Position numbers and translations under genes: made by a program
Part shown: in pieces, positions 1-64,000 of the stretch
How positions within the stretch are numbered: position 1 is the first letter of the stretch
How the letters are laid out: each line of letters opens with the position of its first letter
Source: Pseudomonadota bacterium
Lineage (GTDB): Bacteria > Pseudomonadota > Gammaproteobacteria > Burkholderiales > Burkholderiaceae_C
Length of the DNA: 64,000 bases
Reading direction: 5' to 3'
NCBI GenBank assembly: GCA_029779845.1
Contig: JAKOZT010000064.1
Coordinates: forward strand, 334-64,333
The notes under the pieces: model-generated
The model's input: the letters and a program-made list of their open reading frames with translations, nothing else
Told to the model about the DNA's origin: nothing
Database searches by the model: none

Positions 1-39
1 CCCGAGCTGCGCTTCTATGCCATTGATCGCAACGTCGTA

Positions 40-1122
40 TCAGGCGCGCTTCTTCACGCCCACGCTGTAGCTGCCGGTGGCGGCGGCGGTCTTGTGCTTC
101 ACCGTCAGCCAGTACTCGCCCGGCTGCAGCTTGCGCACGATGCGCGCGTTCCTGCCCTGGCCGCGGTCGTCGTCCCAGGTGAGCACGGCGCCGCGGTCGC
201 CCGGGCCGTGCAGCGTCAGCACGGTGTCGGTCGGGCCTTCGGTGGTCATGATGTAGGTGGCGGCGGTGGCGACCGTGAAGTGGAACTCGTCGACTTCGCC
301 GGCCGTGGCCAGCTCGGCGCTGATGCGCTTGCCCATCGCCAGCTCGGTCATCGCCGGCGCGGCCTTCGGGTACTGGCGGCGCATGAACTCGATGTCCATC
401 GCCGAGAACTCGGTGTTCCAGCCGATCGCGTAGGAGCCGATCGTCAGCGAGTCGGGGATCGCGTACTCCATGATCGAGGTCGGGTCGAAGCTGGTGTGGT
501 TGGTGCTGTCCTCCGAATAGACCTGGAAGATGTTGAAGTCGACGTCGCCCTTGTCCCAGCCCTGCTGCGCGTAGTAGGCGTAGACCTTGGGCTTGTCCCA
601 CGGGATCTGCCCCTGCGCGGCCGGGTTCTGGTGCTCGTGGATCATGCCCAGCGCATGGCCGAACTCGTGGCGCACCACGCGCTGGTACTCGCGCAGCTCG
701 GTCGTGGGTTCGAGCCAGCCGTAGTTCATCGTCGCCTTGTCGGCGGCCACGGTGAGCGCGTCGGTGCCCACCGTCGACCACGAGAAGCCCTTCTCGGCGA
801 AGCTGATGCGGATCTGCGCCGTGCCGCTGCTCACGAACTCCAGCTTCAGGTTGGCGATGGCCTCCCACTCCTTCGCGATCGCCTGCACCTTGGCCTGCAC
901 CGCGGCGTTGCCGTCGAGGAACTTCACCTTCAGCGTGCGGCCGTTCTCCCACAGCTTGAGCTTCTCCACCGCGGCACGCGCCCGGCCCGCGCCGCCGCGC
1001 AGCGGCGTGATGCGCGTGTTGCCCACGCGCTCGCGCGCGGCGGCCTCGTCGCTGGACAGGCGCCCAGCCTCGCCGGTGAGGCCGGGCACGAAGGGCGAGC
1101 AGATCTTGCAGGTGTGGGTCAT
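40..1122 (-). CDS. astacin-like zinc metalloprotease (metzincin) with C-terminal PPC pre-peptidase domain, 360 aa, no signal peptide
   Basis: Last 360 codons of track ORF 40..5055. ATG at 1122-1120 (MTHTCKICSPF) with GAGGAAG 5 nt upstream. HEFGHALGMIHEH matches the HExxHxxGxxHE astacin-type zinc site, with a Met-turn-like SIMEY. The tail (GEVDEFHFTV..TLHGPGD..WDDDRGQGRNARI..GEYWLTV..GSYSVGV) fits the PPC domain pattern. The rest of the track ORF upstream is Arg/Ala/Pro-rich read-through. Confidence 0.85.
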   Translation of the reverse strand: MTHTCKICSPFVPGLTGEAGRLSSDEAAARERVGNTRITPLRGGAGRARAAVEKLKLWENGRTLKVKFLDGNAAVQAKVQAIAKEWEAIANLKLEFVSSGTAQIRISFAEKGFSWSTVGTDALTVAADKATMNYGWLEPTTELREYQRVVRHEFGHALGMIHEHQNPAAQGQIPWDKPKVYAYYAQQGWDKGDVDFNIFQVYSEDSTNHTSFDPTSIMEYAIPDSLTIGSYAIGWNTEFSAMDIEFMRRQYPKAAPAMTELAMGKRISAELATAGEVDEFHFTVATAATYIMTTEGPTDTVLTLHGPGDRGAVLTWDDDRGQGRNARIVRKLQPGEYWLTVKHKTAAATGSYSVGVKKRA

Positions 1123-1142
1123 GGAAGGCTTCCTCGGAAGGG

Positions 1143-4100
1143 TCAGGGCCAGGTGCGCACGACTTCGTCGATGACGCGGGCGATCGGCTGGAAGGGCAGC
1201 TCGAGGTGCGCGTTCTGCCACACGACGACGAACTCCGCCGCGTCGCTCCTGCGGCGCAGCCAGGCGCCCTCGGAGAACACCGTGCCGACGAAGGCCGAGC
1301 CGCTGGAGGCCTCGCCGATCTTGCATCCGGTGACCTCGAACGACGAGCCGGCGGTGGCGGTGTGGTCCTTCAGCCAGGTCCAGGGCGCGCCGGCCTCGAA
1401 GATCGTGCGCATGCGCTGGCTGGCGGCGGCGTCGACCAGCGTGCCGCGGTGCAGGTGGGCGAGCAGGCTGGCCATCGCCAGCGCCGTCATCGCGGCCGAC
1501 GACGTGCCGTTGCGCGGGGTCTTGCCGCCGCTGCGCGTGGCCACCGGCACGTGGAAGTCGGGCCAGTTGCCGTAGTCGGCGGTGGTCCAGACGCCGCTCG
1601 CGCTCGCTGCATCGAAGAAGCCGCCTGCTTCCAGCGCGCGGTTGACGTAGCTGTAGCCGAGGCGGTGCATGGTGTCGCGCGGCGTGATGTTCTGGTCCTG
1701 CTCGGAAAAGATCTTCTCGACGCCGTCCGCATGCGTGGCGTGCATCTCGACGCGGAAGCGGTTCGGCCCGTCGGGCAGCGCGCGCAGCGCCTTGTCGAAC
1801 TTCGTCGCGCGCCACTCGCCGGCGCGGTTGATGCGCGCCACCGAGCGCTCGATGGCCGGGCCGAACTCGCGGCGCACGCGGTCGAGGAACTTCGCCGCGG
1901 TGGGCGCCGTCAGCGCCGGCGCCAGTTCGTTGACCTGCTTCACCAGCTCGAAGCTGGCGTACAGCATCGCCACCTTCAGCAGGCTGGCGGAGAAGTACAT
2001 CTCGGTCTCGTGCACGCCGGCGTATTCCATCGTGCCGGTGGGCGTGAGCTTCGCGACCAGCAGCGCGAGCGCGTCGAGCCGGGCCGGGTTGGCGCCGCTC
2101 AGCGTGGCGCGCTGCGTCGCCAGCGCCGCGGCGAGGCGCGCGTTGTGCGCCGCCCCCGGCGTGAGCTGCAGTGCGTAGGGCACGGTCGGGAAGGGGTTGC
2201 GCACCGCGCTGTCGGCCACCGTGCTGCCGGCGATGCGCAGCGAACGCGCCGCGATGTTGGGGTGGTTCACGACCAGGCTGTCGACCGGCGCGGGCGCGAG
2301 CGCCACGTCGGCGCCGCCGCTGCGGATCACCGCCACCAGCAGCACGACGCGCCCCAGCGCCTCGCCGGTCAGGTCGAGGTCGAAGCTGGCGATGCCCGGG
2401 CGCACCGCATCCAGCGTCTGGCCGGTGAGCGTCTGCCGGCTGCCGACCAGGCTCCAGCCGGCGCCGAAGGGCAGCGAGGTCGTGCCCGGCGTCGAGTTCA
2501 GCACGTGGTTGGCCGCGCCGGTCCAGGGGGCGTCGCCCGTGGGCAGGGCGGTGCCCGACCACTTCAGCAGCGCCACGCGAACCTCGCCGCCGTCCAGCGG
2601 CGCGAGGCCGCGGTACTGCACCAGCACCTCCACCTTGCTCGGCCCCGGCGGCAGTTCGCCGGCCATGTCGCTGCCGGTGGGTTCGCGCAGCGTGGGGCCG
2701 AGCTCGATCAGGTCGGCGCTGCCCGGCCGCGCCGGGCCCCAGGGCTCGGCGTTCGCCCAGGGCAGCTGCATGCTCTGCTCCCAGTACGCCTTGCCGATGC
2801 GCACCGTGCCGAGCACGCTGGGTGCGCCGAGCGTGGCGAGCACCTCGTTGAACTGGTTGTCCCACTTGCCGGTGGCGCGCACGCGCGCGTCGCCGGTGCG
2901 CGCGCGCAGCGCGCTCTGGAAGCGCCGCAGCGGCTCGGCTTCGATCAGCGGCGAGCCCATCGTCCACGGCAGCGTGGCCGGCGTGGTCGCGGGGATGGGG
3001 GCGCGGCGTGGCCGCAGGTCGGGGCTGGCGTGCCAGGGGCGGGTCGTCACGCCGTCGCGCCCGGTCAGCGAGGCGGCGGCGCGGTAGCGCAGGTCGTCGG
3101 CGTGGGCGCGCAGGTAGGCGAGGTCCGCCACGTCGTCGGCATCGAGGCGCAGCTCCCACACGCCGCGCGCGGCCAGCCCGGCGCGCAGCAGGCGCAGGCC
3201 GTCGCGGCTGTAGAGCGCGAGATCCTGCACGACAGCTTCGGGCAGGCCGTTGAGAAGCGCGCTCCAGGTCCAGGCCGGCTTGCCCGGGTCGGCGAGGTTG
3301 CGCACGCCCTTCCACACGCCGATGGTCGTGCCGACGTACACCTCGTTCGGAAACGCCGGGTCGCAGGCGATCGCGGTCACCGGGGTGGGAACGGCGGCAC
3401 GAAGCTTGGTGGCGAACCAATGCTCGCCGCCGTCGAACCACCACAGCGTGTCCACATCCTCGGCGGCCGGCTTGCCGACGGTGCCGAGATACACCGCCCC
3501 GCGCGTGCCGCGCGCCACTGGCTCGCCGCCCGGTGCGGCCGGCGGCTCGAGGTTGACGGCGATGTCGGTCCAGGTCGCGGCGTCGCGGATCGGGCCATTG
3601 GCCTTGGTCTCGTCCTTCTTCTGCTTGACGCCGCGCTCGATGATGGTCTGCGCCGTCCACGCGCCCGGGCCGGCCGCCGCATCGCTGCCGGCCGTGCGCG
3701 CATAGCGCCGCAGCCGGCCTTCGCCCAGCACCCAGGCGACTTCGCTGCCCTGCCAGCGGCACACCGTGATGCGCCGGCCGAAGTCGTCGTGCGCGAGGTT
3801 GCCGGCCGGCGGCGCGGCGGCGCCGGGCAGCGTCACCCAGCTGGCGCCGAAGTCTTCCGAGTACCACAGGCGCGAGGTGCCGACGATCGTCTGCGTCACC
3901 GTCTGCTGCCCGGCCGGCGCGCCGGGGCGCTGCTTGGCCGTCATCGCCGGCTGCGAGAGTTCGGCGCTGCGCCCGGCGCGGTTCTCGCCCAGCGCGAGCG
4001 GCAGCGTGATCGCGCCTTGCGACGAGGCCCACTCGCCGTGGTGCAGCTGGTAGACATGCCGCGACGGTTGGTTCGGGTCGAAGGCGATGCCGCCGCCTTG

Positions 4101-6344
4101 CGCGAAGGTGCTGCTCTCGCGCCGCCACGCCGCGCCGCCGAGCCGGCGCGCCACGCCGTGGCGGTGCACGCCGGCCAGCACCATGCCTTCGCACACCGGG
4201 TGGTTGGCGACGTAGTTGATCTCCGCCACCGCGAGCCCGTCGTTCATCGCGACGAAGCCCGAGGGCACGCCGATGCGGTCGCTGCGGTACACGCCGCCAT
4301 CGCTCGCCGCCCACAGGCGCTGGCCGGCGTTGCTGAAGACGACGTGGTGCACGTAGGCATGCACGCCGCCGCCCAGCAGCGCGGCGCGGCCGAAGGCGAG
4401 CGTGCCGCCGAGGCCGGCGGCCACGGGCGCGAGCGTCAGTGCGGCGTCGTCGTCCGCGCCGGCGCGGCGGCCGCCGGCGATCACGACGTGGTCGGGCCGG
4501 GAAGGGTCGACCGCGAGTGCGATCGCATAGCTGCCCGAGTCGCCCAGCACGTCGGGCACGCCGGTCACCGACACGGCGATCGGCTCGGCGGCGGGGTCGG
4601 CCGGAGCGTCGATGCGGAACAGCAGCGGGCGCATCAGCTCGGGGTAGATCGCATTGATCGCCGCCACGTCGCCGGCCGACAGCCCGACGCGCTGGCCGAT
4701 CGCCTGCCCGCCGATCGGCACGATGGTGTCCAGCCGGGTGGCGTCCTTGCTGAAGGCGCGGCGGCCGTAATGCATGATCGAGCCGAAGTCGTAGGCGCCG
4801 ATGTCGTCGCCGTCGCTGATCTGCTGCTGGAAGTTGTGCTCCTCGCCGCTCTTGATGTTCTCGGTGAGCACGCGCACGAAGCTGTTGCGGTCCTCGCGGC
4901 TCTGCTCGTGCCACAGCCCGAGCGAATGGCCGATCTCGTGCACCGCCGCGCCGAAGCCGCAGCCGGTGCCCAGCGAGATCACCTGCTTGCCGCCCTGCAT
5001 GCCCACCGGCGAGAAGCAGCCGTCGAGCGCCTCGAACGAGATCCAGTTCGGGCACACCGCCGCGTTGGCCGGCGTGCGCTCGACGAAGCGGATGCGCGTG
5101 CGCGCCTGCCAGTGCGCGATCGCCGATTCGACCAGCGGGCGCAGCGCGGCGATGGTCTCCCAGGGCACCACGCCGCCCGGCCAGCGGTAGCGCTCGCCGG
5201 TGATCGCGACGCCGAAGGGCACGCCGCCGGGCCGCGCGGCCGCCTTGCGCATGCGCTCCATCTCGGTGGCGGGGCCGAGGTCGATGTCGCCTTCGAAGAT
5301 CGTGCGGCCGCCGATCTCATTGCAGTCCACCGCCTTCACTTCGCCGCTGTCGATCAGGCGCACGAAGCCCTGCTGCTTGCGCGGCGAGGAGCGGAACCAG
5401 CAGCCGCAGTCGTCCGGCGGCAGCGCGGCCGCCGCCGGCACCTCGGGCCGGGCGCTGTGCGGCAGCGGCGCGCCGCCGGGGGCGCCGGCCACGCTGGTGG
5501 CCGCGCCGGGCTGGTCGCAGAACAGCCAGATCTGCTGCGGGTTCACCGCCGCCAGCACCGCGCGGCGCGCGACCGCGCCGGGCGCCTGGATGCGCCGCCA
5601 GTCGGCGCCGGCGGCGTTGGCGGCGCGCATCCACAGCCCGGCGTTCGCGCCGCTCTCGACCCACACCCACCAGCGTGTCGGCAGCGTGCCGGCGGCGGGT
5701 GTCCACAGCACGTCGGTGCAGATCGCGTCCAGCGTCTCGAACGGCGCGCCGGCCACGCGCTGCCACGCGGCGGCGGCATTGGTGGCGGGACGTTCGTACA
5801 AGCCGCTGCTGGTGGCCGCGACGATGCGCGTGCCCGCGCCCGGCTCGATCGCGATGCGGTAGACGCTGGCGCCGAGCAGGTCGGCCGCTTCGTGCGCCCA
5901 GGCGACGTTGCCGCTGGCCAGCGTGTGCGTGCCGACGAAGATGCTCACCCCGCCGAGCGGCTGCCCCGGCGCCGCGCCGATGTGCTGCGCGCGCGGCGCG
6001 GCCGGGTCGTGCCAGGGCTCGCCGGTGCCGAGCACCACGGTGTCGCTGGCGGTGCCGAAATTGACCGCGAGCGCGCCGCAGGCGAAGCGGCTCGCGGCGC
6101 GGTCTATCGTCTGCGGCGAAGGCGTGGGCTCGAAGCCGTCGAGCGAGCGCCATGACGCACCGCCGTCGCCCGAGTACCAGAGCCCGCCGTTGGCCGTCGC
6201 CGCGTAGACGCGCTCGCCGTCCGGATGCACCGCCAGCGCGTTGACCGCGCCGCTGATGCGCCCCGCGCCCTGCACCTCGCCGTTGAGCAGCGTGTGCGGC
6301 CCGAGCGGCTGCCACAGATGCGTTCGCGAGGTGGGTGCACTCAT
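1143..6344 (-). CDS. 1733-aa multidomain protein: BNR/Asp-box beta-propeller-like regions, embedded astacin (M12A-like) protease domain, C-terminal beta-lactamase/transpeptidase-like serine hydrolase domain
   Basis: Distal part of track ORF 1143..9611. ATG at 6344-6342 (MSAPTSRTHLWQP) overlaps the upstream stop as ATGA. Asp-box-like motifs are present (SGDGGASWRSL, SEDFGASWVTL, ASDGGVYRS). Astacin signature RWPGGVVPW ... HEIGHSLGLWHEQSREDR (nt 4905-4940) ... SIMHYG; domain at about nt 4641-5216. The last ~300 aa (about nt 1146-2040) carry FSASLLK (S-x-x-K, nt ~1975-1995), YSYVN (Y-x-N) and CKIG (K-x-G). No N-terminal signal peptide. Confidence 0.85.
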   Translation of the reverse strand: MSAPTSRTHLWQPLGPHTLLNGEVQGAGRISGAVNALAVHPDGERVYAATANGGLWYSGDGGASWRSLDGFEPTPSPQTIDRAASRFACGALAVNFGTASDTVVLGTGEPWHDPAAPRAQHIGAAPGQPLGGVSIFVGTHTLASGNVAWAHEAADLLGASVYRIAIEPGAGTRIVAATSSGLYERPATNAAAAWQRVAGAPFETLDAICTDVLWTPAAGTLPTRWWVWVESGANAGLWMRAANAAGADWRRIQAPGAVARRAVLAAVNPQQIWLFCDQPGAATSVAGAPGGAPLPHSARPEVPAAAALPPDDCGCWFRSSPRKQQGFVRLIDSGEVKAVDCNEIGGRTIFEGDIDLGPATEMERMRKAAARPGGVPFGVAITGERYRWPGGVVPWETIAALRPLVESAIAHWQARTRIRFVERTPANAAVCPNWISFEALDGCFSPVGMQGGKQVISLGTGCGFGAAVHEIGHSLGLWHEQSREDRNSFVRVLTENIKSGEEHNFQQQISDGDDIGAYDFGSIMHYGRRAFSKDATRLDTIVPIGGQAIGQRVGLSAGDVAAINAIYPELMRPLLFRIDAPADPAAEPIAVSVTGVPDVLGDSGSYAIALAVDPSRPDHVVIAGGRRAGADDDAALTLAPVAAGLGGTLAFGRAALLGGGVHAYVHHVVFSNAGQRLWAASDGGVYRSDRIGVPSGFVAMNDGLAVAEINYVANHPVCEGMVLAGVHRHGVARRLGGAAWRRESSTFAQGGGIAFDPNQPSRHVYQLHHGEWASSQGAITLPLALGENRAGRSAELSQPAMTAKQRPGAPAGQQTVTQTIVGTSRLWYSEDFGASWVTLPGAAAPPAGNLAHDDFGRRITVCRWQGSEVAWVLGEGRLRRYARTAGSDAAAGPGAWTAQTIIERGVKQKKDETKANGPIRDAATWTDIAVNLEPPAAPGGEPVARGTRGAVYLGTVGKPAAEDVDTLWWFDGGEHWFATKLRAAVPTPVTAIACDPAFPNEVYVGTTIGVWKGVRNLADPGKPAWTWSALLNGLPEAVVQDLALYSRDGLRLLRAGLAARGVWELRLDADDVADLAYLRAHADDLRYRAAASLTGRDGVTTRPWHASPDLRPRRAPIPATTPATLPWTMGSPLIEAEPLRRFQSALRARTGDARVRATGKWDNQFNEVLATLGAPSVLGTVRIGKAYWEQSMQLPWANAEPWGPARPGSADLIELGPTLREPTGSDMAGELPPGPSKVEVLVQYRGLAPLDGGEVRVALLKWSGTALPTGDAPWTGAANHVLNSTPGTTSLPFGAGWSLVGSRQTLTGQTLDAVRPGIASFDLDLTGEALGRVVLLVAVIRSGGADVALAPAPVDSLVVNHPNIAARSLRIAGSTVADSAVRNPFPTVPYALQLTPGAAHNARLAAALATQRATLSGANPARLDALALLVAKLTPTGTMEYAGVHETEMYFSASLLKVAMLYASFELVKQVNELAPALTAPTAAKFLDRVRREFGPAIERSVARINRAGEWRATKFDKALRALPDGPNRFRVEMHATHADGVEKIFSEQDQNITPRDTMHRLGYSYVNRALEAGGFFDAASASGVWTTADYGNWPDFHVPVATRSGGKTPRNGTSSAAMTALAMASLLAHLHRGTLVDAAASQRMRTIFEAGAPWTWLKDHTATAGSSFEVTGCKIGEASSGSAFVGTVFSEGAWLRRRSDAAEFVVVWQNAHLELPFQPIARVIDEVVRTWP

Positions 6345-9300
6345 GATGAGCTTCCCTCCGGCTTGGCCGGCGCCACGCGGATCCAGCCTTCGCGGAACTC
6401 CGCCGGCGTGTCGGGCAGCAGCGCGGTCTGCGTGGCGGCGAGGATGGCGTCGCTGCGCCAGCTCGCCGGCGTGTCGCGCCAGAGGAAGTTCTGGTCCTTG
6501 CCGAACACCGACACCTTGGGCAGGCGCACCTGGCCTTCCTTCGCGAGATCGGTCTCCACCAGCACCGGCCCGGTGCGCAGCGAGGGCGCGATCGCCTGCA
6601 GGCCGGGGCCGACCCAGTCGCGCGCCAGCGCCAGCGCCTTGCGCGGCAGCAGGCCCGAGCTGAGCGTGGCCTTGCCGGCCGGGTGCATGAAGATCGTCAG
6701 CGTCACCGTCTGGCCGAGGTGCAGCAGCAGCGTGTCGGCGTCGTCGCTGCCGGCGATGTACGGGTGCACGATGGCACTGGCCGCCGGCAGCCCGGCCGAC
6801 CGCGCGAACACGCCGAGCTGGCCGCGGCTGCGCCCGGCCTCGGGTGCGATGCCGGCGATCGCCTTGTCGACGAGGCGGAAGCGCGAATAGTCGTCGTCGA
6901 CGAAGAAGCCGAGCACGCCGTCGTCGCTGCGCGTCAACTCGCCGATGCGCACCGGGAAGGCGTGGCGCGCCGCCTCCTGCTCGGCCTGTGCCCACTCGGC
7001 GGCGCGCTGCGGGTCGCTCAGGTCGATGTCCTCGGGCGGGCGCAGTTCGAGGCGCAACTGCGCGCGCACCACCGCGATCGGCCGGCCCACCAGCCCGGCG
7101 ACGTGCTCGCTGCCCAGCGAGGCGAAGCTGTCCACCGTCCACAGCGTGGTGTCGATGGCGCGCAGCAATGCCGACAGCGCGCTCTCGGCGGCCGTGTCCT
7201 CGCCCACCGGCGTGCCGCCGCGCGCGGCCGCGTCCGCCGCCACCAGCGCGGCGGCGAAGTCGGCCAGCGGCTTCTGCGCCGGCGCGAGGCCATGGTGCGG
7301 GCCGGCATCGGCCGGGCCTTCGCGGCCGGCGGCGATCTCCCACATCACGCCGCCGCTGACCGGCTCGTGCAGCAGCTCGCCGATAGCCGCGCCGTCGGCG
7401 CCGAACACTTCCAGGCTCTCGTCGAGGTGGTCGGGCATCACGAAGCCGGCCACCGGATTGACCTGCAAGGCCGCTTCGATCTGGTCGACGCGCGCTTCCG
7501 TTCCTTCGGCGCCCGGCGGCGTCGCCGCATCGACGAGGCGGAACAGCCAGCGCGCCGGGCGCAGCAGGCGCGGGCGCAGCAGCAGCGCGCCGGCGCGGTC
7601 GGGCAGCGTCTCGCGCGTAGTCGTGATGACGCCCTGCACCGGCAGCTCCAGCGTGCGGCCGAAGGCGTCGAGCACACGTGCGCGCGTCAGCGTCGCGCAG
7701 CCGGCCAGCAGCAGGTGTGGCGGCGCGGTTGGCGCGGGGTTGCTCACGCCGCTGGCGGCGCTGGGCCGGTGCAGGCCGTCGCGCGCCGGCAGGCCGAGCA
7801 GCTGCGTGCGCAGGCCGTCGCAGGTGGCGGTCATCACGTCGAGGTGCTGCACCGCGCTGTCGAGCACGCGGTAGGCGTCTTCCAGCGCTTCGTCGACCTG
7901 GCCGGCGCCGTCGTCGTCGAGCGCGTCTTCGGCCTTCAGCCAGTCGCTGATCGCGTCGTGCAGGGTCTTCGCGGCGCCGCTGGTCAGCGGCGCGCGGCCG
8001 CGCAGCGTGGCGGTGTCGCCCTCGAACGTCGTCGTGCTGCCTTCGAGATCCACCGCGCCGAGCTGCCAGGCCTGCAGCGTCGGCGGGTCCAGCCCCTCGA
8101 CCTTCAGCTCCCATTCCAGCCACAGCGGCACCCAGGGCTGCGCCCAGGTGCTGACGCCGACGAGATCCGGGTCGGCGCCCTTGTAGAGCGAGAACTTGCG
8201 CAGCTCGTCGGACACCAGCGATTGCTGCTCGCGCAGGCCGGGGCGAACGCCTTGCGCCGGTGCGCGCGCGCTGCGCGACGGCGAGCGGGCGAGCGTCGCG
8301 GCCAGCACCGCGGTGCCGCCGTCGTAGGCGCCGTCGCGCCCGAAGCGCAGCACCGATTCGGCCTTCAGCCGCGTCAGCAGCGCGTTGCGGCCGGTGCCGG
8401 GCGGTGCCAGCGCGGCGGCGATCCATTCGTCGTGATACGGGTCGTGCAGCAGCGCTTCGCGCGACAGCGTCAGCACTTCCGGCGGCAGCGAGCCGTTGCC
8501 CAGCGAGCGGATGAAGCGGTCCTTCGCGATCACGCCGTCGATCTCGGCGATCACGTGCGTGGGCCAGCGGCAGCTCAGCTTGCCGTCGGCCGAGCCGCGC
8601 CCGTCGTTGCCGTGGCGCAGGCTGCGGCCGGCGCCGCGCAGCGCGAGCATCGGTTCGGTGGGGAAGGCGAAGCGCGGCGCGGGGTGGTCGACCACGCGCG
8701 CTTCGGTGGGCGAGAGCACGTCGCCGACGCGCGAGCGGGCGAGGTCGTTGATCAAAGCCTCGGTGGCCTTGATCAGGTTCGGCTTGCCCTGGGTCGCGAA
8801 GTGCGTCTCGGCCTGCAGCTTCGGGCCTTGCGCGCCGAGCACGTTTTTCGTAGCCTTGGTCTGCGCCGTGAGGCCGACACGCTCGCCGCGCTTGCGCCCG
8901 AGACCCAAGCCGCCCGCGCCGCCGGTCTGCACGCGCTGCAGAAAGCGGTCCGTGCCGGCCGAGCCGGCCGGCAGCGACGCGAAGGCGATCGTGTGTTCGT
9001 GCTCTTCCAGCGCCACCGCGCCATCGGGCGAACCCAGCTGGTTGACTTTCTGCGCGGTGAAGGCGGTCAGCAGCCGCTCGGTGGCGCGGCGCTGCTCGGG
9101 CGTGGCCTGCGCGGCGGCGAAGGCGGCGATCAGGTCGTCGTCGTGCAGGCCGAAGGCGATGCTCACCGCTTCGGCGGCGGGGCGCCGGTCGATGCCCGCC
9201 GCGCCCGTCACCGGCACGCCGTGGATCGCGCCGTGCAGCAGCGAGGAACGCAGCTGCCAGGCCGGCGCGGTGTAGCGCTGCGCCGCGTCGGCGGCGAAAA

Positions 9301-10345
9301 CCGAGGCGGCGACCAGATGCTCCTGCCTGGCGACCACGGTCTTGTCGATCGGCACGAACACCGAAGCGCCAGCGGCGGCCGCGCGCGCGGCGCGCGCCGT
9401 CTTCGCCTTCACGGGGCGCGGCGTCGCGCCGCGCTCGCCTTCGGTCAGGCCGAGCGCACGGCGCAAGTCGGTCTGCGCCTTCTCCTGCGCGCGCGCCCAG
9501 GATTCGTCGCCCCATTCGTAGAGCAGCCGCCAGCGCAGCCTCTCCAGCATCTCGTGCAGGCTGCCGTTGTCGCGCGCCTTGTCGAGCGGGTCGAGCGCGG
9601 GGTCGCTCCACCAGCCGGCGATCAGGTAGCTGGCGCAGTCTTCGTCCACGCCGCGCGGCGCGATCGTCGCGAGGTCGGCCAGCGGGTCGTGGAAGGCGAA
9701 GCGGTTCAGCACCGCGTCGTACACGCCCGACCAGACCAGCGCGCCGCCCACCGTGCCGGTGAGCTGCTCGCGTGTCAGCGCTTCTCCGGCATTAGGCGCG
9801 GCGGTGGAAGCGGCACCACCTTCGCTCCATTGCGCCAGCGGCACGGCCGCGGCGCGGTCGGCTTCGAGCACCCAGCCGGTCAGCACCGGCTCGCTCGCGC
9901 CGCGCGGCAGCACGATGCGCAGCACCACCCAGCGATCCGGCAGCGGCGGCAGCGCGAGGCGGTTGGCGCTGCCGTCGGCGGCCGATGCGAAGCGTCCGCG
10001 CAGCAGCGCATCCGGCATCGCCCAGTGCAGGTGCACGCCCGCCGGGCGCGGCGTGCCCTCGGTGAAGGGGTCGGGCAGGCCGTCTTCGATGTCGGCGATC
10101 GGCTTGCCGTCGACGTGAGCCACCAGCATCGGCAGCCGCACCATCTTCTCCTGGCTGCCCGGCGCGACGTAGAGCGCCTGCACGTCGACGGGCACCAGCA
10201 GGCGGTGCTCGCGCAGCAGGTACCTGTCCCAGGTGGCGATCTCCGCGACGTCGAGCGCGGCGCGGTCGGCGGCCAGGAAGCGCTTGCTGCGCAGCAGTTG
10301 CTGCACCTGCGCGGCATCCATCGCGGCGGTGGGCTTGGTGCTCAT
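6341..10345 (-). CDS. hypothetical protein, 1334 aa (operon member, no recognisable domain)
   Basis: Complete track ORF with normal amino-acid composition (MSTKPTAAMDAAQVQQLLRSKRFLAADR..). The ATG at 10345 lies 1 nt after the upstream gene stop (TGAcATG). Its stop overlaps the next gene start (ATGA at 6341-6344). I see no Walker A, signal peptide or catalytic motif. Confidence 0.8.
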   Translation of the reverse strand: MSTKPTAAMDAAQVQQLLRSKRFLAADRAALDVAEIATWDRYLLREHRLLVPVDVQALYVAPGSQEKMVRLPMLVAHVDGKPIADIEDGLPDPFTEGTPRPAGVHLHWAMPDALLRGRFASAADGSANRLALPPLPDRWVVLRIVLPRGASEPVLTGWVLEADRAAAVPLAQWSEGGAASTAAPNAGEALTREQLTGTVGGALVWSGVYDAVLNRFAFHDPLADLATIAPRGVDEDCASYLIAGWWSDPALDPLDKARDNGSLHEMLERLRWRLLYEWGDESWARAQEKAQTDLRRALGLTEGERGATPRPVKAKTARAARAAAAGASVFVPIDKTVVARQEHLVAASVFAADAAQRYTAPAWQLRSSLLHGAIHGVPVTGAAGIDRRPAAEAVSIAFGLHDDDLIAAFAAAQATPEQRRATERLLTAFTAQKVNQLGSPDGAVALEEHEHTIAFASLPAGSAGTDRFLQRVQTGGAGGLGLGRKRGERVGLTAQTKATKNVLGAQGPKLQAETHFATQGKPNLIKATEALINDLARSRVGDVLSPTEARVVDHPAPRFAFPTEPMLALRGAGRSLRHGNDGRGSADGKLSCRWPTHVIAEIDGVIAKDRFIRSLGNGSLPPEVLTLSREALLHDPYHDEWIAAALAPPGTGRNALLTRLKAESVLRFGRDGAYDGGTAVLAATLARSPSRSARAPAQGVRPGLREQQSLVSDELRKFSLYKGADPDLVGVSTWAQPWVPLWLEWELKVEGLDPPTLQAWQLGAVDLEGSTTTFEGDTATLRGRAPLTSGAAKTLHDAISDWLKAEDALDDDGAGQVDEALEDAYRVLDSAVQHLDVMTATCDGLRTQLLGLPARDGLHRPSAASGVSNPAPTAPPHLLLAGCATLTRARVLDAFGRTLELPVQGVITTTRETLPDRAGALLLRPRLLRPARWLFRLVDAATPPGAEGTEARVDQIEAALQVNPVAGFVMPDHLDESLEVFGADGAAIGELLHEPVSGGVMWEIAAGREGPADAGPHHGLAPAQKPLADFAAALVAADAAARGGTPVGEDTAAESALSALLRAIDTTLWTVDSFASLGSEHVAGLVGRPIAVVRAQLRLELRPPEDIDLSDPQRAAEWAQAEQEAARHAFPVRIGELTRSDDGVLGFFVDDDYSRFRLVDKAIAGIAPEAGRSRGQLGVFARSAGLPAASAIVHPYIAGSDDADTLLLHLGQTVTLTIFMHPAGKATLSSGLLPRKALALARDWVGPGLQAIAPSLRTGPVLVETDLAKEGQVRLPKVSVFGKDQNFLWRDTPASWRSDAILAATQTALLPDTPAEFREGWIRVAPAKPEGSSS

Positions 10346-10346
10346 G

Positions 10347-11369
10347 TCATGCCTTCCCGAGTTGGGTGGCGAGCGTGCTCTTCCACACGTCCAGCTTCAC
10401 CGTCGCCTTGAAGCGATCCAGCGCGTAGAACTTCTGCCCCTCGTCGTCCTTCGGGTCGCCGAACACCTGGCGGTAGGGGAAGCGCAGCATCTGCAAGGCG
10501 TACTCGTTCGACTCCAGCGTGCCGCCGCTGTGGGGCGCCTTGGCGGCGAGGCGCTGGCGCAGCGTGTGGATGTCGATGACGCCCGGCGCGCCGGCGCGGA
10601 ACGGCACCTCGACCGAGTTCGCGTTGGTGAAGTCGTCCAGCGGCGGCACGCTGTCGCCCGTGTTGCAGTCGCGCACCTTGACCTTGGCGCGGCGTGCGTT
10701 GGGCGGGTCCTCCGGATCGAGGCGCGCGCCGAACTGGATGCCCTGGCGCGGCTCCTCGATGTGCACCACTGCCGGCACGCCGTCGAACAGCACCAGCAGC
10801 ACCGCCGGCGCGAGGCGCTCCATGCGCAGCACCTTCATGCGCGCCGGGTGCGACTCGGCCACGTCGCTCAGCTCGGCGTCGGGCAGCGAATCGGTGGAAT
10901 AGGCGCGCACGTGCAGGTTGGGCCAGCCCGACACCGCGCGCGAGCGCATCAGAAAGCCGGTGATCGTGCCGCTGCCGGCCTTCAGCAAGGCCTCGCCGCG
11001 CGGCTTGCGGATCGTGCGCTCGGCCTCGTCGACCTCGGCGCGGATGTGCGGGTACACCGCTTCGAGCTGCGTGCGGTCGGCGCTGCTGATGGTGCCGACG
11101 CTGAGCGCGCCTTGCACCAGCGCATCGGTCCAGGCGCGGTCGAGGTAGAAGAAGCGGATGGATTCGACCGGCAGCAGCGCGGCATCCGGCACGAGGTAGC
11201 TGAAAGGCACGCCGTGCAGCAGGCGCAGCCGCGCGAGGAAGCGGCGCAGCTCGCCGGGCACGACGTGCGCGCCGTCGTCGGGGTCGTTGTCGGTGGCGAT
11301 CTCGGCGTAGTGCGTCGCGGCCTTCACGGCCGCCCGCAGAGCGACTTCGGCGCTGATGGTGGACTTCAT
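10347..11369 (-). CDS. hypothetical protein, 340 aa (operon member)
   Basis: Distal part of track ORF 10347..13016. ATG at 11369-11367 (MKSTISAEVALRAAVKAATHYAEI) overlaps the upstream stop as ATGA. Composition is normal after this Met and Arg/Gly-rich junk before it. Notable motif: LLHGVPFSYLVPDAALLPVESIRFFYLDRAWTDALVQGALSVG. Confidence 0.8.
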   Translation of the reverse strand: MKSTISAEVALRAAVKAATHYAEIATDNDPDDGAHVVPGELRRFLARLRLLHGVPFSYLVPDAALLPVESIRFFYLDRAWTDALVQGALSVGTISSADRTQLEAVYPHIRAEVDEAERTIRKPRGEALLKAGSGTITGFLMRSRAVSGWPNLHVRAYSTDSLPDAELSDVAESHPARMKVLRMERLAPAVLLVLFDGVPAVVHIEEPRQGIQFGARLDPEDPPNARRAKVKVRDCNTGDSVPPLDDFTNANSVEVPFRAGAPGVIDIHTLRQRLAAKAPHSGGTLESNEYALQMLRFPYRQVFGDPKDDEGQKFYALDRFKATVKLDVWKSTLATQLGKA

Positions 11370-13378
11370 GGCTGGGCCTCCTCGTCGTCCTCGTCGGCGG
11401 GCGCATTGGCGATCAGATCGTCGAGTGCATCCGGCATGCGCGCCGCCTGCGCGCGCCGCACGCCGCCGATCACCCCCTTGGTGGGCGGCGCCGCCACCGC
11501 CAGCGTGCGCTGCAGCTCGCCTTGCAGCGCGGCGCGCAGCGCGGGGATCACCAGCTTTTCGCTCGGCGCCTGGCCGGGCTGCACCGCCAGCGGCACGCCG
11601 GTGGTCTGCAAGGCGCTGAGCAGGCCGACCGCGTCGGCGCGTTTCTTCAGCGCGGCGAGGTCGAAGCCGAGTCCGGCGGCGACCAGCTTGTCGAGGTCGC
11701 CATCGACGCGCAGCGGCCGCCCCGGATCGGCCACCGGGCGCTGCGGGCCGATCATGCGATCGGTGTTCTTCGCCAGCACCGGCAGCACCTGCATCGCGAC
11801 GAAGCGGCCGAGATCGACGCGCTCGTCGCGCAGGTCGGGCAGCGCGAAGGGCATCAGCTCGGCGAGGATCTCGCGCACGCGCCCGGCGCCGAACTGCTCG
11901 GCGCGGAAGCGCAGCAGCGCCGACACCACCGACAGCTGCGACAGCGCCAGCAGCCGGCCGATCTCGAAGGCGGCGGCCAGCGCCAGGTCTTCGCGGCCGT
12001 CGGGGATCACGCGGCGCAGCTGGTCGGCCGAATGCGCCAGCGCGAGCGGCTCGTCCTTCGCGTTCGAATCGCGCGGCGTCGGGAAGGGCACGCAGGGGCC
12101 GCGGTACCAGGCGCGCAGCGGGTCGCCGCGGCGCGTGCGGTGCGCCAGGCCGATGTGGCCGGTCTGCACCACCTCGGGCTGGGCCTGGGAAGCGGGGGAA
12201 TTCGGCGCGACTTCGGGCACGCTGCCGAGCAGGCCGACGTCGAGATCCTGCATCAAGGTCTCGAAGGTCGCGCCCTCGTTGGTGGTGAACGACCAGTGCG
12301 CCAGCAGCGGGAAGCGCAGCACCTTCTCCTGCGCGTACAGCTCGATCGGCAGGCGAAAGCCCAGCGCCATCGTGTCGCGCACCATGCGCTTGGCATCGGG
12401 GTCGAGCGCGGCGGCGGCCACCTTCTGCGTGGCGCTCGCGCTCCACTGCTTGCTCACCGTGGGCTGCTGCATCGTCGTGCCGCCGTCGAGCGCCGCGCCG
12501 AGCCTGGCGCCCTTGGCGTTGGCGTTGGCGGCCGCCAACGCCGCCTGCGCGCGCGGCGCGCCCGGGCCCAGCGCGGGCGAGGGCAGCACGACGTTGCCGA
12601 TGGCGACGTTGCCCATCACCTGCGCGTCGGCCGAGCCGAGCGCGTTGACCGTCGCGAGCACGGACCAGTCCTGCGCCAGCGCGAACTCGAAACTCGCCTT
12701 CGGCGGCTGCGGCTTGGGCAGCGCCTCGAGCTGGCCTTCGAGGTTGACCAGGCAGGCCATGTAGCGCACCGGCTTGCCTGCTGCCTTGTCGAACACCGGC
12801 AGGCGGTTGGCCAGCACCACCGCGAGCCAGCCGTCGTCGTCGCCGTTGGCGAGTTCGGTGTCGTTGACGTCGACCTCGCGCACGTGCGCGAGCAGCTCGA
12901 GATCTTCCTTGCAGGGGAAGACCTTCTTCACCACCGTCTCGGTGACGCCGAGGTACAGGCCCTGCTCGACGTCCTTGTCGCCGGGGTCGAGCAGCGCGGT
13001 GCCGGGCGTCACGCACTCGCGCACCGGCGTCGCGGTAGACAGCGTCGCCTCGCCTTCGGCCACCACCACCAGCGCGAGCCAGGGCGTGGGCGAAGGCGCG
13101 ATCGCGCCGGCCGGGTTGCGCTCCCAGGGCAGGGTGCGGCGCTTGAGCACGATCTGCGGCAACCGGTCGCCGAAGGCGCCTTCGGCGTTGGCGGGCGGGA
13201 AGCTGGACAGGATCTGGTCGACCGGCATCGTGTAGCGCGGCGCCGCCACCTGGATGTGCGTGCTCTCGGGCTCCACCTCGAAGGGCAGGCCGGTCTGCTC
13301 GGTGCGCAGCTCGTAGCGCCCCGCCGTGATCTTGGGCATCACGTTGGAGTGCAGGATGAAGTGGCCGGTGCGGGGCAT
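11366..13378 (-). CDS. hypothetical protein, 670 aa (operon member)
   Basis: Complete track ORF (MPRTGHFILHSNVMPKITAGRYELRTEQ..) with normal composition and an acidic C-terminus (ADEDDEEAQP). ATG at 13378, with an alternative ATG 13 codons downstream. No clear SD for either start. No recognisable domain. Confidence 0.75.
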   Translation of the reverse strand: MPRTGHFILHSNVMPKITAGRYELRTEQTGLPFEVEPESTHIQVAAPRYTMPVDQILSSFPPANAEGAFGDRLPQIVLKRRTLPWERNPAGAIAPSPTPWLALVVVAEGEATLSTATPVRECVTPGTALLDPGDKDVEQGLYLGVTETVVKKVFPCKEDLELLAHVREVDVNDTELANGDDDGWLAVVLANRLPVFDKAAGKPVRYMACLVNLEGQLEALPKPQPPKASFEFALAQDWSVLATVNALGSADAQVMGNVAIGNVVLPSPALGPGAPRAQAALAAANANAKGARLGAALDGGTTMQQPTVSKQWSASATQKVAAAALDPDAKRMVRDTMALGFRLPIELYAQEKVLRFPLLAHWSFTTNEGATFETLMQDLDVGLLGSVPEVAPNSPASQAQPEVVQTGHIGLAHRTRRGDPLRAWYRGPCVPFPTPRDSNAKDEPLALAHSADQLRRVIPDGREDLALAAAFEIGRLLALSQLSVVSALLRFRAEQFGAGRVREILAELMPFALPDLRDERVDLGRFVAMQVLPVLAKNTDRMIGPQRPVADPGRPLRVDGDLDKLVAAGLGFDLAALKKRADAVGLLSALQTTGVPLAVQPGQAPSEKLVIPALRAALQGELQRTLAVAAPPTKGVIGGVRRAQAARMPDALDDLIANAPADEDDEEAQP

Positions 13379-13400
13379 GTCAGTGGTCCGCGTGAAACAA

Positions 13401-13571
13401 CCGTTCGCCCTGAGCGGGGGACTGAGCTTGTCGAAGTCCCCGTGTCGAAGGGGCGGCGATGGCGGGGCGCCTCGAGGGCTTCGACAAAGCCTGTCCTGAG
13501 CTTGTCGAAGGGCTCAGCCCCTTCGGCAAGCTCAGGACCCGCGGGGGCTTCGACAAGCTCAGCCCGAACGG
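13401..13571. repeat. cluster of REP-like palindromic units (CTGAGCTTGTCGAAG / CTTCGACAAGCTCAG) in the intercistronic gap
   Basis: CTGAGCTTGTCGAAG occurs at 13422-13436 and 13496-13510. Its reverse complement CTTCGACAAGCTCAG is at 13548-13562, with a degenerate copy CTTCGACAAAGCCTG at 13479-13493. Outer arms are CCGTTCG (13401-13407) and CGAACGG (13565-13571). A related copy lies at 55381-55453. Confidence 0.8.
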
Positions 13572-13602
13572 AGCAGGGGGGCAGCAGATACCGGTTTTCA
13601 TT

Positions 13603-16600
13603 TCAGCGTCGTCCTCTCGATGTGCGTTGGCTGCCGCGCGCCATGCGCCGCGCCAGCGCCATCACCGCGGTGCCGCCTTGCGCGCGCGCCTTGGCGGTGG
13701 CGCGTTCGTCGGCGCTGCGCGTCGGCGCCACCCAGGCGATGCGGCTGGTGGCGGCACCTTCGGCGGGGTTCATCGCCGCGAAGGGCTGCATCGCCGCGTC
13801 CAGCCCGCGCGAGGCGACCAGCGCCACCGCGCCGGTGGCGTCGACCTCGGCCGAGGCCATCACGCCGACCAGTGACCAGCCTTGCTCGCTGGCGATGGTC
13901 ACGACCACCGGCCGGATGTCGCCCTGACCGCCCTCGGGCACGATGTCGTAGGCGAGCACGCTGCGGTTGTCCATCGCCAGCAGCACCGGCGCGCGTTCGT
14001 TGCCGGCGGCGTCGAGCGCGCGCGCGGCGCCGTCGAGGCCCAGCAGCAATTGCCGCGCTTCGATCGGCTCGCCCGAGGCCGCCGGGTCGTCGAGCGCGAT
14101 CAGCACGGTGCGTGCCGGGATGGAGAAGGTGGTGGTCACCGTGCTGACGCCGCGCGCCAGCTCGGCGCCGCCGACCCAGCCGGCCTCCAGCCGCTCGCGG
14201 TGCGGCATCAGGCGCTCGCCGGCCGAGCGAGCCACGCAGCCCGGGCCGATGGCGCTGCCCCAGCCGGCATACGGCAGCTGCATGCCGGCGTGCCAGCCGG
14301 CCAGGCCGATGCGCGCGCCGGCGGCCGCACCGGCACGCTGCACCACGCCCTGGCCGATCGCGACGATGCGCTCGGTGCCTTGCGGAATCTCGAGGTTGTC
14401 GCGCTGCATCTCGGGGCCGACCAGCACATCGGCGATGGTCCGGCCGCCATGCGCGAGCAGTACCACACGCGCCGGCGCACCTGTCACCACGAGGCGAGGC
14501 CTGCGGCCCTCGGGCGCGGCGTCGGCGCGCGCGTTGGGCAGCTTGAGCACCACGGTCTGCCCGGTGGCGAGCGCAGCGCCGGGGCTGTTGGCGGCGCTGG
14601 CACCGGCACGCGCCGCACGCAGCGTCGAGCCCACGGCCAGCGCGCTGCCGAATTCCGCCAGCGGCGCGGCCAGCGGCGTGCCGCGGCGCGCCACCAGCGC
14701 GGTCGCGCCGTGCGCCACCGCGCTGGGCGGCACGCTCTGCGCGGCGATCAGCGTGGCGGCACCGCCTTCGCGGCCGTTCATCGCCGGCGTGTCGGTGACG
14801 ACCAGCTTGGCCGCGACGGAGCGGCTGCGCTGCGCTTCCACGCCGGCCAGCGTCGGCGGCGCCGTGCGCCAGGCGCGCTCCGAGCCCTTCACCGTGGTGC
14901 GCACCTTGGCCGCGGCGGCGATGCCCACCGTCGCGCCGGCCAGCAGGCCGACGACCAGCGGCGCGTCGACGAAATGGTCGTAGACCTTGGGCGCGGGCGG
15001 CTCGGCGGTGTCGGGCACGGTGATGGGCGTGGCGGCTTCCAGCCCTTCGGTCAGCGTGCCCAGCCGCGGCGGCGCCTGGCGTTCGCCGCGCAGCGCCGCC
15101 AGCGCGGTGGGCGAAGCGCGCGAGGCGAGGAAGTCCCGGGCCGACGCGAACGCCGCATCGACGCTGGTGGGCGCCGCCAGCAGTTCGCTCACCGACTTCG
15201 CCGCATTGCGCTGCGCGTTGATCTCGACGGCGCGGCGCGTGAAGGGCAGCGGCTTGCGCTTGCCGATCTCGACCTGGTAATACGGAATCTCCGGCCCGCC
15301 CGGCGTGGGCGTGGCGCTGCACACCATGTCGAGCTCGGACAGCGCCTCGATCATCTCGGCCTTGGGCACCTTGCGCGCGTTCGGGTCTTGCGGCAGCCCC
15401 CACACGCCGACCGGGAAGCGCCCGAACGGCCGCGCGCGGTCGACGAAGGGGTAGGGCTGGTCGACGCCGTTGCGCCGCCAGCTGATCACGATGGTCGGCG
15501 TGACGTTCGCCTTGTCCATCGGTGCGACGCCGAGCGCGCGGCTGGGCGCGTGGTTGCTGGTCGCCTGTGCCGCCGGCGCCAGCGTGCGCGTGACGCGCGA
15601 GGCCGGCACGGTGCTGGTGAACGTCATCGAGAACTCGACCACCACGACGAAGGGCCGCGAGGACGATCCATCCGGCGTCGAGTCCTCGCCCTTGGCCGGC
15701 AGCGCGCCGGTGTTGGTCATCAGCGCGTGCGGGCGTGCCTTGCCGCTGTCGGCCGCTTCGAGGTACTTGAGGATGAAGGCGTCGGCCGCCAGCGGCTGCT
15801 TCTGCTCCTTGCCGTCGCCGCCGAACTCGAAGGTCAGCTCGATCGGGCCGACCTCGAAGGTGACGCTGCCGCGGAACTCCGGGCCGAGCACGTGGATGCG
15901 CGCGCCGAGGTGGATCGAGATCGTGATCTCGCCGAACAGCCAGGTGTCGATGGTCACGCCCGCGGCGATGCGCGCGTAGGCCATCACGTCGTAGTGGAAG
16001 GGATCGAAGTAGACGATGCCGTGCGCGCCGAACTTCACCTCGGCCCAGGCCGGCCCGAAATGCGCCGAGGCCTCGAAGTCGCCGCCGGCCATCAGCGCCT
16101 CGGAGGTCAGCGCGAAGTAGCTGCCGGCCTTGATGACGATGTTGTCGCCGATGCTCCAGCGCAGCCCCAGGCGCGGCACCACCGGGTAGCCGTCGCGGTG
16201 GAAGTCGGGGTGGTAGCCGCCCAGCGTCAGCACGAACTCGCCGGCCTTCTCGCCCTTGAACCAGATCACGTAGGCGAAGCCGCCGGTCAGCTTGATGTCG
16301 GGGTAGAGCAGCCAGGAGTTGTCGGTCAGCTGCCCCTGCACCCACAGCACGCCCTCGCTGCTGGAAAAGCGCACCAGCAGCGCCAGCTCGATCGAGACGA
16401 TCGCCGCCTGCGGGCGTGGCAGCGCCATGCGCGCCAGGCCCATCAGGTTGATGTCCAGCCCGTCGCCGATCTGCACGCCCACCACCGCGATGCCGTCGAC
16501 CAGCGCGAAGCTGTTGAAGCTCAGCCCGGCGGCGAACCAGAAGGTGCCCTTCTTCATCGGGAAGTAGTTGCCCAGCGCGCGCAGCTGCGCCATCGGTTCG

Positions 16601-19600
16601 CCGGGCTTGGCGGCGATGTCCAGCGCCTGGATCAGCGGGTAGTCGCCGAACTTCGCGAGGTCGCTCGGCAGGCGCATCAGCCGGTTGATGCCGAAGCCGC
16701 CGCCGATGCCGGTGAGGAAGAAGGCCGGCGGCCCGCCGATCGGCCCGTTGACCGCACCGATCGCGAAGAAGGCGGTGAAGCGCTGGCCGTTCTCCTCGCC
16801 CTCGCCATAGCCGCCGTAGACCGTCAGGCCGTAGACCGCGAAGCGGCCCAGCAGCATGCCGAGGTACTCGATGTTCGGCGCCACGCCCTGCTTGAGCAGG
16901 CCGCCGGCGATGGACACGCCGGCCATGTCGGCCGAGACCGCCAGGCCGGCCAGGTCGATGGACCAGCTGCCCGGGTTGAAGAAGTCGTTGTTGCCGACGA
17001 AGTAGGTGATCTGCAGGTCGTCGACCGCGCAGGTCAGCCCGAACATGGACACCGAGCCGTCCATCAGCAGCGAGATGCGCTCCAGGCGGCCTTGGGGCGA
17101 GGCGGCGCCGAAGCCGATCTGCTCGAGGTACAGCGGGCCGAAGCCCTTCTGGATCGCGATCCACCACGGCCCGGTGCCGTCGCCTGCCGTGAGCGACACC
17201 TGCACCGCGCCGCCGTCGTGCGCCTGGATCGCCAGCGCGGGCGAAAACGCCGGCTTGGGCGGCGTCGGCCCGGTGTCGCGCATCACGCCCTGCGCGATGC
17301 CGTTGTCGCCCTTGGCGCCGGAGGCCGAGACGGCGAGATTCGAGAACTGCAACTGCGCGCCGCCGCCCTTGACGCCGGCCGCCGTGATCGCGGCGAAGAC
17401 GTGCAGCGCGATGGATTCGAGCGTGATGCCGGCGTCGAGCAGCGGCCCGGAGCGCTTGCCGACGCGCAGCCCCAGGCCGTTGACGACCAGGCTGGGCTCG
17501 AAGCGCAGCGGCAGCGTGGGCGGGATGAAGCCGACGAACAGGCCGCCGTCGTCCGTGCCGGACGCGCCGTCGATCCAGCGCGCATCGTTCTCCAGCCACA
17601 GCGACACGTCGCCTTCGACCAGCGCGAAACGATCGCCCACGCCGACCTGCAAGCCGATCGTGCCGGTGTCGTCGTGCTGCTTGAACGCGAGCACGAAGTC
17701 GTCGATCGTGATCGTGATGCCCGCGCCGGCGATGTTGGTGAAGAGGCGGTGGAAGCGCGCGAGCAGCGTGGCCGGGTCGAACAGGCCGTCGATGAGCTGC
17801 GCGTTGTCGGCCGGATCGAGCACCACGCCTTCGAGCAGGAAGCGCACGTTCCGGTCGCCGACTTCGGTGTCGAGCAGATCCTTCACCGGCTGCTGCGCCA
17901 TCGCGACGGCGGCCACCAGGTCGGCGACGATGTCGACGATGCGCAGCGCCACCTGCGCCGGGTCGGCGGTGGCCACGGCGGTGGCGAGCGCGCCGTCGCT
18001 GGCGACGATGTCGAAGCCGCCGCCGTCCAGCCTCCAGCGCGCCGCGAAGTGGTGCGTGTCGTCGGCCGAGAGCCCGACCATCACGCGCCGCCCGCCGGCC
18101 GGCGCGAGGCCGGCGGCCACACTCGCGAACGGCCGCAGCCGCACACCGCCGGCGTCTATGTCGGCGGGGCCGAGCGCGACGCTCAGTTCGTCGAGGCCGG
18201 CGGCGCTGATGGCCAGCGTCAGGCCCAGCGTCTCGATGCCCGGCACGGGGATGCCGGGCACGCTGATCGCGACGCGGCTGGAGGCGGGGCGCCAGGAGAG
18301 CGTGAAGAGATCGTCGACGGCGACACGCAGCTCGTTGACGTCGCCGCTGGCGCTCACCTGGGCGGGCAGGAAGTCGTCGAGGATGGGCGCGATCAGGTTC
18401 AGGCCGGTGGCGGTGATCGAAGGCACCGCCGCTGTCAGCGCGCCCACAGGGTTGGCAGCCCATTGCCGCAGCGCCTCGGCGCTGAAGGCTTTGGGCGTGC
18501 CGGCGCGCAGCGCCAGCGCATCGCCGACGGTGCGCACCAGATTGCCCGGCGTGCCGGGCAGCTCGGCGAGCTTGTCGAGCAGGAAGGGCAAGGCCGCCTC
18601 GGCCGCCGCCGCGAGGCCGCCCAGGCCGGCGAAGGGCACCAGCGCAATGTCGGCGCCGCTGGCCGGGCGCAGGAAGAGTTCGACGCCGGCGTTGCCGATG
18701 CGCGTGTGCACCGCCTGGCGTCCCGGTTCGGCGCTGTCGAGGCCGAGATGCGCTTCGAGTGCCACGCGCGGAGCGCCGCTCAGGCCCACCGCGAGGCTTG
18801 CGCCGATCGCGCCCGACAGGCGCGCACCGCCGCCGCCCGGCGCGGCCCACACGCTCGGATCGACCGCGATGAGCAGCCGCGCGCCGCCACCGTCGGCGCT
18901 GACCGCCAGACTGACGCCGTTGGCGATCGACAAGGGCGAGCCCGGCGCACCGGTCAAGCCCATCAAGGGGCGCAGCGCGTCGAAGAGGGTCTGGATCTTC
19001 AGCGGATTGGCAGCAAGGGATTCCGCGCTGCGCAGCCAGCCCGCCGGGTCGGCCAGCAGTCCGGGGAGCGGGCGCAGCGCGCGCTCCGCGTCGCCGGCTG
19101 TGCCGGCGAGCATGCCGAAGGCATCCAGCATCGCGTCGATCAATGGCCGCGCTTCTTCGTCGGCGCGGCGCATCAGTTCGAGCGCGACGTGCGCCGCGAG
19201 GCTGGGCGCCGCCTGCGCGAGCAGCCGCGCGAGCGCCTCGCCATCGGGCGCCGGCCACAGCGGCGCGATCGCCGTGCGCGTGCTGCTCTGATGCCAGTGC
19301 AGATCGACCGCGAAGGGGTTCAGCGCGATCTGCAATTGCACGCCGCCGACGGTGGGCAGCGCCGTGCCGGGGCCGACGCTCAGCGTGCCCGTCAGCCCGG
19401 CGGGCGACGCGCTGACATCCGCCGCCCAGCCGAAACGCCCCGTGCCGCTGCCTTGCACATGCACCGCGTGCGCGGCTAGGTCGACGCTGGCGCCCAGCGG
19501 GCCGAGCAGCGCATTGACCGCCGATGCGAGCTGCCCACCGGCCGCGGCAAGCCGCTGGCGGATCAATCCGGCCGGGTCGTGCACGAGTTGGTCGACCGCA

Positions 19601-22600
19601 TCGCCGACCACGCCGCCATTCACGCCGGTCAGCCCGAGCGCGGCGAACAGATTCGACAGCGCCAGCGAACGTGCGCTGCCCAGGTCGGCCGTCAGCCGCT
19701 GCACCGCGGCGGAGAGCAGCACACGCGCCTCGGGCAGCACCGGCAGCGCGTCGTCGCCGATCGCGCCGAGCGCCAGCGCCTCCCATGACTGGCCGAACAC
19801 ACGCGCTTCGTGCAGCACCACGCGCGCTTCGCCGGGCGAGCTGCCGTCCAGCGGCAGCGTCAGCACGGCCGACAGCGCGCGCAGTTCCAGTTCGGGCGTG
19901 GCGGCGAGCCAGCCGAGTGCATCGCCGATGCGCAGCTCGATGCGAAGTTCTTGGTCGTGTGCGATGCCTCCCGCGAGTTCGTAGCCGAACAGCCGCAGCT
20001 GCGCGCTGGCGCGGATGCGCAGCGTGCCGCTGTCGTCCTCGGGCAGCGCCCAGCGCAGGCCGGCGTGCACGCCGCTGGGCAGCGCAGCGGCGACGTCCCC
20101 GAACGCGGCACGCTCGGCGGCGCGCGAAGCGATGCCGGCGGCGACGATGGCGGTGAGCGCCTGCGCGATGCGTTCGGCCGGCACATCGCCGAACACCGCC
20201 TGCACCGCCAGCCCGGCGCGCGGCGCTTCGGGCGGCGCCACCGGCGGGCGCAGATCGGCGGCCGGGTCGGCCAGCGGCGCGAGTTCCATCAGCGCGCCGA
20301 CCAGCGCGCGGCCGAGCGCGAGGTCGTCGTTCTCGGTGCTGTCGGCCGGCGGCAGCAGGCGGTCGAGCAGGCGCAGCGCATCGGCGGTGGGCTGCACGCT
20401 GAGCGCGGTCAGCGAGATCGGTGCCAGCGGCGTGCCCAGCAGCACGAGGTCGGTGACGGCGACGCGCGCGGCCGGCTGCACCGCGAGGCGCGCCGCGTGG
20501 CCAGCACCGGCCAGGGCGACGACGGCGATGTCGCTGGCGACTCCCGCCAGCGCATCGAACACGCGGCCCAGGCGCGCGGCCTGCTCGGGCGTGCCGTCCG
20601 TGCTGCTGCCGGCTAACTTGCAATCGGCGCGAGTGCCGAGTGCGACGAACCACTCGCCCGCTTCCACCGCCGGCAGCGTGAACATCGCGGCGTCGAGCCC
20701 GGCGGTGCTGAGGTCGATGAGGCGATCCTCCGGCGCATCGGGCCAGGCGTTCGCGCCGAGCGCGACGTAGACCGTGGTCGTCGGCGTGCGGCCGAGCGCT
20801 TCGGCCAAGTCGAGCTGCCCGAGCAACTGCCCCGCGGCGCAGCCGACGCGCTTCAGCGTGATGCCGGCCGGTGTGCTCGCCGGCGGCGCGATGCGCCCGT
20901 CGCCGGCCAGCCAGCGCTGCGCGATCGAATCGAAGGCGGTCTCCAGCTCGCGCCCTTCGAGCAGCGCACGAAGGTCGGCTGCCACGCTCGCCTCGGCACG
21001 CAGCGCGGCGGCCAGCGCCACGGCCGGCAGGCCCGCATCGCCCGATTGCCAGTTGCGGATCGCATCGGAAGCCGCGCTCGCCAGCGGCGCCAGCCCTTCG
21101 GGCGGGAACCACACGGCGATGTTGGGCAGGCCCTCGGCGAGCGCGAAGTGGTACGGGTCTTCCGGCCGCCCGCTGCCCTCGATCACGCCGCGCGCCGCGC
21201 CCAGCCCGCCGAACGCATCGGCGACCAGCGCCAGCGCGTGCTCGCCCAGCTCGCTCATCGCCAGGCGCGGCAGCCAGTCGCGCAGCGCCGCTTCGGGCGA
21301 ATGGATCAGGTCGCCGAGGCGCAGCCGCGCGACGTTCACGTCGGTGGCCGGCTTCCAGCCCAGCGCGTTGACCAGCTCGGCCAGCGTGCCGCCGATCATG
21401 TCGCCGAGGTAGCCGGCGAGTGCCTCCACGCCGTCCCAGGCTTCGTCGGGCAGCGTGACGCTGCCATCGCTGCCGATGACCGGCAGCGTGATGGGCACAT
21501 TCACATCGGCGAGTTCGAGGCGCAGATGCGGCGCGCTGACCTCGGCCGCGAGCCCGCCCTCGGGCGCCCACGCGAGCCGCAGCCCGACGTGATCGGCAAC
21601 GACCGCCGCCGCATCGCCCAGCGCCAGCCGCGCGCGCTTCGGGTCGGCGCCGCGTTCGCGCGCGGTGAGCGTCGCTTCCACCGCGCCGAGCAGGCTGGCG
21701 CTGCGCGCGGCGAGGTCGATGCGCGCCAGCGCGACGGCGATGCGCGTCTCGACCACGGTGCAGCGCTGGCCGAGCGTGTCGATTTGCGTCGCGGCGCCCA
21801 GGCCGACGTTGAGCACGTCGCCGCTGGCCGACACTTCGAGCGCCAGCGGGCCGATCAGCGGCAGCCGCCACGGCGTGGCCGCGCTGCCGTCGCCGTCGAC
21901 GATGGATACGGCTTCGCTGGCATCGGTGAGCGCGAGGCGCAGCGCCGAGAGCACCTGGCGCGCCGCCGCGTCGTTGGTGACGAGCTGCCGCCAGTAGCCC
22001 ACCACCGCGGCCACCGGGTCGGCCATCAGCGCGGCGAGTGTCACCGCCGGAATGCCGGCGGGGGGCGAGAGCCCGAGCAGCTGCCGCGCCAGCGCGAGCG
22101 CATCGCCCAGGCCGGCGAGCAGTTCGCCCGCGATGTCTTCCACCGCGTTGCCGGCGGCGTCCATCACCGCGTCGGGCGAGGTGAGGTCTAGCGTGGCGTA
22201 GTCGTGCGTGCCGATGCGCACCGCGTCGGCGGCGAGCACGAAGTTCAGGTGCCGCTGCGCGTCGAGCCCGAAGCCCAGGCGCAGCGTGTCGGCGCGCACC
22301 ACGGTGGGCGCGGTGAGGTCGAGGATGCGCGCGCCGCTGCGCCCGGCCGCGGCCCACACGCCCAGGCTGGGCAGCGCGAAGGCCTGGCCGCTGACGAGGT
22401 CGATGCGGAAGATGTCGGCGCGCGCCTCGACGCGCGCCGCGTCGTTGCCGAGTTCGACCGCGAGGCTGGGCGTCAGCAGCGGGTTGCCGCTGGGGCCGCT
22501 GGCCATGCGCAGCGCGAGCGTCAGCTGCGCGACGCCGCCGAGATCGAAGCGCACCGCATCGCCGACGCGCGCGCCGCCCACCAGCGCGGCGAGGTGGCCC

Positions 22601-23463
22601 AGCCAGTCGGCGCGGCTCGCGTCGGCGGTGAGGATGCCGCGCACCCAGTCGGCCAGCGCGAGCGCGCCGCGCACGGGCAAGGTGGTGATCGGGAAATCGG
22701 GCACCGCATCGCCGCTGCGCAGGCCGAGCAGCCCGGCCACCGCGACCAGCGCCGGATGCGCCAGCGCCGCGTCGGCCTGCGCCTTCACCAGCGACATCAC
22801 CAGATCGAGCAGCGCGTCGTCGAGCTGGTCGGCGCCGTTGGCCGAGACGCGCATGTCGCGCGGCGCGGCGGCGCCGGGCAGTTGCAGGCCGGTGAGCGCG
22901 AGGCCGAAGACGGGGCCTTGCGGGTCGGTCGGCGAGGTGGGCAGGTCGACTTCGAGCCCGATGCCGCCCAGGCGCGCCTGCCCCGGCACCGGCGCATTGC
23001 CGTCGATGGTGATCGTGGTGGCGACGCGGATGCGCCCGCCCGCCGAGCCGAGCAGCAGCGGCTGGCTGACCGCCGGCCCGCCCTGCTTGTGCGCGCGAAA
23101 CAGCGGCAGCGCCAGCGTGGTGGTCGAGGCCGGGTCGGTGGTGGCCACGCGCAGCCCCAGGCCGATGTGCAGGCCGTCGCTGCGGCCCTCGTCGATGGTG
23201 ACGGCCACCGCCAGCGGCGGGTCGTCGATCTCGACGATCGGCAGCCAGGTGACGCCGCCTTCGCTGCTGCGATCGGCGCCGCCCATCGCCTCGTCGACGA
23301 AGGCGATCAGCGCCGCGCGCTGCGCCTCGTTGGCGAGCATGTTCTTCAGCGACTCCTCGGGGTGGGCGAACCATCCCTGGTTGGGGTTGCCCGAGGCGTC
23401 GAACAGGCCCAGCGCTTTCGCCAGGTGGCCGAGCACGCCGAGATCGCCGCTGGTCATGCCCAT
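13603..23463 (-). CDS. giant hypothetical protein, 3286 aa, with beta-rich DUF6603-like core
   Basis: Complete track ORF (MGMTSGDLGVLGHLAKALGLFDASGNPNQGWF..) with balanced composition across its whole length. The competing same-strand ORF 13598..23374 is Arg-rich junk. ATG at 23463 has GAGG about 8 nt upstream. The core at about nt 15810-17000 (GGLLKQGVAPNIEYLGMLLGRFAVYGLTVYGGYG..FFLTGIGGGFGINR..GGYHPDF..VTFEVGPIELTFEFGG) resembles Pfam DUF6603 from memory; this is unverified. Confidence 0.85.
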   Translation of the reverse strand: MGMTSGDLGVLGHLAKALGLFDASGNPNQGWFAHPEESLKNMLANEAQRAALIAFVDEAMGGADRSSEGGVTWLPIVEIDDPPLAVAVTIDEGRSDGLHIGLGLRVATTDPASTTTLALPLFRAHKQGGPAVSQPLLLGSAGGRIRVATTITIDGNAPVPGQARLGGIGLEVDLPTSPTDPQGPVFGLALTGLQLPGAAAPRDMRVSANGADQLDDALLDLVMSLVKAQADAALAHPALVAVAGLLGLRSGDAVPDFPITTLPVRGALALADWVRGILTADASRADWLGHLAALVGGARVGDAVRFDLGGVAQLTLALRMASGPSGNPLLTPSLAVELGNDAARVEARADIFRIDLVSGQAFALPSLGVWAAAGRSGARILDLTAPTVVRADTLRLGFGLDAQRHLNFVLAADAVRIGTHDYATLDLTSPDAVMDAAGNAVEDIAGELLAGLGDALALARQLLGLSPPAGIPAVTLAALMADPVAAVVGYWRQLVTNDAAARQVLSALRLALTDASEAVSIVDGDGSAATPWRLPLIGPLALEVSASGDVLNVGLGAATQIDTLGQRCTVVETRIAVALARIDLAARSASLLGAVEATLTARERGADPKRARLALGDAAAVVADHVGLRLAWAPEGGLAAEVSAPHLRLELADVNVPITLPVIGSDGSVTLPDEAWDGVEALAGYLGDMIGGTLAELVNALGWKPATDVNVARLRLGDLIHSPEAALRDWLPRLAMSELGEHALALVADAFGGLGAARGVIEGSGRPEDPYHFALAEGLPNIAVWFPPEGLAPLASAASDAIRNWQSGDAGLPAVALAAALRAEASVAADLRALLEGRELETAFDSIAQRWLAGDGRIAPPASTPAGITLKRVGCAAGQLLGQLDLAEALGRTPTTTVYVALGANAWPDAPEDRLIDLSTAGLDAAMFTLPAVEAGEWFVALGTRADCKLAGSSTDGTPEQAARLGRVFDALAGVASDIAVVALAGAGHAARLAVQPAARVAVTDLVLLGTPLAPISLTALSVQPTADALRLLDRLLPPADSTENDDLALGRALVGALMELAPLADPAADLRPPVAPPEAPRAGLAVQAVFGDVPAERIAQALTAIVAAGIASRAAERAAFGDVAAALPSGVHAGLRWALPEDDSGTLRIRASAQLRLFGYELAGGIAHDQELRIELRIGDALGWLAATPELELRALSAVLTLPLDGSSPGEARVVLHEARVFGQSWEALALGAIGDDALPVLPEARVLLSAAVQRLTADLGSARSLALSNLFAALGLTGVNGGVVGDAVDQLVHDPAGLIRQRLAAAGGQLASAVNALLGPLGASVDLAAHAVHVQGSGTGRFGWAADVSASPAGLTGTLSVGPGTALPTVGGVQLQIALNPFAVDLHWHQSSTRTAIAPLWPAPDGEALARLLAQAAPSLAAHVALELMRRADEEARPLIDAMLDAFGMLAGTAGDAERALRPLPGLLADPAGWLRSAESLAANPLKIQTLFDALRPLMGLTGAPGSPLSIANGVSLAVSADGGGARLLIAVDPSVWAAPGGGGARLSGAIGASLAVGLSGAPRVALEAHLGLDSAEPGRQAVHTRIGNAGVELFLRPASGADIALVPFAGLGGLAAAAEAALPFLLDKLAELPGTPGNLVRTVGDALALRAGTPKAFSAEALRQWAANPVGALTAAVPSITATGLNLIAPILDDFLPAQVSASGDVNELRVAVDDLFTLSWRPASSRVAISVPGIPVPGIETLGLTLAISAAGLDELSVALGPADIDAGGVRLRPFASVAAGLAPAGGRRVMVGLSADDTHHFAARWRLDGGGFDIVASDGALATAVATADPAQVALRIVDIVADLVAAVAMAQQPVKDLLDTEVGDRNVRFLLEGVVLDPADNAQLIDGLFDPATLLARFHRLFTNIAGAGITITIDDFVLAFKQHDDTGTIGLQVGVGDRFALVEGDVSLWLENDARWIDGASGTDDGGLFVGFIPPTLPLRFEPSLVVNGLGLRVGKRSGPLLDAGITLESIALHVFAAITAAGVKGGGAQLQFSNLAVSASGAKGDNGIAQGVMRDTGPTPPKPAFSPALAIQAHDGGAVQVSLTAGDGTGPWWIAIQKGFGPLYLEQIGFGAASPQGRLERISLLMDGSVSMFGLTCAVDDLQITYFVGNNDFFNPGSWSIDLAGLAVSADMAGVSIAGGLLKQGVAPNIEYLGMLLGRFAVYGLTVYGGYGEGEENGQRFTAFFAIGAVNGPIGGPPAFFLTGIGGGFGINRLMRLPSDLAKFGDYPLIQALDIAAKPGEPMAQLRALGNYFPMKKGTFWFAAGLSFNSFALVDGIAVVGVQIGDGLDINLMGLARMALPRPQAAIVSIELALLVRFSSSEGVLWVQGQLTDNSWLLYPDIKLTGGFAYVIWFKGEKAGEFVLTLGGYHPDFHRDGYPVVPRLGLRWSIGDNIVIKAGSYFALTSEALMAGGDFEASAHFGPAWAEVKFGAHGIVYFDPFHYDVMAYARIAAGVTIDTWLFGEITISIHLGARIHVLGPEFRGSVTFEVGPIELTFEFGGDGKEQKQPLAADAFILKYLEAADSGKARPHALMTNTGALPAKGEDSTPDGSSSRPFVVVVEFSMTFTSTVPASRVTRTLAPAAQATSNHAPSRALGVAPMDKANVTPTIVISWRRNGVDQPYPFVDRARPFGRFPVGVWGLPQDPNARKVPKAEMIEALSELDMVCSATPTPGGPEIPYYQVEIGKRKPLPFTRRAVEINAQRNAAKSVSELLAAPTSVDAAFASARDFLASRASPTALAALRGERQAPPRLGTLTEGLEAATPITVPDTAEPPAPKVYDHFVDAPLVVGLLAGATVGIAAAAKVRTTVKGSERAWRTAPPTLAGVEAQRSRSVAAKLVVTDTPAMNGREGGAATLIAAQSVPPSAVAHGATALVARRGTPLAAPLAEFGSALAVGSTLRAARAGASAANSPGAALATGQTVVLKLPNARADAAPEGRRPRLVVTGAPARVVLLAHGGRTIADVLVGPEMQRDNLEIPQGTERIVAIGQGVVQRAGAAAGARIGLAGWHAGMQLPYAGWGSAIGPGCVARSAGERLMPHRERLEAGWVGGAELARGVSTVTTTFSIPARTVLIALDDPAASGEPIEARQLLLGLDGAARALDAAGNERAPVLLAMDNRSVLAYDIVPEGGQGDIRPVVVTIASEQGWSLVGVMASAEVDATGAVALVASRGLDAAMQPFAAMNPAEGAATSRIAWVAPTRSADERATAKARAQGGTAVMALARRMARGSQRTSRGRR

Positions 23464-23473
23464 GGCGGCCGCC

Positions 23474-24097
23474 TCACTTCGGCGCCTTCAGCGTCGACGA
23501 ACCCGAGAAGCGGTGCCGCGCCATCGGCAGGATCTGGATGCCGCGCGCGCTGACCGCCAGCTCCACCGGCACCAGCAGGTTGCCGCGCGCGTCCTTGCCG
23601 GTGGCCGCGGCGATGCCGGTGACCAGGCCCAGCACGCATTGCCACGCAAAGGCCACCAGCGCATCGCCCCAGGCCGCGACCACCACTTCCGACCCGTTCG
23701 GGCGGCGCGCGGTGGCGGCGTACAGGCCGGCCGGCTCGCTGGGCGAGCCGGTGGCGAACAGCACCTCGACGCTCGCCGCGCCGCTCTGGTCGCAGCGCAC
23801 CGGGATGCGCACGCGGATCAGCCCGTCGGCGAGCTTGACGTCGACGCCCGCGATGCCCACCGCCAGCTCGTTCTCGCCCTCGACCCACACCACTTCGCTG
23901 CGCTGGGTGGGGCGGAAGAAGCCGGCGGCGCGGCGCGAGGCCACGCGCAGCAGCTCGACGCTGCGGCCCGCGGCGATGAACACCGGCTCGAAGACATCGC
24001 CCTCGGCCATCTTGCGCGCGGCCAGCGCCGGCAGGCGCTTGGCGCGGCGCTCGGCCTCGACGAATCGCGCGAACTCCGGGGCGACGGTCTCGGTCAA
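23474..24097 (-). CDS. hypothetical protein, 207 aa (first gene of operon)
   Basis: Complete track ORF (MTETVAPEFARFVEAERRAKRL..). The start codon is TTG (plus strand caa at 24095-24097) with AGGAGGG 4 nt upstream. The stop lies 10 nt before the giant gene start. No recognisable domain. Confidence 0.65.
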   Translation of the reverse strand: MTETVAPEFARFVEAERRAKRLPALAARKMAEGDVFEPVFIAAGRSVELLRVASRRAAGFFRPTQRSEVVWVEGENELAVGIAGVDVKLADGLIRVRIPVRCDQSGAASVEVLFATGSPSEPAGLYAATARRPNGSEVVVAAWGDALVAFAWQCVLGLVTGIAAATGKDARGNLLVPVELAVSARGIQILPMARHRFSGSSTLKAPK

Positions 24098-24131
24098 GAA
24101 CCCTCCTCGCCCCGACGGGGCGCGGGGGTTC
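24098..24131 (-). promoter_or_regulatory. two-tier hairpin in the 5' leader that includes the Shine-Dalgarno of the first operon gene
   Basis: Minus-strand RNA reads GAACCC-CCG-CGCCCC-GUC-GGGGCG-AGGA-GGGUUC followed directly by the UUG start. The outer 6-bp and inner 6-bp stems are perfect complements. The SD (AGGAGGG) is partly inside the 3' arm. Confidence 0.45.
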
Positions 24132-24244
24132 CCTCAATCTAGTTCGCCGTCACCACGTCGCCATCCCTAGCTTGCCGCGTCGAGCAAGGTGTTGCCATTG
24201 CTTGCAAAGCACGTGTGCGTGACCGTGCTGCTAGGCTGCGCGCC

Positions 24245-24940
24245 ATGCGCAACCTGATCGACTTCAGTTCCTGGCAGGGCCTGCTGTCGACGCTGCTCGG
24301 GCTGATCCTGGTGACGGCGATCGCGGTGGGCATCCGGCTGCTGGTGATGCAGCGCGTGCAGCAGCGCCGCGAACGCCAGAACCGCCAGATCAACGAGCGG
24401 CTGAAGACGCTGATCGCCGCCTACAAGACCCTCGGGGGCTCCTTCACCGGCGACCTCGCGGTGGACCCGAGCCACCTGCGCGACGTGCGCCTGCGCGGCG
24501 GCGAGGCGGCCGAAGGCGCCGACGGTTCCGAACGCCGCCGCCGCATCCGCGACGCGGTGGAGGCGGCGCTGTCCGACGTGATGCTGCTCGGCACCGCCGA
24601 GCAGGTGCGCCTGGCCGTGCAGGCCGCCGACGACATGGTGGCCGGCCGCCGCATCGAGACCGCCGCGCTGGTGATCTCGCTGCGCGACTTCATCCGCGAA
24701 GTGCTCGAACTCGACGCCGTGCCGGCCGACCTGGCGATGCCCAAGCAGGGGCCGCTGCGCAGCGTGGCGGCGGGTGGGCGTGGCGGGAACGCCGGTGCAG
24801 GTGCGGGAGCACGAGGCGGCGGAGGCGGTGGAGGCGCCGGCACCGGCATGGCCGCCGGCGGGGCGTTGGGGATCGGCGCGGGCCGCGCGGCGCAGGATGC
24901 CGACGATTCGTTGCCGGGTACGCAGACGCGCGAGAACTGA
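24245..24940 (+). CDS. hypothetical membrane protein with Gly-rich C-terminal region
   Basis: Track ORF 24215..24940 begins at a GTG; I prefer the ATG at 24245 (MRNLIDFSSWQ). One clear TM helix (GLLSTLLGLILVTAIAVGIRLLVM). The tail is GGRGGNAGAGAGARGGGGGGGAGTGMAAGG. Confidence 0.6.
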   Translation: MRNLIDFSSWQGLLSTLLGLILVTAIAVGIRLLVMQRVQQRRERQNRQINERLKTLIAAYKTLGGSFTGDLAVDPSHLRDVRLRGGEAAEGADGSERRRRIRDAVEAALSDVMLLGTAEQVRLAVQAADDMVAGRRIETAALVISLRDFIREVLELDAVPADLAMPKQGPLRSVAAGGRGGNAGAGAGARGGGGGGGAGTGMAAGGALGIGAGRAAQDADDSLPGTQTREN

Positions 24941-25052
24941 CCCCCGCGCGCCTTCTTCCTACAGCGCTTGCTCCCCTGCGCCGACGCCGCCCGCGCGTCG
25001 CGGCCCGCACGATCCGCGCAGCGCGCCGCCGGCGCGAACGAAGGAGACGGCG

Positions 25053-25211
25053 ATGAGCCTCGGACTGATCCTGCTGATCGTGCTGCTGCTGATGCTGATC
25101 GGTGCCATCCCCGCCTGGCCCTACAGCCGCGGCTGGGGTTATGGCCCGAGCGGCGGCCTCGGCCTGGTGCTGGTGGTGCTGCTGATCCTCGTGCTGATGG
25201 GGCGCATCTGA
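25053..25211 (+). CDS. DUF3309 family small membrane protein, 52 aa
   Basis: AAGGAG at 25041-25046, then ATG at 25053. MSLGLILLIVLLLMLIGAIPAWPYSRGWGYGPSGGLGLVLVVLLILVLMGRI is the typical DUF3309 pattern. Confidence 0.8.
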   Translation: MSLGLILLIVLLLMLIGAIPAWPYSRGWGYGPSGGLGLVLVVLLILVLMGRI

Positions 25212-25220
25212 CGATTCACG

Positions 25221-25252
25221 CAAAAAGGGCACGCGCCGCAGCGCGCGCCCTT
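25221..25252 (-). terminator. rho-independent-type terminator between convergent genes
   Basis: AAGGGCaCGCG-CCGCAG-CGCGcGCCCTT hairpin at 25225-25252. On the minus strand it is followed by a U-run (complement of AAAAA at 25222-25226), just downstream of the lipoprotein gene stop at 25260. Confidence 0.55.
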
Positions 25253-25259
25253 CGCGGCT

Positions 25260-26618
25260 TCACTGCTTCAGGTCGTCCATGCGGATGACTTCGAAGTTCG
25301 AGCCCTTCACGCTGCCGAGCTGCGACGACAGCGTGCTGTCGTTCCAGCGCGAATCCGGCGCGCCGCTGACGAACCAGTTGCTGCCGTTGTCGGCCACGAA
25401 CATGCCGTAGGTCTTCATCGCCTGCAGGATCGCCTTGACCTCGGTGCTGAAGTTCGCCGGGATCTGGTAGCTCGCCTTCAGGCGCACGCGCATGCCCATC
25501 GGCGGCAGGTTGGCGCTGGTGTTGCTCGACGCGAAGTGCGTCGCCGGCGGCACGTAGGCGCGGCGGCTGTTCTGCACCGTGAAGCGCAGCGCGTGGCGGA
25601 TCACGCCGGCGGAGGCTTCGTCGTAGCGCACCAGGCCGGGGAAGATCGGCAGGCCGGCCGCGTCGGCGCTGGTCCAGCCGGGCTGGCCGCCCGGGCGCAC
25701 GGTGTTGCTGCCGAGGTCGAACACCGCGCCCGAATCGGCCGTCCAGGTGTTGCTCGCCACCGGGTGGGCGACGAACATCTCGTAGAGCCGGTTGTTGCTG
25801 CGGTTGATCACCAGCACGTGGCGGTCGCCCGTTCCGTTCGGGCCGCCTTCGATCGGCGTGTCCTGCGGCACCGGGTAGGGGCCGGGGTCGCTCTCGGAGC
25901 CGTAGGCGGTGAACTTGATCGTCGCGCCCGGCGTCGAGCTGTCGACCACGCGGTACGGGATGCCGATCGGCCCGCCGTTCCAGGTGCCCGAGCCGAAGTC
26001 GGCATGCAGCCCGGTGTTCAGGCCGATGCTGGCGATCAGGTTGGCCGAGTTCGGATCGACCGGCGCGCTGGAGATGTCGGTGTTCCACGGGTTGCCGGCC
26101 GGGAACGGGATCGCGCCGTTCAGGCTGGCGCCCACGCCCAGGCTGGCGCCGGCCAGCGAGCCATAGGTGACGCCGGGGGCCGGCGCCGGGGCAGGTGCAG
26201 GCGAGGGGCTGGGCGCAGGGGTCGGTGCGGGGGTGGGCGCGGGCGCGGGTGCCGGGCTCGGCGCGGGGGCGGACACCTGCACCTGGCAGGTCTTGTCGAC
26301 GCCGGGCGCGGGGTCGCGGCCGAAGAAAGCGTTGGTGCACTTGCCGCTGCCGGTCACGCTCTTGGTCACCCAGCGCGTGTCGGAGCCGTAGCGCACGGTC
26401 TTCGTGCCGCTGACGCGGAACGACTGGTATTCGTTGGCGATGCGCGTCCAGCTGGTGCTGACGGCTTCGGCCTGCTTGCGCGCGTCGGCCGCGTCCGCCG
26501 CTGCGGCTTCGTCGGCGCCGATGTCGGCGCCGTTGCCGCCGCCGCCGCACCCGGCCAGCGCGATGCATGCGAACAGCTCCGCCACGGCCCGCCGGCGGGC
26601 CTTCAATGTCTTCTCCAC
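25260..26618 (-). CDS. hypothetical secreted lipoprotein with Pro/Ala/Ser/Thr linker, 452 aa
   Basis: Distal part of track ORF 25260..26861. GTG at 26618-26616 (VEKTLKARRRAVAELFACIALAGCGGG) has AGGAAAGG upstream and a lipobox LAGC. Linker is APAPSPAPAPAPTPAPTPAPSPSPAPAPAPAP. The C-terminal ~300 aa is well-composed but I do not recognise it. Confidence 0.65.
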   Translation of the reverse strand: MEKTLKARRRAVAELFACIALAGCGGGGNGADIGADEAAAADAADARKQAEAVSTSWTRIANEYQSFRVSGTKTVRYGSDTRWVTKSVTGSGKCTNAFFGRDPAPGVDKTCQVQVSAPAPSPAPAPAPTPAPTPAPSPSPAPAPAPAPGVTYGSLAGASLGVGASLNGAIPFPAGNPWNTDISSAPVDPNSANLIASIGLNTGLHADFGSGTWNGGPIGIPYRVVDSSTPGATIKFTAYGSESDPGPYPVPQDTPIEGGPNGTGDRHVLVINRSNNRLYEMFVAHPVASNTWTADSGAVFDLGSNTVRPGGQPGWTSADAAGLPIFPGLVRYDEASAGVIRHALRFTVQNSRRAYVPPATHFASSNTSANLPPMGMRVRLKASYQIPANFSTEVKAILQAMKTYGMFVADNGSNWFVSGAPDSRWNDSTLSSQLGSVKGSNFEVIRMDDLKQ

Positions 26619-26991
26619 GGGGATGACCTTTCCTGTATTCGGCCGGCCGGCGCAGCGTGCAGACGTGCCCGGGCGGCCCCCAACGACCAAGACTCCGCGA
26701 GGGCCGTTCTTGCGACGGCGCGCTTCGCGAAGGAGCGAGCGCACAGAGTGCCGCCGCGCCCCCCCGGCGCTGAAACCTGATGTAGGCCGGGGGCTTTGCG
26801 GACATCGCGCGCCGACGCCCGCCCCGTGGTGGATGAGCGCGCGCCGCGAGGGCCGCGCCATGACGATTCATGCACGCCCGGCAACGAGCGGCGACGCGAT
26901 CCGCGCGCTTGTTGCAAACGGCGACGCGGCCGTCAGCGCTGCTGTCGTGCCTGCCGGGAGAAGATCTTGCTGCGGTTCATTTCAGCGCCGT

Positions 26992-27267
26992 TCAGCGCAT
27001 TGCCAGGTGCGTGGCGACGATGATCGGCAGCACCACCATCAGCCAGCCGAGCACGAAGCGGCGCCACACCGCCGGCGCGCCGCGCAGTTCCATGAACTCC
27101 AGCGCGATCGCCAGGCCCTTGCCGAAGGCGAGGCCGAACACGGCGAAGATCGCCCAGGCCGGCGCCGCGCCGGCGCGCGCCTCGCCGATCCACCACGACA
27201 GCGCGGTGGCGGCGAGCATGGCCCACCACAGCCTGTCGATCCTGCGGCGCAGCTTGTCGTCGTTCAT
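26992..27267 (-). CDS. cytochrome c oxidase subunit IV family small membrane protein (NorF-like), 91 aa
   Basis: ATG at 27267-27265 (MNDDKLRRRIDRLWWAMLAATALSWWIGE) overlaps the upstream stop as ATGA. Three hydrophobic segments. Paired with a subunit III family gene. Confidence 0.6.
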   Translation of the reverse strand: MNDDKLRRRIDRLWWAMLAATALSWWIGEARAGAAPAWAIFAVFGLAFGKGLAIALEFMELRGAPAVWRRFVLGWLMVVLPIIVATHLAMR

Positions 27268-27881
27268 CGCAGCACGTAGACCAGGGGGAAGAGAACGACC
27301 CACAGCAGGTCGACCATGTGCCAGAACACCGCCGCCGTCTCCGGCACGTGCGTTCGATCGCCGCCGCCCGCCCAGCCGCGCCGCGGCGCCAGCCAGGCCA
27401 CGCCGGCGAGGAACAGCACGGCCGCGGCGACATGCAGGAAGTGAAAGCCGGTGAGCAGGTAGTACAGCGTCCAGAAGGTGTCGCTGTCGAGGTCGTGGCC
27501 GGCGGCCATCTTGGCGCGGTACTCCAGGCTCTTGGCGACGAGGAAGCACACGCCCAGCGCCGCCGCGCCCCACAGCCAGCGCACGCCTGCTTGCATCCGG
27601 TCGCGCCGCAGCGCCAGCACGCCGCGCACCGCCGCCCAGCTACCGGTCAGCAGCAGCGCGGTGTTGGCCGCGCCCAGGTGCAGGTCGAGCGTCGCCTGCC
27701 CGGCCTGGAACAGCGCCGGCTCGCGCAGCCGCGCCACCGAGAAGACGATGAACATCAGGCCGAAGGTCAGCATCTCGATGCCGACGATGAACCAGATCGC
27801 CAGGTCGCCGGCCAGGCGCGGCTCGGGCAGCGCGGCGGGTCGTTGCAGCGGCAGCGCCGCGGAGGAAGTCATGGCCGCCAT
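27264..27881 (-). CDS. cytochrome c oxidase subunit III family protein (NorE-like), 205 aa
   Basis: Distal part of track ORF 27264..28457. Start MAAMTSSAALPLQ at 27881, or 27872. Typical CoxIII-family helices (FWTLYYLLTGFHFLHVAAAVLFL, AAVFWHMVDLLWVVLFPLVYV). Confidence 0.75.
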   Translation of the reverse strand: MAAMTSSAALPLQRPAALPEPRLAGDLAIWFIVGIEMLTFGLMFIVFSVARLREPALFQAGQATLDLHLGAANTALLLTGSWAAVRGVLALRRDRMQAGVRWLWGAAALGVCFLVAKSLEYRAKMAAGHDLDSDTFWTLYYLLTGFHFLHVAAAVLFLAGVAWLAPRRGWAGGGDRTHVPETAAVFWHMVDLLWVVLFPLVYVLR

Positions 27882-27937
27882 GCTCGGCACATGCCGGCAG
27901 CATGGAATTGACGCAGGGCAAATCCGCGGCCTGGGCC

Positions 27938-28411
27938 CTAGCCTGCCGCCAGCCACGCCTTGATCTGCCGCTGCACGGCCGGCTCCGACAGCCCCGTGCG
28001 CGGGTCGCACAGCACCAGCTCGGGCGGGGGCGGGTCGCCGAAGGCGACCGGCGAATCGTCGAGGATGATGTAGCTCGTCACCGTCGGGTGGCGCGCCAGC
28101 CAGGCCTGGATGCAGGCGTAGCGCTCGCCCTTGGGCGTGCAGCCGAGGTAGCGGTTGCCCAGGCTGCCGAGCAGGTCGCCGATCTCCTCGGGCGTGTGGT
28201 TGAAGCGCCAGTTGGAATGCACCACCACGTACACGTCGTCGTGGCCGGCCAGCAGGCCGGGCAGGATGTCGAACCAGCAGAAGGCGTCGAACCGCACGCG
28301 GGCCAGCGCCGAACCGCGGTGCGCGGCGCGCGCTTCGTCGTCGGTGGCGCAGGGGTGCGTGACGCCGCCGAAGTCGAGGAAGATGACGCGCATGTCCTGA
28401 TGATCCGCCAT
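27938..28411 (-). CDS. HAD-like domain protein with degenerate motif I, 157 aa
   Basis: Complete track ORF starting at ATG 28411 (MADHQDMRVIFLDFGGVTHP). LDFGGV sits where HAD motif I DxDG(T/V) is expected. Normal composition. Confidence 0.5.
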   Translation of the reverse strand: MADHQDMRVIFLDFGGVTHPCATDDEARAAHRGSALARVRFDAFCWFDILPGLLAGHDDVYVVVHSNWRFNHTPEEIGDLLGSLGNRYLGCTPKGERYACIQAWLARHPTVTSYIILDDSPVAFGDPPPPELVLCDPRTGLSEPAVQRQIKAWLAAG

Positions 28412-28482
28412 TCGGCGAGACTAGGGGCGCGCGGCGCCGCCGTCCCTGTGCCAACACAAAACCAAGCGATTGCCGGTTGCGG

Positions 28483-28794
28483 ATGAACGAGCACTCCCAG
28501 ATCCTGCTGCCCGAGGCCTTCCTCGACCTCTACCGCGCCCGCCCGGGCAGCGCGCGGCTCGTGCTGCCGCTGGCCGAAGTGGCCGCGCGCCACGAGCTGT
28601 GCGAAGACCTCGCGCAGGCGCTCACCGAGCACGCCCGCGCGCTGCTGCTCGGCGCGCACATCGCCGAAGACGAAGTGCTGCGCCGCTGCCTCGCCGGCCT
28701 GCGCGCGCAGGGTGCGGGCGTCAGCGAGGCCGAAGCCGTGTGGGTGGTGCGGCGGCTGGCCGAGCTGCTCGAGTGGCAGCAGCCCGAACTGTGA
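28483..28794 (+). CDS. hypothetical protein, 103 aa
   Basis: Track ORF 28477..28794 starts at a TTG; ATG at 28483 (MNEHSQILLPEAFLDLYRARPG). Normal composition, no motif recognised. Confidence 0.45.
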   Translation: MNEHSQILLPEAFLDLYRARPGSARLVLPLAEVAARHELCEDLAQALTEHARALLLGAHIAEDEVLRRCLAGLRAQGAGVSEAEAVWVVRRLAELLEWQQPEL

Positions 28795-28797
28795 CGC

Positions 28798-29631
28798 TCA
28801 GAGATCGCAGCAGTCGAACAGCCCGCTGCCCAGGTCGTGGCGCGAGCCGCGCACGCAATACCCGGCGGGCGCCGCTGGCGTCTTGACGGGCTTCACCGCC
28901 CCCGCCGCGCCGCCGCGCGCGCCCGCGCCGAAGCTCACCTCCGGCACCGGCAGGTCGACCGCCTTGCACAGCCCGGCCACGTCCAGCAGCACCAGCTGGC
29001 GCCCGCTGCCGCCCAGCAGCCCCTCGCGGCGGAACGCGCTCAGCAGGCGCGACAGCGTCACCGGCGTCACGTTCAGCTGCTTGGCCAGCACGTTGCCGTT
29101 GACCGGCAGCGCCAGCCAGTTGCTGCCCTGCTGCATGTGCAGGCTCACCAGGTAGCCCACCAGCCGCTGGCCGGATTTGCCGGTGGTCAGCAGGTCGATG
29201 CGGTTGACCGACTGGTGCACCCGGTTCGAGATCGAGGTCAGGAAGGCGAACGCCAGCTCGGGCACCGTGTGCGAGAGCTCGCGCAGCCGCTGCCCCGACA
29301 GGCGCCACACCACGCTGGCCGTCTGCGCGCGCGCCGACACGGGGTAGCGCCCCGGCTCGGCGAACATCACCGTCTCGGCGATCACGTGGGTGGACTGCAT
29401 CACGCGGAACACCTTCTCGTCGCCGTCGTAGGCCGGGCGGTACAGCACGATGCCGCCCGACTCCACCACGTAGAAGTGCTGCGCCTCGTCCTCCATCTCG
29501 AAGAGGTGCTCGCGCGCGCCCAGCTTGAGACGCAGCGCGTCTTGCGTCAATTGCTCCAGCTCGGCCGGCGCGAGGCTGCGGAACGCGGGCGCCTGCGCCA
29601 ACGCCTGCTGCAGGAACTGCTTGTTGGCCAT
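28798..29631 (-). CDS. Crp/Fnr family transcriptional regulator with ~45-aa Cys-containing C-terminal extension
   Basis: ATG at 29631-29629 (MANKQFLQQALAQAPAFRSL). cNMP-binding-like N-terminal domain. HTH is NVLAKQLNVTPVTLSRLLSAFRREGLL. Tail is ..PAGYCVRGSRHDLGSGLFDCCDL. Confidence 0.8.
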   Translation of the reverse strand: MANKQFLQQALAQAPAFRSLAPAELEQLTQDALRLKLGAREHLFEMEDEAQHFYVVESGGIVLYRPAYDGDEKVFRVMQSTHVIAETVMFAEPGRYPVSARAQTASVVWRLSGQRLRELSHTVPELAFAFLTSISNRVHQSVNRIDLLTTGKSGQRLVGYLVSLHMQQGSNWLALPVNGNVLAKQLNVTPVTLSRLLSAFRREGLLGGSGRQLVLLDVAGLCKAVDLPVPEVSFGAGARGGAAGAVKPVKTPAAPAGYCVRGSRHDLGSGLFDCCDL

Positions 29632-29686
29632 CTCAACCCCCCTCGAAGCGCCGCACCGGGAAGGTGCCGTTGCACGCACAATAGAT

Positions 29687-29705
29687 GAGATTGATTCTCA
29701 TTTCA
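29687..29705. promoter_or_regulatory. Fur-box-like site
   Basis: The reverse complement TGAAATGAGAATCAATCTC matches the Fur consensus GATAATGATAATCATTATC at 13/19 by hand alignment. It shares the core AAATGAGAATCAWTCT with the site at 34789-34807. It lies 56-74 nt upstream of the Crp/Fnr-family start. Confidence 0.5.
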
Positions 29706-29791
29706 ACTTCTTAAAGCCCTGTACTCGAAGGGTATCCGGCGCTCGAACCCCGGGGCGCTCGCCCATCTTCCCAGCCCCGGCGCACGGAACG

Positions 29792-29809
29792 CTTAACAAA
29801 TGATGTTGG
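29792..29809 (+). promoter_or_regulatory. conserved AT-rich 18-mer CTTAACAAATGATGTTGG (copy 1)
   Basis: 17/18 identical to 34745-34762. Contains the inverted half-sites AACA-N5-TGTT. Lies 190 nt upstream of the 29999 gene. Confidence 0.4.
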
Positions 29810-29998
29810 GAGATGGCGGCAAGTCGCGGACGATACATGAATGCGAATCGCTTGCATCTCCGTCGCGACAGGGTCCGGCCGGCAAGGCCGGGGAGCGGCG
29901 ATCGGAATCGAGCTGTCGGCCGCTTCCCTGGGGGTCGGCGGTCTTTCTCTGTTGTGGACCCCCGCCTGACTGCAGTTTCACTGCAGAAGGAGATCAGC

Positions 29999-30556
29999 AT
30001 GAAGAAGCGTTTCATTCCCAAGCTGGCGGCCACGGCCGCAGCGGTGCTGGCCATCGGCAGCACTGGGCTCGCAGCGGCGGGTACGCCGAACCTCAACCTC
30101 TCGGGCAAGGTTGCATCGACCAAGCTGTACGTGCGGACCACCCCCGCTGGCGCGGTGCAAGGCACGTATTGCAGTCCCGTCAATTGGACGTGGAACCTCA
30201 CGGGCGGCAACGGCACGGTGACGGCCTCCGACGGTTGCCTCAATCCCACGGGCGGCGGGTCTTCCATCTACTACGAGATCTGGTCCGACTCGTCGATGAC
30301 CTCGAAGGATCTGACGGTGACGCACATCAGCGGCGGCCTTTATCACGTCGACTACTACTTCGTCATCCACTATCCCGGCGGGGATCGACAGTTCAGCACC
30401 TGGAATTGCCTGGATCTCACGCTGAGTGGCACCAACCTCACCGTGTTCACGCCGGATTGCGATAGCAGTGGCGTCTACGGGCGCGTCATCCCGGCCAACG
30501 CCTCCAATCCGCCTCTCCCCTTCGGCGCCATCGAACAGGAGTGGGTCTCGCCCTGA
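29999..30556 (+). CDS. hypothetical secreted protein, 185 aa
   Basis: AAGGAG at 29987-29992, then ATG at 29999. Signal-peptide-like MKKRFIPKLAATAAAVLAIGSTGLAAAG. Four Cys residues. Visibly lower GC than the flanks. Confidence 0.7.
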   Translation: MKKRFIPKLAATAAAVLAIGSTGLAAAGTPNLNLSGKVASTKLYVRTTPAGAVQGTYCSPVNWTWNLTGGNGTVTASDGCLNPTGGGSSIYYEIWSDSSMTSKDLTVTHISGGLYHVDYYFVIHYPGGDRQFSTWNCLDLTLSGTNLTVFTPDCDSSGVYGRVIPANASNPPLPFGAIEQEWVSP

Positions 30557-30572
30557 ACCTCTCCTGATCCGC

Positions 30573-30602
30573 ACGGCCGGCCCTGCTTGCGGGGCCGGCC
30601 GT
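30573..30602 (+). terminator. strong GC hairpin downstream of the 185-aa gene (possible terminator or attenuator)
   Basis: ACGGCCGGCCC-tgcttgcg-GGGCCGGCCGT, an 11-bp perfect stem. T-rich sequence (CCCGTTCTTTTTGTTCTCTCTT) follows only about 20 nt later, so this is not a textbook terminator. Confidence 0.4.
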
Positions 30603-30658
30603 TGCCGCCTCACTGACTTCCCGTTCTTTTTGTTCTCTCTTGCACTGCGCACTCCGTC

Positions 30659-32740
30659 ATGAATAAAACCTGCCCTTCGCCCCGCTCCCGCCTGTACGTC
30701 GCGGTGGCGCTGTTCGCTTTGTCCGCTGCGCAGGTCGCGCAAGCCGCACCCACCGGCCAGTACTTCGGTCGCTACCAGATCACGATGAACAGCCCGGTCA
30801 ACGCGCTGTCGCCGGCGCCGTGGCGGGTCAAGGGCACCGACACCACCTACATGGTGCTGGGCTGGAGCGAGCAGCCATCCTTCTGGTTGTGGGACTTCGA
30901 CAAGAAGACCATTTCCGTCTCGGGCGGCACGCTATGGGCACTCAATTCGATGCCGCCTCCCTATGCGCTGTACAGCCCGACGCACGTGCGCGACCCCAAC
31001 CAGAAGCTGCGCTCCAACAGCCTCACGCCCTCGGACCTGACGGGCGAGTTGATCGCCAATGCCGACGGCACCTACACCGTGCGCTTCGCCTACGGGATTT
31101 ACCTGCAACTTGCGGGTTGGCCGCAAACGCTCATCGAAGCCAAGGTACGGGTGGAAGAGCAGGCCGACGGCACGCTGAAGATCACCACGCTCGACGAAGC
31201 GCCGGACAGCGTAGTGATTCCACAAGACTTCTTCCCGGATGGTGGCTACAACGCCGCGGGCAGCCAGGACGTGAGCTTGTATGTGGCCTCCGGCGGCTCA
31301 CGCAAGGACGGCATCCCGGGCGTCATCAAGCCCAGCACAGCGGAAGACAAGGCGAACGGTGCATTCCCCTTCCGCGTCTCGCCGCAGTGGGACAGCGAGC
31401 GTATGGTGAAGATCGACGCGACCAAGGACAGCAACAAGGACGCCATCCCCGACGCGGTGGCGCTGGCGCTGGGCCTGAACCCCTACGTGGCCGACACCGA
31501 CGGCGACGGCATTTCCGACAAAGACGAGATCGGCCCGAACTGGCAGGAGCCCGTCGACACGGATCAGGACGGCATTCCCGACGTGCTGGAGCCCGGCGAC
31601 GCGGCCAAGAACTTCAGAGTCGTCGGCAACGCCATGCTGGCCAACAACGAACGGGTGACGGTGCAGGTGCTGGACGGGGAGCGCTTCGGTACCAAGGACT
31701 TCCCCACCGGAGTGATGACCAAGCCGCTGGAGCCGCGCTGGAAGAACATCGCTGAACTGCTGGTGGCCTTCCTGTTCGGCGAGAAGAGCCCGCTGCCCGA
31801 GAAGGATGCCGATGGCGTGGCCTACAACTACGACCTCGGCCGCCTGACCTACCACATCTCCGAGGCCTACACGCCCTACGCCACGTACACCGTAACGCGC
31901 ACTTCCTTTTCACAAGTCCTGGCCACGCAGAACTCCCTCGCGGTGTACAGGAACGCCGTGACTCAGGCCCAAGCGACTTACGACGCCGATCCGACGGACG
32001 CCAACAAGGCTGACCTGGACCTCAAGAAGAAACAGGTGGCCGATACGGAAGCCTTGCTGGCCAAGGCCATCCGACTCAGTGCGCGGGTCCGCGACGTCTA
32101 CCGCCAGCGCATCATCGACCACCTCGGCATCGAGTTCCTCAGCGTCACGACGTATGCCGAATTCATGGCGCTGATCACGAGCAAAGGCATCGACCCCGAG
32201 AAACTGCGCAAGAACGCCGACGTTCGCATCACCTTCCACAACGGCATTCCGAAGGGCTTGAAGCTGTTCTGGACCACCGAGTTCGGTGCGCTCGCTCCGC
32301 TGCCCGCCGACATCGTTCCCTCTCGGAAGGTCGGCCGCGCCGGGAGCGGCTGGAGCGGTGTGCAAGCCAACAACGTTCCATTCGAAGTGCTGGAGGATGG
32401 CAAGACCATCAAACTGGGGTTCCGGGATAACGGCTACGCTGTGACGCCCAGTTTCGTCTACGGTAGCAGTGGCACCCTGGACGCCACCAGCAGTGAGGAA
32501 GACTTCCTGAACGCATCGGGATTCGTCTCCCACCGCATCGTCCTCGCCCACACCGAAACCGCCCGCCCCGCATTGGTCTTCACCGACCCCAACCCGCCCG
32601 CCACCAACGACGGCGGCAGCGACGGCGGTGGCGGTGGCGCGCTCGATGGCTACTCGCTCGCCGCCGGCCTGCTGGCGCTGCTCGGCCTGGGCCTGCCGCG
32701 TCTGCGGCAGCGCTTCGCACGCGCCCGCCGCGTGCAGTAG
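30659..32740 (+). CDS. secreted protein with thrombospondin type-3-like Ca-binding repeats and GlyGly-CTERM-like sorting tail, 693 aa
   Basis: Complete track ORF. Signal peptide LYVAVALFALSAAQVAQA. Repeats DTDGDGISDKDE and DTDQDGIPD. C-terminus is GGSDGGGGGALDGYSLAAGLLALLGLGLPRLRQRFARARR (Gly run, hydrophobic helix, basic cluster). Paralogous to 37079..38416. Confidence 0.8.
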   Translation: MNKTCPSPRSRLYVAVALFALSAAQVAQAAPTGQYFGRYQITMNSPVNALSPAPWRVKGTDTTYMVLGWSEQPSFWLWDFDKKTISVSGGTLWALNSMPPPYALYSPTHVRDPNQKLRSNSLTPSDLTGELIANADGTYTVRFAYGIYLQLAGWPQTLIEAKVRVEEQADGTLKITTLDEAPDSVVIPQDFFPDGGYNAAGSQDVSLYVASGGSRKDGIPGVIKPSTAEDKANGAFPFRVSPQWDSERMVKIDATKDSNKDAIPDAVALALGLNPYVADTDGDGISDKDEIGPNWQEPVDTDQDGIPDVLEPGDAAKNFRVVGNAMLANNERVTVQVLDGERFGTKDFPTGVMTKPLEPRWKNIAELLVAFLFGEKSPLPEKDADGVAYNYDLGRLTYHISEAYTPYATYTVTRTSFSQVLATQNSLAVYRNAVTQAQATYDADPTDANKADLDLKKKQVADTEALLAKAIRLSARVRDVYRQRIIDHLGIEFLSVTTYAEFMALITSKGIDPEKLRKNADVRITFHNGIPKGLKLFWTTEFGALAPLPADIVPSRKVGRAGSGWSGVQANNVPFEVLEDGKTIKLGFRDNGYAVTPSFVYGSSGTLDATSSEEDFLNASGFVSHRIVLAHTETARPALVFTDPNPPATNDGGSDGGGGGALDGYSLAAGLLALLGLGLPRLRQRFARARRVQ

Positions 32741-32777
32741 GCGGCCCACCCGCGCGGCGGCTCGCGCGCCCATCGCC

Positions 32778-33149
32778 ATGAGCCCCGCCGCGCGGCGCCG
32801 CTCCACCGGCTTCACGCTGGTGGAGGTGCTGGTGGCGCTGAGCATGGTGGCCGTCGCGCTGATGGCCGGCTTCAAGGCCAGCCAGGCGGCGGTGACGGGG
32901 GTGGAGCGGCAGTCGCAGCTGCTGCTCGCGCAGCTGTGCGTCGAGAACGAGCTGGCGCGCCTGCGCCTGGCCGCGCAGCTGCCCGGCGTCGGCATCAGCG
33001 AGGCGGCCTGCGAGCAGGGCGGCCGCGCTTTCGTGCTGCGCACGCAGGCGATGCCCACGCCCAACCGCCAGTTCCGCCGCGTCACCGCGCAGGCGCTCGA
33101 CGGCGATGCCCACGTGGTGCTGGGCGTCACCACCGTGGTGGGGCGCTGA
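32778..33149 (+). CDS. gspI: type II secretion minor pseudopilin GspI-like, 123 aa
   Basis: Prepilin-type N-terminus MSPAARRRSTGFTLVEVLVALSMVAVALMAG. Size and position ahead of J/K-like genes fit GspI. Confidence 0.7.
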   Translation: MSPAARRRSTGFTLVEVLVALSMVAVALMAGFKASQAAVTGVERQSQLLLAQLCVENELARLRLAAQLPGVGISEAACEQGGRAFVLRTQAMPTPNRQFRRVTAQALDGDAHVVLGVTTVVGR

Positions 33150-33151
33150 GC

Positions 33152-33811
33152 ATGCCAGCCCGCGCGCGCCGCGCCGGCCTCACCCTGGTGGAGGTACTGG
33201 TGGCGCTGTTCGTGATGAGCCTGATGACCGCGCTGAGCTGGCGCTCGGTCGACGCGATGCTGCGCGGCTGGGCCGCCGGCCGCCTGATGGGCGACGAGCT
33301 GCGCGCCGTGCAGGCCGGCCTGGGCCAGTGGGAGGCCGACATGGATGCGCTGGTGGAAACCGGCGTCGTCAGCGCGCTGGAGTTCGACGGCCTGGCGCTG
33401 CGCATGACGCGCGCCAACCGCCCCCGCCCCGGCGAGGGCCGCCTGGTGGTGGCCTGGGCGCTGCGTCCGGGCGCCGACGGCGCGCCGCGCTGGACGCGCT
33501 GGCAGTCGCCGCCGCTGCACACGCGCGCGCAGCTGCAGCAGGCCTGGCAGCAGGCCGCGCTGTGGGCCCAGGGGCATGGTGGCGCGGCGGCCGGCGCGAC
33601 GCCGGTGGCCCTGGCCGGCGCCTGGAGCGTGCTGTACTTTCGCGGCGGCGCGTGGAGCAACGCCTTGTCGTCGGCCGACCGGGGGCCGGTCACCGTGGTG
33701 CCGCTGCCCGACGCGGTGCAGCTCACGCTCGACCTCGCCCCCGGCCACGCCGTCGGCGGGCGGCTGGTGAAGGTGTGGGTGCGGCCGGACTTCGCGGGGA
33801 GGGCGGCATGA
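33152..33811 (+). CDS. gspJ: type II secretion minor pseudopilin GspJ-like, 219 aa
   Basis: MPARARRAGLTLVEVLVALFVMSLMTALSW prepilin-type N-terminus. The gene starts 2 nt after the gspI-like stop. Confidence 0.65.
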   Translation: MPARARRAGLTLVEVLVALFVMSLMTALSWRSVDAMLRGWAAGRLMGDELRAVQAGLGQWEADMDALVETGVVSALEFDGLALRMTRANRPRPGEGRLVVAWALRPGADGAPRWTRWQSPPLHTRAQLQQAWQQAALWAQGHGGAAAGATPVALAGAWSVLYFRGGAWSNALSSADRGPVTVVPLPDAVQLTLDLAPGHAVGGRLVKVWVRPDFAGRAA

Positions 33812-34749
33812 AGAAAGGCCAGCAGGGGGCGGCGATTCTTCTGGCGATGCTGGTGGTGGCGCTGGTGTCCACGCTGGCCGCATCGGCGGTGTGGCGCCAG
33901 CAGCTCGACGTGGAGGTGGAGACGGCCGAGCGCGGCCGCATGCAGGCGCGCTGGGTGCTCACCGGCGCGCTCGACTGGGCGCGCACGCTGCTGCGCGAGG
34001 ACGGGCGCACCAGCACGGTCGACCACCTGGGCGAGCCCTGGGCCGTGCCCTTGCAGGAGGCCCGGCTGTCGGCCTTCCTGGCCGCCGATGCGGCTGACGA
34101 AGCGGGCATGCCGATGGCCTTTCTGTCCGGCCGGCTGCTGGACATGCAGGCACGCCTGAACGTGAACGACCTCGCCAACGGCGGCGCGCCGGTGCCCGAG
34201 GTGGTGGCGATGTTCGAGCGGCTGTTCGACCGCCTCGGGCTGCCGCGCGCCGAGCTGGCCGCGCTGGCGGCCGCGGTGGCGCGCGCCGATGCCGGCGAGC
34301 GGGCCGGCGCTGATGCGCCGCTGCCGCTGTGGCAATTGGCCGATCTGCTCGACCTGGGCGTCGGCGAGGCCACGCTGCAGCGCCTGGCGCCCTACGTGGC
34401 GGTGCTGCCGCTGCGCAGCCCGGTGAACCTGAACACCGCGCCGCCGGAGGTGCTGTACGCGAGCCTGCCGGGCCTCGAATGGGCGGACGCGCTGCGCCTC
34501 GCGCTGCAGCGCGAGCGCAAGCCCTTCGGCTCGATCCGCGACGCCGCCGCCGCGCTGTCGTCGCCGCAAGCCGCGGCGCTGTCGCCGATGCTGCACGGCA
34601 CCTCCACGCGCTACTTCGAGGCCACGCTGCGCCTGCGCCTCGATGCCCTGGAACTCGAGGAGCGCGCGGTGCTGTTCCGCAACGGCCTGAACGTGCGCCC
34701 GCTGTGGCGGCGGGCCGGCCCGGCTGCGGCCGGGCAGCCCGACTCTTAA
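33808..34749 (+). CDS. gspK: type II secretion minor pseudopilin GspK-like, 313 aa
   Basis: The ATG overlaps the upstream stop (ATGA at 33808-33811). MKKGQQGAAILLAMLVVALVSTLAASAVW and the motifs LGEPWA, VNLNTAPPEVL are typical of GspK. Confidence 0.7.
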   Translation: MKKGQQGAAILLAMLVVALVSTLAASAVWRQQLDVEVETAERGRMQARWVLTGALDWARTLLREDGRTSTVDHLGEPWAVPLQEARLSAFLAADAADEAGMPMAFLSGRLLDMQARLNVNDLANGGAPVPEVVAMFERLFDRLGLPRAELAALAAAVARADAGERAGADAPLPLWQLADLLDLGVGEATLQRLAPYVAVLPLRSPVNLNTAPPEVLYASLPGLEWADALRLALQRERKPFGSIRDAAAALSSPQAAALSPMLHGTSTRYFEATLRLRLDALELEERAVLFRNGLNVRPLWRRAGPAAAGQPDS

Positions 34750-34762
34750 CAATTGATGTTGG
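34745..34762 (+). promoter_or_regulatory. conserved AT-rich 18-mer CTTAACAATTGATGTTGG (copy 2)
   Basis: 17/18 identical to 29792-29809. Overlaps the gspK-like TAA stop. Lies 27 nt upstream of the Fur box and 104 nt upstream of the TonB-receptor ATG. Confidence 0.4.
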
Positions 34763-34788
34763 TGCCGCAGCAGCTTCGGGGCAAAATA

Positions 34789-34807
34789 GCAAATGAGAAT
34801 CATTCTT
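34789..34807 (+). promoter_or_regulatory. Fur box
   Basis: GCAAATGAGAATCATTCTT matches GATAATGATAATCATTATC at 14/19 by hand alignment. Lies 59 nt upstream of the TonB-dependent receptor start. Confidence 0.65.
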
Positions 34808-34865
34808 GTCTGATCGTGCGATCGATGGTGATCGGCGCGCCCAGCTCGCTCACGCTCTGCCGCCG

Positions 34866-37061
34866 ATGCACCAAGATCCCGCCCGCCTGCCGGCCGTCAC
34901 CGGCCCCCTCTTCGCCATCGCCCTGACCGTCCTGTGCTGCGCAGCCGACGCCCGCGCCGACGAGCCGGCCAAGGAGTCGACGCTGCCACCCGTGACGGTG
35001 CGCGCCGCGCCGCTCAGCCCCGCGCAGGCGCAGGCGCAAGAGGCGCGCGAGACGCTCGACAAGGTGCCCGGCGGCACCAACCTGATCGACCTCGACGAGT
35101 TCCAGGGCAGCCAGGCCTCGGTGGCGCGCGTGCTCGAGTTCGAGCCGGGCATCGTGATCCAGGAGTTCTTCGGCGGCAACGACCAGCCGCGCGTCAACGT
35201 GCGCGGCTCCGGCATCCAGGACAACCCCGTCAGCCGCGGCATCCAGCTGCTGTACGACGGCCTGCCGCTGAACCAGGCCGACGGCAGCTTCATCATCGGC
35301 CTGCTCGACCCCGAGCTGGCGCGCCAGGTGTCGGTCTACCGCGGCGCCAACGCGCTGCGCTTCGGCGCGACGACGCTGGGCGGCGCGATCGACTTCGGCC
35401 TGCGCAACGCGCGCAACAGCCCGGCCTCGCAGGCCACGCTGGAGGCCGGCTCCTACGGGCTGCGCAAGGGCAGCGCCGCGCTGGCCGGCGCCGGCGAGGC
35501 CTGGGACCTGCTGCTGCGCGTGGCCGACAGCCGCGCCGACGGCTGGCGCGCGCACAGCGAGGCGCAGCGCAGCAGCCTGGCGCTGAACGCCGGGCTGCGC
35601 GACGGCGCGCTGGAGAACCGCACGCTGCTGCTGTACACGCGCAACCGCTTCGACGCGCCCTTCCTGCTGACCAAGCACCGCGCGCTGACCGACCCGCGCT
35701 CGGTGATGGGCGACTACGTCGGCCTGCCGCCCGACGAGGGCGGGCTGTTCGAGCAGTTCCTCAACGTGCGCGTGCGCGACCCGCACCGCGACACCGAGCA
35801 GCTGCGCCTGTCGAGCCGCACCACGCTGTTCGGCGAGGCGGCCACGCACGTGCTGGGGGTCTATGCCGAGCGCGTCGACGACACCTTCCGCAACCCGGCC
35901 ACCGAGGTGCGCACCGCGGCTACCAATGCCGGGCTGGACTACGCCGTCGACGGCGCGCCGCGGCTGTGGGGCGAACGCGCCACCGAGCTGCAAGGCTTCG
36001 TCTCGGCCAACGCCGGGCGCATGCCGCGCGAGCACCACCTGGTGAGCCCGATGGACGGCTCGCTGGCGGGCAATTTCGCGAAGGTGGGCCAGCGCGCCGC
36101 CAACCTGGTGATCGGCGGCCAGGCGCTTCAGCCGCTGGCGCCGGGCTGGCAGGCGCTGGCGGCGGCGCAGTGGGTGCGCAACGTGCGCGACATCGACGAC
36201 CGGCAGCGCCCCGGGCTGCTCGACAGCCGCATGCGCTACTCGGCCTTCAACCCCAAGCTGGGCCTGATCTTCAAGCCGGGCGAGAACGAGCGCTGGTTCG
36301 CCAACCTCAGCCGCAGCTCGGAGGCGCCGACCTTCTGGCAGCTCGCCGACCTGGGCGCCGGCTCCAACCCGGGCAGCCCGAACACGCTGTACCTCCAGGC
36401 GCACCCGCTGAAGCTGCAGACGGCCACCACCTTCGAGATCGGCACGCAGCAGCGCTCGCCGCGGCTGGGCTGGGAGGCGGCGTACTACCTCTCGCGCGTG
36501 CGCGACGAGCTGATCGCCGAGGTGCAGAACTACGCCATCGACGGCACCACGGTGAACTACGACCACCCGACGCGCCACCAGGGCGTGGAGCTGGCCTTCA
36601 ACGCCGCCACCGCGCCGGGCGTGCTGATGCGCGCCGACCGCTTCACGCTGCGCGGCATCTACAACTGGAGCGACTTCCGCTTCCGCGGCGGGCGCTACGC
36701 CGGCAAGCGCATCGCCGGCGTGCCGCAGCACCTGCTGTTTGCCGAGGGCGGCTGGTGGCCGCTGCCGGGGCTGTTCGTGGGCCTGAACGCGCGCTGGCAG
36801 CCGAAAGACACGCCGGTGGACCACGCCAACGCCGGGCTGGTGCAGGACGCCTACCTGCTGCTGGGCGCCAAGCTGAGCTGGCGGCCGAACCCGAAGGCGG
36901 AGTTCTTCCTCGACCTGCACAACCTCGCCGACCGCAAGTACCAGACCGCCTACGTGGTGCGCGGCTACTCGCCGGACAACTCGGCCTCGCCGCTGAACAT
37001 GCCCACCTTCATCCCCGGCCCGGGGCGCAGCGGCTCGGCCGGCGTCACGCTGCGCTGGTGA
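34866..37061 (+). CDS. TonB-dependent outer-membrane receptor, 731 aa
   Basis: Track ORF 34806..37061; I prefer ATG 34866 (MHQDPARLPAVTGPLFAIALTVLCCAADARA signal peptide). TonB-box-like TLPPVTVRA. Plug motifs (GGTNLIDL, RVNVRGSGIQ) and a beta-barrel C-terminus ending ..GVTLRW. Confidence 0.85.
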   Translation: MHQDPARLPAVTGPLFAIALTVLCCAADARADEPAKESTLPPVTVRAAPLSPAQAQAQEARETLDKVPGGTNLIDLDEFQGSQASVARVLEFEPGIVIQEFFGGNDQPRVNVRGSGIQDNPVSRGIQLLYDGLPLNQADGSFIIGLLDPELARQVSVYRGANALRFGATTLGGAIDFGLRNARNSPASQATLEAGSYGLRKGSAALAGAGEAWDLLLRVADSRADGWRAHSEAQRSSLALNAGLRDGALENRTLLLYTRNRFDAPFLLTKHRALTDPRSVMGDYVGLPPDEGGLFEQFLNVRVRDPHRDTEQLRLSSRTTLFGEAATHVLGVYAERVDDTFRNPATEVRTAATNAGLDYAVDGAPRLWGERATELQGFVSANAGRMPREHHLVSPMDGSLAGNFAKVGQRAANLVIGGQALQPLAPGWQALAAAQWVRNVRDIDDRQRPGLLDSRMRYSAFNPKLGLIFKPGENERWFANLSRSSEAPTFWQLADLGAGSNPGSPNTLYLQAHPLKLQTATTFEIGTQQRSPRLGWEAAYYLSRVRDELIAEVQNYAIDGTTVNYDHPTRHQGVELAFNAATAPGVLMRADRFTLRGIYNWSDFRFRGGRYAGKRIAGVPQHLLFAEGGWWPLPGLFVGLNARWQPKDTPVDHANAGLVQDAYLLLGAKLSWRPNPKAEFFLDLHNLADRKYQTAYVVRGYSPDNSASPLNMPTFIPGPGRSGSAGVTLRW

Positions 37062-37078
37062 GCGCGGAGGCACGCACG

Positions 37079-38416
37079 ATGACCGCACGACTGATCGCCG
37101 CCGCACTGGCTATTCTTCTCGCCGCCCTGGCCGGCCCCGCGCGGGCGCAGCAGGGCACGCCCGGGCTGACCGGCATCTACCACGGCGAGCACCGCATCAC
37201 GATGCGCGGCTGCCCCGGCGCGTGCAGCGCCGCCACCGCGCTGGTGCTGGGCACCGGCGTGAAGGACGCCGCCTGGACCTTCAACTTCGACCAGGGCTGG
37301 GCCGAGATCGCCGGCACCACGTTGACGGTGGGCTTCGTCTACGAGGTGCAGGACCTGGGCAACCTCGACCCGAGCGGCAACCGCGTCTACTTCAGCGACC
37401 TCGGCGACGGCACCTACCGGCTGCGGCACGGCTTCCAGATCTACAACCCGAACGTCGGCAACCCGCGCGCCGACACCTTCACGCTGCTGCGCATCACGCG
37501 CAGCGGCAACGCGCTGGCGATCGAGACGCTGGACGGCGACGCGCCGCCCGACGGCATCCCCGGCACGCAGATCGTCAACGTGTTCCCGATGACGGTGCAG
37601 CCGGATTTCGCGGGCTGGGCGCGGCTGGAGGGCAGCGACAGCAGCGGCGGCGGCATCAGCGACGCCGACAAGCTGCGCCTGCACCTGAACCCGACGGTTC
37701 TGGACACCGACGGCGACGGCCTGGCGGACACCGACGAGCTGGGCCCCGACCTGAACGCCCCGCTGGACAGCGACGGCGACGGCGTGATCGACGCGCTCGA
37801 GCCCGGCGCCGCGGCGCACGATGCGCGCCTGGCCGCCGGCGTGCCGCTGCTCGACGGCGTGCCGGGCTACGCGAAGACGGCCGACGCGCTGGCCGGCGCC
37901 ACGGTGGCGCTGCAGCTGGCCGACGCGGCGCAGCGCTTCACCGCGGTGCGCACCGGCACGCTGGTGCTGGAGGCCGACGGCAGCGCGATTCCCGACGTGT
38001 CGCTGGGCGACGCGGGGCTGGACTACCGGCACGGCTACGTGGAGTTCGCCGTGGCGGGCAGCGGCGCGGTGAGCGTGCGGCTGACCTACTCGGCCGCGCT
38101 GCCGCAGCGCCTGCTGGTGTACGGCCTGCGGCAGGTGGCGGCCGACAGGCAGCGCTACACGCTGCTGGACGCCGGCGCGTGGAAGCGGGTGGACGAGCAC
38201 ACGCTGGAAGTGACCGTGGCCGACGGCGGGGCTAACGATCTGGATGAGCGTGAAGGCTACGTGCGCGCCGGCGTGGCGCCGGTGGAGAACACGCTGGGCG
38301 GCCACGACGTGGAGTCGGGCAACGGCGGCGGCGCGCTGGACGGCGCGCCGCTGGCGCTGCTGGCGCTGGCGGCGCTCGCGCTGCGGCGCCGCAAGGCGAA
38401 GGAGGGCGGGCGATGA
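37079..38416 (+). CDS. secreted protein with TSP3-like Ca-binding repeats and GlyGly-CTERM-like tail, 445 aa (paralog of 30659..32740)
   Basis: GGAGG at 37066-37070, then ATG at 37079. Signal peptide AAALAILLAALAGPARA. Repeats DTDGDGLADTDE and DSDGDGVIDALEPG. Also DGGANDLDEREGYVRAGVAPV. Tail is GNGGGALDGAPLALLALAALALRRRKAK. Confidence 0.8.
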   Translation: MTARLIAAALAILLAALAGPARAQQGTPGLTGIYHGEHRITMRGCPGACSAATALVLGTGVKDAAWTFNFDQGWAEIAGTTLTVGFVYEVQDLGNLDPSGNRVYFSDLGDGTYRLRHGFQIYNPNVGNPRADTFTLLRITRSGNALAIETLDGDAPPDGIPGTQIVNVFPMTVQPDFAGWARLEGSDSSGGGISDADKLRLHLNPTVLDTDGDGLADTDELGPDLNAPLDSDGDGVIDALEPGAAAHDARLAAGVPLLDGVPGYAKTADALAGATVALQLADAAQRFTAVRTGTLVLEADGSAIPDVSLGDAGLDYRHGYVEFAVAGSGAVSVRLTYSAALPQRLLVYGLRQVAADRQRYTLLDAGAWKRVDEHTLEVTVADGGANDLDEREGYVRAGVAPVENTLGGHDVESGNGGGALDGAPLALLALAALALRRRKAKEGGR

Positions 38417-39423
38417 AGCGGCGCCCTCTCGTGCTGGGCCTGGGCGCCGCGCTGGCGCTGCCGGCCGCGGCGCAGCCCGCGCCGGCGGCCTCCGCGCCGC
38501 GCCGCGCGCGGCTGGTGCTGGCCGGACCGTATGCCACGGTGTCGTTCCCGCTCATCCACATGGCCGAGAGCGGTGCGCTGGCCGGCTTTGCCGAGCAGGT
38601 GGTGTTCACCGGCTGGCGCACGCCCGACCAGCTGCGCGCGCTGGCGGTGGACGGCGGCGCGGCCTTCGTCGCCGCGCCCACCAACGTGGCGGCCAACCTC
38701 TACAACCGCGGCGTGGCGCTGCAGCTGCTCAACGTCAGCGTGTGGGGCATGCTGTCGCTGGTGTCGCGCTCGGCGGCGATGAAGACGCTGGCCGACTTCA
38801 AGGGCCAGGAGATCGCGGTGCCGTTCCGCGCCGACATGCCCGACATCGTGCTGCAGCTGCTGGCGCAGGCGCAGGGGCTGGACGCGCAGCGGGACTTCAG
38901 GCTGCGCTACGTGCCCACGCCGATGGACGCGGTGCAGCTGCTGATCCACCGCCGCGTCGACCACGCGCTGCTGGCCGAGCCGATGACCTCGATGGCGCTG
39001 CGGCGCACGCGCTCGTTCCCGGTGTCGGTGATCGCGCCGGAGCTGTTCCGCAGCGTCGACCTGCAGCAGGAGTGGGGGCGCGTGTTCGAGCGCGCGCCGC
39101 GCATCCCGCAGGCGGGCATCGCCGCGCTCGGCGCGGTGCGCGACGACGCGGCGCTGCTGTCGGCGTTTCGCGCCGCCTACCGCGCCTCGGCGCAGTGGTG
39201 CGTGCAGCAGCCGGCCGAGTGCGGCGCGCTGGTGGCGCGCCACGTCGAGATGCTCGATGCCGCGGCGGTGGCCGACGCGCTGCGCCAAGCGCCCTTGCAG
39301 GAGGTGCCGGCCGCCGAGACGCGCGCCGAGCTGGCCTTCTTCTTCGGCCTGCTGCACGAGCGCCAGAGCGCGCTGGTGGGCGGACGCCTGCCCGACGCGG
39401 CGTTCTACGGGCTGCTCGACTGA
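38413..39423 (+). CDS. ABC transporter periplasmic substrate-binding protein (NitT/TauT, NMT1-like family)
   Basis: The ATG overlaps the upstream stop (ATGA). Signal peptide MKRRPLVLGLGAALALPAAAQ. Followed directly by a cognate permease and ATPase. Confidence 0.65.
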   Translation: MKRRPLVLGLGAALALPAAAQPAPAASAPRRARLVLAGPYATVSFPLIHMAESGALAGFAEQVVFTGWRTPDQLRALAVDGGAAFVAAPTNVAANLYNRGVALQLLNVSVWGMLSLVSRSAAMKTLADFKGQEIAVPFRADMPDIVLQLLAQAQGLDAQRDFRLRYVPTPMDAVQLLIHRRVDHALLAEPMTSMALRRTRSFPVSVIAPELFRSVDLQQEWGRVFERAPRIPQAGIAALGAVRDDAALLSAFRAAYRASAQWCVQQPAECGALVARHVEMLDAAAVADALRQAPLQEVPAAETRAELAFFFGLLHERQSALVGGRLPDAAFYGLLD

Positions 39424-39429
39424 ACCGCT

Positions 39430-40254
39430 GTGATGCCGCGCCTCGCACGCGCAGTCCGCTGCCTGGGTGCGGCGTTGGGCGCGTGGCTGGCCGCCGCGGC
39501 CGCGTACCTGTGGAGCGGCTGGGGCGCGGTGGCCAGCCTGCTGCTGTTCATGGCCGCGTGGGAGGCCGGCGCGCTGCTGGCGGGCCCGCTGGTGCTGCCC
39601 GGCCCGCTGGCCACGCTGGAGACGCTGCGCGGCCTGTTCGATGCCGGCCAGGCCGCGCCGCAGATGCTGATCTCGGCGCGCCGCACGCTCGCCGGGCTGG
39701 GGCTGGCGGTGGGTGCCGGCACGGCGCTCGGCGTGGCCGCCGGGCTGTCGATGACCGGCGCGATGCTGGCGCGGCCGTGGATGACGCTGCTGATGGGCAT
39801 GCCGCCGATCGCCTGGCTGGTGCTGGCGATGCTGTGGTTCGGCATGGGCGATGCGACGCCGGTGTTCACGGTGTTCGTGGCCTGCTTTCCGATCGTCTTC
39901 GCCGGCGCCTTGCAGGGCACGCGCACGCTCGACGACGGCTTGCGCGAGGTGGCGCGCGCCTACCGCCTGCCGCGCCGCATGCTGCTGCTGGACGTGCTGC
40001 TGCCGCACGTGGCCTCGTACCTGTTCCCGGCCTGGGTGACGGCGCTGGGCAGCTCGTGGAAGGTGGTGGTGATGGCCGAGCTGCTGGCCGCCAACGACGG
40101 CGTCGGCGCCGCGCTGGCGGTATCGCGCGCGCAGCTCGACACGGCGGCGTCGCTGGGCTGGATCGCCGCGGTGCTGGCGCTGCTGCTGGGCGCCGAGTAC
40201 CTGCTGCTGGAGCCGGTCAAGCGCCGCGTCGAGCGCTGGCGGAGCGCGGCGTGA
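39430..40254 (+). CDS. ABC transporter permease (NitT/TauT family)
   Basis: Complete track ORF (GTG at 39430 or ATG at 39433). Multi-TM, with an EAA-like loop (..ARAYRLPRRMLLLDVLLPHV..). Confidence 0.75.
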   Translation: MMPRLARAVRCLGAALGAWLAAAAAYLWSGWGAVASLLLFMAAWEAGALLAGPLVLPGPLATLETLRGLFDAGQAAPQMLISARRTLAGLGLAVGAGTALGVAAGLSMTGAMLARPWMTLLMGMPPIAWLVLAMLWFGMGDATPVFTVFVACFPIVFAGALQGTRTLDDGLREVARAYRLPRRMLLLDVLLPHVASYLFPAWVTALGSSWKVVVMAELLAANDGVGAALAVSRAQLDTAASLGWIAAVLALLLGAEYLLLEPVKRRVERWRSAA

Positions 40255-41102
40255 TGAACACGCTGCGCATCGAAAATCTGTCGCACCGCTTCGGCGTCAC
40301 CGAGGTGCTGCACGGCATCACGCTGGAACTCGCCGCCGGCGAGACGCTGGCGCTGGTGGGGCCGTCGGGCTGCGGCAAGAGCACGCTGCTGCGCATCGCC
40401 GCCGGGCTGCTGGTGCCGGCCGAGGGCGAGGTGCACAACCCGTTTCGCGGCAGTGCCTGCGTGTTCCAGCAGCCGCGCCTGATGCCGTGGAAGACCGCGC
40501 TGGACAACGTCGCGCTGGGCCTGAAGGCGCTCGGCCTGCCGCGTGCGGCGCGGCGCCGGCAGGCGCATGCGCTGGCCTTGCAGCTCGGCCTGCAGGAAGA
40601 CGATCTGCGCAAGTACCCGCACGAGCTGTCGGGCGGCATGCAGAGCCGCGTGTCGCTGGCGCGCGCGCTCGTGCTGGCGCCCGACCTGCTGCTGCTCGAC
40701 GAGCCTTTCGCCTCGCTCGACGTCGGGCTGAAGCAGGCGCTCTACGCCGTGCTGCGCGCGCAGGTGGCCGCGCGCGGCTGCGCGATGCTGATGATCACGC
40801 ACGACCTGATTGAAGCGGTGCGGCTGGCCGACCGTATCTGCCTGATGGCCGGCACGCCCGGCCAGATGGTGCACCAGTACCGGCTGCGCCAGCCCTTCGA
40901 GGCGCGCGACGAGGACTGGGTGCACGCCACCACCGGCCGGCTGGTGCAGCGGCCCGAGGTGCGCGCGGCCTTCGGTCTGCCGGCGCTGGCGATGGCCGAA
41001 GCGGCACCGGCGGAAACCGCAGTGCAGGAGGCGTTCGCCGCACCGCCACTGCCGCCGCATCCCGCGCATCCTGGCGGCTGCGGGGATCTGTTCCGGCCAT
41101 GA
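40254..41102 (+). CDS. ABC transporter ATP-binding protein
   Basis: ATG at 40254 overlaps the permease stop (TGATG). Walker A GPSGCGKST, signature LSGGMQSRV, Walker B LLLLDEP. Confidence 0.9.
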   Translation: MNTLRIENLSHRFGVTEVLHGITLELAAGETLALVGPSGCGKSTLLRIAAGLLVPAEGEVHNPFRGSACVFQQPRLMPWKTALDNVALGLKALGLPRAARRRQAHALALQLGLQEDDLRKYPHELSGGMQSRVSLARALVLAPDLLLLDEPFASLDVGLKQALYAVLRAQVAARGCAMLMITHDLIEAVRLADRICLMAGTPGQMVHQYRLRQPFEARDEDWVHATTGRLVQRPEVRAAFGLPALAMAEAAPAETAVQEAFAAPPLPPHPAHPGGCGDLFRP

Positions 41103-42361
41103 GCAGCTTCGCCCGCGCCCGGGAACGCCTGCAGGCCCTGCCGCTGTTCATGTGCGGCTTCCGGCCGTTCTTCCTGCTTGCGGCTGCCGCCGCGGTGGCC
41201 GGCATGGTGCTGCTGCTGGGCGCCTGGAGCGGCCTGCTGCCGGTGCCGGCGGCGCTGCCCGGCGGTCTGGTGACGTGGCACGCGCACGAATTGATCTACG
41301 GCTTCGGCATGGCCGGCGTGACCGGTTTCCTGCTGACCGCCGTGCCCGAGTTCACCGGCAGCGCCCCATTCACGCCGCGCGTGACGCTCACGCTGGTGGC
41401 GCTGTGGCTGGCCGCGCGCCTGAGCTGGCTGGCGGCATCGCTGCTGCCGGCGCTGTTGCTGCCCTTCAACCTGGCGCTGGACGGTGCGCTGCTCGCACTG
41501 GTGGCGCCGCGCCTGTGGCGCGACCCGCTGCGCCGGCATCTGGGCTTCGCCGTCGCGCTGGCGCTGCTGACGCTGCTGCACGCCGGCTTCTTCGCCGCAC
41601 TGCTGGGCGGCGGCCGGCCGCTGGCCTGGCTGCACGCCGCGGTGGGTGCGATGGCCTGCCTCGTCATCGTGGCCACCAGCCGCATCTCGATGAGCGTGGT
41701 CAACGGCCTGATGGAGGCTGGCCGCCCGGGCGCGCCGCCGCCGCAGGCGGTGTACCTGGCGCGCCCGCCGCGGCGCCATCTGGCGGTGCTGGCGATCGCG
41801 CTGTGCGGCCTGTCCGAGTTCGCCGGCGGCCCGGTGCAGGTGACCGGCTGGCTGGCGCTGGCCGCGGCGGCGGCGATGCTGCACCTGCTCAACGACTGGC
41901 ACATCGGCCGCGCGCTCTTCACGCGCTGGGCGCTGATGCTGTACGGCAGCTACTGGCTGATCGCGCTGGGCTATGCCGCGCTCGGCGCCGCCTGGCTGGA
42001 CGCGCCGCTGCAGGCCTCGGCCGGCTGGCACTTGCTGACCGCCGGCGCGATGGGGCTGTCGATGTTCGCGGTGATGAGCATGGCCGGGCGCATCCACGCC
42101 GGGCTGTGGCTGGATCGGCGGCGCTGGCTGCCCGCCGCCGCCGCGGCGATCGTGCTGGCCGCACTGCTGCGCGCGGCCGCCGGCCTGAGCGGCGCGCCGC
42201 AATGGCCGCTGCTGGCCGTCGCCGGCCTGCTGTGGGCGGGCGCCTTCGCGGCCTACCTGTGGCACGCCGCGCCAGTGCTGCTGGCCGCGCGCAGCGACGG
42301 CCAGGGCGGCTGCGCCGAGCCGGCGATGGAGGACGAACACGCGCATCGCGGCTGTGCGTGA
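41099..42361 (+). CDS. nnrS: NnrS family heme/copper membrane protein
   Basis: ATGA overlap with the ABC ATPase stop. N-terminus LPLFMCGFRPFFLLAAAAA..WHAHELIYGF..GFLLTAVPEFTG is characteristic of NnrS. About 12 TM segments. Confidence 0.85.
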   Translation: MSSFARARERLQALPLFMCGFRPFFLLAAAAAVAGMVLLLGAWSGLLPVPAALPGGLVTWHAHELIYGFGMAGVTGFLLTAVPEFTGSAPFTPRVTLTLVALWLAARLSWLAASLLPALLLPFNLALDGALLALVAPRLWRDPLRRHLGFAVALALLTLLHAGFFAALLGGGRPLAWLHAAVGAMACLVIVATSRISMSVVNGLMEAGRPGAPPPQAVYLARPPRRHLAVLAIALCGLSEFAGGPVQVTGWLALAAAAAMLHLLNDWHIGRALFTRWALMLYGSYWLIALGYAALGAAWLDAPLQASAGWHLLTAGAMGLSMFAVMSMAGRIHAGLWLDRRRWLPAAAAAIVLAALLRAAAGLSGAPQWPLLAVAGLLWAGAFAAYLWHAAPVLLAARSDGQGGCAEPAMEDEHAHRGCA

Positions 42362-42420
42362 GCGTTACGCGTCGTCCATTTTGAGACTACACTATGTCTC
42401 GAAATGGACGGAGTAGCGAA

Positions 42421-42930
42421 ATGACCGACAAAGCAACCGCTCAACGGGCCGCCCCTGCCCGCAAGTACGTCACCTATGTCCGAAGCAAAGGCGTCGACGA
42501 CTTCGTGACCAACGTTCACGAGGCGGACCCTATCGAACTCATCGAGACCGAGCGCAATGGCGTGGCCAGCGTGTTCGTGAAGGATCTTTCCAGGCGCATG
42601 GAGATCCCGGCGCAGCGCATGTTCGACATCCTCGGCGTGCCCAAGGCCACTGCCGAGAAGAAGGCCGCCGCGGGCGAGCTGCTCTCCGGCAGCGGCGGCA
42701 GGGCTGCGCTCGGCATCGCCAGGCTGCTCGGCATCGCCAACGAGATCGTCGAGAACTCGACGGCGCCCGAGGCCAGGGGCTTCGACACCGCGAAGTGGCT
42801 CGGGCAATGGCTGGAAACGCCGCAGCCCGCGCTCGGCGGCCGCAAGCCCGCCGAACTCATCGACACGCCCACCGGGCTCGAAGTGGTGGCCAAGCTGCTC
42901 GGCGCCATTCAGAGCGGCGCCTACCAATGA
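42421..42930 (+). CDS. parS: ParS/MbcA-type antitoxin (Xre-like, DUF2384 toxin-binding domain)
   Basis: Track ORF 42394..42930. I prefer ATG 42421, which has GGAG 7 nt upstream. The C-terminal pattern AKWLGQWLETPQPALGGRKPAELIDTPTGLEVVAKLLGAIQSGAY is the DUF2384 signature. The stop overlaps the RES gene start. Confidence 0.8.
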   Translation: MTDKATAQRAAPARKYVTYVRSKGVDDFVTNVHEADPIELIETERNGVASVFVKDLSRRMEIPAQRMFDILGVPKATAEKKAAAGELLSGSGGRAALGIARLLGIANEIVENSTAPEARGFDTAKWLGQWLETPQPALGGRKPAELIDTPTGLEVVAKLLGAIQSGAYQ

Positions 42931-43403
42931 TTCTCTGGCGCATCGCCGCCGAGACGCGCAAATACGGCGCCGACGACTTGAGCGGAGCCGGCGCCGCGAA
43001 GAGTCCCGGTCGATGGAATGACGACGGCCAGCCCGCGCTGTACACGGCACCGACGATCGCCATCGCGGTGCTCGAAACGGCCGCGCACGTCGACGACTCC
43101 GGGCTACCTCTGAATCGCTATCTGGTGCGCATCGAAGTCCCGGACGGCGTGTGGGCTGCCAGAGAGATCATGGATGTTTCCAAGCTGCCGGTCAGTTGGT
43201 CGGCCATCCCCGCCGGGCGCGTGAGCGTTCAGGCCGGCGCCGATTGGCTGCGCGCCATGAGCACGGCGATCCTCGAGGTGCCATCGGTCATCGTGCCCGA
43301 GGAACCGGCGGCCCTCATCAATCCCCTGCATCCCGACGCGAAGAAACTGTCGGCCCGCATCGTGCGCCCATTCGAATACAACCGGCTGTTCCGCGGGGCT
43401 TGA
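42927..43403 (+). CDS. parT: RES domain toxin (ParT/MbcT-like NAD+-targeting), 158 aa
   Basis: ATGA overlap at 42927-42930. MILWRIAAETRKYGADDLSGAGAAKSPGRWNDDGQPALYTA..SVIVPEE contains the R..E..S pattern of RES domains. Confidence 0.8.
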   Translation: MILWRIAAETRKYGADDLSGAGAAKSPGRWNDDGQPALYTAPTIAIAVLETAAHVDDSGLPLNRYLVRIEVPDGVWAAREIMDVSKLPVSWSAIPAGRVSVQAGADWLRAMSTAILEVPSVIVPEEPAALINPLHPDAKKLSARIVRPFEYNRLFRGA

Positions 43404-43510
43404 TTTCCCCGATTTGCACGCGATTCGCTGCCGATCGCCGTCATGGGCCAGAATCGGGACCGTCACAGGGTTTTGAGTGGCATTCTTTTCACGAACCGTC
43501 GAGGAATCAG

Positions 43511-43969
43511 ATGACGACCTATCAATCGGTACGCGCCCAAATCGCCAAGCTCGAAAAGCAAGCCGAGTCGCTGCGGCAGCAGGAATTGAAGAATGTGATT
43601 GCGCAGGTGCGCGAGGTGGTCTCGCAATACGGCCTGACGGCGGCCGACCTCGGCCTGAGCGGTGCTCGCGGCGCGCGTGGTGCCAAAGTGCGCGGCGTGA
43701 AGCGGGCGCGCCGCGCCAGCGCGGGCGTGGCTAAATACCGCGACCCGGCCACCGGACAGACCTGGACCGGCCACGGCCGCCCGCCGGCGTGGATCGTCGC
43801 CGCGAAGGACCGCGAGGCTTTTCTGATCAACGGCGCGGCGCCGGCGAAGAAGAAGCCGGCCGCGAAGAAGCCGGCGGCGAAAAAGGCCGCGGCGAAGAAA
43901 TCGGCAAAGAAGGGCCGCGCGCGCAAGACGCCGGCGGTGCAGATCGAATCGGGCGTGGCGGCGCAGTAG
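43511..43969 (+). CDS. H-NS family nucleoid-associated protein with Lys/Ala-rich histone-H1-like tail, 152 aa
   Basis: ATG at 43511. N-terminal coiled coil (QIAKLEKQAESLRQQELKNVI). DNA-binding motif YRDPATGQTWTGHGRPPAWI. Tail is AAPAKKKPAAKKPAAKKAAAKKSAKKGRARK. Confidence 0.8.
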   Translation: MTTYQSVRAQIAKLEKQAESLRQQELKNVIAQVREVVSQYGLTAADLGLSGARGARGAKVRGVKRARRASAGVAKYRDPATGQTWTGHGRPPAWIVAAKDREAFLINGAAPAKKKPAAKKPAAKKAAAKKSAKKGRARKTPAVQIESGVAAQ

Positions 43970-43976
43970 TTTCATT

Positions 43977-46019
43977 TCAAAAGGCGCGCCGCACGCGCGC
44001 CATCAGATCGATCGCCGGCAGCGGCGTGGTATTCGCCGCTTCGGCGCCCAGCGCCGCCGCCGGCGCCATGCGCTCGAAATGGCGCTGCGCGATGTCTTCC
44101 GGAATGAAGCGCGTCAGCGCGCCGTACAGGTGGCGGTCGCCGTATTTCGCCTGCTGCGTGAGGTGGAATTTCTGCGGCACCAGCAGCGTGAGCTGGTGCC
44201 TGGCGCGCGTCATCGCCACGTAGAGCAGGCGGCGCTCTTCCTCGATCTCGTCGCCGTGGCCGGTGGCCACGTCGGCCGGCATGCAGCCGTCGACGGCGTT
44301 GAGCACGTGTACCGAGGCCCATTCCTGTCCCTTGGCGGAGTGCATGGTCGACAGGATCAGGTAGTCCTCGTCGCGATGCGGCGCGTCGGATTCGTCGCTG
44401 GTGGCCTCGGGCGGGTCGAGCGTCAGCTCGGCGAGAAAGCGCTCGCGGCTCGTGAAGGTCGCGGCGATGCGCTCGAGCTGCGCGAGGTCGCCGCGCCGGA
44501 TCGCGGCGTCTTCGTGCAGGCGTTCCAGTTGCGGCTCGTACCAGCGCCGCGCCAGCGTGATCGCCCCGGGCCAGGGCGCATCGGCCAGCGCGGCGTGCGC
44601 CGCCAGCCAGTCGCGCCAGCCCGCGGCGGCGGCGGCTGAAGGCTTGAAGCCGCGCAGCGCGGCGAGCGGGTCGGCCGCGGTCTCGATCGCATCGAGCAGC
44701 CGCCGCGCCGAGGCCGGCCCGAGCCCGGGGATCAGCGTCGCGACGCGGAACGCCGCCAGCCGGCCGCGCGGGTTCTGCGCCCAGCGCAGCACCGAGAGCA
44801 GGTCCTTCACGTGTGCCGCTTCGAGGAAGCGCAGCCCGCCGTACTTGACGAAGGGGATGCCGCGGCGCGTCAGCTCCAGTTCGAGCGCGGCGCCGTGGTG
44901 GCCGGTGCGGAACAGCACCGCCTGCTGGCGCAGCCGCAGCCCGTTCTCGCGCTGCAGCAGCACGTCGTCGGCGACGAAGCGCGCCTGAGCCGCCTCGTCG
45001 GCCACCGTCACGAGGCGCGGCTTCGCGCCGGCGCGGCCGCTGTGCAGATCCTTGGTGAAGCGCTCGGCGGCGCGCGCGATCACCGCGTTGGAGGCGTCGA
45101 GGATGGGCTGCGTCGAGCGGTAGTTGTGCGTCAGCGCCAGCGTGCGCGCGGCCGGCGCGAACTGCGCCGGGAAGTCGAGGATGTTGCGCACCTCGGCGGC
45201 GCGGAAGGAATAGATCGCCTGCGCGTCGTCGCCCACCACGGTGAGGCCGCGGCCGTCGGGTTGGAGCGCGCGCAGGATCGCGGCCTGCAGGCGGTTGGTG
45301 TCCTGGTATTCGTCGACCAGCACGTGGTCGAAGCGCGCGCCGATCGCCTGCGCCAGCGCCGGCTCGCTCATCGTCTGCTGCCAGTACAGCAGCAGGTCGT
45401 CGTAGTCGAGCACCTGCTGGCGCTGCTTGGCGTCCACATAGGCGGCGAACAGACGCTTCAGCTCGGCCTCGTGGCCGCGCACCCAGGGGAAGGTCGTGGC
45501 GACGACGTCGTCGACGCCGGCCTGCGCGTTGACCACGCGCGAATAGATCGCGAGGCAGGTGCCCTTGAGCGGAAAGCGCCGCTCGCCGCTGCCGAGTTCG
45601 AGTTCCTGGCGCACCCAGCCCATCAGGTCTTCGGCGTCGGCGCGGTCGAGCAGCGTGAACTGCGGCGCGAGGCCGATCGAAGCGGCGTACTCGCGCAGCA
45701 GCCGCGCGCCGACGGCGTGGAAGGTGCCGGCCCAGGGCAGCAGCGGCGCGCCCTGCGTGGCGTGCAGCCCGAGCGCGGCGTGCAGCAGCGCGCCGCAGCG
45801 GCGCTGCATCTCCTGCGCGGCGCGGCGCGAGAAGGTCAGCAGCAGGATGCGGTTCGGGTCGGCGCCGTCGAGCACGAGGCGGGCGACGCGCGCGGCCAGC
45901 GTCATCGTCTTGCCGGTACCCGCGCCGGCGATCACCAGCAGCGGCGCGCCGCGGTGCTCGACGGCGGCGCGCTGCGCGTCGTTGAGGGCGGCGAAAGGGT
46001 CGGCGAGGGCGGCGTTCAT
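43977..46019 (-). CDS. UvrD/Rep family ATP-dependent DNA helicase, 680 aa
   Basis: Distal part of track ORF 43977..46394. ATG at 46019 (MNAALADPFAALNDAQRAAVEH). Walker A AGAGTGKT. Motifs VDEYQDTN, VVGDDAQAIYSFR, TMHSAKGQEW. Confidence 0.9.
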   Translation of the reverse strand: MNAALADPFAALNDAQRAAVEHRGAPLLVIAGAGTGKTMTLAARVARLVLDGADPNRILLLTFSRRAAQEMQRRCGALLHAALGLHATQGAPLLPWAGTFHAVGARLLREYAASIGLAPQFTLLDRADAEDLMGWVRQELELGSGERRFPLKGTCLAIYSRVVNAQAGVDDVVATTFPWVRGHEAELKRLFAAYVDAKQRQQVLDYDDLLLYWQQTMSEPALAQAIGARFDHVLVDEYQDTNRLQAAILRALQPDGRGLTVVGDDAQAIYSFRAAEVRNILDFPAQFAPAARTLALTHNYRSTQPILDASNAVIARAAERFTKDLHSGRAGAKPRLVTVADEAAQARFVADDVLLQRENGLRLRQQAVLFRTGHHGAALELELTRRGIPFVKYGGLRFLEAAHVKDLLSVLRWAQNPRGRLAAFRVATLIPGLGPASARRLLDAIETAADPLAALRGFKPSAAAAAGWRDWLAAHAALADAPWPGAITLARRWYEPQLERLHEDAAIRRGDLAQLERIAATFTSRERFLAELTLDPPEATSDESDAPHRDEDYLILSTMHSAKGQEWASVHVLNAVDGCMPADVATGHGDEIEEERRLLYVAMTRARHQLTLLVPQKFHLTQQAKYGDRHLYGALTRFIPEDIAQRHFERMAPAAALGAEAANTTPLPAIDLMARVRRAF

Positions 46020-46061
46020 CGAAGCGAAACTGTATACGCATCCAGTGGCAGAATCCGCCGC

Positions 46062-46418
46062 ATGGCCCTCGTGTATTCCACCGATGGCGGGCGCATGTGC
46101 CCGCACTGCCGCCAGCCGCTGGCGGCCTGCCGCTGCGCCGAGGCGGCGCGCAAGGCGGTGCGCGAGACTGTTCGCGGTGGGGGCCAGGTGCGCGTCAGCC
46201 GCGAACGCGGCGGCCGCGGCGGCAAGACGGTGACGCTGGTGCGCGGCCTCGCGCTCGACGCCGACGCGCTGGCCGCCCTCGGCAAGCGCCTGCGCGCGGC
46301 CTGCGGCGCCGGCGGCGCGGCCAAGGACGGCGTGCTGGAGATCCAGGGCGACCACGTCGAGCGCGTGCTGGCGCTGCTCGCACAGGAGGGCCACGCGGCC
46401 AGGCGCTCCGGCGGCTGA
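46062..46418 (+). CDS. yciH: SUI1/YciH family translation initiation factor-like protein, 118 aa
   Basis: MALVYSTDGGRMCPHCRQPLAACRC..RGGRGGKTVTLVRGL..LKAACGAGGAAKDGVLEIQGDH matches the bacterial SUI1 pattern. Confidence 0.8.
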   Translation: MALVYSTDGGRMCPHCRQPLAACRCAEAARKAVRETVRGGGQVRVSRERGGRGGKTVTLVRGLALDADALAALGKRLRAACGAGGAAKDGVLEIQGDHVERVLALLAQEGHAARRSGG

Positions 46419-46524
46419 GGAGTGCCTCGGCAGCAGCGGCGTTTGCGCTCGCTTACCAATCCGTGTGACGGATTTCTCGTTTTGTCACGGTCCCGGGCTA
46501 TGCTGCGCGCCCGAGGAATCGACG

Positions 46525-47259
46525 ATGGCCACCGAAGAACACGCTTCCACGCTCTGGCAGATCAGCCACTTCGAGCGGGCGCACCCGCAGGCGCCGCGCA
46601 ACCCGGACCGGCCGACCATCGTCTCCAGCACGCTGATGGCCGAACTGGCCGCGCTGGAGCGCCGCCAGGACGAGAACGATGCGCTCGAAGTGCTGGCCGC
46701 CTGCGTGCGCCTGCAGGAGCCTGCGCTGGTGTACCTGCGCGTGGCCGAGCTGGTGTGGCCGGTGACGGTGTTCCCGGCGCAGATGCTCTACCACTCGCCG
46801 CGCCCGCTGACCGAGGCGGCCGACGCCGCGCTGGCGCGCGTGGCCGCGATGGCCGTCGAGCCGCCGGGGCTGCGCCCTCCCGGCCAGGCGCTGGACCAAC
46901 GCGCCGCGGCCGACGACAGCGTCTACGCGCTCGCGCCGGCGCTGTGGCGGCTCGCGCTGCATGGCCCGCGCGGCCGGCTGCTCAACGAGATCGGCGGCAC
47001 CGCGGCCTACCGCGTGCTGCGCAACCCGAAGCTCGACGAGCTGCCGCTGCCCGGCGCGCTCGGCGCGGCGGCCGAGCGGCTGCGGCGCGAATCGGCCTCG
47101 CTCAAGCAGATCGCCTCCTGGCCCGGCATGAGCGTGGAGCGCGCCGCGCGGCTGCTCAACGCGCTGTACCTGAACGCCAACCTGATGGTCTCGCGCAGCG
47201 GCGCCGCGGCGCGGCCCGAGCCGCGCAAGAGCCTGTTCGGCTGGTTGAGCGGGCGCTGA
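46525..47259 (+). CDS. hypothetical protein, 244 aa
   Basis: Track ORF 46465..47259. I prefer ATG 46525, with GAGGAA upstream (MATEEHASTLWQISHFERAH). Normal composition, no domain recognised. Confidence 0.5.
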   Translation: MATEEHASTLWQISHFERAHPQAPRNPDRPTIVSSTLMAELAALERRQDENDALEVLAACVRLQEPALVYLRVAELVWPVTVFPAQMLYHSPRPLTEAADAALARVAAMAVEPPGLRPPGQALDQRAAADDSVYALAPALWRLALHGPRGRLLNEIGGTAAYRVLRNPKLDELPLPGALGAAAERLRRESASLKQIASWPGMSVERAARLLNALYLNANLMVSRSGAAARPEPRKSLFGWLSGR

Positions 47260-47367
47260 TCGTTCCCGCTCAGGGCGACGGACTCCAAGTCATCGCGCCG
47301 TCACCGGGCCTTCACGCCCGCGTCACTCCGCCGCCCGAGCATCGCGGGCAATCACGGAGGACCGACG

Positions 47368-48207
47368 ATGCGGGATCTGCCCCTGCCCACGCTGCCCCTT
47401 GCCGACCTGATCGCGCCCGCCACGGCGAGCCGGAGGTCGCTTCATCCGCCGCCTGCGCACACCGACGCGCCGCGCCTCGTCGTGGCTTGGGCGGCTGACG
47501 CGGCGGATGTGCGCGCCGCGCAGCGGCTGAGGCATGCCGTCTTCGCCGACGAGATGGGCGCGAAGCTCGCCGTGCCGCCCGGCGCGCCGGGCGGCCACGA
47601 CATCGACGTGTTCGACGACTTCTGCGAGCACCTGATCGTGCGCGCGCCCGAGGGCGCCGACGGCGAGCTCGGCGAGGTGGTCGGCACCTACCGCGTGCTG
47701 ACGCCGGCGGCGGCGCGGCGTGTCGGCGGCCTGTACAGCGATCGCGAGTTCGACCTGACGCGGCTGCGCCCGTACCGCGCACGCCTGGTCGAGCTGGGCC
47801 GCTCCTGCGTGCATGCCGACTGGCGCTCCGGCGGCGTGATCCTCGCGCTGTGGGGCGCGCTGGCCGAATTCATGGCGCGCAACCGGCTCGAGACGATGAT
47901 CGGCTGCGCCAGCGTGGGCATGCGCGACGGCGGCCACGTGGCCGCCAGCCTGTGGGAGCAGCTGCGCCAGACGCACCTCGCGCCCATCGAATGCCAGGTG
48001 CGGCCGCGCCTGCCGCTGCCGGTGGAGGAACTGCGCCGCGACCTGGCGGTGGAGCCGCCGCCGCTGATCAAGGGCTACCTGCGCTGCGGCGCGAAGCTGC
48101 TCGGCGCGCCGGCCTGGGATCCCGACTTCGGCACCGCCGACCTGCCGCTGCTGCTGCGCATCGCCGACCTGCCGGCGCGCTACCGGCGCCACTTCGGCGC
48201 GGCCTGA
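47368..48207 (+). CDS. olsB: GNAT-fold N-acyltransferase, OlsB-like (ornithine/amino-acid lipid synthesis family)
   Basis: GGAGG, then ATG at 47368. AAQRLRHAVFADEMGA..FDDFCEHLIV..VVGTYRVL..YSDREFDL..ELGRSCVHADWR..IKGYLRCGA is the hemolysin-like/OlsB family pattern. Confidence 0.7.
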   Translation: MRDLPLPTLPLADLIAPATASRRSLHPPPAHTDAPRLVVAWAADAADVRAAQRLRHAVFADEMGAKLAVPPGAPGGHDIDVFDDFCEHLIVRAPEGADGELGEVVGTYRVLTPAAARRVGGLYSDREFDLTRLRPYRARLVELGRSCVHADWRSGGVILALWGALAEFMARNRLETMIGCASVGMRDGGHVAASLWEQLRQTHLAPIECQVRPRLPLPVEELRRDLAVEPPPLIKGYLRCGAKLLGAPAWDPDFGTADLPLLLRIADLPARYRRHFGAA

Positions 48208-49076
48208 ACGCCGCCGGCACCGGCCGGGCGCAGCAGCGTGCGTACGGCCTCGTCGTGCAGCGCGTCGACCGCCGCCGACTGCGCCGAAGCCTTGCTGCGC
48301 AGCACCGCCACTTCCATCGTCGAGAGCGCCGGCAGGCCCTGCTTGTCGCCCAGGATCGTCAGGCCCGGCGGCACGCTGCAGCGCGTCAGCACCGCCACCG
48401 CGATGCCGCTTTCCACCGCGGCGATCTGGCCGGCCAGGCTGGAGCTGTTGTAGACCACGCGCCAGGCGCGCCGCTGTGCGCCCAGCGCCGCGAACGCCTG
48501 CTTGCGCGCCAGGCTGCCCGGCTCGTAGACGGCCACCGGCAGCGGCTCGCGCCGCCAGGCTTCGTGCTGCGCCGCGCCCACCCACACCAGCGGCTCCTCG
48601 AACAGCAGCGTGCCGCGCGTGGGCCGGTCGCGCGAGACCAGCGCCAGGTCCAGCTCGCCGCGCTGCACGCGCGGGATCAGCGCGGTCGACTGCTCGCAGT
48701 CGAGCACGATCTCGACGCCGGCGTGGCGCGCCGCGAAGCTGCGCAGCACCGGCGTCAGGTAGCGCGCCGCGTAGTCGTCGGGCACGCCCAGGCGCACGCG
48801 GCCGCTGAGCTGCGGGCCGTGCAGCGCGGCCAGCGCGTCGCCGTGCAGCTCGAGCAGGCGGCGCGCGTAGCCGAGCAGCTCGGCGCCGGCCGGCGTCAGC
48901 TCGAGGTGGCGCGGCCCGCGCAGCAGCAGCGGCGCTCCGGCGGCTTCTTCGAGCTTGAGCAGCTGCATGCTCACCGCCGAGGCCGAGCGGTGCAGGCGCG
49001 GCGCCGCCGCGGCCAGCGAGCCGGCATCGACCACGGCGACGAAGGCGCGCAGCCAGTCGAGTTGCAGGTCGCGCAT
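48180..49076 (-). CDS. LysR family transcriptional regulator, 298 aa
   Basis: ATG at 49076 (MRDLQLDWLRAFVAVVDAGSLAAAAPRLHRSASAVSMQLLKLEE is a LysR HTH). Divergent from the EamA transporter gene. Confidence 0.9.
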   Translation of the reverse strand: MRDLQLDWLRAFVAVVDAGSLAAAAPRLHRSASAVSMQLLKLEEAAGAPLLLRGPRHLELTPAGAELLGYARRLLELHGDALAALHGPQLSGRVRLGVPDDYAARYLTPVLRSFAARHAGVEIVLDCEQSTALIPRVQRGELDLALVSRDRPTRGTLLFEEPLVWVGAAQHEAWRREPLPVAVYEPGSLARKQAFAALGAQRRAWRVVYNSSSLAGQIAAVESGIAVAVLTRCSVPPGLTILGDKQGLPALSTMEVAVLRSKASAQSAAVDALHDEAVRTLLRPAGAGGVQAAPKWRR

Positions 49077-49089
49077 GCCCGTTCCTTCA

Positions 49090-49110
49090 ATCGTTCGATT
49101 TTCGAATGAT
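49090..49110. promoter_or_regulatory. LysR-type T-N11-A palindromic box
   Basis: ATCGTTCGA-TTT-TCGAATGAT, with 8/9 arm complementarity. Lies in the 88-bp divergent intergenic region between the LysR and EamA genes. Confidence 0.5.
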
Positions 49111-49164
49111 AGACAGCTGAAGATTCCGCTTTTCTGACGCTGCCGCCACGGCGACGATGGCGGC

Positions 49165-50097
49165 ATGACATCCTCTTCACATCAACGCCAGGGCCTGTGG
49201 CTGATGAGCGCCGGCGGCGCGCTGCTCGGCACGCTGGGCCTGTTCCTCGAGCGCTCGGGCGCGCAGCCGCTGACGGCGGTGTGGTTCCGCTGCGCCTTCG
49301 GCTTGCTGGCGCTGCTGGCCTGGGGCGCGGCGACGCGGCGCCTCGCCGAGTTGCGCCTGCGTGGCCGCATGTTGGCGGCCGCGCTGGGCGCCGGCGCGCT
49401 GGTGGTGTTCAACTGGGCGAGCTTCTTCGCGGCCATCGAGCGCACCTCGATCGGCGTGGCGACAGTGGTCGTTCACGTGCAGCCGATCTGGGTGATGCTG
49501 CTGGGCGCCTGGTGGTGGCGCGAGCGCATCTCTGCGCGCCAGGCGCTGGCGGTGCCCGTGGCGCTGCTCGGCCTCGCGCTCGCCAGCGGTGTGCTCGACG
49601 AAAGCCGTGCGGCGATCGGCCACGACTACCTCGTCGGCCTCGCGCTGTGCCTGGTCGGCTCGTTCACCTACGCGATCGTCACGCTGCTCGCCAAGGCGGC
49701 GCAGGGCGTGGGCTCGTATGCCTTCGCCACCTGGCAGTGCGGCGTCGGCGCGCTGGCGCTGGCGTGGTGGCCGTGGCTGCACGGCTGGCCCGGGCTTGCT
49801 GCCTGGGGCTGGCTCGCCGGCCTGGGCGTGCTGCACACCGGCCTGGCCTACGTGCTGATGTACGCCGGCATGGCGAAGCTGCCCACGGCGCGCATCGCGG
49901 TGCTGCAGTTCGTCTACCCGGCGGTGGCGGTGCTGGTCGACCAGCTGGTTTACGCCCGCGTGCTGAGCCCGCTGCAATGGGGCGGCGTCGCGCTGATGGG
50001 CCTGGCACTGTGGGGTGCGAACCGCAATGCGCAGCCGGCGCGCCGCGAGGCTGGCAAGATAGCGCCCCGCCGTCGCGGCTGCACGCCCAGTTCATGA
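49165..50097 (+). CDS. EamA/DMT family transporter
   Basis: Complete track ORF. About ten hydrophobic helices, a two-EamA-repeat layout, and a basic C-terminal tail. Confidence 0.8.
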   Translation: MTSSSHQRQGLWLMSAGGALLGTLGLFLERSGAQPLTAVWFRCAFGLLALLAWGAATRRLAELRLRGRMLAAALGAGALVVFNWASFFAAIERTSIGVATVVVHVQPIWVMLLGAWWWRERISARQALAVPVALLGLALASGVLDESRAAIGHDYLVGLALCLVGSFTYAIVTLLAKAAQGVGSYAFATWQCGVGALALAWWPWLHGWPGLAAWGWLAGLGVLHTGLAYVLMYAGMAKLPTARIAVLQFVYPAVAVLVDQLVYARVLSPLQWGGVALMGLALWGANRNAQPARREAGKIAPRRRGCTPSS

Positions 50098-51692
50098 CCC
50101 ACTCCTTCCTCGGCCGGCGCGGCATCGCCGTCGCGCCGCACAGCCTGGCCTCCGAATCCGCCCTGCGCGTGCTGCGCGAAGGCGGCAATGCGCTCGAAGC
50201 GATGATCGCCGCCGCCGCGACCATCGCCGTGGTCTACCCGCACATGAACTCGATCGGCGGCGACGGGTTCTGGGTGATCGGCGGGCCGAACGGCCCGCTC
50301 GCGGGCATCGACGCCAGCGGGGCGAGCGCGGCCGCCGCGTCGATCGAGCGCTACGCGCGGCGCGGCATCACGGGCAGCATTCCGTTTCGCGGCGGCATGG
50401 CCGCGCTGACCGTGGCCGGCACGATCTCCGGCTGGGGCGCGGCGCAGGCGCTGGCGAAGGAATGGGGCGGGCGCCTGCCGCTCGCGCGCCTGCTCGAAGA
50501 CGCGATCTGGTACGCACGCGAAGGCATTCCGGTGACGCACAGCCAGCACGCCGCCACGGCCGCCAAGCTCGGCGAGCTGCGCGACATCCCGGGCTTCGCG
50601 GCGAGCTTCCTGATCGACGGCCAGGCGCCGGCCGCTTTCAGCAATTTCCGCCAGCCGCGCCTGGCCGCCACGCTGGCGCGCATCGCCGAACACGGCAGCG
50701 AGGACTTCTACCGCGGCGCGCTGGCGAAGCAGATCGCCGCCGAGCTCGCCGCGGTCGGCAGCCCGCTCACGGCCGACGATCTCGCCGCGCACCACGCCAG
50801 GCGCGTCGATCCGCTGACGCTGGAGATTCCGAACGCGACGCTCGCCAACATGACGCCACCCTCGCAGGGCGTGGTGTCGCTGATGATCCTGGGCATCATG
50901 CAGCGCCTGCCGGGCTGGGACGCCGACCCGCTCGGCGCGCCCTTCGTGCATGCGCAGGTGGAAGCCACCAAGCAGGCCTTCGCGCTGCGCGACCGCCACG
51001 TCACCGACCCGGCGTTCATGTCGATCGCTCCCGCCGACCTGCTGCGCGCCGAACTGCTGGACGAACTCGCCGCGAACATCGACATGCGTCGCGCCGCGCC
51101 CTGGGGCCGGCGCAGCGATCCCGGCGACACGGTGTGGATGGGTGTGATCGACGACCACGGCCGCGCGGTCTCGTTCATCCAGAGCATCTACCACGAGTTC
51201 GGCGCCGGCGTGGTGCTGGCCGGCTCGGGCATCAACTGGCAGAACCGCGGCTGCAGCTTCAGCCTGGATGCGCGCCACATCAACGCGCTGGCGCCGCGCA
51301 AGCGGCCCTTCCACACGCTCAACCCGGCGCTGGCGCGGCTGGCCGACGGCCGGCTGATGGTCTACGGCACGATGGGCGGCGACGGCCAGCCGCAGACGCA
51401 GGCCACGGTGTTCAACCGCATCCAGCGCTTCGGCCTCGATCCGCAGGCCGCGATCGAAGCACCGCGCTGGGTGCTCGGCCGCACCTGGGGGCTGGCGAGC
51501 GACAGCCTGAAGCTCGAAGCGCGCTTTCCCTCGGCCACCGTCGACGTGCTGCGCGCGATCGGCCACGAGGTCGAACTGCTCGCCGACTGGGACGAATCGG
51601 TCGGCCACGCCGGCGCATTGATCCGCCATGACGACGGCCTCCTGATCGGCGGCTTCGACCCGCGCAGCAACGGCGCGGTGGCGGCGTTCTGA
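50094..51692 (+). CDS. gamma-glutamyltransferase family protein, 532 aa
   Basis: ATGA overlap with the EamA stop. GIAVAPHSLASESALRVLREGGNALEA..NSIGGDGFW..PGDTVWMGVID (Thr nucleophile context)..TLNPA..GTMGGDGQPQ. Confidence 0.85.
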   Translation: MTHSFLGRRGIAVAPHSLASESALRVLREGGNALEAMIAAAATIAVVYPHMNSIGGDGFWVIGGPNGPLAGIDASGASAAAASIERYARRGITGSIPFRGGMAALTVAGTISGWGAAQALAKEWGGRLPLARLLEDAIWYAREGIPVTHSQHAATAAKLGELRDIPGFAASFLIDGQAPAAFSNFRQPRLAATLARIAEHGSEDFYRGALAKQIAAELAAVGSPLTADDLAAHHARRVDPLTLEIPNATLANMTPPSQGVVSLMILGIMQRLPGWDADPLGAPFVHAQVEATKQAFALRDRHVTDPAFMSIAPADLLRAELLDELAANIDMRRAAPWGRRSDPGDTVWMGVIDDHGRAVSFIQSIYHEFGAGVVLAGSGINWQNRGCSFSLDARHINALAPRKRPFHTLNPALARLADGRLMVYGTMGGDGQPQTQATVFNRIQRFGLDPQAAIEAPRWVLGRTWGLASDSLKLEARFPSATVDVLRAIGHEVELLADWDESVGHAGALIRHDDGLLIGGFDPRSNGAVAAF

Positions 51693-51694
51693 CC

Positions 51695-52963
51695 ATGTCA
51701 TCGAACGACGCCACCACCCTCACCACGCTCGCCAACGGCGTGCGCGTCATCGTGCTGGCGCTGCCCGGCGCCGGCAGCGCGAGCGTCAGCGTGTTCGTGC
51801 GCACCGGCAGCGCGCACGAGGGCGCGAAGCTCAACGGCATCAGCCACGTGGTCGAGCACATGGCCTTCAAGGGCACGCGCACGCGCGACTGCCAGCGCAT
51901 CAACCTCGACGCCGAGCGGCTCGGCGCCGAGGTCAACGCGCACACCGACAAGGACCACACCGCCTTCCACATGCGCGGCCTGGCCGGCGACGCGCCGGCC
52001 TTCGTGCGCCAGCTCGGCGACATCGTGCGCGACAGCACCTTCCCCGACGACGAGCTGGAGCGCGAGCGCCGCGTGATCCTGCACGAGATCGCCGACGACG
52101 AGGACGACCCGCTGACCCTGGCCTTCCAGGCCTTCGACCGCGAATGCTTCGGCGCGCACCCGGCCGGGCTGCCGGTGATCGGCAAGCGCGCCAACATCGA
52201 GCGCTTCACGCGCGACGACCTGCTCGGCTATGTGCAGCGCCAGTACAGCGGCGCCAACGTGGTGGTCGGCGTGGCCGGCGAGGTCGACGCGGCGGCGGTG
52301 CTCGACGCGGCCGAAGAGGCCTTCGGCGGCCTGCCGCAAGGCGAGGTGAATGCGCTCGCCGCGCCGCCCTGGATCGGCGGCATCGCGACCAGGCGCCTGA
52401 CCGGCAGCAGCCAGACGCACGTGGTGATCGGCTGGCCGATCGCCTCCTTGGTCGACGACGACCCGGCCGCCATCGTCGCCGCCGCGGTGCTGGGCGAGGG
52501 CATGAGCTCGCCGCTGCTCGACCGCATCCGCGAGCGCAAGGGCCTGGCCTACTACACCCACTGCTCGGCCGACGTGCTCGGGCTGTGGGGCCAGTTCGTC
52601 GTCGAGGCTTCGGTGGCGCCGGAGCATCTCGACGAGTTCTGCACCGAGGTGCTCGCGCTGATGCGCGAGCTGGCCGGCGGCGTGGGCGCGGTCGACCTGG
52701 AGCGCGCGCGCAACCAGCTCGCGGTGCGCGCGCTGCGCTCGGCCGAGCAGCCGTACCGGCGCGTCGAGGAGGCCTGCCTCGACTTGCTCTTTCTCGACCG
52801 CGTGCGCCCGCGCGAACAAAGCCTGCAGCGGCTGCTCGGCGTGAGCGGCGAGCGCATCGCCGAGACCTTCGCCGCGATGCTGGCGCGGCCGGTGGCGGCC
52901 GCGCTGGCGGGCAGCCTGCCGCGCCAGGCGCTGCGCCACGCCGAGGCGAGGCTGCGTGGCTGA
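51695..52963 (+). CDS. M16 (pitrilysin/insulinase) family zinc peptidase
   Basis: Complete track ORF. Inverted zinc motif HVVEHMAFKGT (HxxEH), with a downstream E in RERRVILHEI. Confidence 0.85.
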   Translation: MSSNDATTLTTLANGVRVIVLALPGAGSASVSVFVRTGSAHEGAKLNGISHVVEHMAFKGTRTRDCQRINLDAERLGAEVNAHTDKDHTAFHMRGLAGDAPAFVRQLGDIVRDSTFPDDELERERRVILHEIADDEDDPLTLAFQAFDRECFGAHPAGLPVIGKRANIERFTRDDLLGYVQRQYSGANVVVGVAGEVDAAAVLDAAEEAFGGLPQGEVNALAAPPWIGGIATRRLTGSSQTHVVIGWPIASLVDDDPAAIVAAAVLGEGMSSPLLDRIRERKGLAYYTHCSADVLGLWGQFVVEASVAPEHLDEFCTEVLALMRELAGGVGAVDLERARNQLAVRALRSAEQPYRRVEEACLDLLFLDRVRPREQSLQRLLGVSGERIAETFAAMLARPVAAALAGSLPRQALRHAEARLRG

Positions 52964-53624
52964 GCCGGCCGCCGACCCGCGCCTGCTGCCGCTGCTGCTG
53001 ACCGCGGTGGAAGCGGCGGCGACGATCGCCTTCGCGCTCTCGGGCCTGCTCGAAGCGGCGCGCAAGCGGCTCGATGCCGTCGGCGTGTGCGTGGTCGCCG
53101 GGCTGGCGGCCTTCGGCGGCGGCACGCTGCGCGACGTGCTGCTCGATCGCCGGCCGTTCTTCTGGGTCGAGCACGCCGCCTGGCTGTGGGTGCTGCTGGG
53201 CCTGTGCATCGCCGCGATGGCGGTGCTGCGCGCGCGCCACTTCGCGCCCACAGAGCGCGCGATGCAGTGGCCCGATGCGCTCGGCCTCGGCCTCTTCGCC
53301 GCCGGCGGCACGCAGATCGCGCTGGCGCAGGGGCTGCCGTCCATCGTCGCGGTGCTGATGGGCGTGGTCACCGCCACCTTCGGCGGCGTGCTGCGCGACA
53401 TCGTCTGCAACCAGATCCCCAGCGCGTTCAGCGACCACCGCCCCTACGCGGTGTGCGCCTTCGCCGGCGGCTGGGTGCTGGTGGGCGCGCTCGCGCTCGG
53501 GTTGCCCGACGGCAGCGCGCTGCTGCTCGGCGCCGGCAGCGCCACGGGCTTGCGGGCGCTGGCGTTGTGGGCCGATCTGAAGCTGCCGCAGTGGTCGTCG
53601 GGCGACGACGCGCCGCGCGGCTGA
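52956..53624 (+). CDS. TRIC (UPF0126/YadS) family cation channel
   Basis: GTG start at 52956 overlaps the upstream gene by 8 nt. Duplicated motif GGGTLRDVLL / FGGVLRDIVC in a 7-TM layout. Confidence 0.8.
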   Translation: MAEPAADPRLLPLLLTAVEAAATIAFALSGLLEAARKRLDAVGVCVVAGLAAFGGGTLRDVLLDRRPFFWVEHAAWLWVLLGLCIAAMAVLRARHFAPTERAMQWPDALGLGLFAAGGTQIALAQGLPSIVAVLMGVVTATFGGVLRDIVCNQIPSAFSDHRPYAVCAFAGGWVLVGALALGLPDGSALLLGAGSATGLRALALWADLKLPQWSSGDDAPRG

Positions 53625-53674
53625 GCCACATCGTGTTGCAAGGGCAGGCGCGAAGCACGCTAGGCTGAGAGGCT

Positions 53675-54361
53675 ATGTGGGGAAACAACAAACCTGTCGT
53701 GCTCTCGTATGGCCGGCCGCGCTCGCGCTGGTCGCTGCCGCCCTGGCTGGTGCTGCTGATCGTCGGCGCGGCCGCCGGCGTGGCCGGCGTGATCTACGTG
53801 CAGGAGAAGCACCTGCCGCCGCGCCTGTCGGCCGCCGAATCGTCGGAGCTGCGCAGCGCCTTCGAGCAGGCCGATGCCGAGCGCAGGCAGCTCAAGGCCG
53901 ACCTCGACGCCACCACGCGCAAGCTGCAGGCCGCGCAGGGCGACGCCAAGAAGGCGGCCGACGATCTCGCCGCCGGCCGCAGCGGCAGCGAGAAGCTGCG
54001 CCAGGACCTGGACTTCGCCGTCGACGCGCTGCCGCCCGATCCGCGCGGCGGTTCGGTCGAGGTGCGCGCCGGGCGCCTGCAGCGCAGGGGTTCGAGTCTC
54101 GCCTATGAAGTGGCGCTGACGCGCGGCGCGGGCGCGAAGCCGATGAATGCCGTCCTGCAGATCGCCGTCAGCGGGCAGGGCGGCAGCGGCGCGGAGACGC
54201 GCGTGGTCGGCAAGCCGGTGCCGCTGTCGATCGGCGCTTACGAAATCGCGCGCGGCACGCTGGCCTTGCCGGAGGGCTTTCGCGCCGGGCAGGCGACGAT
54301 CAGCGTGCTCGACCGGCCCGATGGCCGCCAGCTCGGCATGCGCGTTCTCTACGTGAAGTGA
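53675..54361 (+). CDS. hypothetical membrane-anchored coiled-coil protein, 228 aa
   Basis: Complete track ORF. TM helix WLVLLIVGAAAGVAGVIYV, followed by a coiled-coil-like segment (AERRQLKADLDATTRKLQAAQGDAKKAADDL). Confidence 0.6.
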   Translation: MWGNNKPVVLSYGRPRSRWSLPPWLVLLIVGAAAGVAGVIYVQEKHLPPRLSAAESSELRSAFEQADAERRQLKADLDATTRKLQAAQGDAKKAADDLAAGRSGSEKLRQDLDFAVDALPPDPRGGSVEVRAGRLQRRGSSLAYEVALTRGAGAKPMNAVLQIAVSGQGGSGAETRVVGKPVPLSIGAYEIARGTLALPEGFRAGQATISVLDRPDGRQLGMRVLYVK

Positions 54362-54377
54362 AGTAGGCTTGCGCGCG

Positions 54378-55487
54378 ATGCGCATCGCCGAGCTTCGCCA
54401 CCGCCTGCGCGCCCTGGGCGCGAACCCGCAGCACGAGGAGCGCGTGCTGCGCCTGTGGGCGAACGCGCTGCCGCAGACGCACGGCCGGCGCCGCATCGAG
54501 GACTGGCTGCCGCTGGCGCTGCGCGAGGCGCTGCCCGCGCTCGAAGCCGAGTTGGCCGCGCTCGCCACGCTGCGCTCGGCGCACGACGGCGAAGACGGTT
54601 CCGAGCGATTGCTGGTGTCGCTCGCCGACGGCCAGACGGTGGAAGCCGTGCTGCTGCCGCGCGAGGGCCTGTGCGTCTCGACGCAGGCCGGCTGCGCGGT
54701 CGGCTGCGTGTTCTGCATGACCGGGCGCGACGGGCTGATCCGCCAGCTGGCGAGCGCCGAGATCGTCGCGCAGGTGGCGCTGGCACGGCGCCGCCGCGCC
54801 TTGCGCAAGGTGGTGTTCATGGGCATGGGCGAGCCGGCGCACAACCTCGACGCGGTGCTCGAGGCGATCGACCTGCTCGGCACGGCCGGCGGCATCGCGC
54901 ACAAGCAGCTGGTGTTCTCGACGGTGGGCGATGCGCGTGTCTTCGAGCGGCTGCCGCAGGGGCGCGTCAAGCCGGCGCTGGCCTTGTCGCTGCACACCAC
55001 CAAGGCGGCGCTGCGCGCGCAACTGCTGCCGCGCGCGCCGCGCTTCGAGCCAGCCGAGCTGATCGAGGCCGGCGAGCGCTATGCCCGCGCCACCGGCTAC
55101 CCGATCCAGTACCAGTGGACGCTGATCGAAGGCGTCAACGACGGCGACGACGAGGTCGAGGCGCTGGTCGGGCTGCTGAAGGGCCGCTACGCGATCATGA
55201 ACATGATCCCGTTCAACGCGATCGACGGCCTCGGTTTCCGCCGCCCGTCGGCGGAACGCGCGGCGCAGATCATGCGGATGCTCAATCGCCGCGGCGTGCT
55301 GGCGCGGCTGCGCCAGTCGGCGGGGCAGGACGTGGATGCCGGCTGCGGGCAGCTGCGTGCGCGCGAGCTGGGCAAGGGTCCCGTTCGGGCTGAGCCTGTC
55401 GAAGCCCCGGTCGAGGTGCAGCGCCAGGTTCTTCGACGGGCTCAGGGCGAACGCAAGCCTGCGTCGTATCAGGCCGGCAGCGTGTAG
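54378..55487 (+). CDS. RlmN/Cfr family radical SAM rRNA/tRNA methyltransferase, with REP-encoded C-terminal tail
   Basis: Track ORF begins at TTG 54369; ATG at 54378 (MRIAELRHRLRALG). Radical SAM cluster CAVGCVFCMTG. Motifs FMGMGEPAHNL, LIEGVNDGDDE, and the second catalytic Cys in DAGCGQL. The last ~35 codons are read from the repeat at 55381-55453. Confidence 0.8.
   Translation: MRIAELRHRLRALGANPQHEERVLRLWANALPQTHGRRRIEDWLPLALREALPALEAELAALATLRSAHDGEDGSERLLVSLADGQTVEAVLLPREGLCVSTQAGCAVGCVFCMTGRDGLIRQLASAEIVAQVALARRRRALRKVVFMGMGEPAHNLDAVLEAIDLLGTAGGIAHKQLVFSTVGDARVFERLPQGRVKPALALSLHTTKAALRAQLLPRAPRFEPAELIEAGERYARATGYPIQYQWTLIEGVNDGDDEVEALVGLLKGRYAIMNMIPFNAIDGLGFRRPSAERAAQIMRMLNRRGVLARLRQSAGQDVDAGCGQLRARELGKGPVRAEPVEAPVEVQRQVLRRAQGERKPASYQAGSV
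55381..55453. repeat. REP-like inverted repeat (same family as 13401-13571)
   Basis: CCGTTCGGGCTGAGCCTGTCGAAG (55381-55404) and CTTCGACGGGCTCAGGGCGAACG (55431-55453) are near-perfect reverse complements. The element sits at the junction of two convergent genes. Confidence 0.8.
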
Positions 55488-57754
55488 CGCGTCGCCGGGC
55501 CCTTGCCGGTCTGCACCAGCAGGCCGCGCGCGGCCAGCGTCACGAGGTGCTTGGAGGCGGTGGCGGGGCTCAGCTCGCACAGCTGCGCATAACCGCTCTT
55601 GTTCAGCGAGCCGGCTTCCAGCAGCCGCGCCAGCACGGCCTGGCAGCGCTGCGCATTGATCAGGTCGGCGCTCGCCTCGCGCCAGGCGCCGGCGAGCTTC
55701 TGCTCGCGCGTCAGCTCGCGCTCGAAGGTGCGGCGCAGCGTGTCCATCTCTTCGGTGAAGCCGCCGCCCAGCGCATGGCGGCCGATCAGCGCCAGCGCGG
55801 CCTCGCGCTCCTTCATCGCGATGGCGAGGTAGGCGCGCGCGATCGCCAGGTGCGCGCGCACGTGCTCGCCCGGCGCGCCGGGCAGCGCGAGCAGCTCGCG
55901 CTGATGCTGCACCTCGGCGATCTCGGCGTAGTGCGTGGCGGCCTCGGAAGACAGCATGCGGTCGCGCGCGCGGTCTTCGGCGGGGCCGAGGATGTCGCGC
56001 TTCAGGCGCTTGGTGGCCTCGGCGTGGGTCGGGTCGCTCTCGTGCGGCCAGATCGCCGTCGCGGCGGCGGCGTGCATGTCACCGCGCTGTTCGTCGAGCT
56101 TGTCGCCCGATTGCTTGAACTGCAGGTAGGCGACTTCGGCGAGGTTGTAGTGCGCCCGCCCCGCGAGGCTGTGCAGGTGGTGGCGCATCGCGATCGCGAG
56201 CGCTGCTTCGTACTCACGCCGTGCGCTGGCAAAGTCGGACTGCCAGAACCACGCTACGCCCAGGTTCATGTGCGTGCTGGCGAGGATCTCGGGCTCCACC
56301 GTCATCGTTTCGGCCAGCGCCAGCACGCGCTGCGCATAGCCGCGCGCGCGCGCGAAGTCCTTCGCCTCGCCGTAGATCAGACTCAGGTTGCCGTAGGTCT
56401 TCAGGATGGCCTGGCGGTCGTCGATGCGCTCGTACAGCAGCAGCGCGCGGTGCTTGTGCTCGAGCGCGCGCGGCAGGTCGCCAGCGCGGCGCAGGCACTC
56501 ACCCCAGGTCTGCTCGAGCATCGCCAGTGTCGCGGGCGAGAGCACATAGCGGCCCGCCACCGCCTGCGCGCGCTCCAGCAGCGAGAGCGCGCGCGGGTCG
56601 TTGCGCAGCGCGTACAGCCAGGCCAGGCGCACCAGCGTCGCCACGTACTCCTCGATCACCTCGACGGCCGCGCCCGCCTCGTCGCCCAGGCCGCAGCGGC
56701 GCAGGTGCTCGACGCTGTCCTGGTAGTAGGCGAAGGCGCGGTCCAGGTCGCGCGGCTCGTGGAACTTGCCGAGCGCGCCGTAGACGATGCCCAGCAGCAG
56801 CGTGTCGTCGGCCTCGGCGGCCAGCCGCAGCGCCTGCTCCTGGCGCGCCTGCTCGCCGGCCGCGTCGCCGCGCATGCGCGCCAGCGCGGCGCGCGCCAGC
56901 TGCAGCTCGAAGCGCTCGCGGGTGTTCGCGGCCGTGGCCTCCACCGCGTCGGCGATGGCTTCCGTCTCGACTTCGTTGGCCAGCTCGACGCTGTGGCGTT
57001 GCAGCGTGCGCGTCACGCCGGCGGTGTCGCCGGCCTGCGCGAAGTGCCACAGCGCGGCCAGGCTGTCGCCCGCCACCTGCGCCGCCGCGGCGCGGCGCGT
57101 GTGCCACGCGGCGCGCGCCTCGGCCGTGACCAGGGCGCAGCGCGCCGCCGCGTGCCCGCCGGCCAGGGCGCGCAGCGCCAGGCGCTGCTCGGCGCTCGCC
57201 GGCACGCCGCGCAGGCACTGCGCCAGCGCGCGCTTGCCCTTGTCGAGGTAGCGGTAGTAGGTGCTGGCGCCCACCGACCACAGCCCGCAGAGCTGGCTCG
57301 CCGCGGCCTCGTCGGCATGGCCGCGGTAGCGCTCGCGGAAGGCCGGCACCGCGACGAAGCCGAGCTGGCAGGCCAGCGCCAGCACCGGCCGCCAGCTGGT
57401 GCGATCCAGCCAGGCGTCGCGTGCGATCGGCTCGGCCAACGCGGCGCGGTCCGGGCGCAGCTGGCCCACCGCCCAGCGCAGCAGCAGATCGACCGCCGCC
57501 GCCGGGTGCGCGGCATCCAGTGTCCCGCCGGCCGCGCCCTGCAAGGGGCCCAGCCAATGGCACGTCAGCCAGCGTGCGATGCGGCGGTGCCGGCGCAGCC
57601 AGTCCTCCAGCGCGCCCGCGCGCACGGCGGCCAGCAGGCTCTCGACCGCCGCCTCGGCCACCGGCTGGGGCGGCTGGCGCGGCGCGGCAAAAGTGTTAAC
57701 AGGTGTTTCCATCGCAGATGGGAATCGTCTCACGATCGTCTCGTCGATGGCCAT
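55469..57754 (-). CDS. TPR-repeat regulator with C-terminal winged-helix DNA-binding domain
   Basis: Distal part of track ORF 55469..57904. Start at ATG 57754 (MAIDETIV) or ATG 57712 (METPVNTF); neither has a clear SD. TPR-like repeats (AFAYYQDSVEHL, ALEHKHRALLLYERI, ARGYAQRVLALAE, AEVAYLQFKQSGD). C-terminus is SGYAQLCELSPATASKHLVTLAARGLLVQTGKGPATRYTL. Confidence 0.7.
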   Translation of the reverse strand: MAIDETIVRRFPSAMETPVNTFAAPRQPPQPVAEAAVESLLAAVRAGALEDWLRRHRRIARWLTCHWLGPLQGAAGGTLDAAHPAAAVDLLLRWAVGQLRPDRAALAEPIARDAWLDRTSWRPVLALACQLGFVAVPAFRERYRGHADEAAASQLCGLWSVGASTYYRYLDKGKRALAQCLRGVPASAEQRLALRALAGGHAAARCALVTAEARAAWHTRRAAAAQVAGDSLAALWHFAQAGDTAGVTRTLQRHSVELANEVETEAIADAVEATAANTRERFELQLARAALARMRGDAAGEQARQEQALRLAAEADDTLLLGIVYGALGKFHEPRDLDRAFAYYQDSVEHLRRCGLGDEAGAAVEVIEEYVATLVRLAWLYALRNDPRALSLLERAQAVAGRYVLSPATLAMLEQTWGECLRRAGDLPRALEHKHRALLLYERIDDRQAILKTYGNLSLIYGEAKDFARARGYAQRVLALAETMTVEPEILASTHMNLGVAWFWQSDFASARREYEAALAIAMRHHLHSLAGRAHYNLAEVAYLQFKQSGDKLDEQRGDMHAAAATAIWPHESDPTHAEATKRLKRDILGPAEDRARDRMLSSEAATHYAEIAEVQHQRELLALPGAPGEHVRAHLAIARAYLAIAMKEREAALALIGRHALGGGFTEEMDTLRRTFERELTREQKLAGAWREASADLINAQRCQAVLARLLEAGSLNKSGYAQLCELSPATASKHLVTLAARGLLVQTGKGPATRYTLPA

Positions 57755-57854
57755 CCCACCGAAGGACGAATGCCTGTGAATGGGAGCTTGGCGGGCGTAA
57801 CGTCCGTTCACCGTGCACGCGAGGGCGTCGCGGCCCTGACCAGGAGGAATCACC

Positions 57855-59468
57855 ATGACTTTGCCGCGACTCGTGCCGGACAAGCCCGACACAACGCCCC
57901 TCACCGACAGTGTGCTGTTCGCCGTCTACGCGCCCTTCGGCAGCGACGAGACGCTGTCCACCTATCCCGAGGGCAGTTCGCAGACGCTGGCCCAGCACCC
58001 ACTGGTGCAGGGGCTGATGAAGGTGGCGGCGCAGGGCATCCACGTGGCCGCGCTGGTCGACCGCGCAGGCGACGACACCTGGCTGATCGAGATCGAAGCC
58101 GGCAAGCCGGCCGAGGCACGCATCACCTCGCGCTGGAAGCAGGACATGGCCGCGCCGGCCAACCTGGCCGGCTTCCTGCGCCACGCACACCAGAGCCGGC
58201 CGACGGCGGCGATCGTGCTGGCGCTGGAAGGCCACGGCGCCGGCTACCTGCCGGAGATCGACCGGCGCCAGCTCAGCCTCGCCAACCTGACCGACAACGG
58301 CCGCTTCGAATGGCGCATGGGCGCTTCCGGTGGCGCGCCGGTGTTGCCCACCGGATCGCCGCTGTTGCCGACCGGCTCGCCGCTCCTGCCGACGGGCTCG
58401 CCCTTGCTGCCCACCGGTTCGCCGCTGCTGCCCACCAACCACATGCCCCTGTCCACCTGGGGCCTGGGCGCGGCGCTGAAGGCGGCGCTCGACGCCGGTG
58501 TTCCCAAGCTCTCGGTGATCCACTTCGACAACTGCTTCAACATGTCCGCCGAAGTGCTGCACACCGTGGCGCCCTACGCCGAGTACGCCACCGGCTACCC
58601 GAACTACAACTTCTTCACCGCCGGCGAGGGCTACCCGGGCGTGTTCGCGCCGCTGGCGCAGCAGGGCACATCCACCGCCAAGGAGCTGGCACACGCCTTC
58701 GCCAAGGGCAATCAGAAGATCCTCGAAGCCAAGGGCAACCACCCGACCATCGGCTGCACCGTGCGGCTCGAGCGCATGAAGGACGTCACCGAGCGCCTCG
58801 ACGACCTGGCCGACGCGCTGCTGGCCGCGCTGCGCACGCCGCCGCCGCACTCGCAGGCGCGCCAGCTGGTCGTGCAGGCGATCGGCAAGGCCATCCTCGA
58901 AGCGCAGCAGTACGACACCGAGGCCGGCTACCTGCTCGAGGCGCCCGACCAGCTCACCGACCTGGCGAGCTTCGCCGCCGCGCTGCTGAACCAGGACTTC
59001 CGCCCGCACCCGGTGCACGCCGCCGCCAAGGCGCTGCGCGACGCGCTGCAAGGCATCAAGGTCTATGGCAGCACCGACGAGCCCTGGGTCGCCGCGGGCA
59101 GCGGCATCGTGTGGGACTTCGCCTCCGACGCGCTGGCGATGAACATCTTCCTGCCCGACCCGCTGCTGCGCGGGCAGTGGGACTGGCGCTCGCCGTTCTA
59201 CCTCGACATCAACCCCGACCCGAACCAGCCGCGCGTGCAGCCGCACATCATCGACTTCGTGAAGGTCACCGACTGGGTCGACTTCATCATCGAGTACCAC
59301 AAGGAGAGCCGCGAATGGGTGCGGCTGCTGCCGGCGGCAATTCCCGAGCTCCCGGTCTTCAATGCCAGCTTCGACCCGAAGAAGGTGCCGCCGCCCGGCG
59401 GCCCCGGCAAGCCGCCGCGCAAGTGCCGCGGCCTGTACGGCGGCCCGGCCGGCAAGGCGGGTGCCTGA
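57855..59468 (+). CDS. clostripain-like (peptidase C11 family) cysteine peptidase homologue, 537 aa, no signal peptide
   Basis: AGGAGG at 57842-57847, then ATG at 57855. Candidate catalytic His in ALEGHGAGY and Cys in IHFDNCFNMS, compared with the clostripain GHG / FDAC pattern. A PTGSPLL x4 insert lies between them. Pro/Gly/Lys-rich tail. Confidence 0.65.
   Translation: MTLPRLVPDKPDTTPLTDSVLFAVYAPFGSDETLSTYPEGSSQTLAQHPLVQGLMKVAAQGIHVAALVDRAGDDTWLIEIEAGKPAEARITSRWKQDMAAPANLAGFLRHAHQSRPTAAIVLALEGHGAGYLPEIDRRQLSLANLTDNGRFEWRMGASGGAPVLPTGSPLLPTGSPLLPTGSPLLPTGSPLLPTNHMPLSTWGLGAALKAALDAGVPKLSVIHFDNCFNMSAEVLHTVAPYAEYATGYPNYNFFTAGEGYPGVFAPLAQQGTSTAKELAHAFAKGNQKILEAKGNHPTIGCTVRLERMKDVTERLDDLADALLAALRTPPPHSQARQLVVQAIGKAILEAQQYDTEAGYLLEAPDQLTDLASFAAALLNQDFRPHPVHAAAKALRDALQGIKVYGSTDEPWVAAGSGIVWDFASDALAMNIFLPDPLLRGQWDWRSPFYLDINPDPNQPRVQPHIIDFVKVTDWVDFIIEYHKESREWVRLLPAAIPELPVFNASFDPKKVPPPGGPGKPPRKCRGLYGGPAGKAGA
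58344..58436 (+). repeat. 21-bp in-frame tandem repeat, 4.4 units (LPTGSPL)n
   Basis: Units at 58344, 58365, 58386 and 58407, plus a partial unit at 58428. The peptide is identical in every unit, while the DNA differs at synonymous positions (ttgcccaccggatcgccgctg / ttgccgaccggctcgccgctc / ctgccgacgggctcgcccttg / ctgcccaccggttcgccgctg). Confidence 0.9.
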
Positions 59469-59600
59469 TCGTCTGAGCATCGTCGCGGCGCGCGACGCCA
59501 ATCACGCCTGAGCGGCGTCGCAATGGGAAGGGCGCTGGACTGCAATGGAGCCAGGACGACACGCAGGAGTCGTCCAGCCCTCAGCCCCAGGAGAGTCACC

Positions 59601-59840
59601 ATGATGAACACGCAACTGCTCCACGCCCTTCCCGCCGAACAGGCGCGCTGCCGCGAGCTGGCGCGCAAGTACGTGGCCATCGGCTCGGCCGGCGCCTTCG
59701 CCAGCGCGCTGATCGAGCACTCGCTGCGCCGCGCCGACCGCGCGGTGATCGACGGCGACGAAGCCGACATCCGCCGCGCGCTGGCCGAGCTGCAGGGCTA
59801 CGAAGGCACGCCGCGCGAACCTTTGCGCCTGGCCGCATGA
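59601..59840 (+). CDS. hypothetical small protein, 79 aa
   Basis: AGGAGAG at 59589-59595, then ATG at 59601 (MMNTQLLHALPAEQARCRELARKYVAIGS). Normal composition. Confidence 0.45.
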   Translation: MMNTQLLHALPAEQARCRELARKYVAIGSAGAFASALIEHSLRRADRAVIDGDEADIRRALAELQGYEGTPREPLRLAA

Positions 59841-59889
59841 GGCGGCCATCCGGGGCGTAGGATGAACGCCGAACCCCTGGAGGCCCCCG

Positions 59890-61107
59890 ATGAAATCCGG
59901 AAAGATCCTCGTCGCGCAAGGCGGCGGCCCGACCGCCGTGATCAACCAGTCGCTGGTCGGCGTGGCGCTCGAAGCGCGCCGCTTCGGTGAGGTCCGCAGG
60001 ATCTACGGCGCGCGCCACGGCGTGCGCGGCATCGTCGACGAGGACTTCGTCGACCTCACGCAGGAGACCAGCCACAACCTCGAGCTGGTGGCGAACACGC
60101 CGGCCTCGGCGCTGGGCTCCACGCGCGACAAGCCCGACCTGAAGTACTGCCGGGAGATCTTCGCGGTGCTGCGCGCGCACGAGATCGAGCACTTCTTCTA
60201 CATCGGCGGCAACGACTCGGCCGACACCGTGCGCATCGTCAGCGAGGAGGCCGCCAAGGCCGGCTACCCGCTGCGCTCCATCCACATCCCGAAGACCATC
60301 GACAACGACCTGGTCGGCTGCGACCACACGCCGGGCTTTCCCTCGGCGGCGCGCTTCGTCGCGCAGGCCTTCGCCGGCGCCAACCTCGACAACGCCGCGC
60401 TGCCGGGCGTCTACATCGCGGTGGTGATGGGGCGGCACGCCGGCTTCCTGACGGCCGCGTCGGCGCTGGGCAAGAAATTCCCCGACGACGGCCCGCACCT
60501 GATCTACCTGCCCGAGCGCACCTTCGTGCTGGAGAAGTTCCTCGCCGACGTGAAGGCCACCTACGAGCGCCACGGCCGCTGCGTGGTGGCGGTGTCCGAG
60601 GGCATCCACGATGCCAGCGGCGCGCCGATCGCCGCGCAACTGACCAAGGACCTGGAGCGCGACGCGCACGGCAACGTGCAGCTGTCCGGCAGCGGCGCAT
60701 TGGCCGACCTGCTGTGCGAGGAGATCAAGCGCCAGCTGAAGATCAAGCGCGTGCGCGGCGACACCTTCGGCTACGTGCAGCGCAGCTTCATCGGCTGCGT
60801 CAGCGACGTCGACCAGCGCGAGGCGCGCGAGGTCGGCGAGAAGGCGGTGCAGTACGCGATGTGGGGCCAGCGCGACGGCTCGGTGGCGATCAAGCGCACC
60901 GGCTTCTATTCGGTGGACTACGAGCTGGCGCCGCTGGCCGCCGTGGCCGGCAAGACGCGCACGATGGAAGACGCCTTCATCAGCGCCAGCGGCACCGACG
61001 TGACCGACGCCTTCCGGCTCTACCTGCGCCCGCTGCTCGGCTCGGGCATGCCGGATGCGTTCCGGCTGCGCACCCACCCGGTGGCCAAGGTGCTCAAGCG
61101 CGGCTGA
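59890..61107 (+). CDS. 6-phosphofructokinase family enzyme (likely PPi-dependent type)
   Basis: Complete track ORF. ILVAQGGGPTAVINQS, FFYIGGNDSADT, PKTIDNDL, MGRHAGFL. Confidence 0.85.
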   Translation: MKSGKILVAQGGGPTAVINQSLVGVALEARRFGEVRRIYGARHGVRGIVDEDFVDLTQETSHNLELVANTPASALGSTRDKPDLKYCREIFAVLRAHEIEHFFYIGGNDSADTVRIVSEEAAKAGYPLRSIHIPKTIDNDLVGCDHTPGFPSAARFVAQAFAGANLDNAALPGVYIAVVMGRHAGFLTAASALGKKFPDDGPHLIYLPERTFVLEKFLADVKATYERHGRCVVAVSEGIHDASGAPIAAQLTKDLERDAHGNVQLSGSGALADLLCEEIKRQLKIKRVRGDTFGYVQRSFIGCVSDVDQREAREVGEKAVQYAMWGQRDGSVAIKRTGFYSVDYELAPLAAVAGKTRTMEDAFISASGTDVTDAFRLYLRPLLGSGMPDAFRLRTHPVAKVLKRG

Positions 61108-61115
61108 AGGCGTTT

Positions 61116-61140
61116 CGCGCCGCGCAGGCGCGTTTCGTCG
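61116..61140 (+). terminator. weak hairpin plus T-tract after the pfk-family gene
   Basis: CGCGCC-gcgca-GGCGCG followed by TTTCGTCG. The stem is only 6 bp. Confidence 0.3.
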
Positions 61141-61211
61141 CAGCGCGCTCGCGGCGCGGGGGGGCGGCGCCGCACGATGACGGCATTCAGTCATCGCCGC
61201 AGGAGCCGACC

Positions 61212-61634
61212 ATGTACAAGGATCCCTCGCTCGCCAGCCTGGCGCCCGCCGTGCTGGTCCACCTCGTCTTCGCCAGCATCGCGCTGCTGCTGGGCCCGGT
61301 CGCGCTGTGGGCGCGCAAGGGCTCGCGCGGGCACCGCGCCTTCGGCTACGCCTGGGTGGCGGCGATGATCGGCGCGGCGCTGTCGGCCTTCCTGATCCGC
61401 AGCACCGGTGCGTTCCAGTGGGCCGGCTTCTCGCCGATCCACCTGCTGGCCGTGGCGGCGCTGGCCGGCGTGGGCGGCGCGATCTATGCGATCGCCAGGC
61501 GCAACGTCTCGGCGCACCGCAAGGCGATGCAACGCACCTACTTCGGCGCCTGCGTCGGCGCCGGGCTGTTCACGCTGCTGCCGGGCCGCTACCTCGGCGA
61601 CCTGCTGTGGCACCACGCGCTGGGCGTGATGTGA
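61212..61634 (+). CDS. DUF2306 family membrane protein, 140 aa
   Basis: AGGAG at 61201-61205, then ATG at 61212. Four TM helices. Pattern HLVFASIALLLGPVAL..GHRAFGYAWV..HRKAM. Confidence 0.65.
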   Translation: MYKDPSLASLAPAVLVHLVFASIALLLGPVALWARKGSRGHRAFGYAWVAAMIGAALSAFLIRSTGAFQWAGFSPIHLLAVAALAGVGGAIYAIARRNVSAHRKAMQRTYFGACVGAGLFTLLPGRYLGDLLWHHALGVM

Positions 61635-61638
61635 GCGG

Positions 61639-63249
61639 TCAGTCGATGATGAACACGCGCAGCGATTGCGCCTGCATGCCGACGCTGGCGTTGCCGCCGG
61701 CATCGGCCTGAACGTCGGTGCCGCCGCTCGGAAAGGCATTGGCGAGGATCGCGTTGGCGGGCAGGCCGGCGGCATTCACCACGGCCTGCGCCGTGCCGTA
61801 GTTGATCAGCACCACGGCGCGCTGGTTGCCCTCGATGCGCTGGAAGCTCAGTGTCGTTCCGGAGGCCGTGGCGCCGGCGTGCGTGCCGCGTGTCAGCGAC
61901 GGGTAGGCCTTGCGCAGCGCGATCACGGTCTTGTACCAGTTGAGCAGCGAGCCGCTGCTGACCTGCTGCGTCTGCACGTTGTAGCTGGAGACGTTCGCAG
62001 ACAACGCGCGGAACGGCGTGCCGGTCGTGAAGCCGGCGCGGCTCGTGTCGGCCGTCCAGCTCATCGGCGTGCGCAGCTTGGGATCGCCACCGAGGCTGGC
62101 CGCGCCGCGCATGCCGATCTCCTCGCCGTAGTAGATGAAGGGCGTGCCGGGCTGCAGCAGGTAGGTGGCGGCGGCGAGCTTGTACTGGGCTTCGTTGCCG
62201 TTGAACTGGTCCATCGCCCGATCGCCGGCGAAGCTGTCGTGGTTGGACAGCATCGTCGACATGCTCGAAGGTGCGGTGTTGAAGTAGTTCGCCACCGCAG
62301 TGATCGCCGCCGCGTTGCCCTTGGCCGCGTTGACGAGGTCGGCCTGATGCCCGAACGCAAACGCGCTGCCGCAGGCCGGCGCGAACTGCAGCGGCGCCGA
62401 CGGCCCTTCGCAGACGATGAAGCGGTTCGCATACGAGCCCGCCACCAAGTCGCGCACGCCGCTCATCAGCGTGAAGTTCTCCGGCTGGTTCTCCCACGCC
62501 GCCGGCCCGTTCTCGACCAGGTTGCCCACCGCATCGAAGCGGAAGCCGTCGACGCCGCGGTTCAGCCAGAAGCGCAGGTTGTCGTGGTGCCAGTTCACCA
62601 CCGACGCGTTCTTCAGGTTGAAGTCGGGCATCTGGTCCCAGAAGGGCGCGAAGTACCAGCCGTCTCGGCCGCTGCGCCACGGGTCGCCGCCGTAGATGCT
62701 CCAGCCGGCGGGCTTGCTGGCGCTGAACACGTACCAGCCGCGAAAGGCATTCGTGCTGCCGCTGTTGGCGTTGACGAAGGCCGGGTGCTGCGCCGCGCTG
62801 TGGTTCATCACGTAGTCGAGCACCACGCCGATGCCGCGCGCGTGCGCCTCGCTCAGCAGCTCGTCGAGGTCGGCGAGGCTGCCGTAGGCCGGCTCGATGG
62901 CGCGGTAGTCGGCGACGGCGTAGCCGTGATCGCCGTCCTGGCTGCGCGTGATCGGCATCAGCCAGAGGCCGGTGACGCCGAGGTCGCGCAGGTAGTCGAG
63001 CCGGCTCGTCAGGCCCTTCAAGTCGCCGATGCCGTCGCCGTTGCTGTCCTGGTAGGCGCGCACGAAGATCTCGGCGAAGGGGCCGCGGCGCCAGTCGGCG
63101 TTCAGCGTGCTGCCCGGGTCGGCGGCGGCGACGGTCGAGGTGTCGACGCCCGGCAGCGGCCCGCTCGAGCCTCCACCACCGCCGCCGCCACAGGCGGCGA
63201 GCAGCGCGAGGGTGGCGGCGAGGGCGAAGCGGCGGGGGGATGCGAGCAT
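61639..63249 (-). CDS. GH13 alpha-amylase family glycosidase, lipoprotein
   Basis: Complete track ORF. Lipobox LALLAACGGGGGG. GH13 regions I-IV: VVLDYVMNHS, GVDGFRFDAVGN, FIVCEGP, MLSNHDSF. Confidence 0.9.
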   Translation of the reverse strand: MLASPRRFALAATLALLAACGGGGGGGSSGPLPGVDTSTVAAADPGSTLNADWRRGPFAEIFVRAYQDSNGDGIGDLKGLTSRLDYLRDLGVTGLWLMPITRSQDGDHGYAVADYRAIEPAYGSLADLDELLSEAHARGIGVVLDYVMNHSAAQHPAFVNANSGSTNAFRGWYVFSASKPAGWSIYGGDPWRSGRDGWYFAPFWDQMPDFNLKNASVVNWHHDNLRFWLNRGVDGFRFDAVGNLVENGPAAWENQPENFTLMSGVRDLVAGSYANRFIVCEGPSAPLQFAPACGSAFAFGHQADLVNAAKGNAAAITAVANYFNTAPSSMSTMLSNHDSFAGDRAMDQFNGNEAQYKLAAATYLLQPGTPFIYYGEEIGMRGAASLGGDPKLRTPMSWTADTSRAGFTTGTPFRALSANVSSYNVQTQQVSSGSLLNWYKTVIALRKAYPSLTRGTHAGATASGTTLSFQRIEGNQRAVVLINYGTAQAVVNAAGLPANAILANAFPSGGTDVQADAGGNASVGMQAQSLRVFIID

Positions 63250-63409
63250 GGGCGCGACTCTAGCGAGGCGCCGGATGAAAGGGGCGTAGTTCGGCCGCTA
63301 CAGCGCGGAGTGCATCCGAAACTGGGGAAAATCCGGGGCTCTTGAAACAGCGCGATGTGTCCCCACCCTCGTCGCGCCGGTGATCGGCGCGACTTGCATT
63401 TCCACGACC

Positions 63410-64000
63410 ATGAGCAAACAGACGCTTTCCTTCCAGGCCGAGGTCAAGCAGATCCTGCACCTCGTCACCCACTCGCTGTACTCCAACAAGGAGATCTTCC
63501 TGCGCGAGCTGGTCTCCAACGCCTCCGACGCCTGCGACAAGCTGCGCTTCGAGGCGCTCGATGCGCCCGAGCTGTTCGAGGACGCGCCCAACCTCGAGGT
63601 GCGCGTCGCGTTCGACGCCGAAGCGAAGACGATCACGATCACCGACAACGGCATCGGCCTGTCCGAGCCCGAGGCGGTGGCCAACCTGGGCACCATCGCC
63701 AAGAGCGGCACGCGCGAGTTCATGGCCGCGCTCGAGGGCGACAAGCGCAAGGACGCGCAGCTGATCGGCCAGTTCGGCGTCGGCTTCTACAGCGGCTTCA
63801 TCGTCGCCGACCGCATCACCGTCGAATCGCGCCGCGCCGGCCTGAAGCCGGAAGAGGGCGTGCGCTGGGCCAGCGACGGCAGCGGCGACTTCGAGGTCGA
63901 GACCATCATGCGCCCCGAGCGCGGCACCAGCGTGACGCTGCATTTGCGCGAGGGCGAGGAGGAGTTCCTCTCCGGCTGGAAGCTGCGCTCGATCATCGGC
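63410..64000 (+). CDS. htpG: molecular chaperone HtpG (Hsp90), 5' partial (runs off the window)
   Basis: Absent from the ORF track because there is no stop within the window. ATG at 63410; translation is [76 protein letters not shown]. Confidence 0.9.

Follow-up and report, generated by a model that had tools for sequence, protein, structure and literature searches.

A widespread DUF6603 gene cluster with exchangeable hydrolases, a probable toxin or immunity machine of a new type

The question raised by this locus is what a bacterium would do with seven tightly joined genes, some of giant size, whose products largely resist assignment to any protein family, and whether the hydrolase domains encoded at the end of the series are the heart of the system or merely its varying equipment. 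The window, by which we mean the whole 64,000-nucleotide stretch of DNA analysed here, holds one copy of this operon; its source is probably a member of the Burkholderiales resembling Piscinibacter.

The operon in the window

The seven minus-strand genes span 24 kb and are backed by a third-codon-position GC (GC3) of 0.84-0.98 in the expected frame, in agreement with the exact coordinates proposed in the preliminary description (Table 1). All six junctions given there were also confirmed on the sequence: from g1 to g7, the genes are set apart first by 10 nt and then by 224 bp, next come an ATGA overlap, a TGAcATG junction and a second ATGA overlap, and the last spacer is 20 nt long and contains GAGGAAG; g1 begins at a TTG codon 4 nt downstream of GAGGAGGG. 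A motif check likewise bore out the claim that none of the seven proteins has an N-terminal hydrophobic leader or a Walker A motif, and no conserved transmembrane protein, NTPase motif, signal peptide or secretion component was recognised among them. The cluster is leaderless in both monoderm and diderm hosts, for which an intracellular role would be the simpler explanation.

Table 1. Features of the operon, with positions in the window
Feature	Position	Strand	Size	Description
g1	23474-24097	-	207 aa	basic protein, pI 9.7; GC3 frame
g2	13603-23463	-	3286 aa, 336 kDa	giant DUF6603 protein
REP-like palindromic insertion	13379-13602	none	224 bp	between g2 and g3
g3	11366-13378	-	670 aa	core protein of no known family
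g4	10347-11369	-	340 aa	core component, highest conservation
g5	6341-10345	-	1334 aa	core protein of no known family
g6	1143-6344	-	1733 aa	modular protein, astacin insert
g7	40-1122	-	360 aa	myroilysin/AbsR1-like metzincin, optional

The larger gap, between g2 and g3, does contain the REP-like palindromes that had been reported to fill it, in the form of four copies of the palindromic unit CTTCGACAAGCTCAGG (inverted repeats); the window has six matches to this unit where 0.05 would be expected, the remaining two lying outside the gap at 55389-55446. Because g2 and g3 overlap in other genomes (49 of 66 other loci), the gap is read as a local REP-like insertion, which on this comparison is lineage-specific and stands outside the conserved system.

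Core proteins and their conservation

The expectation that homologues would co-localise elsewhere was borne out: g2, g3, g4 and g5 are collinear in 68/68 related loci, which span seven phyla and include Burkholderiales, Xanthomonadales, Gemmatimonadota, Acidobacteriota, Chloroflexota, Actinomycetota and Myxococcota, with stop and start codons mostly overlapping, overlaps predominating at the g2/g3, g3/g4 and g4/g5 junctions. Gene g1 always lies directly 5' of g2, as seen in more than 60 metagenome loci; of 53 loci, 50 have g6 and 23 have g7, and no conserved neighbour genes were found upstream of g1 or downstream of the cluster among the compared loci. This arrangement supports the view that the operon is a single co-inherited unit, and the fixed order of the core genes with their overlapping stop and start codons implies co-translation in fixed proportions. 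Amino-acid identity between phyla is 55-76%, which points to horizontal transfer under strong constraint. Transposases, Tn3, integrases and other conflict genes are frequent neighbours of the cluster, some copies of which are plasmid-borne or sit beside a CHAT protease system, TerD/vWA genes or Fic toxins; the cluster was found neither in 50,697 phage genomes nor in IMG/VR contigs.

As these comparisons delimit it, the core is the DUF6603 protein g2 together with g3, g4 and g5. The DUF6603-like region previously attributed to the 3286-aa product was matched by Pfam PF20248 at aa 2104-2586 (E 2e-113, 380 bits), the sole profile match of g2 in Pfam, NCBIfam, PADLOC, PHROGs and PDB, the last holding no sequence relative. 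Only aa ~2050-2700, the DUF6603 core, are common to g2 and compact DUF6603 proteins; on the N-terminal side lies an extension of ~2000 aa that contains weak internal repeats (aa 316-498 versus 540-738; hhalign, probability 84%), and on the C-terminal side one of ~600 aa. Other DUF6603 proteins share with g2 their placement relative to g3/g4-like and g5-like genes and differ from it in length, g2 having ~2-3 times the usual length because of its N-terminal extension. PF20248 is named only as a domain of unknown function, and no mention of DUF6603 was found in the literature searched.

The products of 207, 670, 340 and 1334 aa had been described as bearing no recognisable motif, and profile searches with them were also empty. 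Matches to Pfam, NCBIfam, PADLOC, PHROGs and PDB were absent for g1, g3, g4 and g5, and 25 members of the g5 family showed no consistent Pfam match; g1 has, as an alignment shows, a strongly conserved hydrophobic stretch, WG[DE]ALVAFAWQCVLGL, at aa 143-160. At least 1501 homologues of g3 exist, every one annotated as hypothetical, and those of g4 form 3149 representative clusters at E <= 1e-3. An AF2 model of g4 (pLDDT 85.9, pTM 0.76) gives a confident predicted alpha/beta fold, for which Foldseek returned no structural neighbour in PDB (best E 0.24, TM <= 0.14) or in BFVD (best E 0.07). Profile searches and one structure search, that of g4, therefore assign these proteins to no known machinery, which supports the conclusion that the operon matches no characterised machinery tested, the structural comparison covering g4 only.

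Hydrolase domains and their replacement in relatives

The conserved part of g6 (aa 1-280 and 573-1371) carries BNR/Asp-box propeller signatures and is interrupted at aa ~335-570 by an astacin domain (Pfam Astacin, aa 402-567, E 8e-44; NCBIfam LegP-like, 238 bits, under the family cut-off) with the motif HExxHxxGxxHE (HEIGHSLGLWHE) and a SIMHY Met-turn. An HSP map across loci places this insert in 4 of 50 g6 homologues and the lineage-specific C-terminal extension (aa 1372-1733) in five loci, limited to the closest Piscinibacter and Ramlibacter relatives. The g7 product is a myroilysin homologue (PDB 5gwd, E 7e-55; NCBIfam AbsR1-like) with the motifs HEFGHALGMIHEH and SIMEY, a conserved Cys-containing N-terminal pro-segment and a beta-rich C-terminal domain; the pattern C(K/M)ICSPxVPG...ERVDNxR is conserved in signal-peptide-free g7 homologues of Gram-negative and Gram-positive bacteria. 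One homologue, SCO6992 (AbsR1), influences antibiotic production in Streptomyces (PMC9705864). Both proteins resemble astacin/myroilysin metzincins (MEROPS M12; LegP, myroilysin, SCO6992/AbsR1) in their HExxHxxGxxH(E) and SIM(H/E)Y motifs, but lack signal peptides, and the g6 astacin sits inside a 1733-aa propeller protein rather than in a secreted zymogen; they belong to the accessory equipment rather than to the core.

Consequently, the two astacin-type metzincin domains of the preliminary description stand, and so does its propeller in part, with two Asp-box motifs and weak NCBIfam and PDB-profile matches. The SxxK beta-lactamase-like domain, assigned to the C-terminal extension of g6, fell short (20.5 bits over 47 residues where the cut-off is 22, with no PDB relative), and a PPC domain had no Pfam match at E <= 0.01. 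The operon had been portrayed as a seven-gene unit ending in three hydrolase domains; the single unit holds, but g7 is optional and the astacin insert is confined to the few homologues counted above.

Smaller relatives clarify what varies. The compact version, of three to five genes, joins a DUF6603 protein (900-1600 aa) to a fused protein (685-915 aa; a g3-like segment, then a g4-like one), a fusion present in many relatives, which is followed by a g5-like protein of 930-1330 aa, and occurs in Streptomyces, Embleya and Paenibacillus plasmids and in Parafrankia, Hyalangium, Allosphingosinicella and Ca. Paracaedibacter acanthamoebae, an obligate amoeba endosymbiont. Mid-size versions have a variable enzyme gene immediately upstream of the DUF6603 gene and overlapping its start, which exceeds the Pfam cut-off for Lactamase_B (30.4 and 34.3 bits), Exo_endo_phos (EEP phosphoesterase; 28.7 and 29.5 bits) or LCAT lipase (21.7 bits), and a variable last gene whose common ~290-aa N-domain is followed by differing C-termini, either a Peptidase_S74 fibre chaperone (24.5 bits) or a Lactonase propeller (75.7 bits); the S74, lipase, metallo-beta-lactamase (MBL) and EEP observations come from one to two loci each. 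At one locus the last gene stands in two tandem copies, 89% identical in the N-domain only, and DUF6603-propeller fusions were found in Streptomyces. The g6 protein itself diverges faster (40-50% identity) than the core (60-76%), gaining and losing enzyme domains. The most fitting reading of the hydrolases is that of exchangeable parts, accessory or effector in role, whose place is taken in relatives by a lipase, an MBL-fold enzyme or an EEP enzyme.

What the cluster might do

The operon is best understood as a mobile conflict system of a new type whose hydrolase effectors can be exchanged. We give a probability of roughly 0.4 to its being a large-format member of such a system, with an effector-presenting core complex that acts outward as a toxin. 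Gene coupling and fusion suggest that the core proteins assemble into one large complex, presumably in the cytoplasm; a signal peptide, a recognisable NTPase motif and a secretion component are all lacking. The complex would hold or present effector enzymes that can replace one another, together with a target-binding protein that varies, the effectors being in the window the astacin domain within g6 and the Cys-switch metzincin zymogen g7, and in relatives the LCAT-like lipase, MBL-fold hydrolases or EEP phosphoesterases. Speculatively, a toxin complex functionally similar to Tc (ABC) toxins could be made without leaders and freed by lysis or another route, whereupon a propeller or fibre module would bind the target cell and a hydrolase be delivered or exposed. 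Tc toxins, too, are not known to possess an NTPase, a signal peptide or a conserved transmembrane protein. Against an outward toxin counts that no export, lysis or membrane-insertion component was identified in the cluster and no small immunity-like gene was found beside the enzymes; nor has any component homology to a known translocator, sheath, tube, RHS cocoon or pore.

The absence of immunity genes speaks instead for an intracellular, abortive-infection type of immunity against phages or plasmids, a rather unlikely alternative in which the DUF6603/g3/g4/g5 core would sense infection and unleash one interchangeable hydrolase (metalloprotease, lipase, MBL-fold enzyme, EEP nuclease or phosphatase) inside the producing cell. 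It would suit proteins that are leaderless in Gram-positive and Gram-negative hosts alike, and CBASS, Avs and Lamassu similarly pair a conserved core with alternative hydrolase effectors, a pattern typical of defence systems, and share with the cluster a patchy distribution shaped by horizontal transfer and an association with mobile elements; the cluster's movement between phyla and the plasmids, transposases, Tn3, CHAT, TerD/vWA and Fic genes around some copies would fit as well. That a defence role had been set aside for want of a recognisable NTPase or nuclease is in itself insufficient ground; nevertheless, no cyclase or other nucleotide-signalling domain is recognisable in the core either, the operon has no match among 5027 PADLOC models, the core is unusually conserved across phyla for a defence system, an investment of 24 kb and ~8000 residues is extreme, the BNR/Lactonase propellers and S74 module suggest surface binding, and the cluster is present in an obligate amoeba endosymbiont.

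Distinctly less probable is a highly diverged Tc/ABC toxin, eCIS, T6SS baseplate or pore-forming translocator with homology invisible to profiles. Tc toxins (TcA/TcB/TcC) are also encoded in multi-gene operons with giant leaderless subunits and no NTPases, are known from Gram-negative as well as Gram-positive bacteria, spread horizontally, combine a conserved core with varying payload, and come with accessory hydrolases and modules for receptor binding, among which the propeller and fibre modules find a parallel; eCIS, tailocins and T6SS baseplates have a conserved structural core with variable effector or fibre genes at the cluster ends, and one relative of the operon has a phage-type S74 chaperone domain. 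Fold-level comparison covers g4, so that g2, g3 and g5 might be remote relatives. Set against this, g1-g5 match neither VRP1, TcA pore, RHS/YD and SpvB (Pfam, NCBIfam, PHROGs, E <= 10) nor, even at E <= 10, sheath, tube, gp25, Baseplate_J, VgrG and PAAR; AAA+ genes and PHROGs matches are wanting, gene number and sizes differ from those of Tc operons, to which no sequence similarity was found, the phage and viral collections lack the cluster, and the confident g4 model is unlike the baseplate and Tc structures in PDB.

Least probable of the explanations weighed is an assembly unrelated to conflict, a cytoplasmic or cell-surface scaffold of nanocompartment-like or cellulosome-like kind that arranges hydrolases to scavenge nutrients, remodel the cell envelope or serve development. 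Structural assemblies typically show strong sequence conservation and translational coupling, and the variable enzyme gene lies immediately upstream of the putative scaffold gene, a placement comparable, by analogy, to that of encapsulin cargo. The influence of SCO6992 on Streptomyces antibiotic production (PMC9705864) would also fit. The patchy distribution driven by horizontal transfer, the mobile-element association and the tandem polymorphic C-terminal cassettes argue otherwise, and the set of lipase, EEP, MBL and metzincin enzymes looks more like a repertoire of toxins or effectors than like one coherent metabolic pathway.

With the mobile conflict system as the preferred reading, the operon of this bacterium is one copy of a widespread cluster that is probably a toxin or immunity machinery of a novel type.

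Gene order and conservation across phyla

The seven minus-strand open reading frames, g1 to g7, agree in length and start codon with the preliminary description, each with a single terminal stop, and in this window of 73% G+C the GC3 signal (0.84-0.98) singles out exactly one frame per segment, with the frame switches falling at the gene borders that had been proposed. The junctions were recovered as described, namely TGAGGCGGCCGCC-ATG at g1/g2, ATGA overlaps at g3/g4 and g5/g6, TGAcATG at g4/g5 and GAGGAAG within the 20-nt g6/g7 spacer, an arrangement that points to translational coupling. The 224-bp g2/g3 spacer consists of four copies of a palindromic REP-like unit, CTTCGACAAGCTCAGG, which has six matches in the window versus 0.05 expected and forms inverted pairs at two intergenic sites. 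Since g2 and g3 overlap in other genomes, this spacer is a local insertion and not an operon break, a single palindrome cluster having split an otherwise overlapping junction.

A scan with the g3 profile, taking one genome per species, returned 80 loci distributed over Burkholderiales (Piscinibacter, Variovorax, Ideonella, Ramlibacter, Caldimonas), Xanthomonadales, Gemmatimonadota, Acidobacteriota, Chloroflexota, Actinomycetota and Myxococcota. Isolates that carry the cluster include V. fucosicus and V. rhizosphaerae. The preliminary description had made co-localization across phyla a touchstone of its claim, and the cluster passes it: in tblastn searches with the seven queries g2, g3, g4 and g5 kept the same order and strand wherever all four were detectable (68 of 68 loci), with a stop/start overlap as the commonest junction at g2/g3, g3/g4 and g4/g5. 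Among the 53 loci with enough sequence, g6 comes next in 50 and g7 is found in 23, and a metagenome scan with g1 placed this gene immediately upstream of g2 at over 60 loci. Beyond g1, upstream conservation is seen only among near relatives, and downstream of the cluster there is none. Identity between phyla is 55-76%, highest for g4 and lowest for g6, a pattern that indicates horizontal transfer of the entire cluster under strong constraint.

Two upstream ORFs were considered as further cluster members and rejected, their conservation stopping at near-identical contigs; the longer one (535 aa) lacks a family assignment and has low-complexity, adhesin-like segments. As to island borders, no tRNA and no Rfam element was detected within the window. 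Elsewhere in it, a stand-alone 160-aa protein matching HAD_SAK_2 (the 'Swiss Army Knife' RNA-repair HAD domain; E 6e-21) adjoins a Crp-family regulator, and the segment of lowest G+C (0.64 vs about 0.73) contains a 707-aa ORF without a Pfam family.

Coordinates of the features discussed, in the window and in loci of relatives
Feature	Sequence	Coordinates	Strand	Size
g1	window	23474-24097	-	207 aa
g2	window	13603-23463	-	3286 aa
g3	window	11366-13378	-	670 aa
g4	window	10347-11369	-	340 aa
g5	window	6341-10345	-	1334 aa
g6	window	1143-6344	-	1733 aa
g7	window	40-1122	-	360 aa
ATGA overlap, g3/g4	window	11366-11369	-	
TGAcATG, g4/g5	window	10345-10349	-	
ATGA overlap, g5/g6	window	6341-6344	-	
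REP-like inverted pairs	window	13421-13563; 55389-55446		
Upstream ORF, shorter	window	24143-24940		
Upstream ORF, longer	window	25260-26867	-	535 aa
HAD_SAK_2 protein	window	27938-28420	-	160 aa
Crp-family regulator	window	28798-29697		
Lowest-G+C segment	window	30001-32740		
ORF in that segment	window	30617-32740	+	707 aa
Compact system	L156, Ca. Paracaedibacter acanthamoebae PRA3 (CP008941.1)	3718-18125		
Tandem last-gene paralogues	L167	20745-22493; 22490-24085		
DUF6603-propeller fusion	L162, Streptomyces cinnamoneus	10001-15490		
DUF6603-propeller fusion	P0488, Streptomyces roseifaciens			
LexA-type repressor gene	L164/L165	5756-6370		
Toxin-like gene group	L160, Paenibacillus polymyxa plasmid p-YT9A	1-1879		

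The core and its exchangeable modules

Distant g4 homologues, recovered by tblastn against plasmids, reside on Streptomyces, Embleya, Kitasatospora and Paenibacillus replicons, where a DUF6603 protein of about 900-1100 aa is followed by a protein of 685-745 aa that aligns to g3 first and to g4 second, and then by a g5-like protein of 930-1210 aa. A phmmer search with g4 against 1.84 billion representatives yielded 3149 clusters at E <= 1e-3, some of which form the C-terminal portion of fusion proteins of 650-900 aa; such g3-g4 fusions are an argument for the two proteins acting together as a unit. From the genomic context of homologues and a DUF6603 profile search a mid-size format also emerged that is very common, with examples in Parafrankia EAN1pec (Franean1_4404), Hyalangium versicolor, Allosphingosinicella, Streptomyces cinnamoneus, metagenomes and the obligate amoeba endosymbiont Ca. 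Paracaedibacter acanthamoebae PRA3. In this endosymbiont the compact system, made up of an EEP enzyme, DUF6603, a fused g3-g4, a g5-like protein and a Lactonase propeller, lies between IS/transposase genes. Judged from these comparisons, the universal core is DUF6603 plus g3/g4 plus g5.

The hydrolases behave as accessory modules. The HSP map of g6 places its conserved core at aa 1-280 and 573-1371; the astacin domain (aa ~335-570) occurs in only four of the scored loci, the C-terminal 360 residues are restricted to the closest Piscinibacter and Ramlibacter relatives, and in three genomes without g6 the g5 gene is followed directly by g7. The preliminary description had presented a coupled seven-gene operon, ending in three hydrolase domains, as a candidate undescribed system. 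The observation is confirmed and the interpretation partly supported: an undescribed, co-inherited system it is, whereas the hydrolase-rich seven-gene form is a lineage-specific elaboration of the smaller universal core.

In the mid-size systems, the DUF6603 start is overlapped by the stop of a gene that varies between genomes, and the enzyme matches in this upstream slot, all of them exceeding Pfam gathering scores, comprise an LCAT-like alpha/beta-hydrolase in Hyalangium, metallo-beta-lactamase-fold proteins at two loci and an EEP (Exo_endo_phos) enzyme, directly upstream at one locus and two genes upstream in Paracaedibacter. The last gene represents a fifth family with a common N-terminal domain of about 290 aa and unrelated C-termini, such as a phage-fibre type Peptidase_S74 'chaperone of endosialidase' in Hyalangium and a Lactonase-type beta-propeller in Paracaedibacter, several others matching no known type; an hhalign comparison of this N-terminal domain, as found in the compact systems, with g6, g1 and g2 was negative. 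One locus, L167, carries tandem last-gene paralogues with 89% identity over the first 285 residues and unrelated C-termini thereafter, a polymorphic-cassette signature resembling that of tail fibres or polymorphic toxins. In two Streptomyces species DUF6603 and a Lactonase propeller are fused in a single polypeptide, which suggests that the propeller proteins bind the DUF6603 scaffold.

Frequent neighbours of the clusters are transposases, Tn3, integrases, a CHAT protease system, TerD/vWA and Fic, and the combination of a constant core with swappable enzyme and binding cassettes is the hallmark of biological-conflict systems. In one lineage only (L164/L165), a LexA-type repressor gene on the opposite strand about 500 bp upstream of the mid-size cluster hints at SOS-linked regulation. 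On a Paenibacillus polymyxa plasmid, some 8 kb upstream of its compact DUF6603 cluster, a giant gene annotated as 'phage baseplate assembly protein V', a pentapeptide-repeat protein, a GH-E nuclease fragment and an ankyrin protein look like a separate polymorphic-toxin locus.

Recognizable domains and the predicted fold of g4

The account of g1 to g5 as largely unrecognizable stands to the extent that g1, g3, g4 and g5 have no match in Pfam, NCBIfam, PADLOC, PHROGs or the PDB and g2 has only DUF6603 (PF20248; aa 2104-2586, 380.2 bits, E 1.9e-113, gathering score 27 bits), a membership that is clear but whose family name is only a label. Extending the Pfam search of g1-g5 to E <= 10 adds no family, nor does a per-member scan of 25 g5 homologues, and PDB sequence and profile searches with g2, g3, g4, g5 and DUF6603 gave no credible match. 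Paralogy among the seven proteins was rejected, BLAST matching only the g6 astacin with g7; an all-against-all hhalign comparison of 29 profile chunks detected only weak repeats, internal to g2. The small basic protein g1 contains a hydrophobic stretch that hardly varies, WG[DE]ALVAFAWQCVLGL (aa 143-160); it may represent either a transmembrane helix or a buried interface, and is the sole candidate membrane element of the cluster.

The insert in g6 is an astacin (M12A) by the three features used to define one, an HExxHxxGxxHE zinc site (HEIGHSLGLWHE at aa 469), an SxMHY Met-turn (SIMHY at aa 522) and a match to the Pfam Astacin family (PF01400; 150 bits, E 8e-44), its closest solved relatives being BMP1/TLL1 (tolloid; PDB E 1e-33). 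The g6 core has two Asp-boxes (SxDxGxTW-type, aa 58 and 829) and matches propellers weakly, so that support for a BNR/sialidase-type beta-propeller is weak (NCBIfam F510_1955, 38.7 bits vs a cut-off of 175; PDB 3b7f with the family profile A5, E 4e-5 over 36 residues), and its C-terminus, examined for a serine beta-lactamase/PBP-like fold, reaches 20.5 bits for Beta-lactamase2 vs a cut-off of 22, over 47 aa, and has no PDB relative at E < 0.03; of the SxxK type, SLLK is present at aa 1454. The PPC domain proposed earlier was not detected in the Pfam scan. For its part, g7 is a myroilysin-like metzincin, homologous to myroilysin over aa 48-253 (PDB 5gwd/5czw/5zjk, E ~1e-54, best E 7e-55) and carrying HEFGHALGMIHEH and SIMEY; an NCBIfam match groups it with SCO6992/AbsR1 MMP-like proteins (PMC9705864). 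N-terminal of the metzincin domain, a motif C(K/M)ICSPxVPG...ERVDNxR(V/I)xPL (g7 aa 1-40; homologues at loci L007, L015, L043-L045, L063 and L065) is kept in both Gram-negative and Gram-positive hosts. It may serve as a cysteine-switch pro-segment, as in myroilysin, or else as a recognition tag through which the protein is loaded onto the complex.

AlphaFold2 gave an unusable g4 model (pLDDT 47) from 48 close homologues, and 82 diverse representatives were used instead, with which an alpha/beta fold was obtained at pLDDT 85.9 and pTM 0.76. Foldseek found no neighbour for it (PDB best E 0.24, TM <= 0.14; BFVD best E 0.07). For the most conserved core protein, the fold is thus predicted with confidence, and neither solved nor viral structures, the baseplate, T6SS and Tc structures of the PDB included, contain a detectable relative.

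Known systems and possible modes of action

The defining features of the machineries to which such a cluster might belong were looked for, and none was found, in agreement with the preliminary description. TcA-type domains of Tc (ABC) toxins (VRP1, TcA pore, neuraminidase-like) have no Pfam match in the seven proteins at E <= 0.01 or in g1-g5 at E <= 10; the TcB/TcC cocoon (RHS/YD repeats, SpvB) has none in Pfam or NCBIfam, with no Y.YD in a motif scan. Contractile injection systems (eCIS, T6SS, tailocin) are likewise without sheath, tube, gp25-like, Baseplate_J/TssF, TssG or VgrG/PAAR matches in Pfam, NCBIfam and PHROGs, RTX/autotransporter adhesins without a relevant Pfam match (RTX repeats, beta-barrel translocator), and PADLOC-DB v2 recognizes 0 families of known anti-phage defence among the seven proteins. 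No Walker A motif (GxxxxGK[ST]) occurs, the sole loose one being ATRSGGKT at g6 aa 1602; unlike Sec/Tat hydrolases and lipoproteins, none of the seven proteins has an N-terminal hydrophobic region, and neither do g6/g7 homologues of Gram-positive hosts. A phage origin was rejected after tblastn against 50,697 phage genomes and IMG/VR returned no match. The literature searched yielded no paper on DUF6603 (PF20248, IPR046538) or Franean1_4403-Franean1_4407, and nothing relevant on giant-protein clusters. On the evidence at hand, in which the fold-level comparison covers g4 only, we consider the system categorically new.

As to mechanism, the core proteins would assemble in the cytoplasm into a complex of fixed stoichiometry, which holds or presents a variable hydrolase and a targeting module. 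We favour an outward-acting, Tc-toxin-like mode, at a probability of roughly 0.4, since propeller/fibre modules and polymorphic C-terminal cassettes are characteristic of proteins that recognize a target, the set of enzymes looks like an effector repertoire, and no NTPase or nucleotide-signalling sensor is visible. Its main rival, an intracellular abortive-infection immunity system, offers a simpler account both of identical leaderless clusters working in monoderm and diderm hosts and of the lack of visible immunity genes; we nevertheless consider it unlikely. A diverged form of a known machine, for which the searches for defining features and the g4 fold comparison offer no candidate, seems improbable, and a scaffold with no role in conflict a slim prospect.

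We would tentatively, and with more doubt than belief, regard DUF6603/g3/g4/g5 as an unrecognized class of macromolecular machine: a self-contained, ATP-independent, leaderless particle that may pack interchangeable hydrolase effectors and use polymorphic propeller/fibre targeting, and that would share neither fold nor ancestry with Tc toxins, phage-tail-like injectors or any secretion system. Its horizontal spread takes in no fewer than eight phyla, Bacillota among them, and has reached an obligate amoeba endosymbiont. Because compact 3-5-gene versions exist in Streptomyces and Paenibacillus that can be cultured, for example OG906_RS38255-38270 of Streptomyces NBC_01426 and RGC88_RS26000-26020 of P. 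polymyxa p-YT9A, the question is open to direct testing.

The family is large, present in many phyla, unannotated, clearly modular and, through its compact versions, experimentally tractable; in public data g4 by itself makes up over 3000 clusters (50% identity), and g3, g4 and g5 have neither a Pfam family nor a paper that we could find. With its variable slots for enzymes and for targeting, the system suggests a natural plug-and-play architecture, one that might be put to use in protein delivery. If the core is a new machine, it would also be a source of new protein folds, a confident g4 model without structural neighbour being already at hand, and, whether for delivery or for immunity, it would be a major unrecognized player in microbial conflict in soils, sludge and symbioses.

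Follow-up and report, generated by a model that had tools for sequence, protein, structure and literature searches.

A bacterial protein predicted to combine a double β-propeller scaffold with an inserted pro-astacin and a C-terminal penicillin-binding-protein-like module

Astacins (MEROPS M12A; crayfish astacin, BMP-1/tolloid and the meprins, with LegP-like proteins among bacteria) are zinc metallopeptidases whose zymogen is an N-terminal module behind a signal peptide. Latency is conferred by an aspartate-switch "PP motif" (F-E-G-D-I) in the pro-peptide, whereas the structurally studied bacterial astacin myroilysin uses a cysteine switch instead (PMC9629494). Class A β-lactamases and class-A-like low-molecular-weight PBPs such as PBP-A share the serine β-lactamase-like fold, with the motifs S-x-x-K, [SY]-x-N and K-[TS]-G and, in the class A enzymes, the general base Glu166 on the omega loop. 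GH74 xyloglucanases, Sortilin/Vps10 and BNR (Asp-box) proteins are built on tandem β-propellers. Carrier proteins with swappable C-terminal effector domains are found among the "evolved" VgrG/PAAR/Rhs proteins of type VI secretion and the polymorphic toxins. The protein described here assembles parts resembling the first three of these in a single chain. We found no paper describing this combination, and public databases hold only automatic names ("M12 family metallopeptidase", "hypothetical protein"). The parts are of known kinds; their architecture and the gene cassette around them are undescribed.

The gene lies in a window of 64,000 nucleotides, the whole stretch of DNA analysed, from a Pseudomonadota bacterium (GCA_029779845.1, JAKOZT010000064.1:334-64333). 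The features, all on the minus strand, are as follows.

1143..6344 (-), complete CDS of the 1733-aa protein (stop codon 1143-1145)
5505..6344 (-), scaffold part 1, residues 1-280: first blades of the predicted N-terminal β-propeller, with the Asp-box SGDGGASW at residue 58
5343..5504 (-), Ala/Pro/Gly-rich flexible linker at the N-side of the insertion, residues 281-334
5211..5342 (-), astacin pro-peptide, residues about 335-378, with the PP motif F350-E-G-D353-I354 (nt 5283-5297) and a predicted maturation site at Gly378|Val379
4629..5210 (-), astacin (M12A) catalytic domain, residues 379-572, with the zinc site H469/E470/H473/H479 and family-specific E480 (nt 4887-4940) and the Met-turn S522-I-M524-H-Y526 (nt 4764-4781)
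3045..4628 (-), scaffold part 2, residues 573 to about 1100: rest of the first and the second predicted propeller, Asp-boxes at 680 and 829, near-invariant H662, H666 and D682-G-G684
2232..3044 (-), scaffold part 3, residues about 1101-1371: conserved C-terminal domain of the core family
1146..2231 (-), C-terminal module of predicted β-lactamase/PBP fold, residues 1372-1733, with S1454-L-L-K1457 (nt 1974-1985), Y1566-V-N1568 (nt 1641-1649), K1675-I-G1677 (nt 1314-1322) and S1691-E1692
6341..10345 (-), upstream cassette gene, 1334 aa, no recognisable domain, its stop overlapping the start codon of the 1733-aa gene (ATGA)
10347..11369 (-), cassette gene, 340 aa, no recognisable domain
11366..13378 (-), cassette gene, 670 aa, no recognisable domain
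13603..23463 (-), cassette gene, giant 3286-aa protein with DUF6603 (residues 2104-2586)
40..1122 (-), downstream gene, 360 aa, a metzincin (HEFGHALGMIHEH, SIMEY)

A sequence-only reading of the window had noticed a chimeric protein in which an astacin lies between propeller-like regions carrying Asp-box motifs, followed by a β-lactamase-fold domain, and this observation is confirmed. All the motifs it listed are present: RWPGGVVPW at residue 387, HEIGHSLGLWHEQSREDR at 469-486 and SIMHYG at 522 for the astacin; SGDGGASW at 58, ASDGGVYRS at 680 and SEDFGASW at 829 for the Asp-boxes; SLLK at 1454, YVN at 1566 and KIG at 1675 for the C-terminal module. Strict Asp-box matches number 3, against 0.14 expected from shuffles (P about 5e-4). 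Some corrections are required. The astacin motifs, placed by that reading at nt ~4641-5216, span nt 4764-5186, while the whole inserted module spans nt 4629-5504; and the Tyr of the proposed Y-x-N motif is not conserved. The absence of an evident signal peptide or TM segment, judged from the N-terminal sequence and the hydropathy maximum only, is consistent with its description of the protein as leaderless. The accompanying interpretation, a joining of three modules of which that reading knew no described example, is supported, each of its elements having held up, although the reading did not see the conserved cassette that gives the protein its context. The outcomes named in advance as refuting it, namely a C-terminal region that fails to model as a β-lactamase/transpeptidase fold or lacks an aligned catalytic Ser/Lys, an unsupported propeller or an already named architecture, were not observed.

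The gene is real and intact. GGAGGG lies just upstream of the ATG at 6344, and ATGA overlaps the stop of the upstream gene. GC3, the G+C content at third codon positions, is 0.96 overall and 0.90-0.99 in every 100-codon block. The window has many long overlapping ORFs in all frames, as is common in high-G+C genomes, and the same frame stays open upstream to position 9611, but the in-frame stretch upstream of 6344 has a GC3 of 0.53 and is not coding in this frame. At least 9 full-length homologues, at 61-92% identity and 100% coverage, come from independent assemblies, and the locus is syntenic in a 3-Mb Piscinibacter contig. The possibility of a mis-assembled or frameshift-merged ORF is thereby refuted. 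A longer N-terminus was also considered and rejected, as the roughly 55-aa extension found in most homologues is truly absent here.

Comparison with about 110 homologues defines the domain boundaries and reveals three layers: an ancestral scaffold (residues 1-280 and 573-1371), a pro-astacin insertion (281-572) and a C-terminal module (1372-1733). About 70 homologues align to residues 1-280 and 573-1371 with only 3-8 residues between the two parts, and the core-only homologues end at query residues 1371-1373. All four combinations of scaffold, astacin and C-terminal module occur in nature.

The astacin is canonical. The Pfam Astacin model scores 150 bits (cut-off 22.5, E=7.9e-44) over residues 402-567, and the best PDB match is Tolloid-like 1 (E=2e-35). 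The extended zinc motif HExxHxxGxxHExxRxDRD, including the family-specific Glu after the third His, corresponds to HEIGHSLGLWHEQSREDR and is kept in all 12 inserted homologues. The SxMHY Met-turn with its zinc-ligand Tyr is also kept in the homologues, and the Cys pair equivalent to astacin C64-C84 is present. NCBIfam LegP (NF045530) scores 238.5 bits over model positions 15-244, below its equivalog cut-off of 300, and the domain is thus LegP-like but not an equivalog. FEGDI is identical to the structurally defined PP motif (PMC9629494) and is kept in 11 of 12 inserted homologues and in the sequences P0100-P0103, while the region around the mature N-terminus aligns to pro-astacin (PDB ID 3lq0), GAAILGDEYLWSGG to GVAITGERYRWPGG. 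The catalytic domain is at least as conserved as the scaffold (72% against 62-70% and 86% against 77-84%). The linker preceding the pro-peptide is absent from core-only homologues and variable in length, with pLDDT below 50 for residues 281-320 and 329-337 and higher for a short strand at 323-329. To note, the AF2 model of residues 1-1130 did not resolve the insert, with pLDDT below 50 over 478-560, and it does not orient the insert on the propeller.

The propeller flanks model as all-beta blades, with pLDDT above 90 (about 90 for scaffold part 1). We count roughly 14 four-stranded blades from the strand list, in keeping with two tandem seven-bladed propellers. The 17 best Foldseek PDB matches are all GH74 two-propeller enzymes (E 5e-15 to 1e-11, target-normalised TM-score about 0.55), and the family profile grades into Vps10/BNR/PSII_BNR proteins. 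This is fold resemblance only: identity to GH74 enzymes is 10-11%, no family model scores above its cut-off, the only related sequence hit is a partial one of 38.7 bits to the glycosylhydrolase family NF045728 (cut-off 175), and without a residue-level structural alignment no catalytic Asp pair was identified in the inter-propeller cleft. We do not file the protein as GH74. The following ~270-aa domain, an extra one as compared to GH74 enzymes, is present in all core-only homologues; it returns no family hit and, from sequence alone, looks helical and then beta-rich.

The C-terminal ~360 residues model confidently as a class A β-lactamase/PBP fold (AF2 pLDDT 87.5, pTM 0.90), although this is a prediction and not an experiment. 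The model gives 723 Foldseek hits at E<=1e-3, led by class A β-lactamases, PBP-A and PBP3 transpeptidase domains, with a probability of 1.0, target-normalised TM-scores of 0.60-0.66 and 10-17% identity. Its topology comprises an N-terminal helix, a strand pair, an all-alpha domain, three further strands and a C-terminal helix; it is about 100 residues longer than the known enzymes, with insertions in the alpha domain. By our reading of the modelled secondary structure, S-x-x-K sits at the start of the first long helix after the strand pair (helix 86-106, module numbering) and K-x-G on the first strand of the C-terminal sheet (strand 298-310), where class A enzymes carry these motifs. The alignment of catalytic residues thus rests on predicted topology and not on a residue-level structural superposition. 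Pfam Beta-lactamase2 (cut-off 22 bits) scores 24.9 bits when the module is scanned alone but 20.5 bits within the full-length protein, and 20 of 22 relatives hit (best E=6e-10). The module forms its own family of about 787 sequence clusters, in which S-x-x-K and K-x-G are the most conserved positions, kept in 125 of 127 representatives, the middle residue of the latter being I, V or L rather than T or S. In motif 2, Asn1568 is kept in 101 of 127, while the first position is Y (72), W (43) or F (4), and Y or F in close homologues; the hydroxyl thus seems not to be required. No Glu166 equivalent could be aligned, but the candidates D1590 and a near-invariant S1691-E1692 pair are conserved, as is a W-x-A-x-D motif. 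Elsewhere the module is fused to PG_binding_1, OmpA, Phage_lysozyme, and proteases of the C70, S8 and trypsin types. Sequence links to solved β-lactamases or PBPs were not obtained: PDB searches with the single sequence, an 18-sequence profile and a 22-sequence profile found nothing significant, and hhalign and a 127-sequence HMM against an unverified TEM-1 sequence aligned only one helix pair (AMASLLAHL... to AMATTLRKL...).

The gene is the fifth of a cassette encoding a DUF6603 giant (Pfam E=2e-113), then 670-, 340- and 1334-aa proteins, then the scaffold, often followed by a metzincin. Among 71 related loci, the 1334-aa gene is syntenic in 69, the 340-aa gene in 62 (at 46-89% identity), the 670-aa gene in 62, the giant in 58, and a metzincin gene follows the scaffold gene in 31. 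The cassette is syntenic across at least five phyla and present in at least 394 species-level genomes, the hosts being soil and freshwater bacteria. Overlapping stop and start codons suggest co-production of the partners. Pfam, NCBIfam, PADLOC and PHROGs scans of the neighbouring proteins found nothing beyond DUF6603 and the metzincin, with no homology to any T6SS, Rhs or contractile-injection component, no recognisable secretion or delivery component and no evident immunity gene; no cassette protein has a signal peptide or a clear TM segment. PDB searches with the 340- and 1334-aa proteins found nothing. The 340-aa protein has no phage homologue, and its plasmid hits are distant homologues next to unannotated genes. 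Literature searches for DUF6603 returned nothing relevant. Add-ons are rare (7 of the best 74 genome loci) and lineage-specific. Among other scaffold relatives, P0106, which sits in the same cassette, carries an Rv2525c-like glycoside-hydrolase-like domain, which we read as lysozyme-like, and P0108 carries PG_binding_1. No separate astacin or PBP-like genes were found near core-only cassettes.

Taken together, we favor, with only slightly better than even confidence, a view in which the protein is the fifth product of a conserved, horizontally spread cassette, the ancestral part being a non-enzymatic-looking carrier to which two hydrolase modules were added in one Burkholderiales lineage. The pro-astacin was inserted into the turn between strands 271-276 and 574-579, is tethered by the flexible linker on its N-side and joined almost directly to the propeller on its C-side, and would be held latent by Asp353 bound to the zinc. 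As in other astacins, activity would need cleavage before the catalytic domain, so that the new N-terminus can bury itself against Glu480; for an internal domain this means that the chain is cut in two, the halves staying together through the shared propeller. The C-terminal module, with Ser1454 as putative nucleophile, Lys1457, Asn1568 and Lys1675-x-Gly1677, would most likely cleave or transfer D-Ala-containing peptide stems of peptidoglycan. Both modules would make an add-on degrading protein and cell wall, positioned or delivered by the multi-protein assembly of the cassette, and the rarity and lineage-specificity of the add-ons are as expected for accessory effector modules. The analysis itself establishes the integrity of the gene, the domain boundaries, the insertion, the predicted folds, the motif conservation, the modularity and the synteny, while proteolytic activity, zinc binding by Asp353, zymogen cleavage and the two-chain state, peptidoglycan as substrate (guilt by association), the effector role and any export route are inferred. 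The resemblance to type VI and polymorphic-toxin carriers, a constant scaffold in a conserved operon with rare, interchangeable, partly wall-degrading add-ons, is a functional analogy only, and one add-on is here an internal insertion.

Other explanations are less likely. The enzymes may act in cis for the cassette, the astacin, like the downstream metzincin, processing cassette proteins such as the giant, and the PBP-like module remodelling the producer's own peptidoglycan so that a very large assembly can be inserted, as dedicated wall hydrolases do for flagella and for type III, IV and VI secretion systems. The recurrence of a metzincin, the tight gene coupling and the PG_binding_1 and lysozyme-like add-ons would fit this possible but rather unlikely reading. 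However, about 67 of the best 74 loci have no wall-active module at all and 40 of 71 have no detectable metzincin, indicating that these activities are dispensable for the core function, and all the proteins are leaderless. A released nutrient-scavenging multi-enzyme, with propellers binding or cleaving a glycan and the two hydrolases digesting proteins and peptides or esters in environmental polymers or dead cells, is unlikely: the GH74 fold matches, the weak glycosylhydrolase hit and the soil and freshwater hosts speak for it, but the low GH74 identity, the strict synteny with four unknown proteins across phyla and the lack of a signal peptide speak against it. It is equally doubtful that the C-terminal module is a genuine β-lactamase or esterase, or a non-catalytic ligand-binding domain. 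The class A Pfam hit, the variable motif-2 hydroxyl and the missing Glu166 equivalent leave room for this, but the near-invariance of S-x-x-K and K-x-G in 127 diverse members argues for catalysis, a leaderless 1733-aa fusion is an implausible resistance enzyme, and the module is repeatedly fused to peptidoglycan-binding and lytic domains.

A more far-reaching and tentative reading, which we consider unlikely on present evidence, is that the protein is the effector-carrying subunit of an undescribed five-gene machine, moving between genomes by horizontal transfer and without recognisable secretion, phage or defence component. It would act on the cell walls of a neighbour or of the producer, with the astacin, PBP-like, lysozyme-like and PG-binding modules as interchangeable working ends and an activation step in which the carrier chain itself is cut. 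A complete zymogen that needs a free N-terminus placed inside a β-propeller would, if it works as in other astacins, be an unusual regulatory design. The C-terminal family could be an unrecognised class of wall peptidases and is relevant to how PBP and β-lactamase folds diversify. The add-ons of this protein and its relatives are the only functional handle on a widespread cassette that includes 3300-aa proteins and has no annotation, solved structure or literature.

The downstream 360-aa metzincin is homologous to S. coelicolor SCO6992/AbsR1 (NCBIfam AbsR1, E=4.5e-37) and matches Pfam Astacin (28 bits) and Peptidase_M10 (27 bits). SCO6992 showed no protease activity in vitro, which is a caution against reading activity from motifs. 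The Pfam and NCBIfam matches leave about the last 110 residues uncovered by a metalloprotease model, and in the Ilumatobacteraceae homologue this C-terminal part gives a faint precomputed PPC hit.

The window has about 74% G+C and long ORFs in every frame. On the minus strand, the frame that ends at 1143 stays open up to 9611, but the G+C content at the third codon position (GC3) is 0.90-0.99 in every 100-codon block only between 1143 and 6344, and drops to 0.53 in frame upstream of 6344. The ATG at 6344 has a GGAGGG just upstream and overlaps (ATGA) the stop of a 1334-aa gene read in another frame. The gene is thus real and intact, and its product is 1733 amino acids long. Nine full-length homologues at 61-92% identity and 100% coverage exist in independent assemblies, one of them a protein of a Piscinibacter sp. 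MAG that NCBI names “M12 family metallopeptidase”. The N-terminal sequence shows no signal peptide, and the hydropathy maximum suggests no TM segment. Most scaffold homologues (for example P0010, P0027, and P0051) begin with a conserved extension of about 55 amino acids (MSRYxWP...DDPxGR...) before the shared LWQPLGP motif; the target and its closest relatives lack it, and no trace of it is encoded upstream in any frame.

BLAST mapping of 113 homologues onto the 1733-residue protein provides a clean picture of its domain boundaries. About 70 “core” proteins of 1140-1280 amino acids align to residues 1-280 and 573-1371, with only 3-8 residues between the two parts. Fifteen proteins of about 1520 amino acids add residues 1372-1733 but lack 281-572, while two Variovorax proteins of about 1450 amino acids possess 281-572 but end at 1371; nine or ten proteins have both additions. 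A local alignment shows the junction precisely: the scaffold strand ...QIWLFCDQPG is followed in core proteins by ...LFRI..., whereas 292 residues are interposed in the target. The astacin is therefore an insertion, and the C-terminal module a separate accretion.

An AlphaFold2 model of residues 1-1130, computed with 84 homologues, exhibits a pLDDT of 79.4 and a pTM of 0.77, most of segments 1-280 and 573-1110 being modelled at pLDDT 85-97. The whole region is predicted to be built of four-stranded β blades, roughly 14 by our count, and the insertion lies between strands 271-276 and 574-579. The 17 best Foldseek matches in the PDB are all GH74 xyloglucanases, which possess two tandem seven-bladed propellers (E-values from 5e-15 to 1e-11, target-normalised TM-score about 0.55, identity 10-11%). 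Asp-box motifs occur at residues 58, 680, and 829, enriched over shuffled sequences, and a profile of the family grades into Sortilin-Vps10/BNR/PSII_BNR proteins. No GH74 family model is matched, and the scaffold is termed GH74/Vps10-like in fold only. Across 84 scaffold homologues, G-T-G-E109 (residues 106-109), H662, H666, D682-G-G684, E708, R825, and D1109 (about nt 3018-6029) are invariant or nearly so, and could form a ligand- or metal-binding or catalytic site in the propellers. Residues about 1101-1371 form a further conserved domain.

The inserted module scores 150 bits against Pfam Astacin, and its best solved relatives are tolloid-like 1 and BMP-1 (E about 1e-35). The catalytic elements are complete: zinc ligands H469, H473, and H479, general base E470, family-specific E480, Met-turn M524, and Tyr526. 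Upstream, a 54-residue Ala/Pro/Gly-rich linker, most of it modelled below pLDDT 50, is followed by a pro-peptide harboring F350-E-G-D-I354. Exactly this F-E-G-D-I “PP motif” has been described (PMC9629494): its Asp blocks the zinc (the aspartate switch), and maturation buries the new N-terminus against the family-specific Glu, whereas the bacterial astacin myroilysin uses a cysteine switch. Pro-astacin (PDB ID 3lq0) aligns ...GAAILGDEYLWSGGVIPY to ...GVAITGERYRWPGGVVPW, which predicts maturation at Gly378|Val379. FEGDI is kept in 11 of 12 scaffold-inserted homologues. It is also kept in unrelated proteins of about 1000 amino acids (P0100, P0101, P0103) combining Trypsin_2, Endonuclease_NS, and a C-terminal pro-astacin that is 48-50% identical to the insert; these are the closest relatives of the inserted module found outside the scaffold family. 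The catalytic domain is at least as conserved as the scaffold in every pairwise comparison, which is taken to mean that it is under purifying selection. Since the module is internal, it is inferred that canonical activation would cut the polypeptide into two pieces, residues 1-378 (part of the first propeller, the linker, and the pro-peptide) and 379-1733 (astacin, the remaining blades, the middle domain, and the PBP-like module), which the shared propeller would hold together.

The C-terminal module was modelled with AlphaFold2 using 18 homologous modules (pLDDT 87.5, pTM 0.90). Foldseek returned 723 PDB hits at E<=1e-3, led by class A β-lactamases (LRA-5, BEL-1, TEM, GES, CTX-M), PBP-A, and PBP3 transpeptidase domains, with a probability of 1.0 and target-normalised TM-scores of 0.60-0.66. 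The order of predicted secondary structures, an N-terminal helix, a strand pair, an all-α domain, three strands, and a C-terminal helix, is read as the class A topology. S1454-x-x-K1457 sits at the start of the first long helix after the strand pair, and K1675-I-G1677 on the first strand of the C-terminal sheet. Scanned alone, the module reaches 24.9 bits on Pfam Beta-lactamase2 (cut-off 22), and 20 of 22 relatives hit this model, with a best E of 6e-10; within the full-length protein, the same hit is 20.5 bits. Sequence searches found no significant match to any solved structure, and only one helix pair aligns to TEM-1.

An exhaustive profile search with this module finds 787 representative clusters, mostly stand-alone proteins of 330-430 amino acids, although some are C-terminal domains of proteins of 580-1915 amino acids. 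In 127 representatives, S and K of motif 1 and K and G of motif 3 are each kept in 125, W1586 in 126, S1691 in 123, E1692 in 120, and N1568 in 101. The first position of motif 2 is Y, W, or F; the Y-x-N motif proposed in the sequence-only reading thus holds only for the Asn. While the usual motif-2 hydroxyl is not conserved, an S-E pair on the second strand of the C-terminal sheet (S1691-E1692, nt 1269-1274) and a W-x-A-x-D motif (W1586-x-A-x-D1590, nt 1575-1589) are as conserved as the classical motifs, and are candidates for an alternative general base. Fusion partners elsewhere are PG_binding_1, OmpA, Phage_lysozyme, Peptidase_C70, subtilase, trypsin, and hemopexin. This pattern points to peptidoglycan as the substrate, and also shows that a protease associated with this module is a recurring combination.

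The gene is the fifth of a minus-strand operon, in the following order:
a possible 219-aa ORF
a 3286-aa DUF6603 protein
a 670-aa protein
a 340-aa protein
a 1334-aa protein
1143-6344, minus strand, the 1733-aa target
40-1122, minus strand, a 360-aa second metzincin (HEFGHALGMIHEH, SIMEY), homologous to S. coelicolor SCO6992/AbsR1 (E=4.5e-37)

For SCO6992, zinc binding, no protease activity, and β-glucuronidase activity have been reported (PMC9705864). The 224-nt spacer between the giant and the 670-aa genes (13379-13602) holds four copies of the palindromic unit CTTCGACAAGCTCAG, in inverted pairs like a REP element. In the Piscinibacter, Rhizobacter, and Ilumatobacteraceae loci these two genes abut or overlap, so the element looks like a local insertion inside the operon. 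The rest of the window encodes ordinary chromosomal functions.

The same gene order occurs in Piscinibacter, in Rhizobacter, where the scaffold has neither add-on, in an Ilumatobacteraceae MAG, and in a locus (L080) whose 2183-aa scaffold, P0106, carries an Rv2525c-like glycoside-hydrolase-like domain. Another cassette scaffold, P0108, carries an internal PG_binding_1 domain. A scan of one genome per species found at least 394 relatives, from Burkholderiales, Actinomycetota, Chloroflexota, Acidobacteriota, and Gemmatimonadota. In the best 71 loci, the giant-670-340-1334-scaffold synteny holds in 58-69, at 40-89% identity and in at least five phyla, and the metzincin follows the scaffold gene in 31. 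Two tandem paralogous scaffold genes occur in a Streptosporangiaceae MAG and in an Acidobacteriota MAG (loci L064 and L073). The cassette (6341-24133, minus strand, in the window; giant of about 3290 amino acids across the loci) is undescribed, with no database match beyond the DUF6603 of the giant and no literature: none of the 670-, 340-, and 1334-aa proteins hits Pfam, NCBIfam, PADLOC, or PHROGs, PDB searches with the 340- and 1334-aa proteins found nothing, and a literature search found no paper mentioning DUF6603.

Only 7 of the 74 best loci carry astacin and/or the C-terminal module, all in Burkholderiales. In a neighbour-joining tree of the scaffold columns, built without bootstrap, the forms with astacin plus C-terminal module are monophyletic and sister to the forms with the C-terminal module only. 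The astacin-only forms, P0025 and P0026, from the loci L006 and L007 of Variovorax robiniae and V. rhizosphaerae, carry the insertion in the same loop but lie far from the Piscinibacter clade, among core-only proteins, which suggests a second acquisition or a recombinational transfer into this loop. P0025 displays YQGCI in place of FEGDI.

The best-supported reading is that of a constant carrier subunit of an uncharacterised multi-protein cassette, which in one lineage acquired two hydrolytic modules: a latent zinc endopeptidase and a PBP-like serine hydrolase, probably directed at peptidoglycan peptides. The boundaries, the insertion, and the synteny are established by sequence comparison; in contrast, the activities of the two modules, including the catalytic competence of the PBP-like module without a motif-2 hydroxyl, the peptidoglycan substrate, and any access of these leaderless proteins to a wall or a target are inferred. 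The rarity of the add-ons, their modularity, and the parallel wall-related add-ons of other scaffolds (PG_binding_1 and the Rv2525c-like domain, taken to be lysozyme-like) resemble effector diversification on structural carriers. The main alternative is that these activities serve the cassette itself, by processing its proteins and remodelling the local wall. The protein is a new architecture built from known families, and the cassette to which it belongs may be the more novel object.

Elsewhere in the window, a small gene (27938-28420, minus strand) harbors a HAD_SAK_2 domain (“Swiss Army Knife” RNA-repair HAD, E=6e-21) and lies close to a Crp-family regulator gene at 28798-29697.

Follow-up and report, generated by a model that had tools for sequence, protein, structure and literature searches.

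The window analyzed here, a 64,000-nt stretch of DNA from a member of the Pseudomonadota, contains an uninterrupted reading frame of 3,286 aa (hereafter the giant; Table 1), which raises the question of whether so long a frame is a gene at all and, if so, what kind of protein it encodes. The codon-position GC contents of the frame (GC1/2/3 =.751/.533/.931) show the pattern expected of a coding frame in a 73% GC genome (an actinomycete-like value for the host DNA), and thus identify it as a genuine gene. The frame is unbroken in 44 related loci (median length 3,285 aa) and split only in error-prone long-read MAGs; the closest relatives are in Piscinibacter MAGs (92% identity), and the host is probably a betaproteobacterium of the Burkholderiales in spite of its GC content. 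The giant is under purifying selection (dN/dS against related locus L003 of 0.35 overall and 0.24 in the DUF6603 domain; range 0.24-0.49), with dN/dS fairly high outside the DUF6603 core. Very long spurious frames do arise in high-GC genomes, with 13598..23374, 1143..9611, and 10342..11406 as examples in the window, but the reading of the giant as an artefact held open by high GC, or as a decaying pseudogene remnant, is already refuted by its codon-position GC, its Pfam DUF6603 match (E 1.9e-113), dN/dS well below 1, collinear intact orthologues in the 44 loci (among them isolates of 55-60% GC, e.g., Marinobacter), and 6,536 family representatives at 50% identity in a 1.84-billion-protein library. 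The same-strand frame 13598..23374, set aside as Arg-rich junk in the first-pass annotation, is the GC3 shadow of the giant frame, with the pattern shifted to.931/.752/.533 and 30% Arg. The single giant gene proposed in that annotation therefore stands, and the disruption in close relatives for which it had allowed is confined to the split long-read MAGs.

Table 1. Features of the giant gene and its neighbors, in coordinates of the window.
Feature	Position (nt)	Strand	Description
gL360	40..1122	-	360 aa; astacin-like metzincin, last cassette gene
g1733	1143..6344	-	1,733 aa; variable sixth gene, propeller-like (Asp-box) with inserted astacin
g1334	6341..10345	-	1,334 aa; core partner C
g340	10347..11369	-	340 aa; ATG overlaps g670 stop; frame analysis
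g670	11366..13378	-	670 aa; core partner B, N-terminal and middle domains
REP/MITE-like palindromic insert	13379..13602	.	224 nt, between giant stop and g670 start
Giant gene	13603..23463	-	3,286 aa, ATG start; codon-position GC, intact orthologues, dN/dS
C-terminal region, giant aa 2721-3286	13606..15303	-	Less conserved, ~570-aa tail
AlphaFold2-modelled region, giant aa 1900-2720	15304..17766	-	All-beta up-and-down meander, ~40 strands (predicted)
DUF6603 core, giant aa 2104-2586	15706..17154	-	PF20248, E 1.9e-113
N-terminal arm, giant aa 1-1913	17725..23463	-	~9 tandem ~215-aa modules; hhalign, amphipathicity profile
g207	23474..24097	-	207 aa, TTG start, GAGGAGG 5 nt upstream; first cassette gene; GC3 frame

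The Pfam scan of the giant reported DUF6603 alone down to E 0.1-1 (380.2 bits against a cutoff of 27; positions 1-473 of the 502-position model), and NCBIfam reported nothing. The DUF6603-like core suggested at first from a block at nt ~15810-17000 is thereby confirmed, as that block lies inside the match. All 15 aligned giants match the model, and the core is the best-conserved part of the entire gene cassette to which the giant belongs (see below), with identities across phyla of 53-92% vs 26-87% in the remainder of the giant, and per-column identities of.58-.77 vs.36-.50. In 15 phylum-spanning orthologues the motifs PIGGPPAFFLTGIGGGFGINR and GGYHPxFHRDGYPVVPRLG are strongly conserved, and H2418, R2431, E2359, D2487, and N2382 are invariant (15/15). 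Across the giant and 14 orthologues, Pfam and NCBIfam contained no adhesin, RTX, Ig, or enzyme family, in keeping with the first-pass view that RTX/cadherin/Ig-type repeats and a catalytic signature are lacking, and no known adhesin or toxin family emerged. A repeat adhesin, RTX protein, or large exoprotein was likewise rejected for want of Ig-like, cadherin, RTX, or FHA repeats and of an export signal or linked transporter. No PDB relative of the giant was found by sequence or profile search, and the literature searched contains no function, structure, or paper for DUF6603, the family being a sequence cluster only.

The first ~2000 aa had been described as carrying recurring short beta-strand-like segments; the N-terminal ~1,900 aa are not featureless. 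A cryptic ~215-aa repeat was recovered by hhalign between slices of the 15-sequence alignment (87-96% probability for arm segments) and by the alpha/beta amphipathicity profile, which autocorrelates at lags of ~215, ~430, and ~600 aa; the profile method recovers the AlphaFold2 secondary structure in a control region. Each module comprises a helix-type block of ~90-100 aa followed by a beta-type amphipathic block, and a LLGL...DPxxaxxxW motif recurs along the arm. This ~215-aa internal repeat, which is a novel unit, was missed in the first reading, as were five further cassette genes downstream of the giant. The unassigned C-terminal part is ~700 aa long rather than the ~1000 aa first given, and in aa 2721-3286 we found no assignable domain and no conserved TM helix. 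No signal peptide is visible in the giant, as first stated, and its N-terminus is not hydrophobic. The one TM-like hydrophobic stretch of the giant, at aa 2834-2854, is not conserved in the orthologues, among which no hydrophobic 19-mer is conserved outside the DUF6603 strands; those strands are the most hydrophobic conserved segments in the whole giant.

The AlphaFold2 model of aa 1900-2720 (mean pLDDT 87.6, pTM 0.70) is all-beta, as the expectation of a beta-rich core required, with antiparallel strands of 12-19 residues that are dyad-amphipathic (KD +2.15 on one face vs -0.6 on the other). Foldseek found no structural neighbor above TM 0.26 in the PDB (global TM 0.1-0.26; best TMq 0.21 with SlpA, best TMt 0.29 with a FimD domain; rmsd >= 20 A) and TM <= 0.16, normalized by query length, in BFVD. 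The only neighbors, all weak (E down to 2e-5), are SlpA of Deinococcus (8ae1), LptD, FimD/PapC ushers, porins, SprA, and ApoB100; these are lipid-embedded or lipid-wrapping sheets, and at TM 0.1-0.26 the model would share with them a long-meander topology and nothing more. The likeness to large membrane beta-barrels and lipid-wrapping sheets lies in the long antiparallel meander of amphipathic strands, whereas the low TM and an rmsd of 20-45 A mean that the fold is not the same. The DUF6603 core is thus predicted to be a very large beta-sheet unlike any solved structure. The amphipathic strand faces are ambiguous, since they would suit a soluble beta-sandwich just as well; the fold may be a barrel, a taco, or a sandwich. 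An outer-membrane beta-barrel was rejected for the giant, which has no signal peptide, BAM-type context, or global superposition; such barrels are diderm-restricted, whereas DUF6603 members occur in monoderm bacteria (Agrococcus, Marmoricola, Catellatospora, Streptomyces, and Paenibacillus) and in an archaeon (Salinigranum).

The giant is the second gene of a collinear cassette of seven genes (~24 kb) in the order g207, giant, g670, g340, g1334, a variable propeller-like gene, and a small astacin-like protease. The genes are joined by Shine-Dalgarno-like sites, ATGA overlaps, and 1-20-nt spacers; given this tight spacing, the same order across phyla, and the lack of conserved flanks, the cassette is one unit. 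The 207-aa partner first noted beside the giant is confirmed as its immediate upstream neighbor: g207 stops 10 nt short of the giant ATG and is preceded by a Shine-Dalgarno-like site of its own; its orthologues are collinear in 52 loci, at 26-97% identity. One conserved helix of g207 (aa 146-165) is moderately hydrophobic, and the protein has no match among Pfam, NCBIfam, PADLOC, PHROG, or PDB profiles. The REP/MITE-like insert downstream of the giant, in which CTTCGACAAGCTCAG occurs four times as inverted pairs, is peculiar to this genome; in locus L003 the stop and start overlap instead (TGATG). Orthologues of g670 occur in 63 loci; it has no Pfam or PDB match, and its structure prediction was unreliable (pLDDT 39). 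In the same number of loci g340 is conserved at 47-89% identity; the mechanically called frame over it (10342..11406) is the wrong, Arg-rich one. For g1334 there are orthologues in 52 loci and 522 database relatives, none with a Pfam domain, and no PDB match; its C-terminus is its best-conserved part, and no hypervariable C-terminal toxin was seen. Five of the seven cassette proteins have no known domain beyond the DUF label, no solved relative, and no literature. The corrected gene map of the cassette is a new and usable result.

The last two genes of the cassette encode metalloproteases. In g1733, an astacin domain is inserted at aa ~300-570 (Pfam match nt 4644..5141, aa 402-567; E 7.9e-44, 150 bits vs cutoff 22.5; BMP1/tolloid E ~1e-34), with the zinc site HEIGHSLGLWHE and the Met-turn SIMHY; an extra beta-lactamase-like domain lies at the C-terminus (aa ~1372-1733; Beta-lactamase2 E 1.5e-5). 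Among NCBIfam models, the inserted domain comes closest to LegP, a translocated Legionella effector (238 bits, below the cutoff of 300). Orthologues of this sixth gene elsewhere are 1,159-1,235 aa long and have no astacin, and the gene is missing in Pseudoxanthomonas; it thus varies by domain accretion or is lost. The terminal protease gL360 (Astacin E 1.8e-6, 28.2 bits vs cutoff 22.5; Peptidase_M10 E 6e-6) has the motif HEFGHALGMIHEH, the zinc site HEFGHALGMIHE, and the Met-turn SIMEY, and its C-terminal domain looks PPC-like by eye; an astacin-like gene of 357-375 aa also closes the cassette in Rhizobacter, Pseudoxanthomonas, Variovorax, and a Gemmatimonadaceae MAG. Both neighbors of the giant, though not the giant itself, thus combine the features of family M12A (HExxHxxGxxHE plus SxMHY, score above cutoff), g1733 with a bona fide catalytic domain and gL360 as a more distant astacin-like metzincin. 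Both keep the zinc-binding and Met-turn motifs and have no signal peptide, whereas members of the astacin family ordinarily carry a signal peptide and prodomain and are secreted (PMC9848320). Unlike astacins and LegP, g1733 carries the domain within a 1,200-aa propeller-like protein. Neither a signal peptide nor a lipobox is present in the seven cassette proteins and their distant homologues, and Pfam detected no sortase, SLH, or other wall-anchoring motif in them.

The cassette was found in Beta-, Alpha-, and Gammaproteobacteria, Actinomycetota, Acidobacteriota, Gemmatimonadota, and Chloroflexota, and almost all loci long enough to reveal gene order share the order given above. In the compared loci, conservation stops at g207 on the upstream side and at the small protease on the downstream side, and the cassette has no linked genes for export, transport, or metabolism. 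The giant of the Gram-positive isolate Agrococcus is 70% identical to the betaproteobacterial copy, against 53-57% for alpha- and gammaproteobacterial isolates, and the chromosomal surroundings differ from genome to genome. These comparisons indicate that the cassette, with its patchy distribution, moves horizontally between distant phyla. In most genomes the flanks are metabolic genes and not defence islands; one short cassette is flanked by tyrosine recombinases, and another adjoins CATRA/CHAT conflict genes.

A shorter core of a DUF6603 gene, a g670/g340 counterpart, and g1334 occurs in Streptomyces plasmids and Paenibacillus. There, homologues of g670 follow the DUF6603 genes, the profile of g340 (A8) matches the C-termini of the 714-748-aa short-cassette proteins (E 4e-19 to 9e-30), so that g340 is the counterpart of the C-terminal part of partner B, and homologues of g1334 are present, but no recognizable protease was found in these Gram-positive cassettes. 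In the haloarchaeon Salinigranum, a DUF6603 gene that adjoins genes with surface domains (BGTF, LTD) is followed by one for a protein with a weak g670-like match. Together these finds point to a minimal and ancient system of three proteins: A, the DUF6603 protein; B, g670 plus g340; and C, g1334. The distant proteins of Streptomyces, Paenibacillus, and Salinigranum share the DUF6603 domain with every giant orthologue. The Gram-positive (short-cassette) and archaeal members found are 850-1,170 aa long, against 3,286 aa for the giant, whose sub-clade spans ~3,250-3,650 aa with the domain always at about residues 1,850-2,950; at least ~80 of the best 150 DUF6603 representatives are full-length giants.

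For the function of the giant, we tentatively favor a scaffold role in a mobile complex of a toxin-like or conflict type, in which it would engage membranes. The scaffold or conduit role suggested in the first-pass annotation would suit the very large amphipathic meander predicted for the core and the modular build of the N-terminal arm. Judging from conserved linkage alone, A, B, and C would assemble into one large complex, with the giant as its structural scaffold, and the amphipathic DUF6603 sheet would engage or insert into a lipid membrane as a pore or conduit; the confidently modelled meander, its dyad-amphipathic strands, the lipid-sheet Foldseek neighbors, and the hydrophobic, conserved DUF6603 strands point to such a core. 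The astacin-type proteases may be delivered effectors, or may activate the complex, as suggested by active-site motifs kept without signal peptides in a normally secreted family and by LegP as the closest model. The sixth gene would be an exchangeable accessory or cargo carrier. The cassette could then act as a toxin-like or "conflict" device whose targets would be competitors, grazers, or phage-infected self, rather than as a housekeeping part of the envelope; the Agrococcus identity, the varying contexts, the recombinase and CATRA/CHAT neighbors, the dN/dS outside the core, and the variable sixth gene are consistent with mobile, conflict-like behavior. Against a conflict role stand the ordinary metabolic flanks, the absence of proteases from the Gram-positive short cassettes, and PADLOC-DB v2, in which the six cassette proteins other than gL360 matched no defence family at E <= 0.01. 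No NTPase or immunity-like gene was found in the cassette, nor any recognizable toxin domain except the metzincins.

The likeness to Tc (ABC) toxins is one of layout only (a mobile cassette, a subunit of >2,500 aa, a pair of others of at least ~1,000 aa, and accessory enzymes), to which a propeller-containing component and subunits without a classical signal peptide may be added by analogy. The giant as a Tc A subunit was rejected, as neither it nor its six partners have VRP1, TcA, TcB-binding, SpvB, Mid, or RHS/YD Pfam domains; the Foldseek matches include no TcA or RHS cocoon, and g1334 has no hypervariable C-terminus. Bacterial gasdermins with their proteases offer a likeness by analogy only, as signal-less, beta-hairpin-rich proteins with dedicated proteases and a comparably patchy, horizontally transferred distribution that includes archaea; the cassette differs in having no gasdermin match, a system ten times larger, three obligatory large partners, a negative PADLOC result, and proteases that are missing from short cassettes. 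A phage tail-like or contractile injection system, or a prophage origin, was rejected: PHROGs gave 0 matches, tblastn against 50,697 phage records and the IMG/VR scan gave none, and BFVD gave no fold above TM 0.16.

Alternatively, the proteins could form an extracellular or surface assembly (a fibre, sheath, S-layer-like coat, or adhesin complex), exported non-classically or released by lysis, with the proteases and the Asp-box propeller acting on matrix or host surfaces. The modular giant, SlpA (an S-layer/outer-membrane protein) as best Foldseek match, the usually extracellular accessory classes (astacin with a PPC-like C-terminal domain, Asp-box propeller), and the BGTF and LTD genes beside the Salinigranum locus would all fit. 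However, this appears unlikely given the lack of export signals and anchors in the seven proteins and distant homologues, of linked export genes, and of adhesin-type repeats in the giant, and because its best-conserved part is a Gly/aromatic-rich core rather than a variable exposed domain.

The first-pass annotation had proposed comparison with TamB/AsmA-like beta-taco folds, and a bridge-like lipid-transfer or envelope conduit would indeed make use of the size of the giant, its repeated module, and its long amphipathic meander: modules and DUF6603 sheet would form a long hydrophobic groove (TamB/AsmA/YhdP or VPS13-type) for lipids or hydrophobic cargo. AsmA/TamB and VPS13-type proteins share with the giant a very large size, internal repeats, a high beta content, and a sheet with one hydrophobic face, and LptD and ApoB100 are among the weak Foldseek matches. 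The comparison was not supported, and a conduit of this kind is improbable. Pfam and NCBIfam showed no AsmA, AsmA_2, TamB, or DUF490 match in the giant and 14 orthologues, the best 50 Foldseek matches of the aa 1900-2720 model (TM <= 0.26) include no TamB/AsmA/LptA-type structure, and an N-terminal membrane anchor and conserved TM helix are lacking. The repeating-beta-groove repeat has a short helix, and the helical blocks of the arm are far longer. Moreover, the family extends to monoderm Actinomycetota, Paenibacillus, and a haloarchaeon, and a housekeeping envelope system would hardly occur as a patchily distributed, horizontally transferred single cassette that includes two proteases.

We give equally little credence to DUF6603 as an enzyme or substrate-binding domain for a polymer (e.g., polysaccharide or peptidoglycan) within a processing pathway. 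The very strong conservation of its polar residues and Gly-rich motifs, including the five invariant positions, would suit a catalytic or binding role, as would dN/dS being lowest in this domain, but no catalytic family was found in Pfam/NCBIfam and no PDB match by sequence, profile, or fold; a 40-strand meander of 12-19-residue strands is atypical of known enzyme folds, and genes for metabolism or transport are not linked to the cassette.

Returning to the membrane-engaging scaffold, a broader formulation is possible but doubtful: the DUF6603 cassette would be an unrecognized, phylum-spanning machine, with an A/B/C core of three large orphan proteins on a new ~40-strand amphipathic fold that, in the giant form, is mounted on a nine-module arm and attacks or translocates across membranes with signal-less astacins as cargo or trigger, as an NTPase-free toxin-delivery or cell-suicide device of a new class. 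The DUF6603 family has a wide distribution among bacteria of soil, freshwater, and marine habitats, in at least 5 phyla, and the cassette is a conserved 24-kb block (~0.5% of a typical genome) that is maintained and exchanged. Should the core prove to be a new fold with a membrane-active or scaffolding role, the short list of large bacterial protein machines would gain a new architecture, and a recurrent part of genomic "dark matter" would be accounted for; the high-confidence core model, the A/B/C definition, and the corrected gene map are new whatever the function. That function is directly testable because several carriers are cultured isolates, among them Variovorax paradoxus, Rhizobacter sp. 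AJA081-3, Pseudoxanthomonas daejeonensis, Marinobacter, Aliiroseovarius, and Agrococcus.

At ~73% GC, long open frames are cheap in the window, so the frame of the giant gene (3,286 aa, ATG start in the ORF listing) needed testing. Its codon-position GC content is.751/.533/.931, while the overlapping ORF on the same strand has the shifted pattern.931/.752/.533 and a translation that is 30% Arg, bearing out the first-pass annotation, which had dismissed that translation as Arg-rich junk; the former is the gene and the latter is its shadow. At 44 related loci of sufficient length the giant is a single ORF (median 3,285 aa), and breaks in it occur only in long-read MAG assemblies whose neighboring genes are also broken, so the disruption in close relatives that would have spoken against it is not seen. 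Relative to the closest relative, dN/dS (Nei-Gojobori) is 0.35 for the whole giant, 0.24 for its DUF6603 domain and 0.43 for its tail. We regard the giant as a real gene, and the proposition that it is an artefact as refuted. In the long-read MAG contigs L001, L002, L030, L040, L068, and L069 the giant lies in 2–4 pieces, with g670 and g1334 also split at some loci; these splits look like frameshift errors rather than real pseudogenes. It was because of this splitting that an initial protein search yielded just DUF6603 fragments of ≤1,052 aa.

The gene map of the cassette, a minus-strand run of ~24 kb, was derived by GC3 framing (see table). For the fourth gene, a 354-aa mechanical ORF was rejected on its Arg-rich translation in favor of g340, which lies in another frame; the junk translation still drew tblastn matches at related loci of high GC content, which could mislead automated annotation. 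Very long shadow ORFs in non-coding frames recur within the cassette, the longest reaching 3,258 aa. Cassette junctions are ATGA overlaps or 1–20-nt spacers with Shine-Dalgarno-like sites, except that between the giant and g670, where a 224-nt insert, found in the genome of the window alone, separates the giant stop from the g670 start and distances the g670 ATG from its native Shine-Dalgarno site. At L003, the closest related locus, the two genes overlap (TGATG) and there is no such insert. The insert comprises four copies of the palindromic unit CTTCGACAAGCTCAG, arranged as two inverted pairs, and looks like a REP/MITE-type element; one further pair of the unit lies elsewhere in the window. 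A scan of window positions 1..19999 for sigma-70-type promoters and terminators gave nothing above shuffled expectation, and hhalign detected no paralogy among the cassette proteins. In tblastn searches with the window proteins, gene order was unchanged wherever the contig was long enough; a conserved, tightly packed cassette can be counted as established.

Features of the cassette, the giant protein and the neighboring sequence (nucleotide positions in the window; aa, residues of the giant)
Feature	Position	Strand	Remark
gL360	40..1122	-	last cassette gene
g1733	1143..6344	-	variable sixth gene
g1334	6341..10345	-	GC3 framing
g340	10347..11369	-	fourth gene
g670	11366..13378	-	GC3 framing
giant	13603..23463	-	second gene
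g207	23474..24097	-	first cassette gene
Shadow ORF	1143..9611	-	non-coding frame
Shadow ORF	10342..11406	-	junk frame overlapping g340
Shadow ORF	13598..23374	-	shadow of the giant
Insert	13379..13602		between giant stop and g670 start
Second site of the palindromic unit	55390..55445		one pair
Divergent ORF	24215..24940	+	upstream of the cassette
HAD-domain gene	27938..28420	-	160 aa
DUF6603 match	15706..17154		aa 2104-2586
Arm repeat pair	aa 183-296 ~ 405-513		profile-profile, within 87-96% probability
Arm repeat pair	aa 463-552 ~ 701-792		profile-profile, within 87-96% probability
Arm repeat pair	aa 351-566 ~ 1158-1374		profile-profile, within 87-96% probability
Arm repeat pair	aa 1249-1356 ~ 1423-1540		profile-profile, within 87-96% probability

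The sole Pfam match of the giant is to DUF6603 (PF20248; E 1.9e-113; score 380 bits, cutoff 27), which confirms the family named in the first-pass annotation, and the block quoted there falls inside the matched interval; an NCBIfam profile search of the giant gave no match. Conservation within the giant is by far highest in DUF6603, at a per-column identity of.58–.77 versus.36–.50 in the rest of the protein. AlphaFold2 modeling, confined to aa 1900-2720 of the giant and based on 66 sequences of 27–91% identity, was confident (mean pLDDT 87.6, pTM 0.70), and predicted a nearly all-beta fold in which ~40 strands form an up-and-down meander. Many of the modeled strands are 12–19 residues long and 2-residue turns alternate with 6–12-residue loops; the model also contains a single short helical insert (aa 2269-2300) and a small beta domain (aa ~2600-2715). 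Mean Kyte-Doolittle hydropathy is +2.15 on one face of the strands and -0.6 on the other, and we count this very large, amphipathic predicted beta core among the firm results. Foldseek searches of the PDB with the model returned weak global matches only (TM 0.1–0.26, rmsd ≥20 Å), to Deinococcus SlpA, ApoB100, LptD, FimD/PapC, porins, and SprA, all of them large antiparallel sheets that are lipid-embedded or lipid-wrapping; the model resembles the barrels in topology and differs from them in shape. BFVD gave no match with TM (normalized by query length) >0.16. No solved counterpart of the predicted fold was found by Foldseek in the PDB or BFVD.

The N-terminal ~1,900 aa of the giant contain internal repeats, detected when slices of a 15-sequence alignment were compared profile to profile (see table). 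Averaged over the alignment, the hydrophobic-moment profile of this arm switches back and forth between blocks of helix type and of strand type, and its autocorrelation peaks at ~215, ~430, and ~600 aa; the measure is crude, and matches the AlphaFold2 secondary structure in the modeled control region. We count the modular build of the arm as established and read it as about nine putative helix-plus-sheet modules of ~215 aa running into the DUF6603 core. The giant has no signal peptide, as the first-pass annotation had stated. Its only TM-like stretch in the window sequence, aa 2834-2854, was dropped as a TM helix, being not conserved among orthologues (alignment-mean hydropathy 0.28).

Among the six other cassette proteins, known domains were recognized in g1733 and gL360 only. 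For g207, g670, g340, and g1334, no match came from Pfam, NCBIfam, PADLOC, or PHROG and no relative by sequence or profile from the PDB, and a Pfam scan at E ≤ 5 of every sequence in the g670 and g1334 alignments gave singleton noise only. Apart from the astacin parts, there was likewise no match to NCBIfam across all seven cassette proteins, or to PADLOC and PHROGs across the cassette proteins scanned (all except gL360). When the PDB was searched by sequence and by profile with the giant, g670, g1334, g340, and g207, no credible match emerged, the best ones (Csm3, E 0.05; pescadillo, E 0.02) both covering low-complexity stretches. Relatives number 1,505 for g670 and 522 for g1334. Structure prediction for g670, from 120 relatives all ≥62% identical, reached pLDDT 39.4 and pTM 0.26. 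In the sixth gene product, g1733, a catalytic domain of animal-like astacin type (Pfam E 7.9e-44; BMP1/tolloid E ~1e-34; LegP-like score below cutoff) is inserted internally at aa ~300-570, and the C-terminal end (aa ~1372-1733) is beta-lactamase-like; gL360 is an astacin-like metzincin. Both proteases are intact and lack a signal peptide, which for g1733 is unusual for an astacin. The astacin insert is confined to the window and one relative with a 96%-identical g1334. Orthologues of g1733 in other genera (1,159–1,235 aa) have neither the astacin nor the beta-lactamase-like domain, and the usual sixth gene shows no domain above threshold, with faint Asp-box/Sortilin-type matches only; in Pseudoxanthomonas the gene is missing.

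Distant DUF6603 proteins of 848–1,167 aa are encoded on Paenibacillus and Streptomyces plasmids and on one haloarchaeal plasmid. In Paenibacillus and two Streptomyces plasmids, which were compared by sequence, the DUF6603 gene is followed by a homologue of g670 fused to g340 (714–748 aa) and then by a g1334 homologue (1,050–1,213 aa). The same positions on an S. europaeiscabiei plasmid (L093) hold 927- and 1,419-aa genes, a likeness by size only. On the plasmid of the haloarchaeon Salinigranum marinum (L090, 10307..29943), the DUF6603 gene has a PhoD-like phosphatase gene on one side and, on the other, that of a 1,229-aa protein with a weak match to g670 in its N-terminal part; beyond it are a 2,322-aa protein with a BGTF surface domain and one with a lamin-tail domain, and no g1334 homologue was detected at this locus. 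The gene content of the short cassettes shows an ancient three-protein core of DUF6603 protein, g670 plus g340, and g1334, to which the giant form adds g207, the propeller gene, and the protease, as well as an arm and a tail on the DUF6603 protein itself. The L093 short cassette is flanked by tyrosine recombinase genes, and that on the Streptomyces sp. NBC_01276 plasmid lies beside CATRA/CHAT conflict-system genes. Pentapeptide-repeat proteins are encoded within L093 and near the Paenibacillus locus, where a PLD-like protein follows the short cassette.

A scan of one genome per species identified at least 561 loci. Carriers of the cassette include Piscinibacter (92% identity), Variovorax, Ideonella, and Rhizobacter (Burkholderiales), Aliiroseovarius and Frigidibacter (Alphaproteobacteria), Marinobacter and Pseudoxanthomonas (Gammaproteobacteria), isolates of Agrococcus, Marmoricola, and Catellatospora (Actinomycetota), and MAGs of Acidobacteriota, Gemmatimonadota, and Chloroflexota. 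The Agrococcus copy is 70% identical to that of the window, versus 53–57% for alpha- and gammaproteobacterial isolates; this indicates transfer across phyla, and we count horizontal mobility as established. A search of 1.84 billion clusters at E ≤ 1e-3 gave 6,536 representatives of the family. Among the 150 best family matches, ~80 are giants of full length, in which the domain always lies near residues 1,850–2,950. No relative of the giant was found in phage genomes, IMG/VR or BFVD. The giant is an ordinary member of a catalogued, wholly uncharacterised family. Literature searches for DUF6603 and PF20248 found no mention in any paper, and descriptive terms gave no relevant result.

By sequence, profile, or predicted fold the cassette is unlike any characterised system, and its function can only be proposed. 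Our tentative reading is that the core proteins assemble into a single complex with the giant as scaffold, that DUF6603 would be the element engaging the membrane, that the cassette proteases may be cargo or activators, and that the cassette would serve conflict rather than housekeeping. We hold it below even odds because a soluble sandwich fits the amphipathic pattern equally well, because no toxin or immunity pair was seen and PADLOC was negative, and because the short cassettes lack proteases and the g670 model is poor. Some explanation outside those considered here is somewhat unlikely, yet a serious prospect. A surface or extracellular structure is improbable, as export signals and anchors are lacking; the giant cassette encodes no export signal and no NTPase. 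We doubt still more a TamB-like lipid conduit, for which family matches and an anchor are missing, and against which stand the occurrence of the DUF6603 family in monoderms and archaea and its mobile distribution. DUF6603 has invariant Gly/aromatic motifs and a few invariant polar residues, and an enzyme-like core is to us just as doubtful. The cassette, with its confidently predicted, new-looking fold, is genomic dark matter that is large in extent, widespread, and testable.

In the loci examined, no conserved regulator, ATPase, or integrase lies beside the cassette, and no conserved gene lies upstream of g207. In Rhizobacter, Pseudoxanthomonas, Variovorax, and a Gemmatimonadaceae MAG the last cassette gene is a small astacin-like one, beyond which the genes are unrelated. 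The right flank in the window consists of ordinary chromosomal genes (Crp-type regulator, TonB-dependent receptor, ABC transport, NnrS, and UvrD). Upstream of the cassette, a divergent ORF of 241 aa matches no family and is conserved in L003 only. Just downstream of the Crp-type regulator gene is a gene whose product matches (E 5.7e-21) the HAD domain found in ‘Swiss Army Knife’ RNA-repair proteins.
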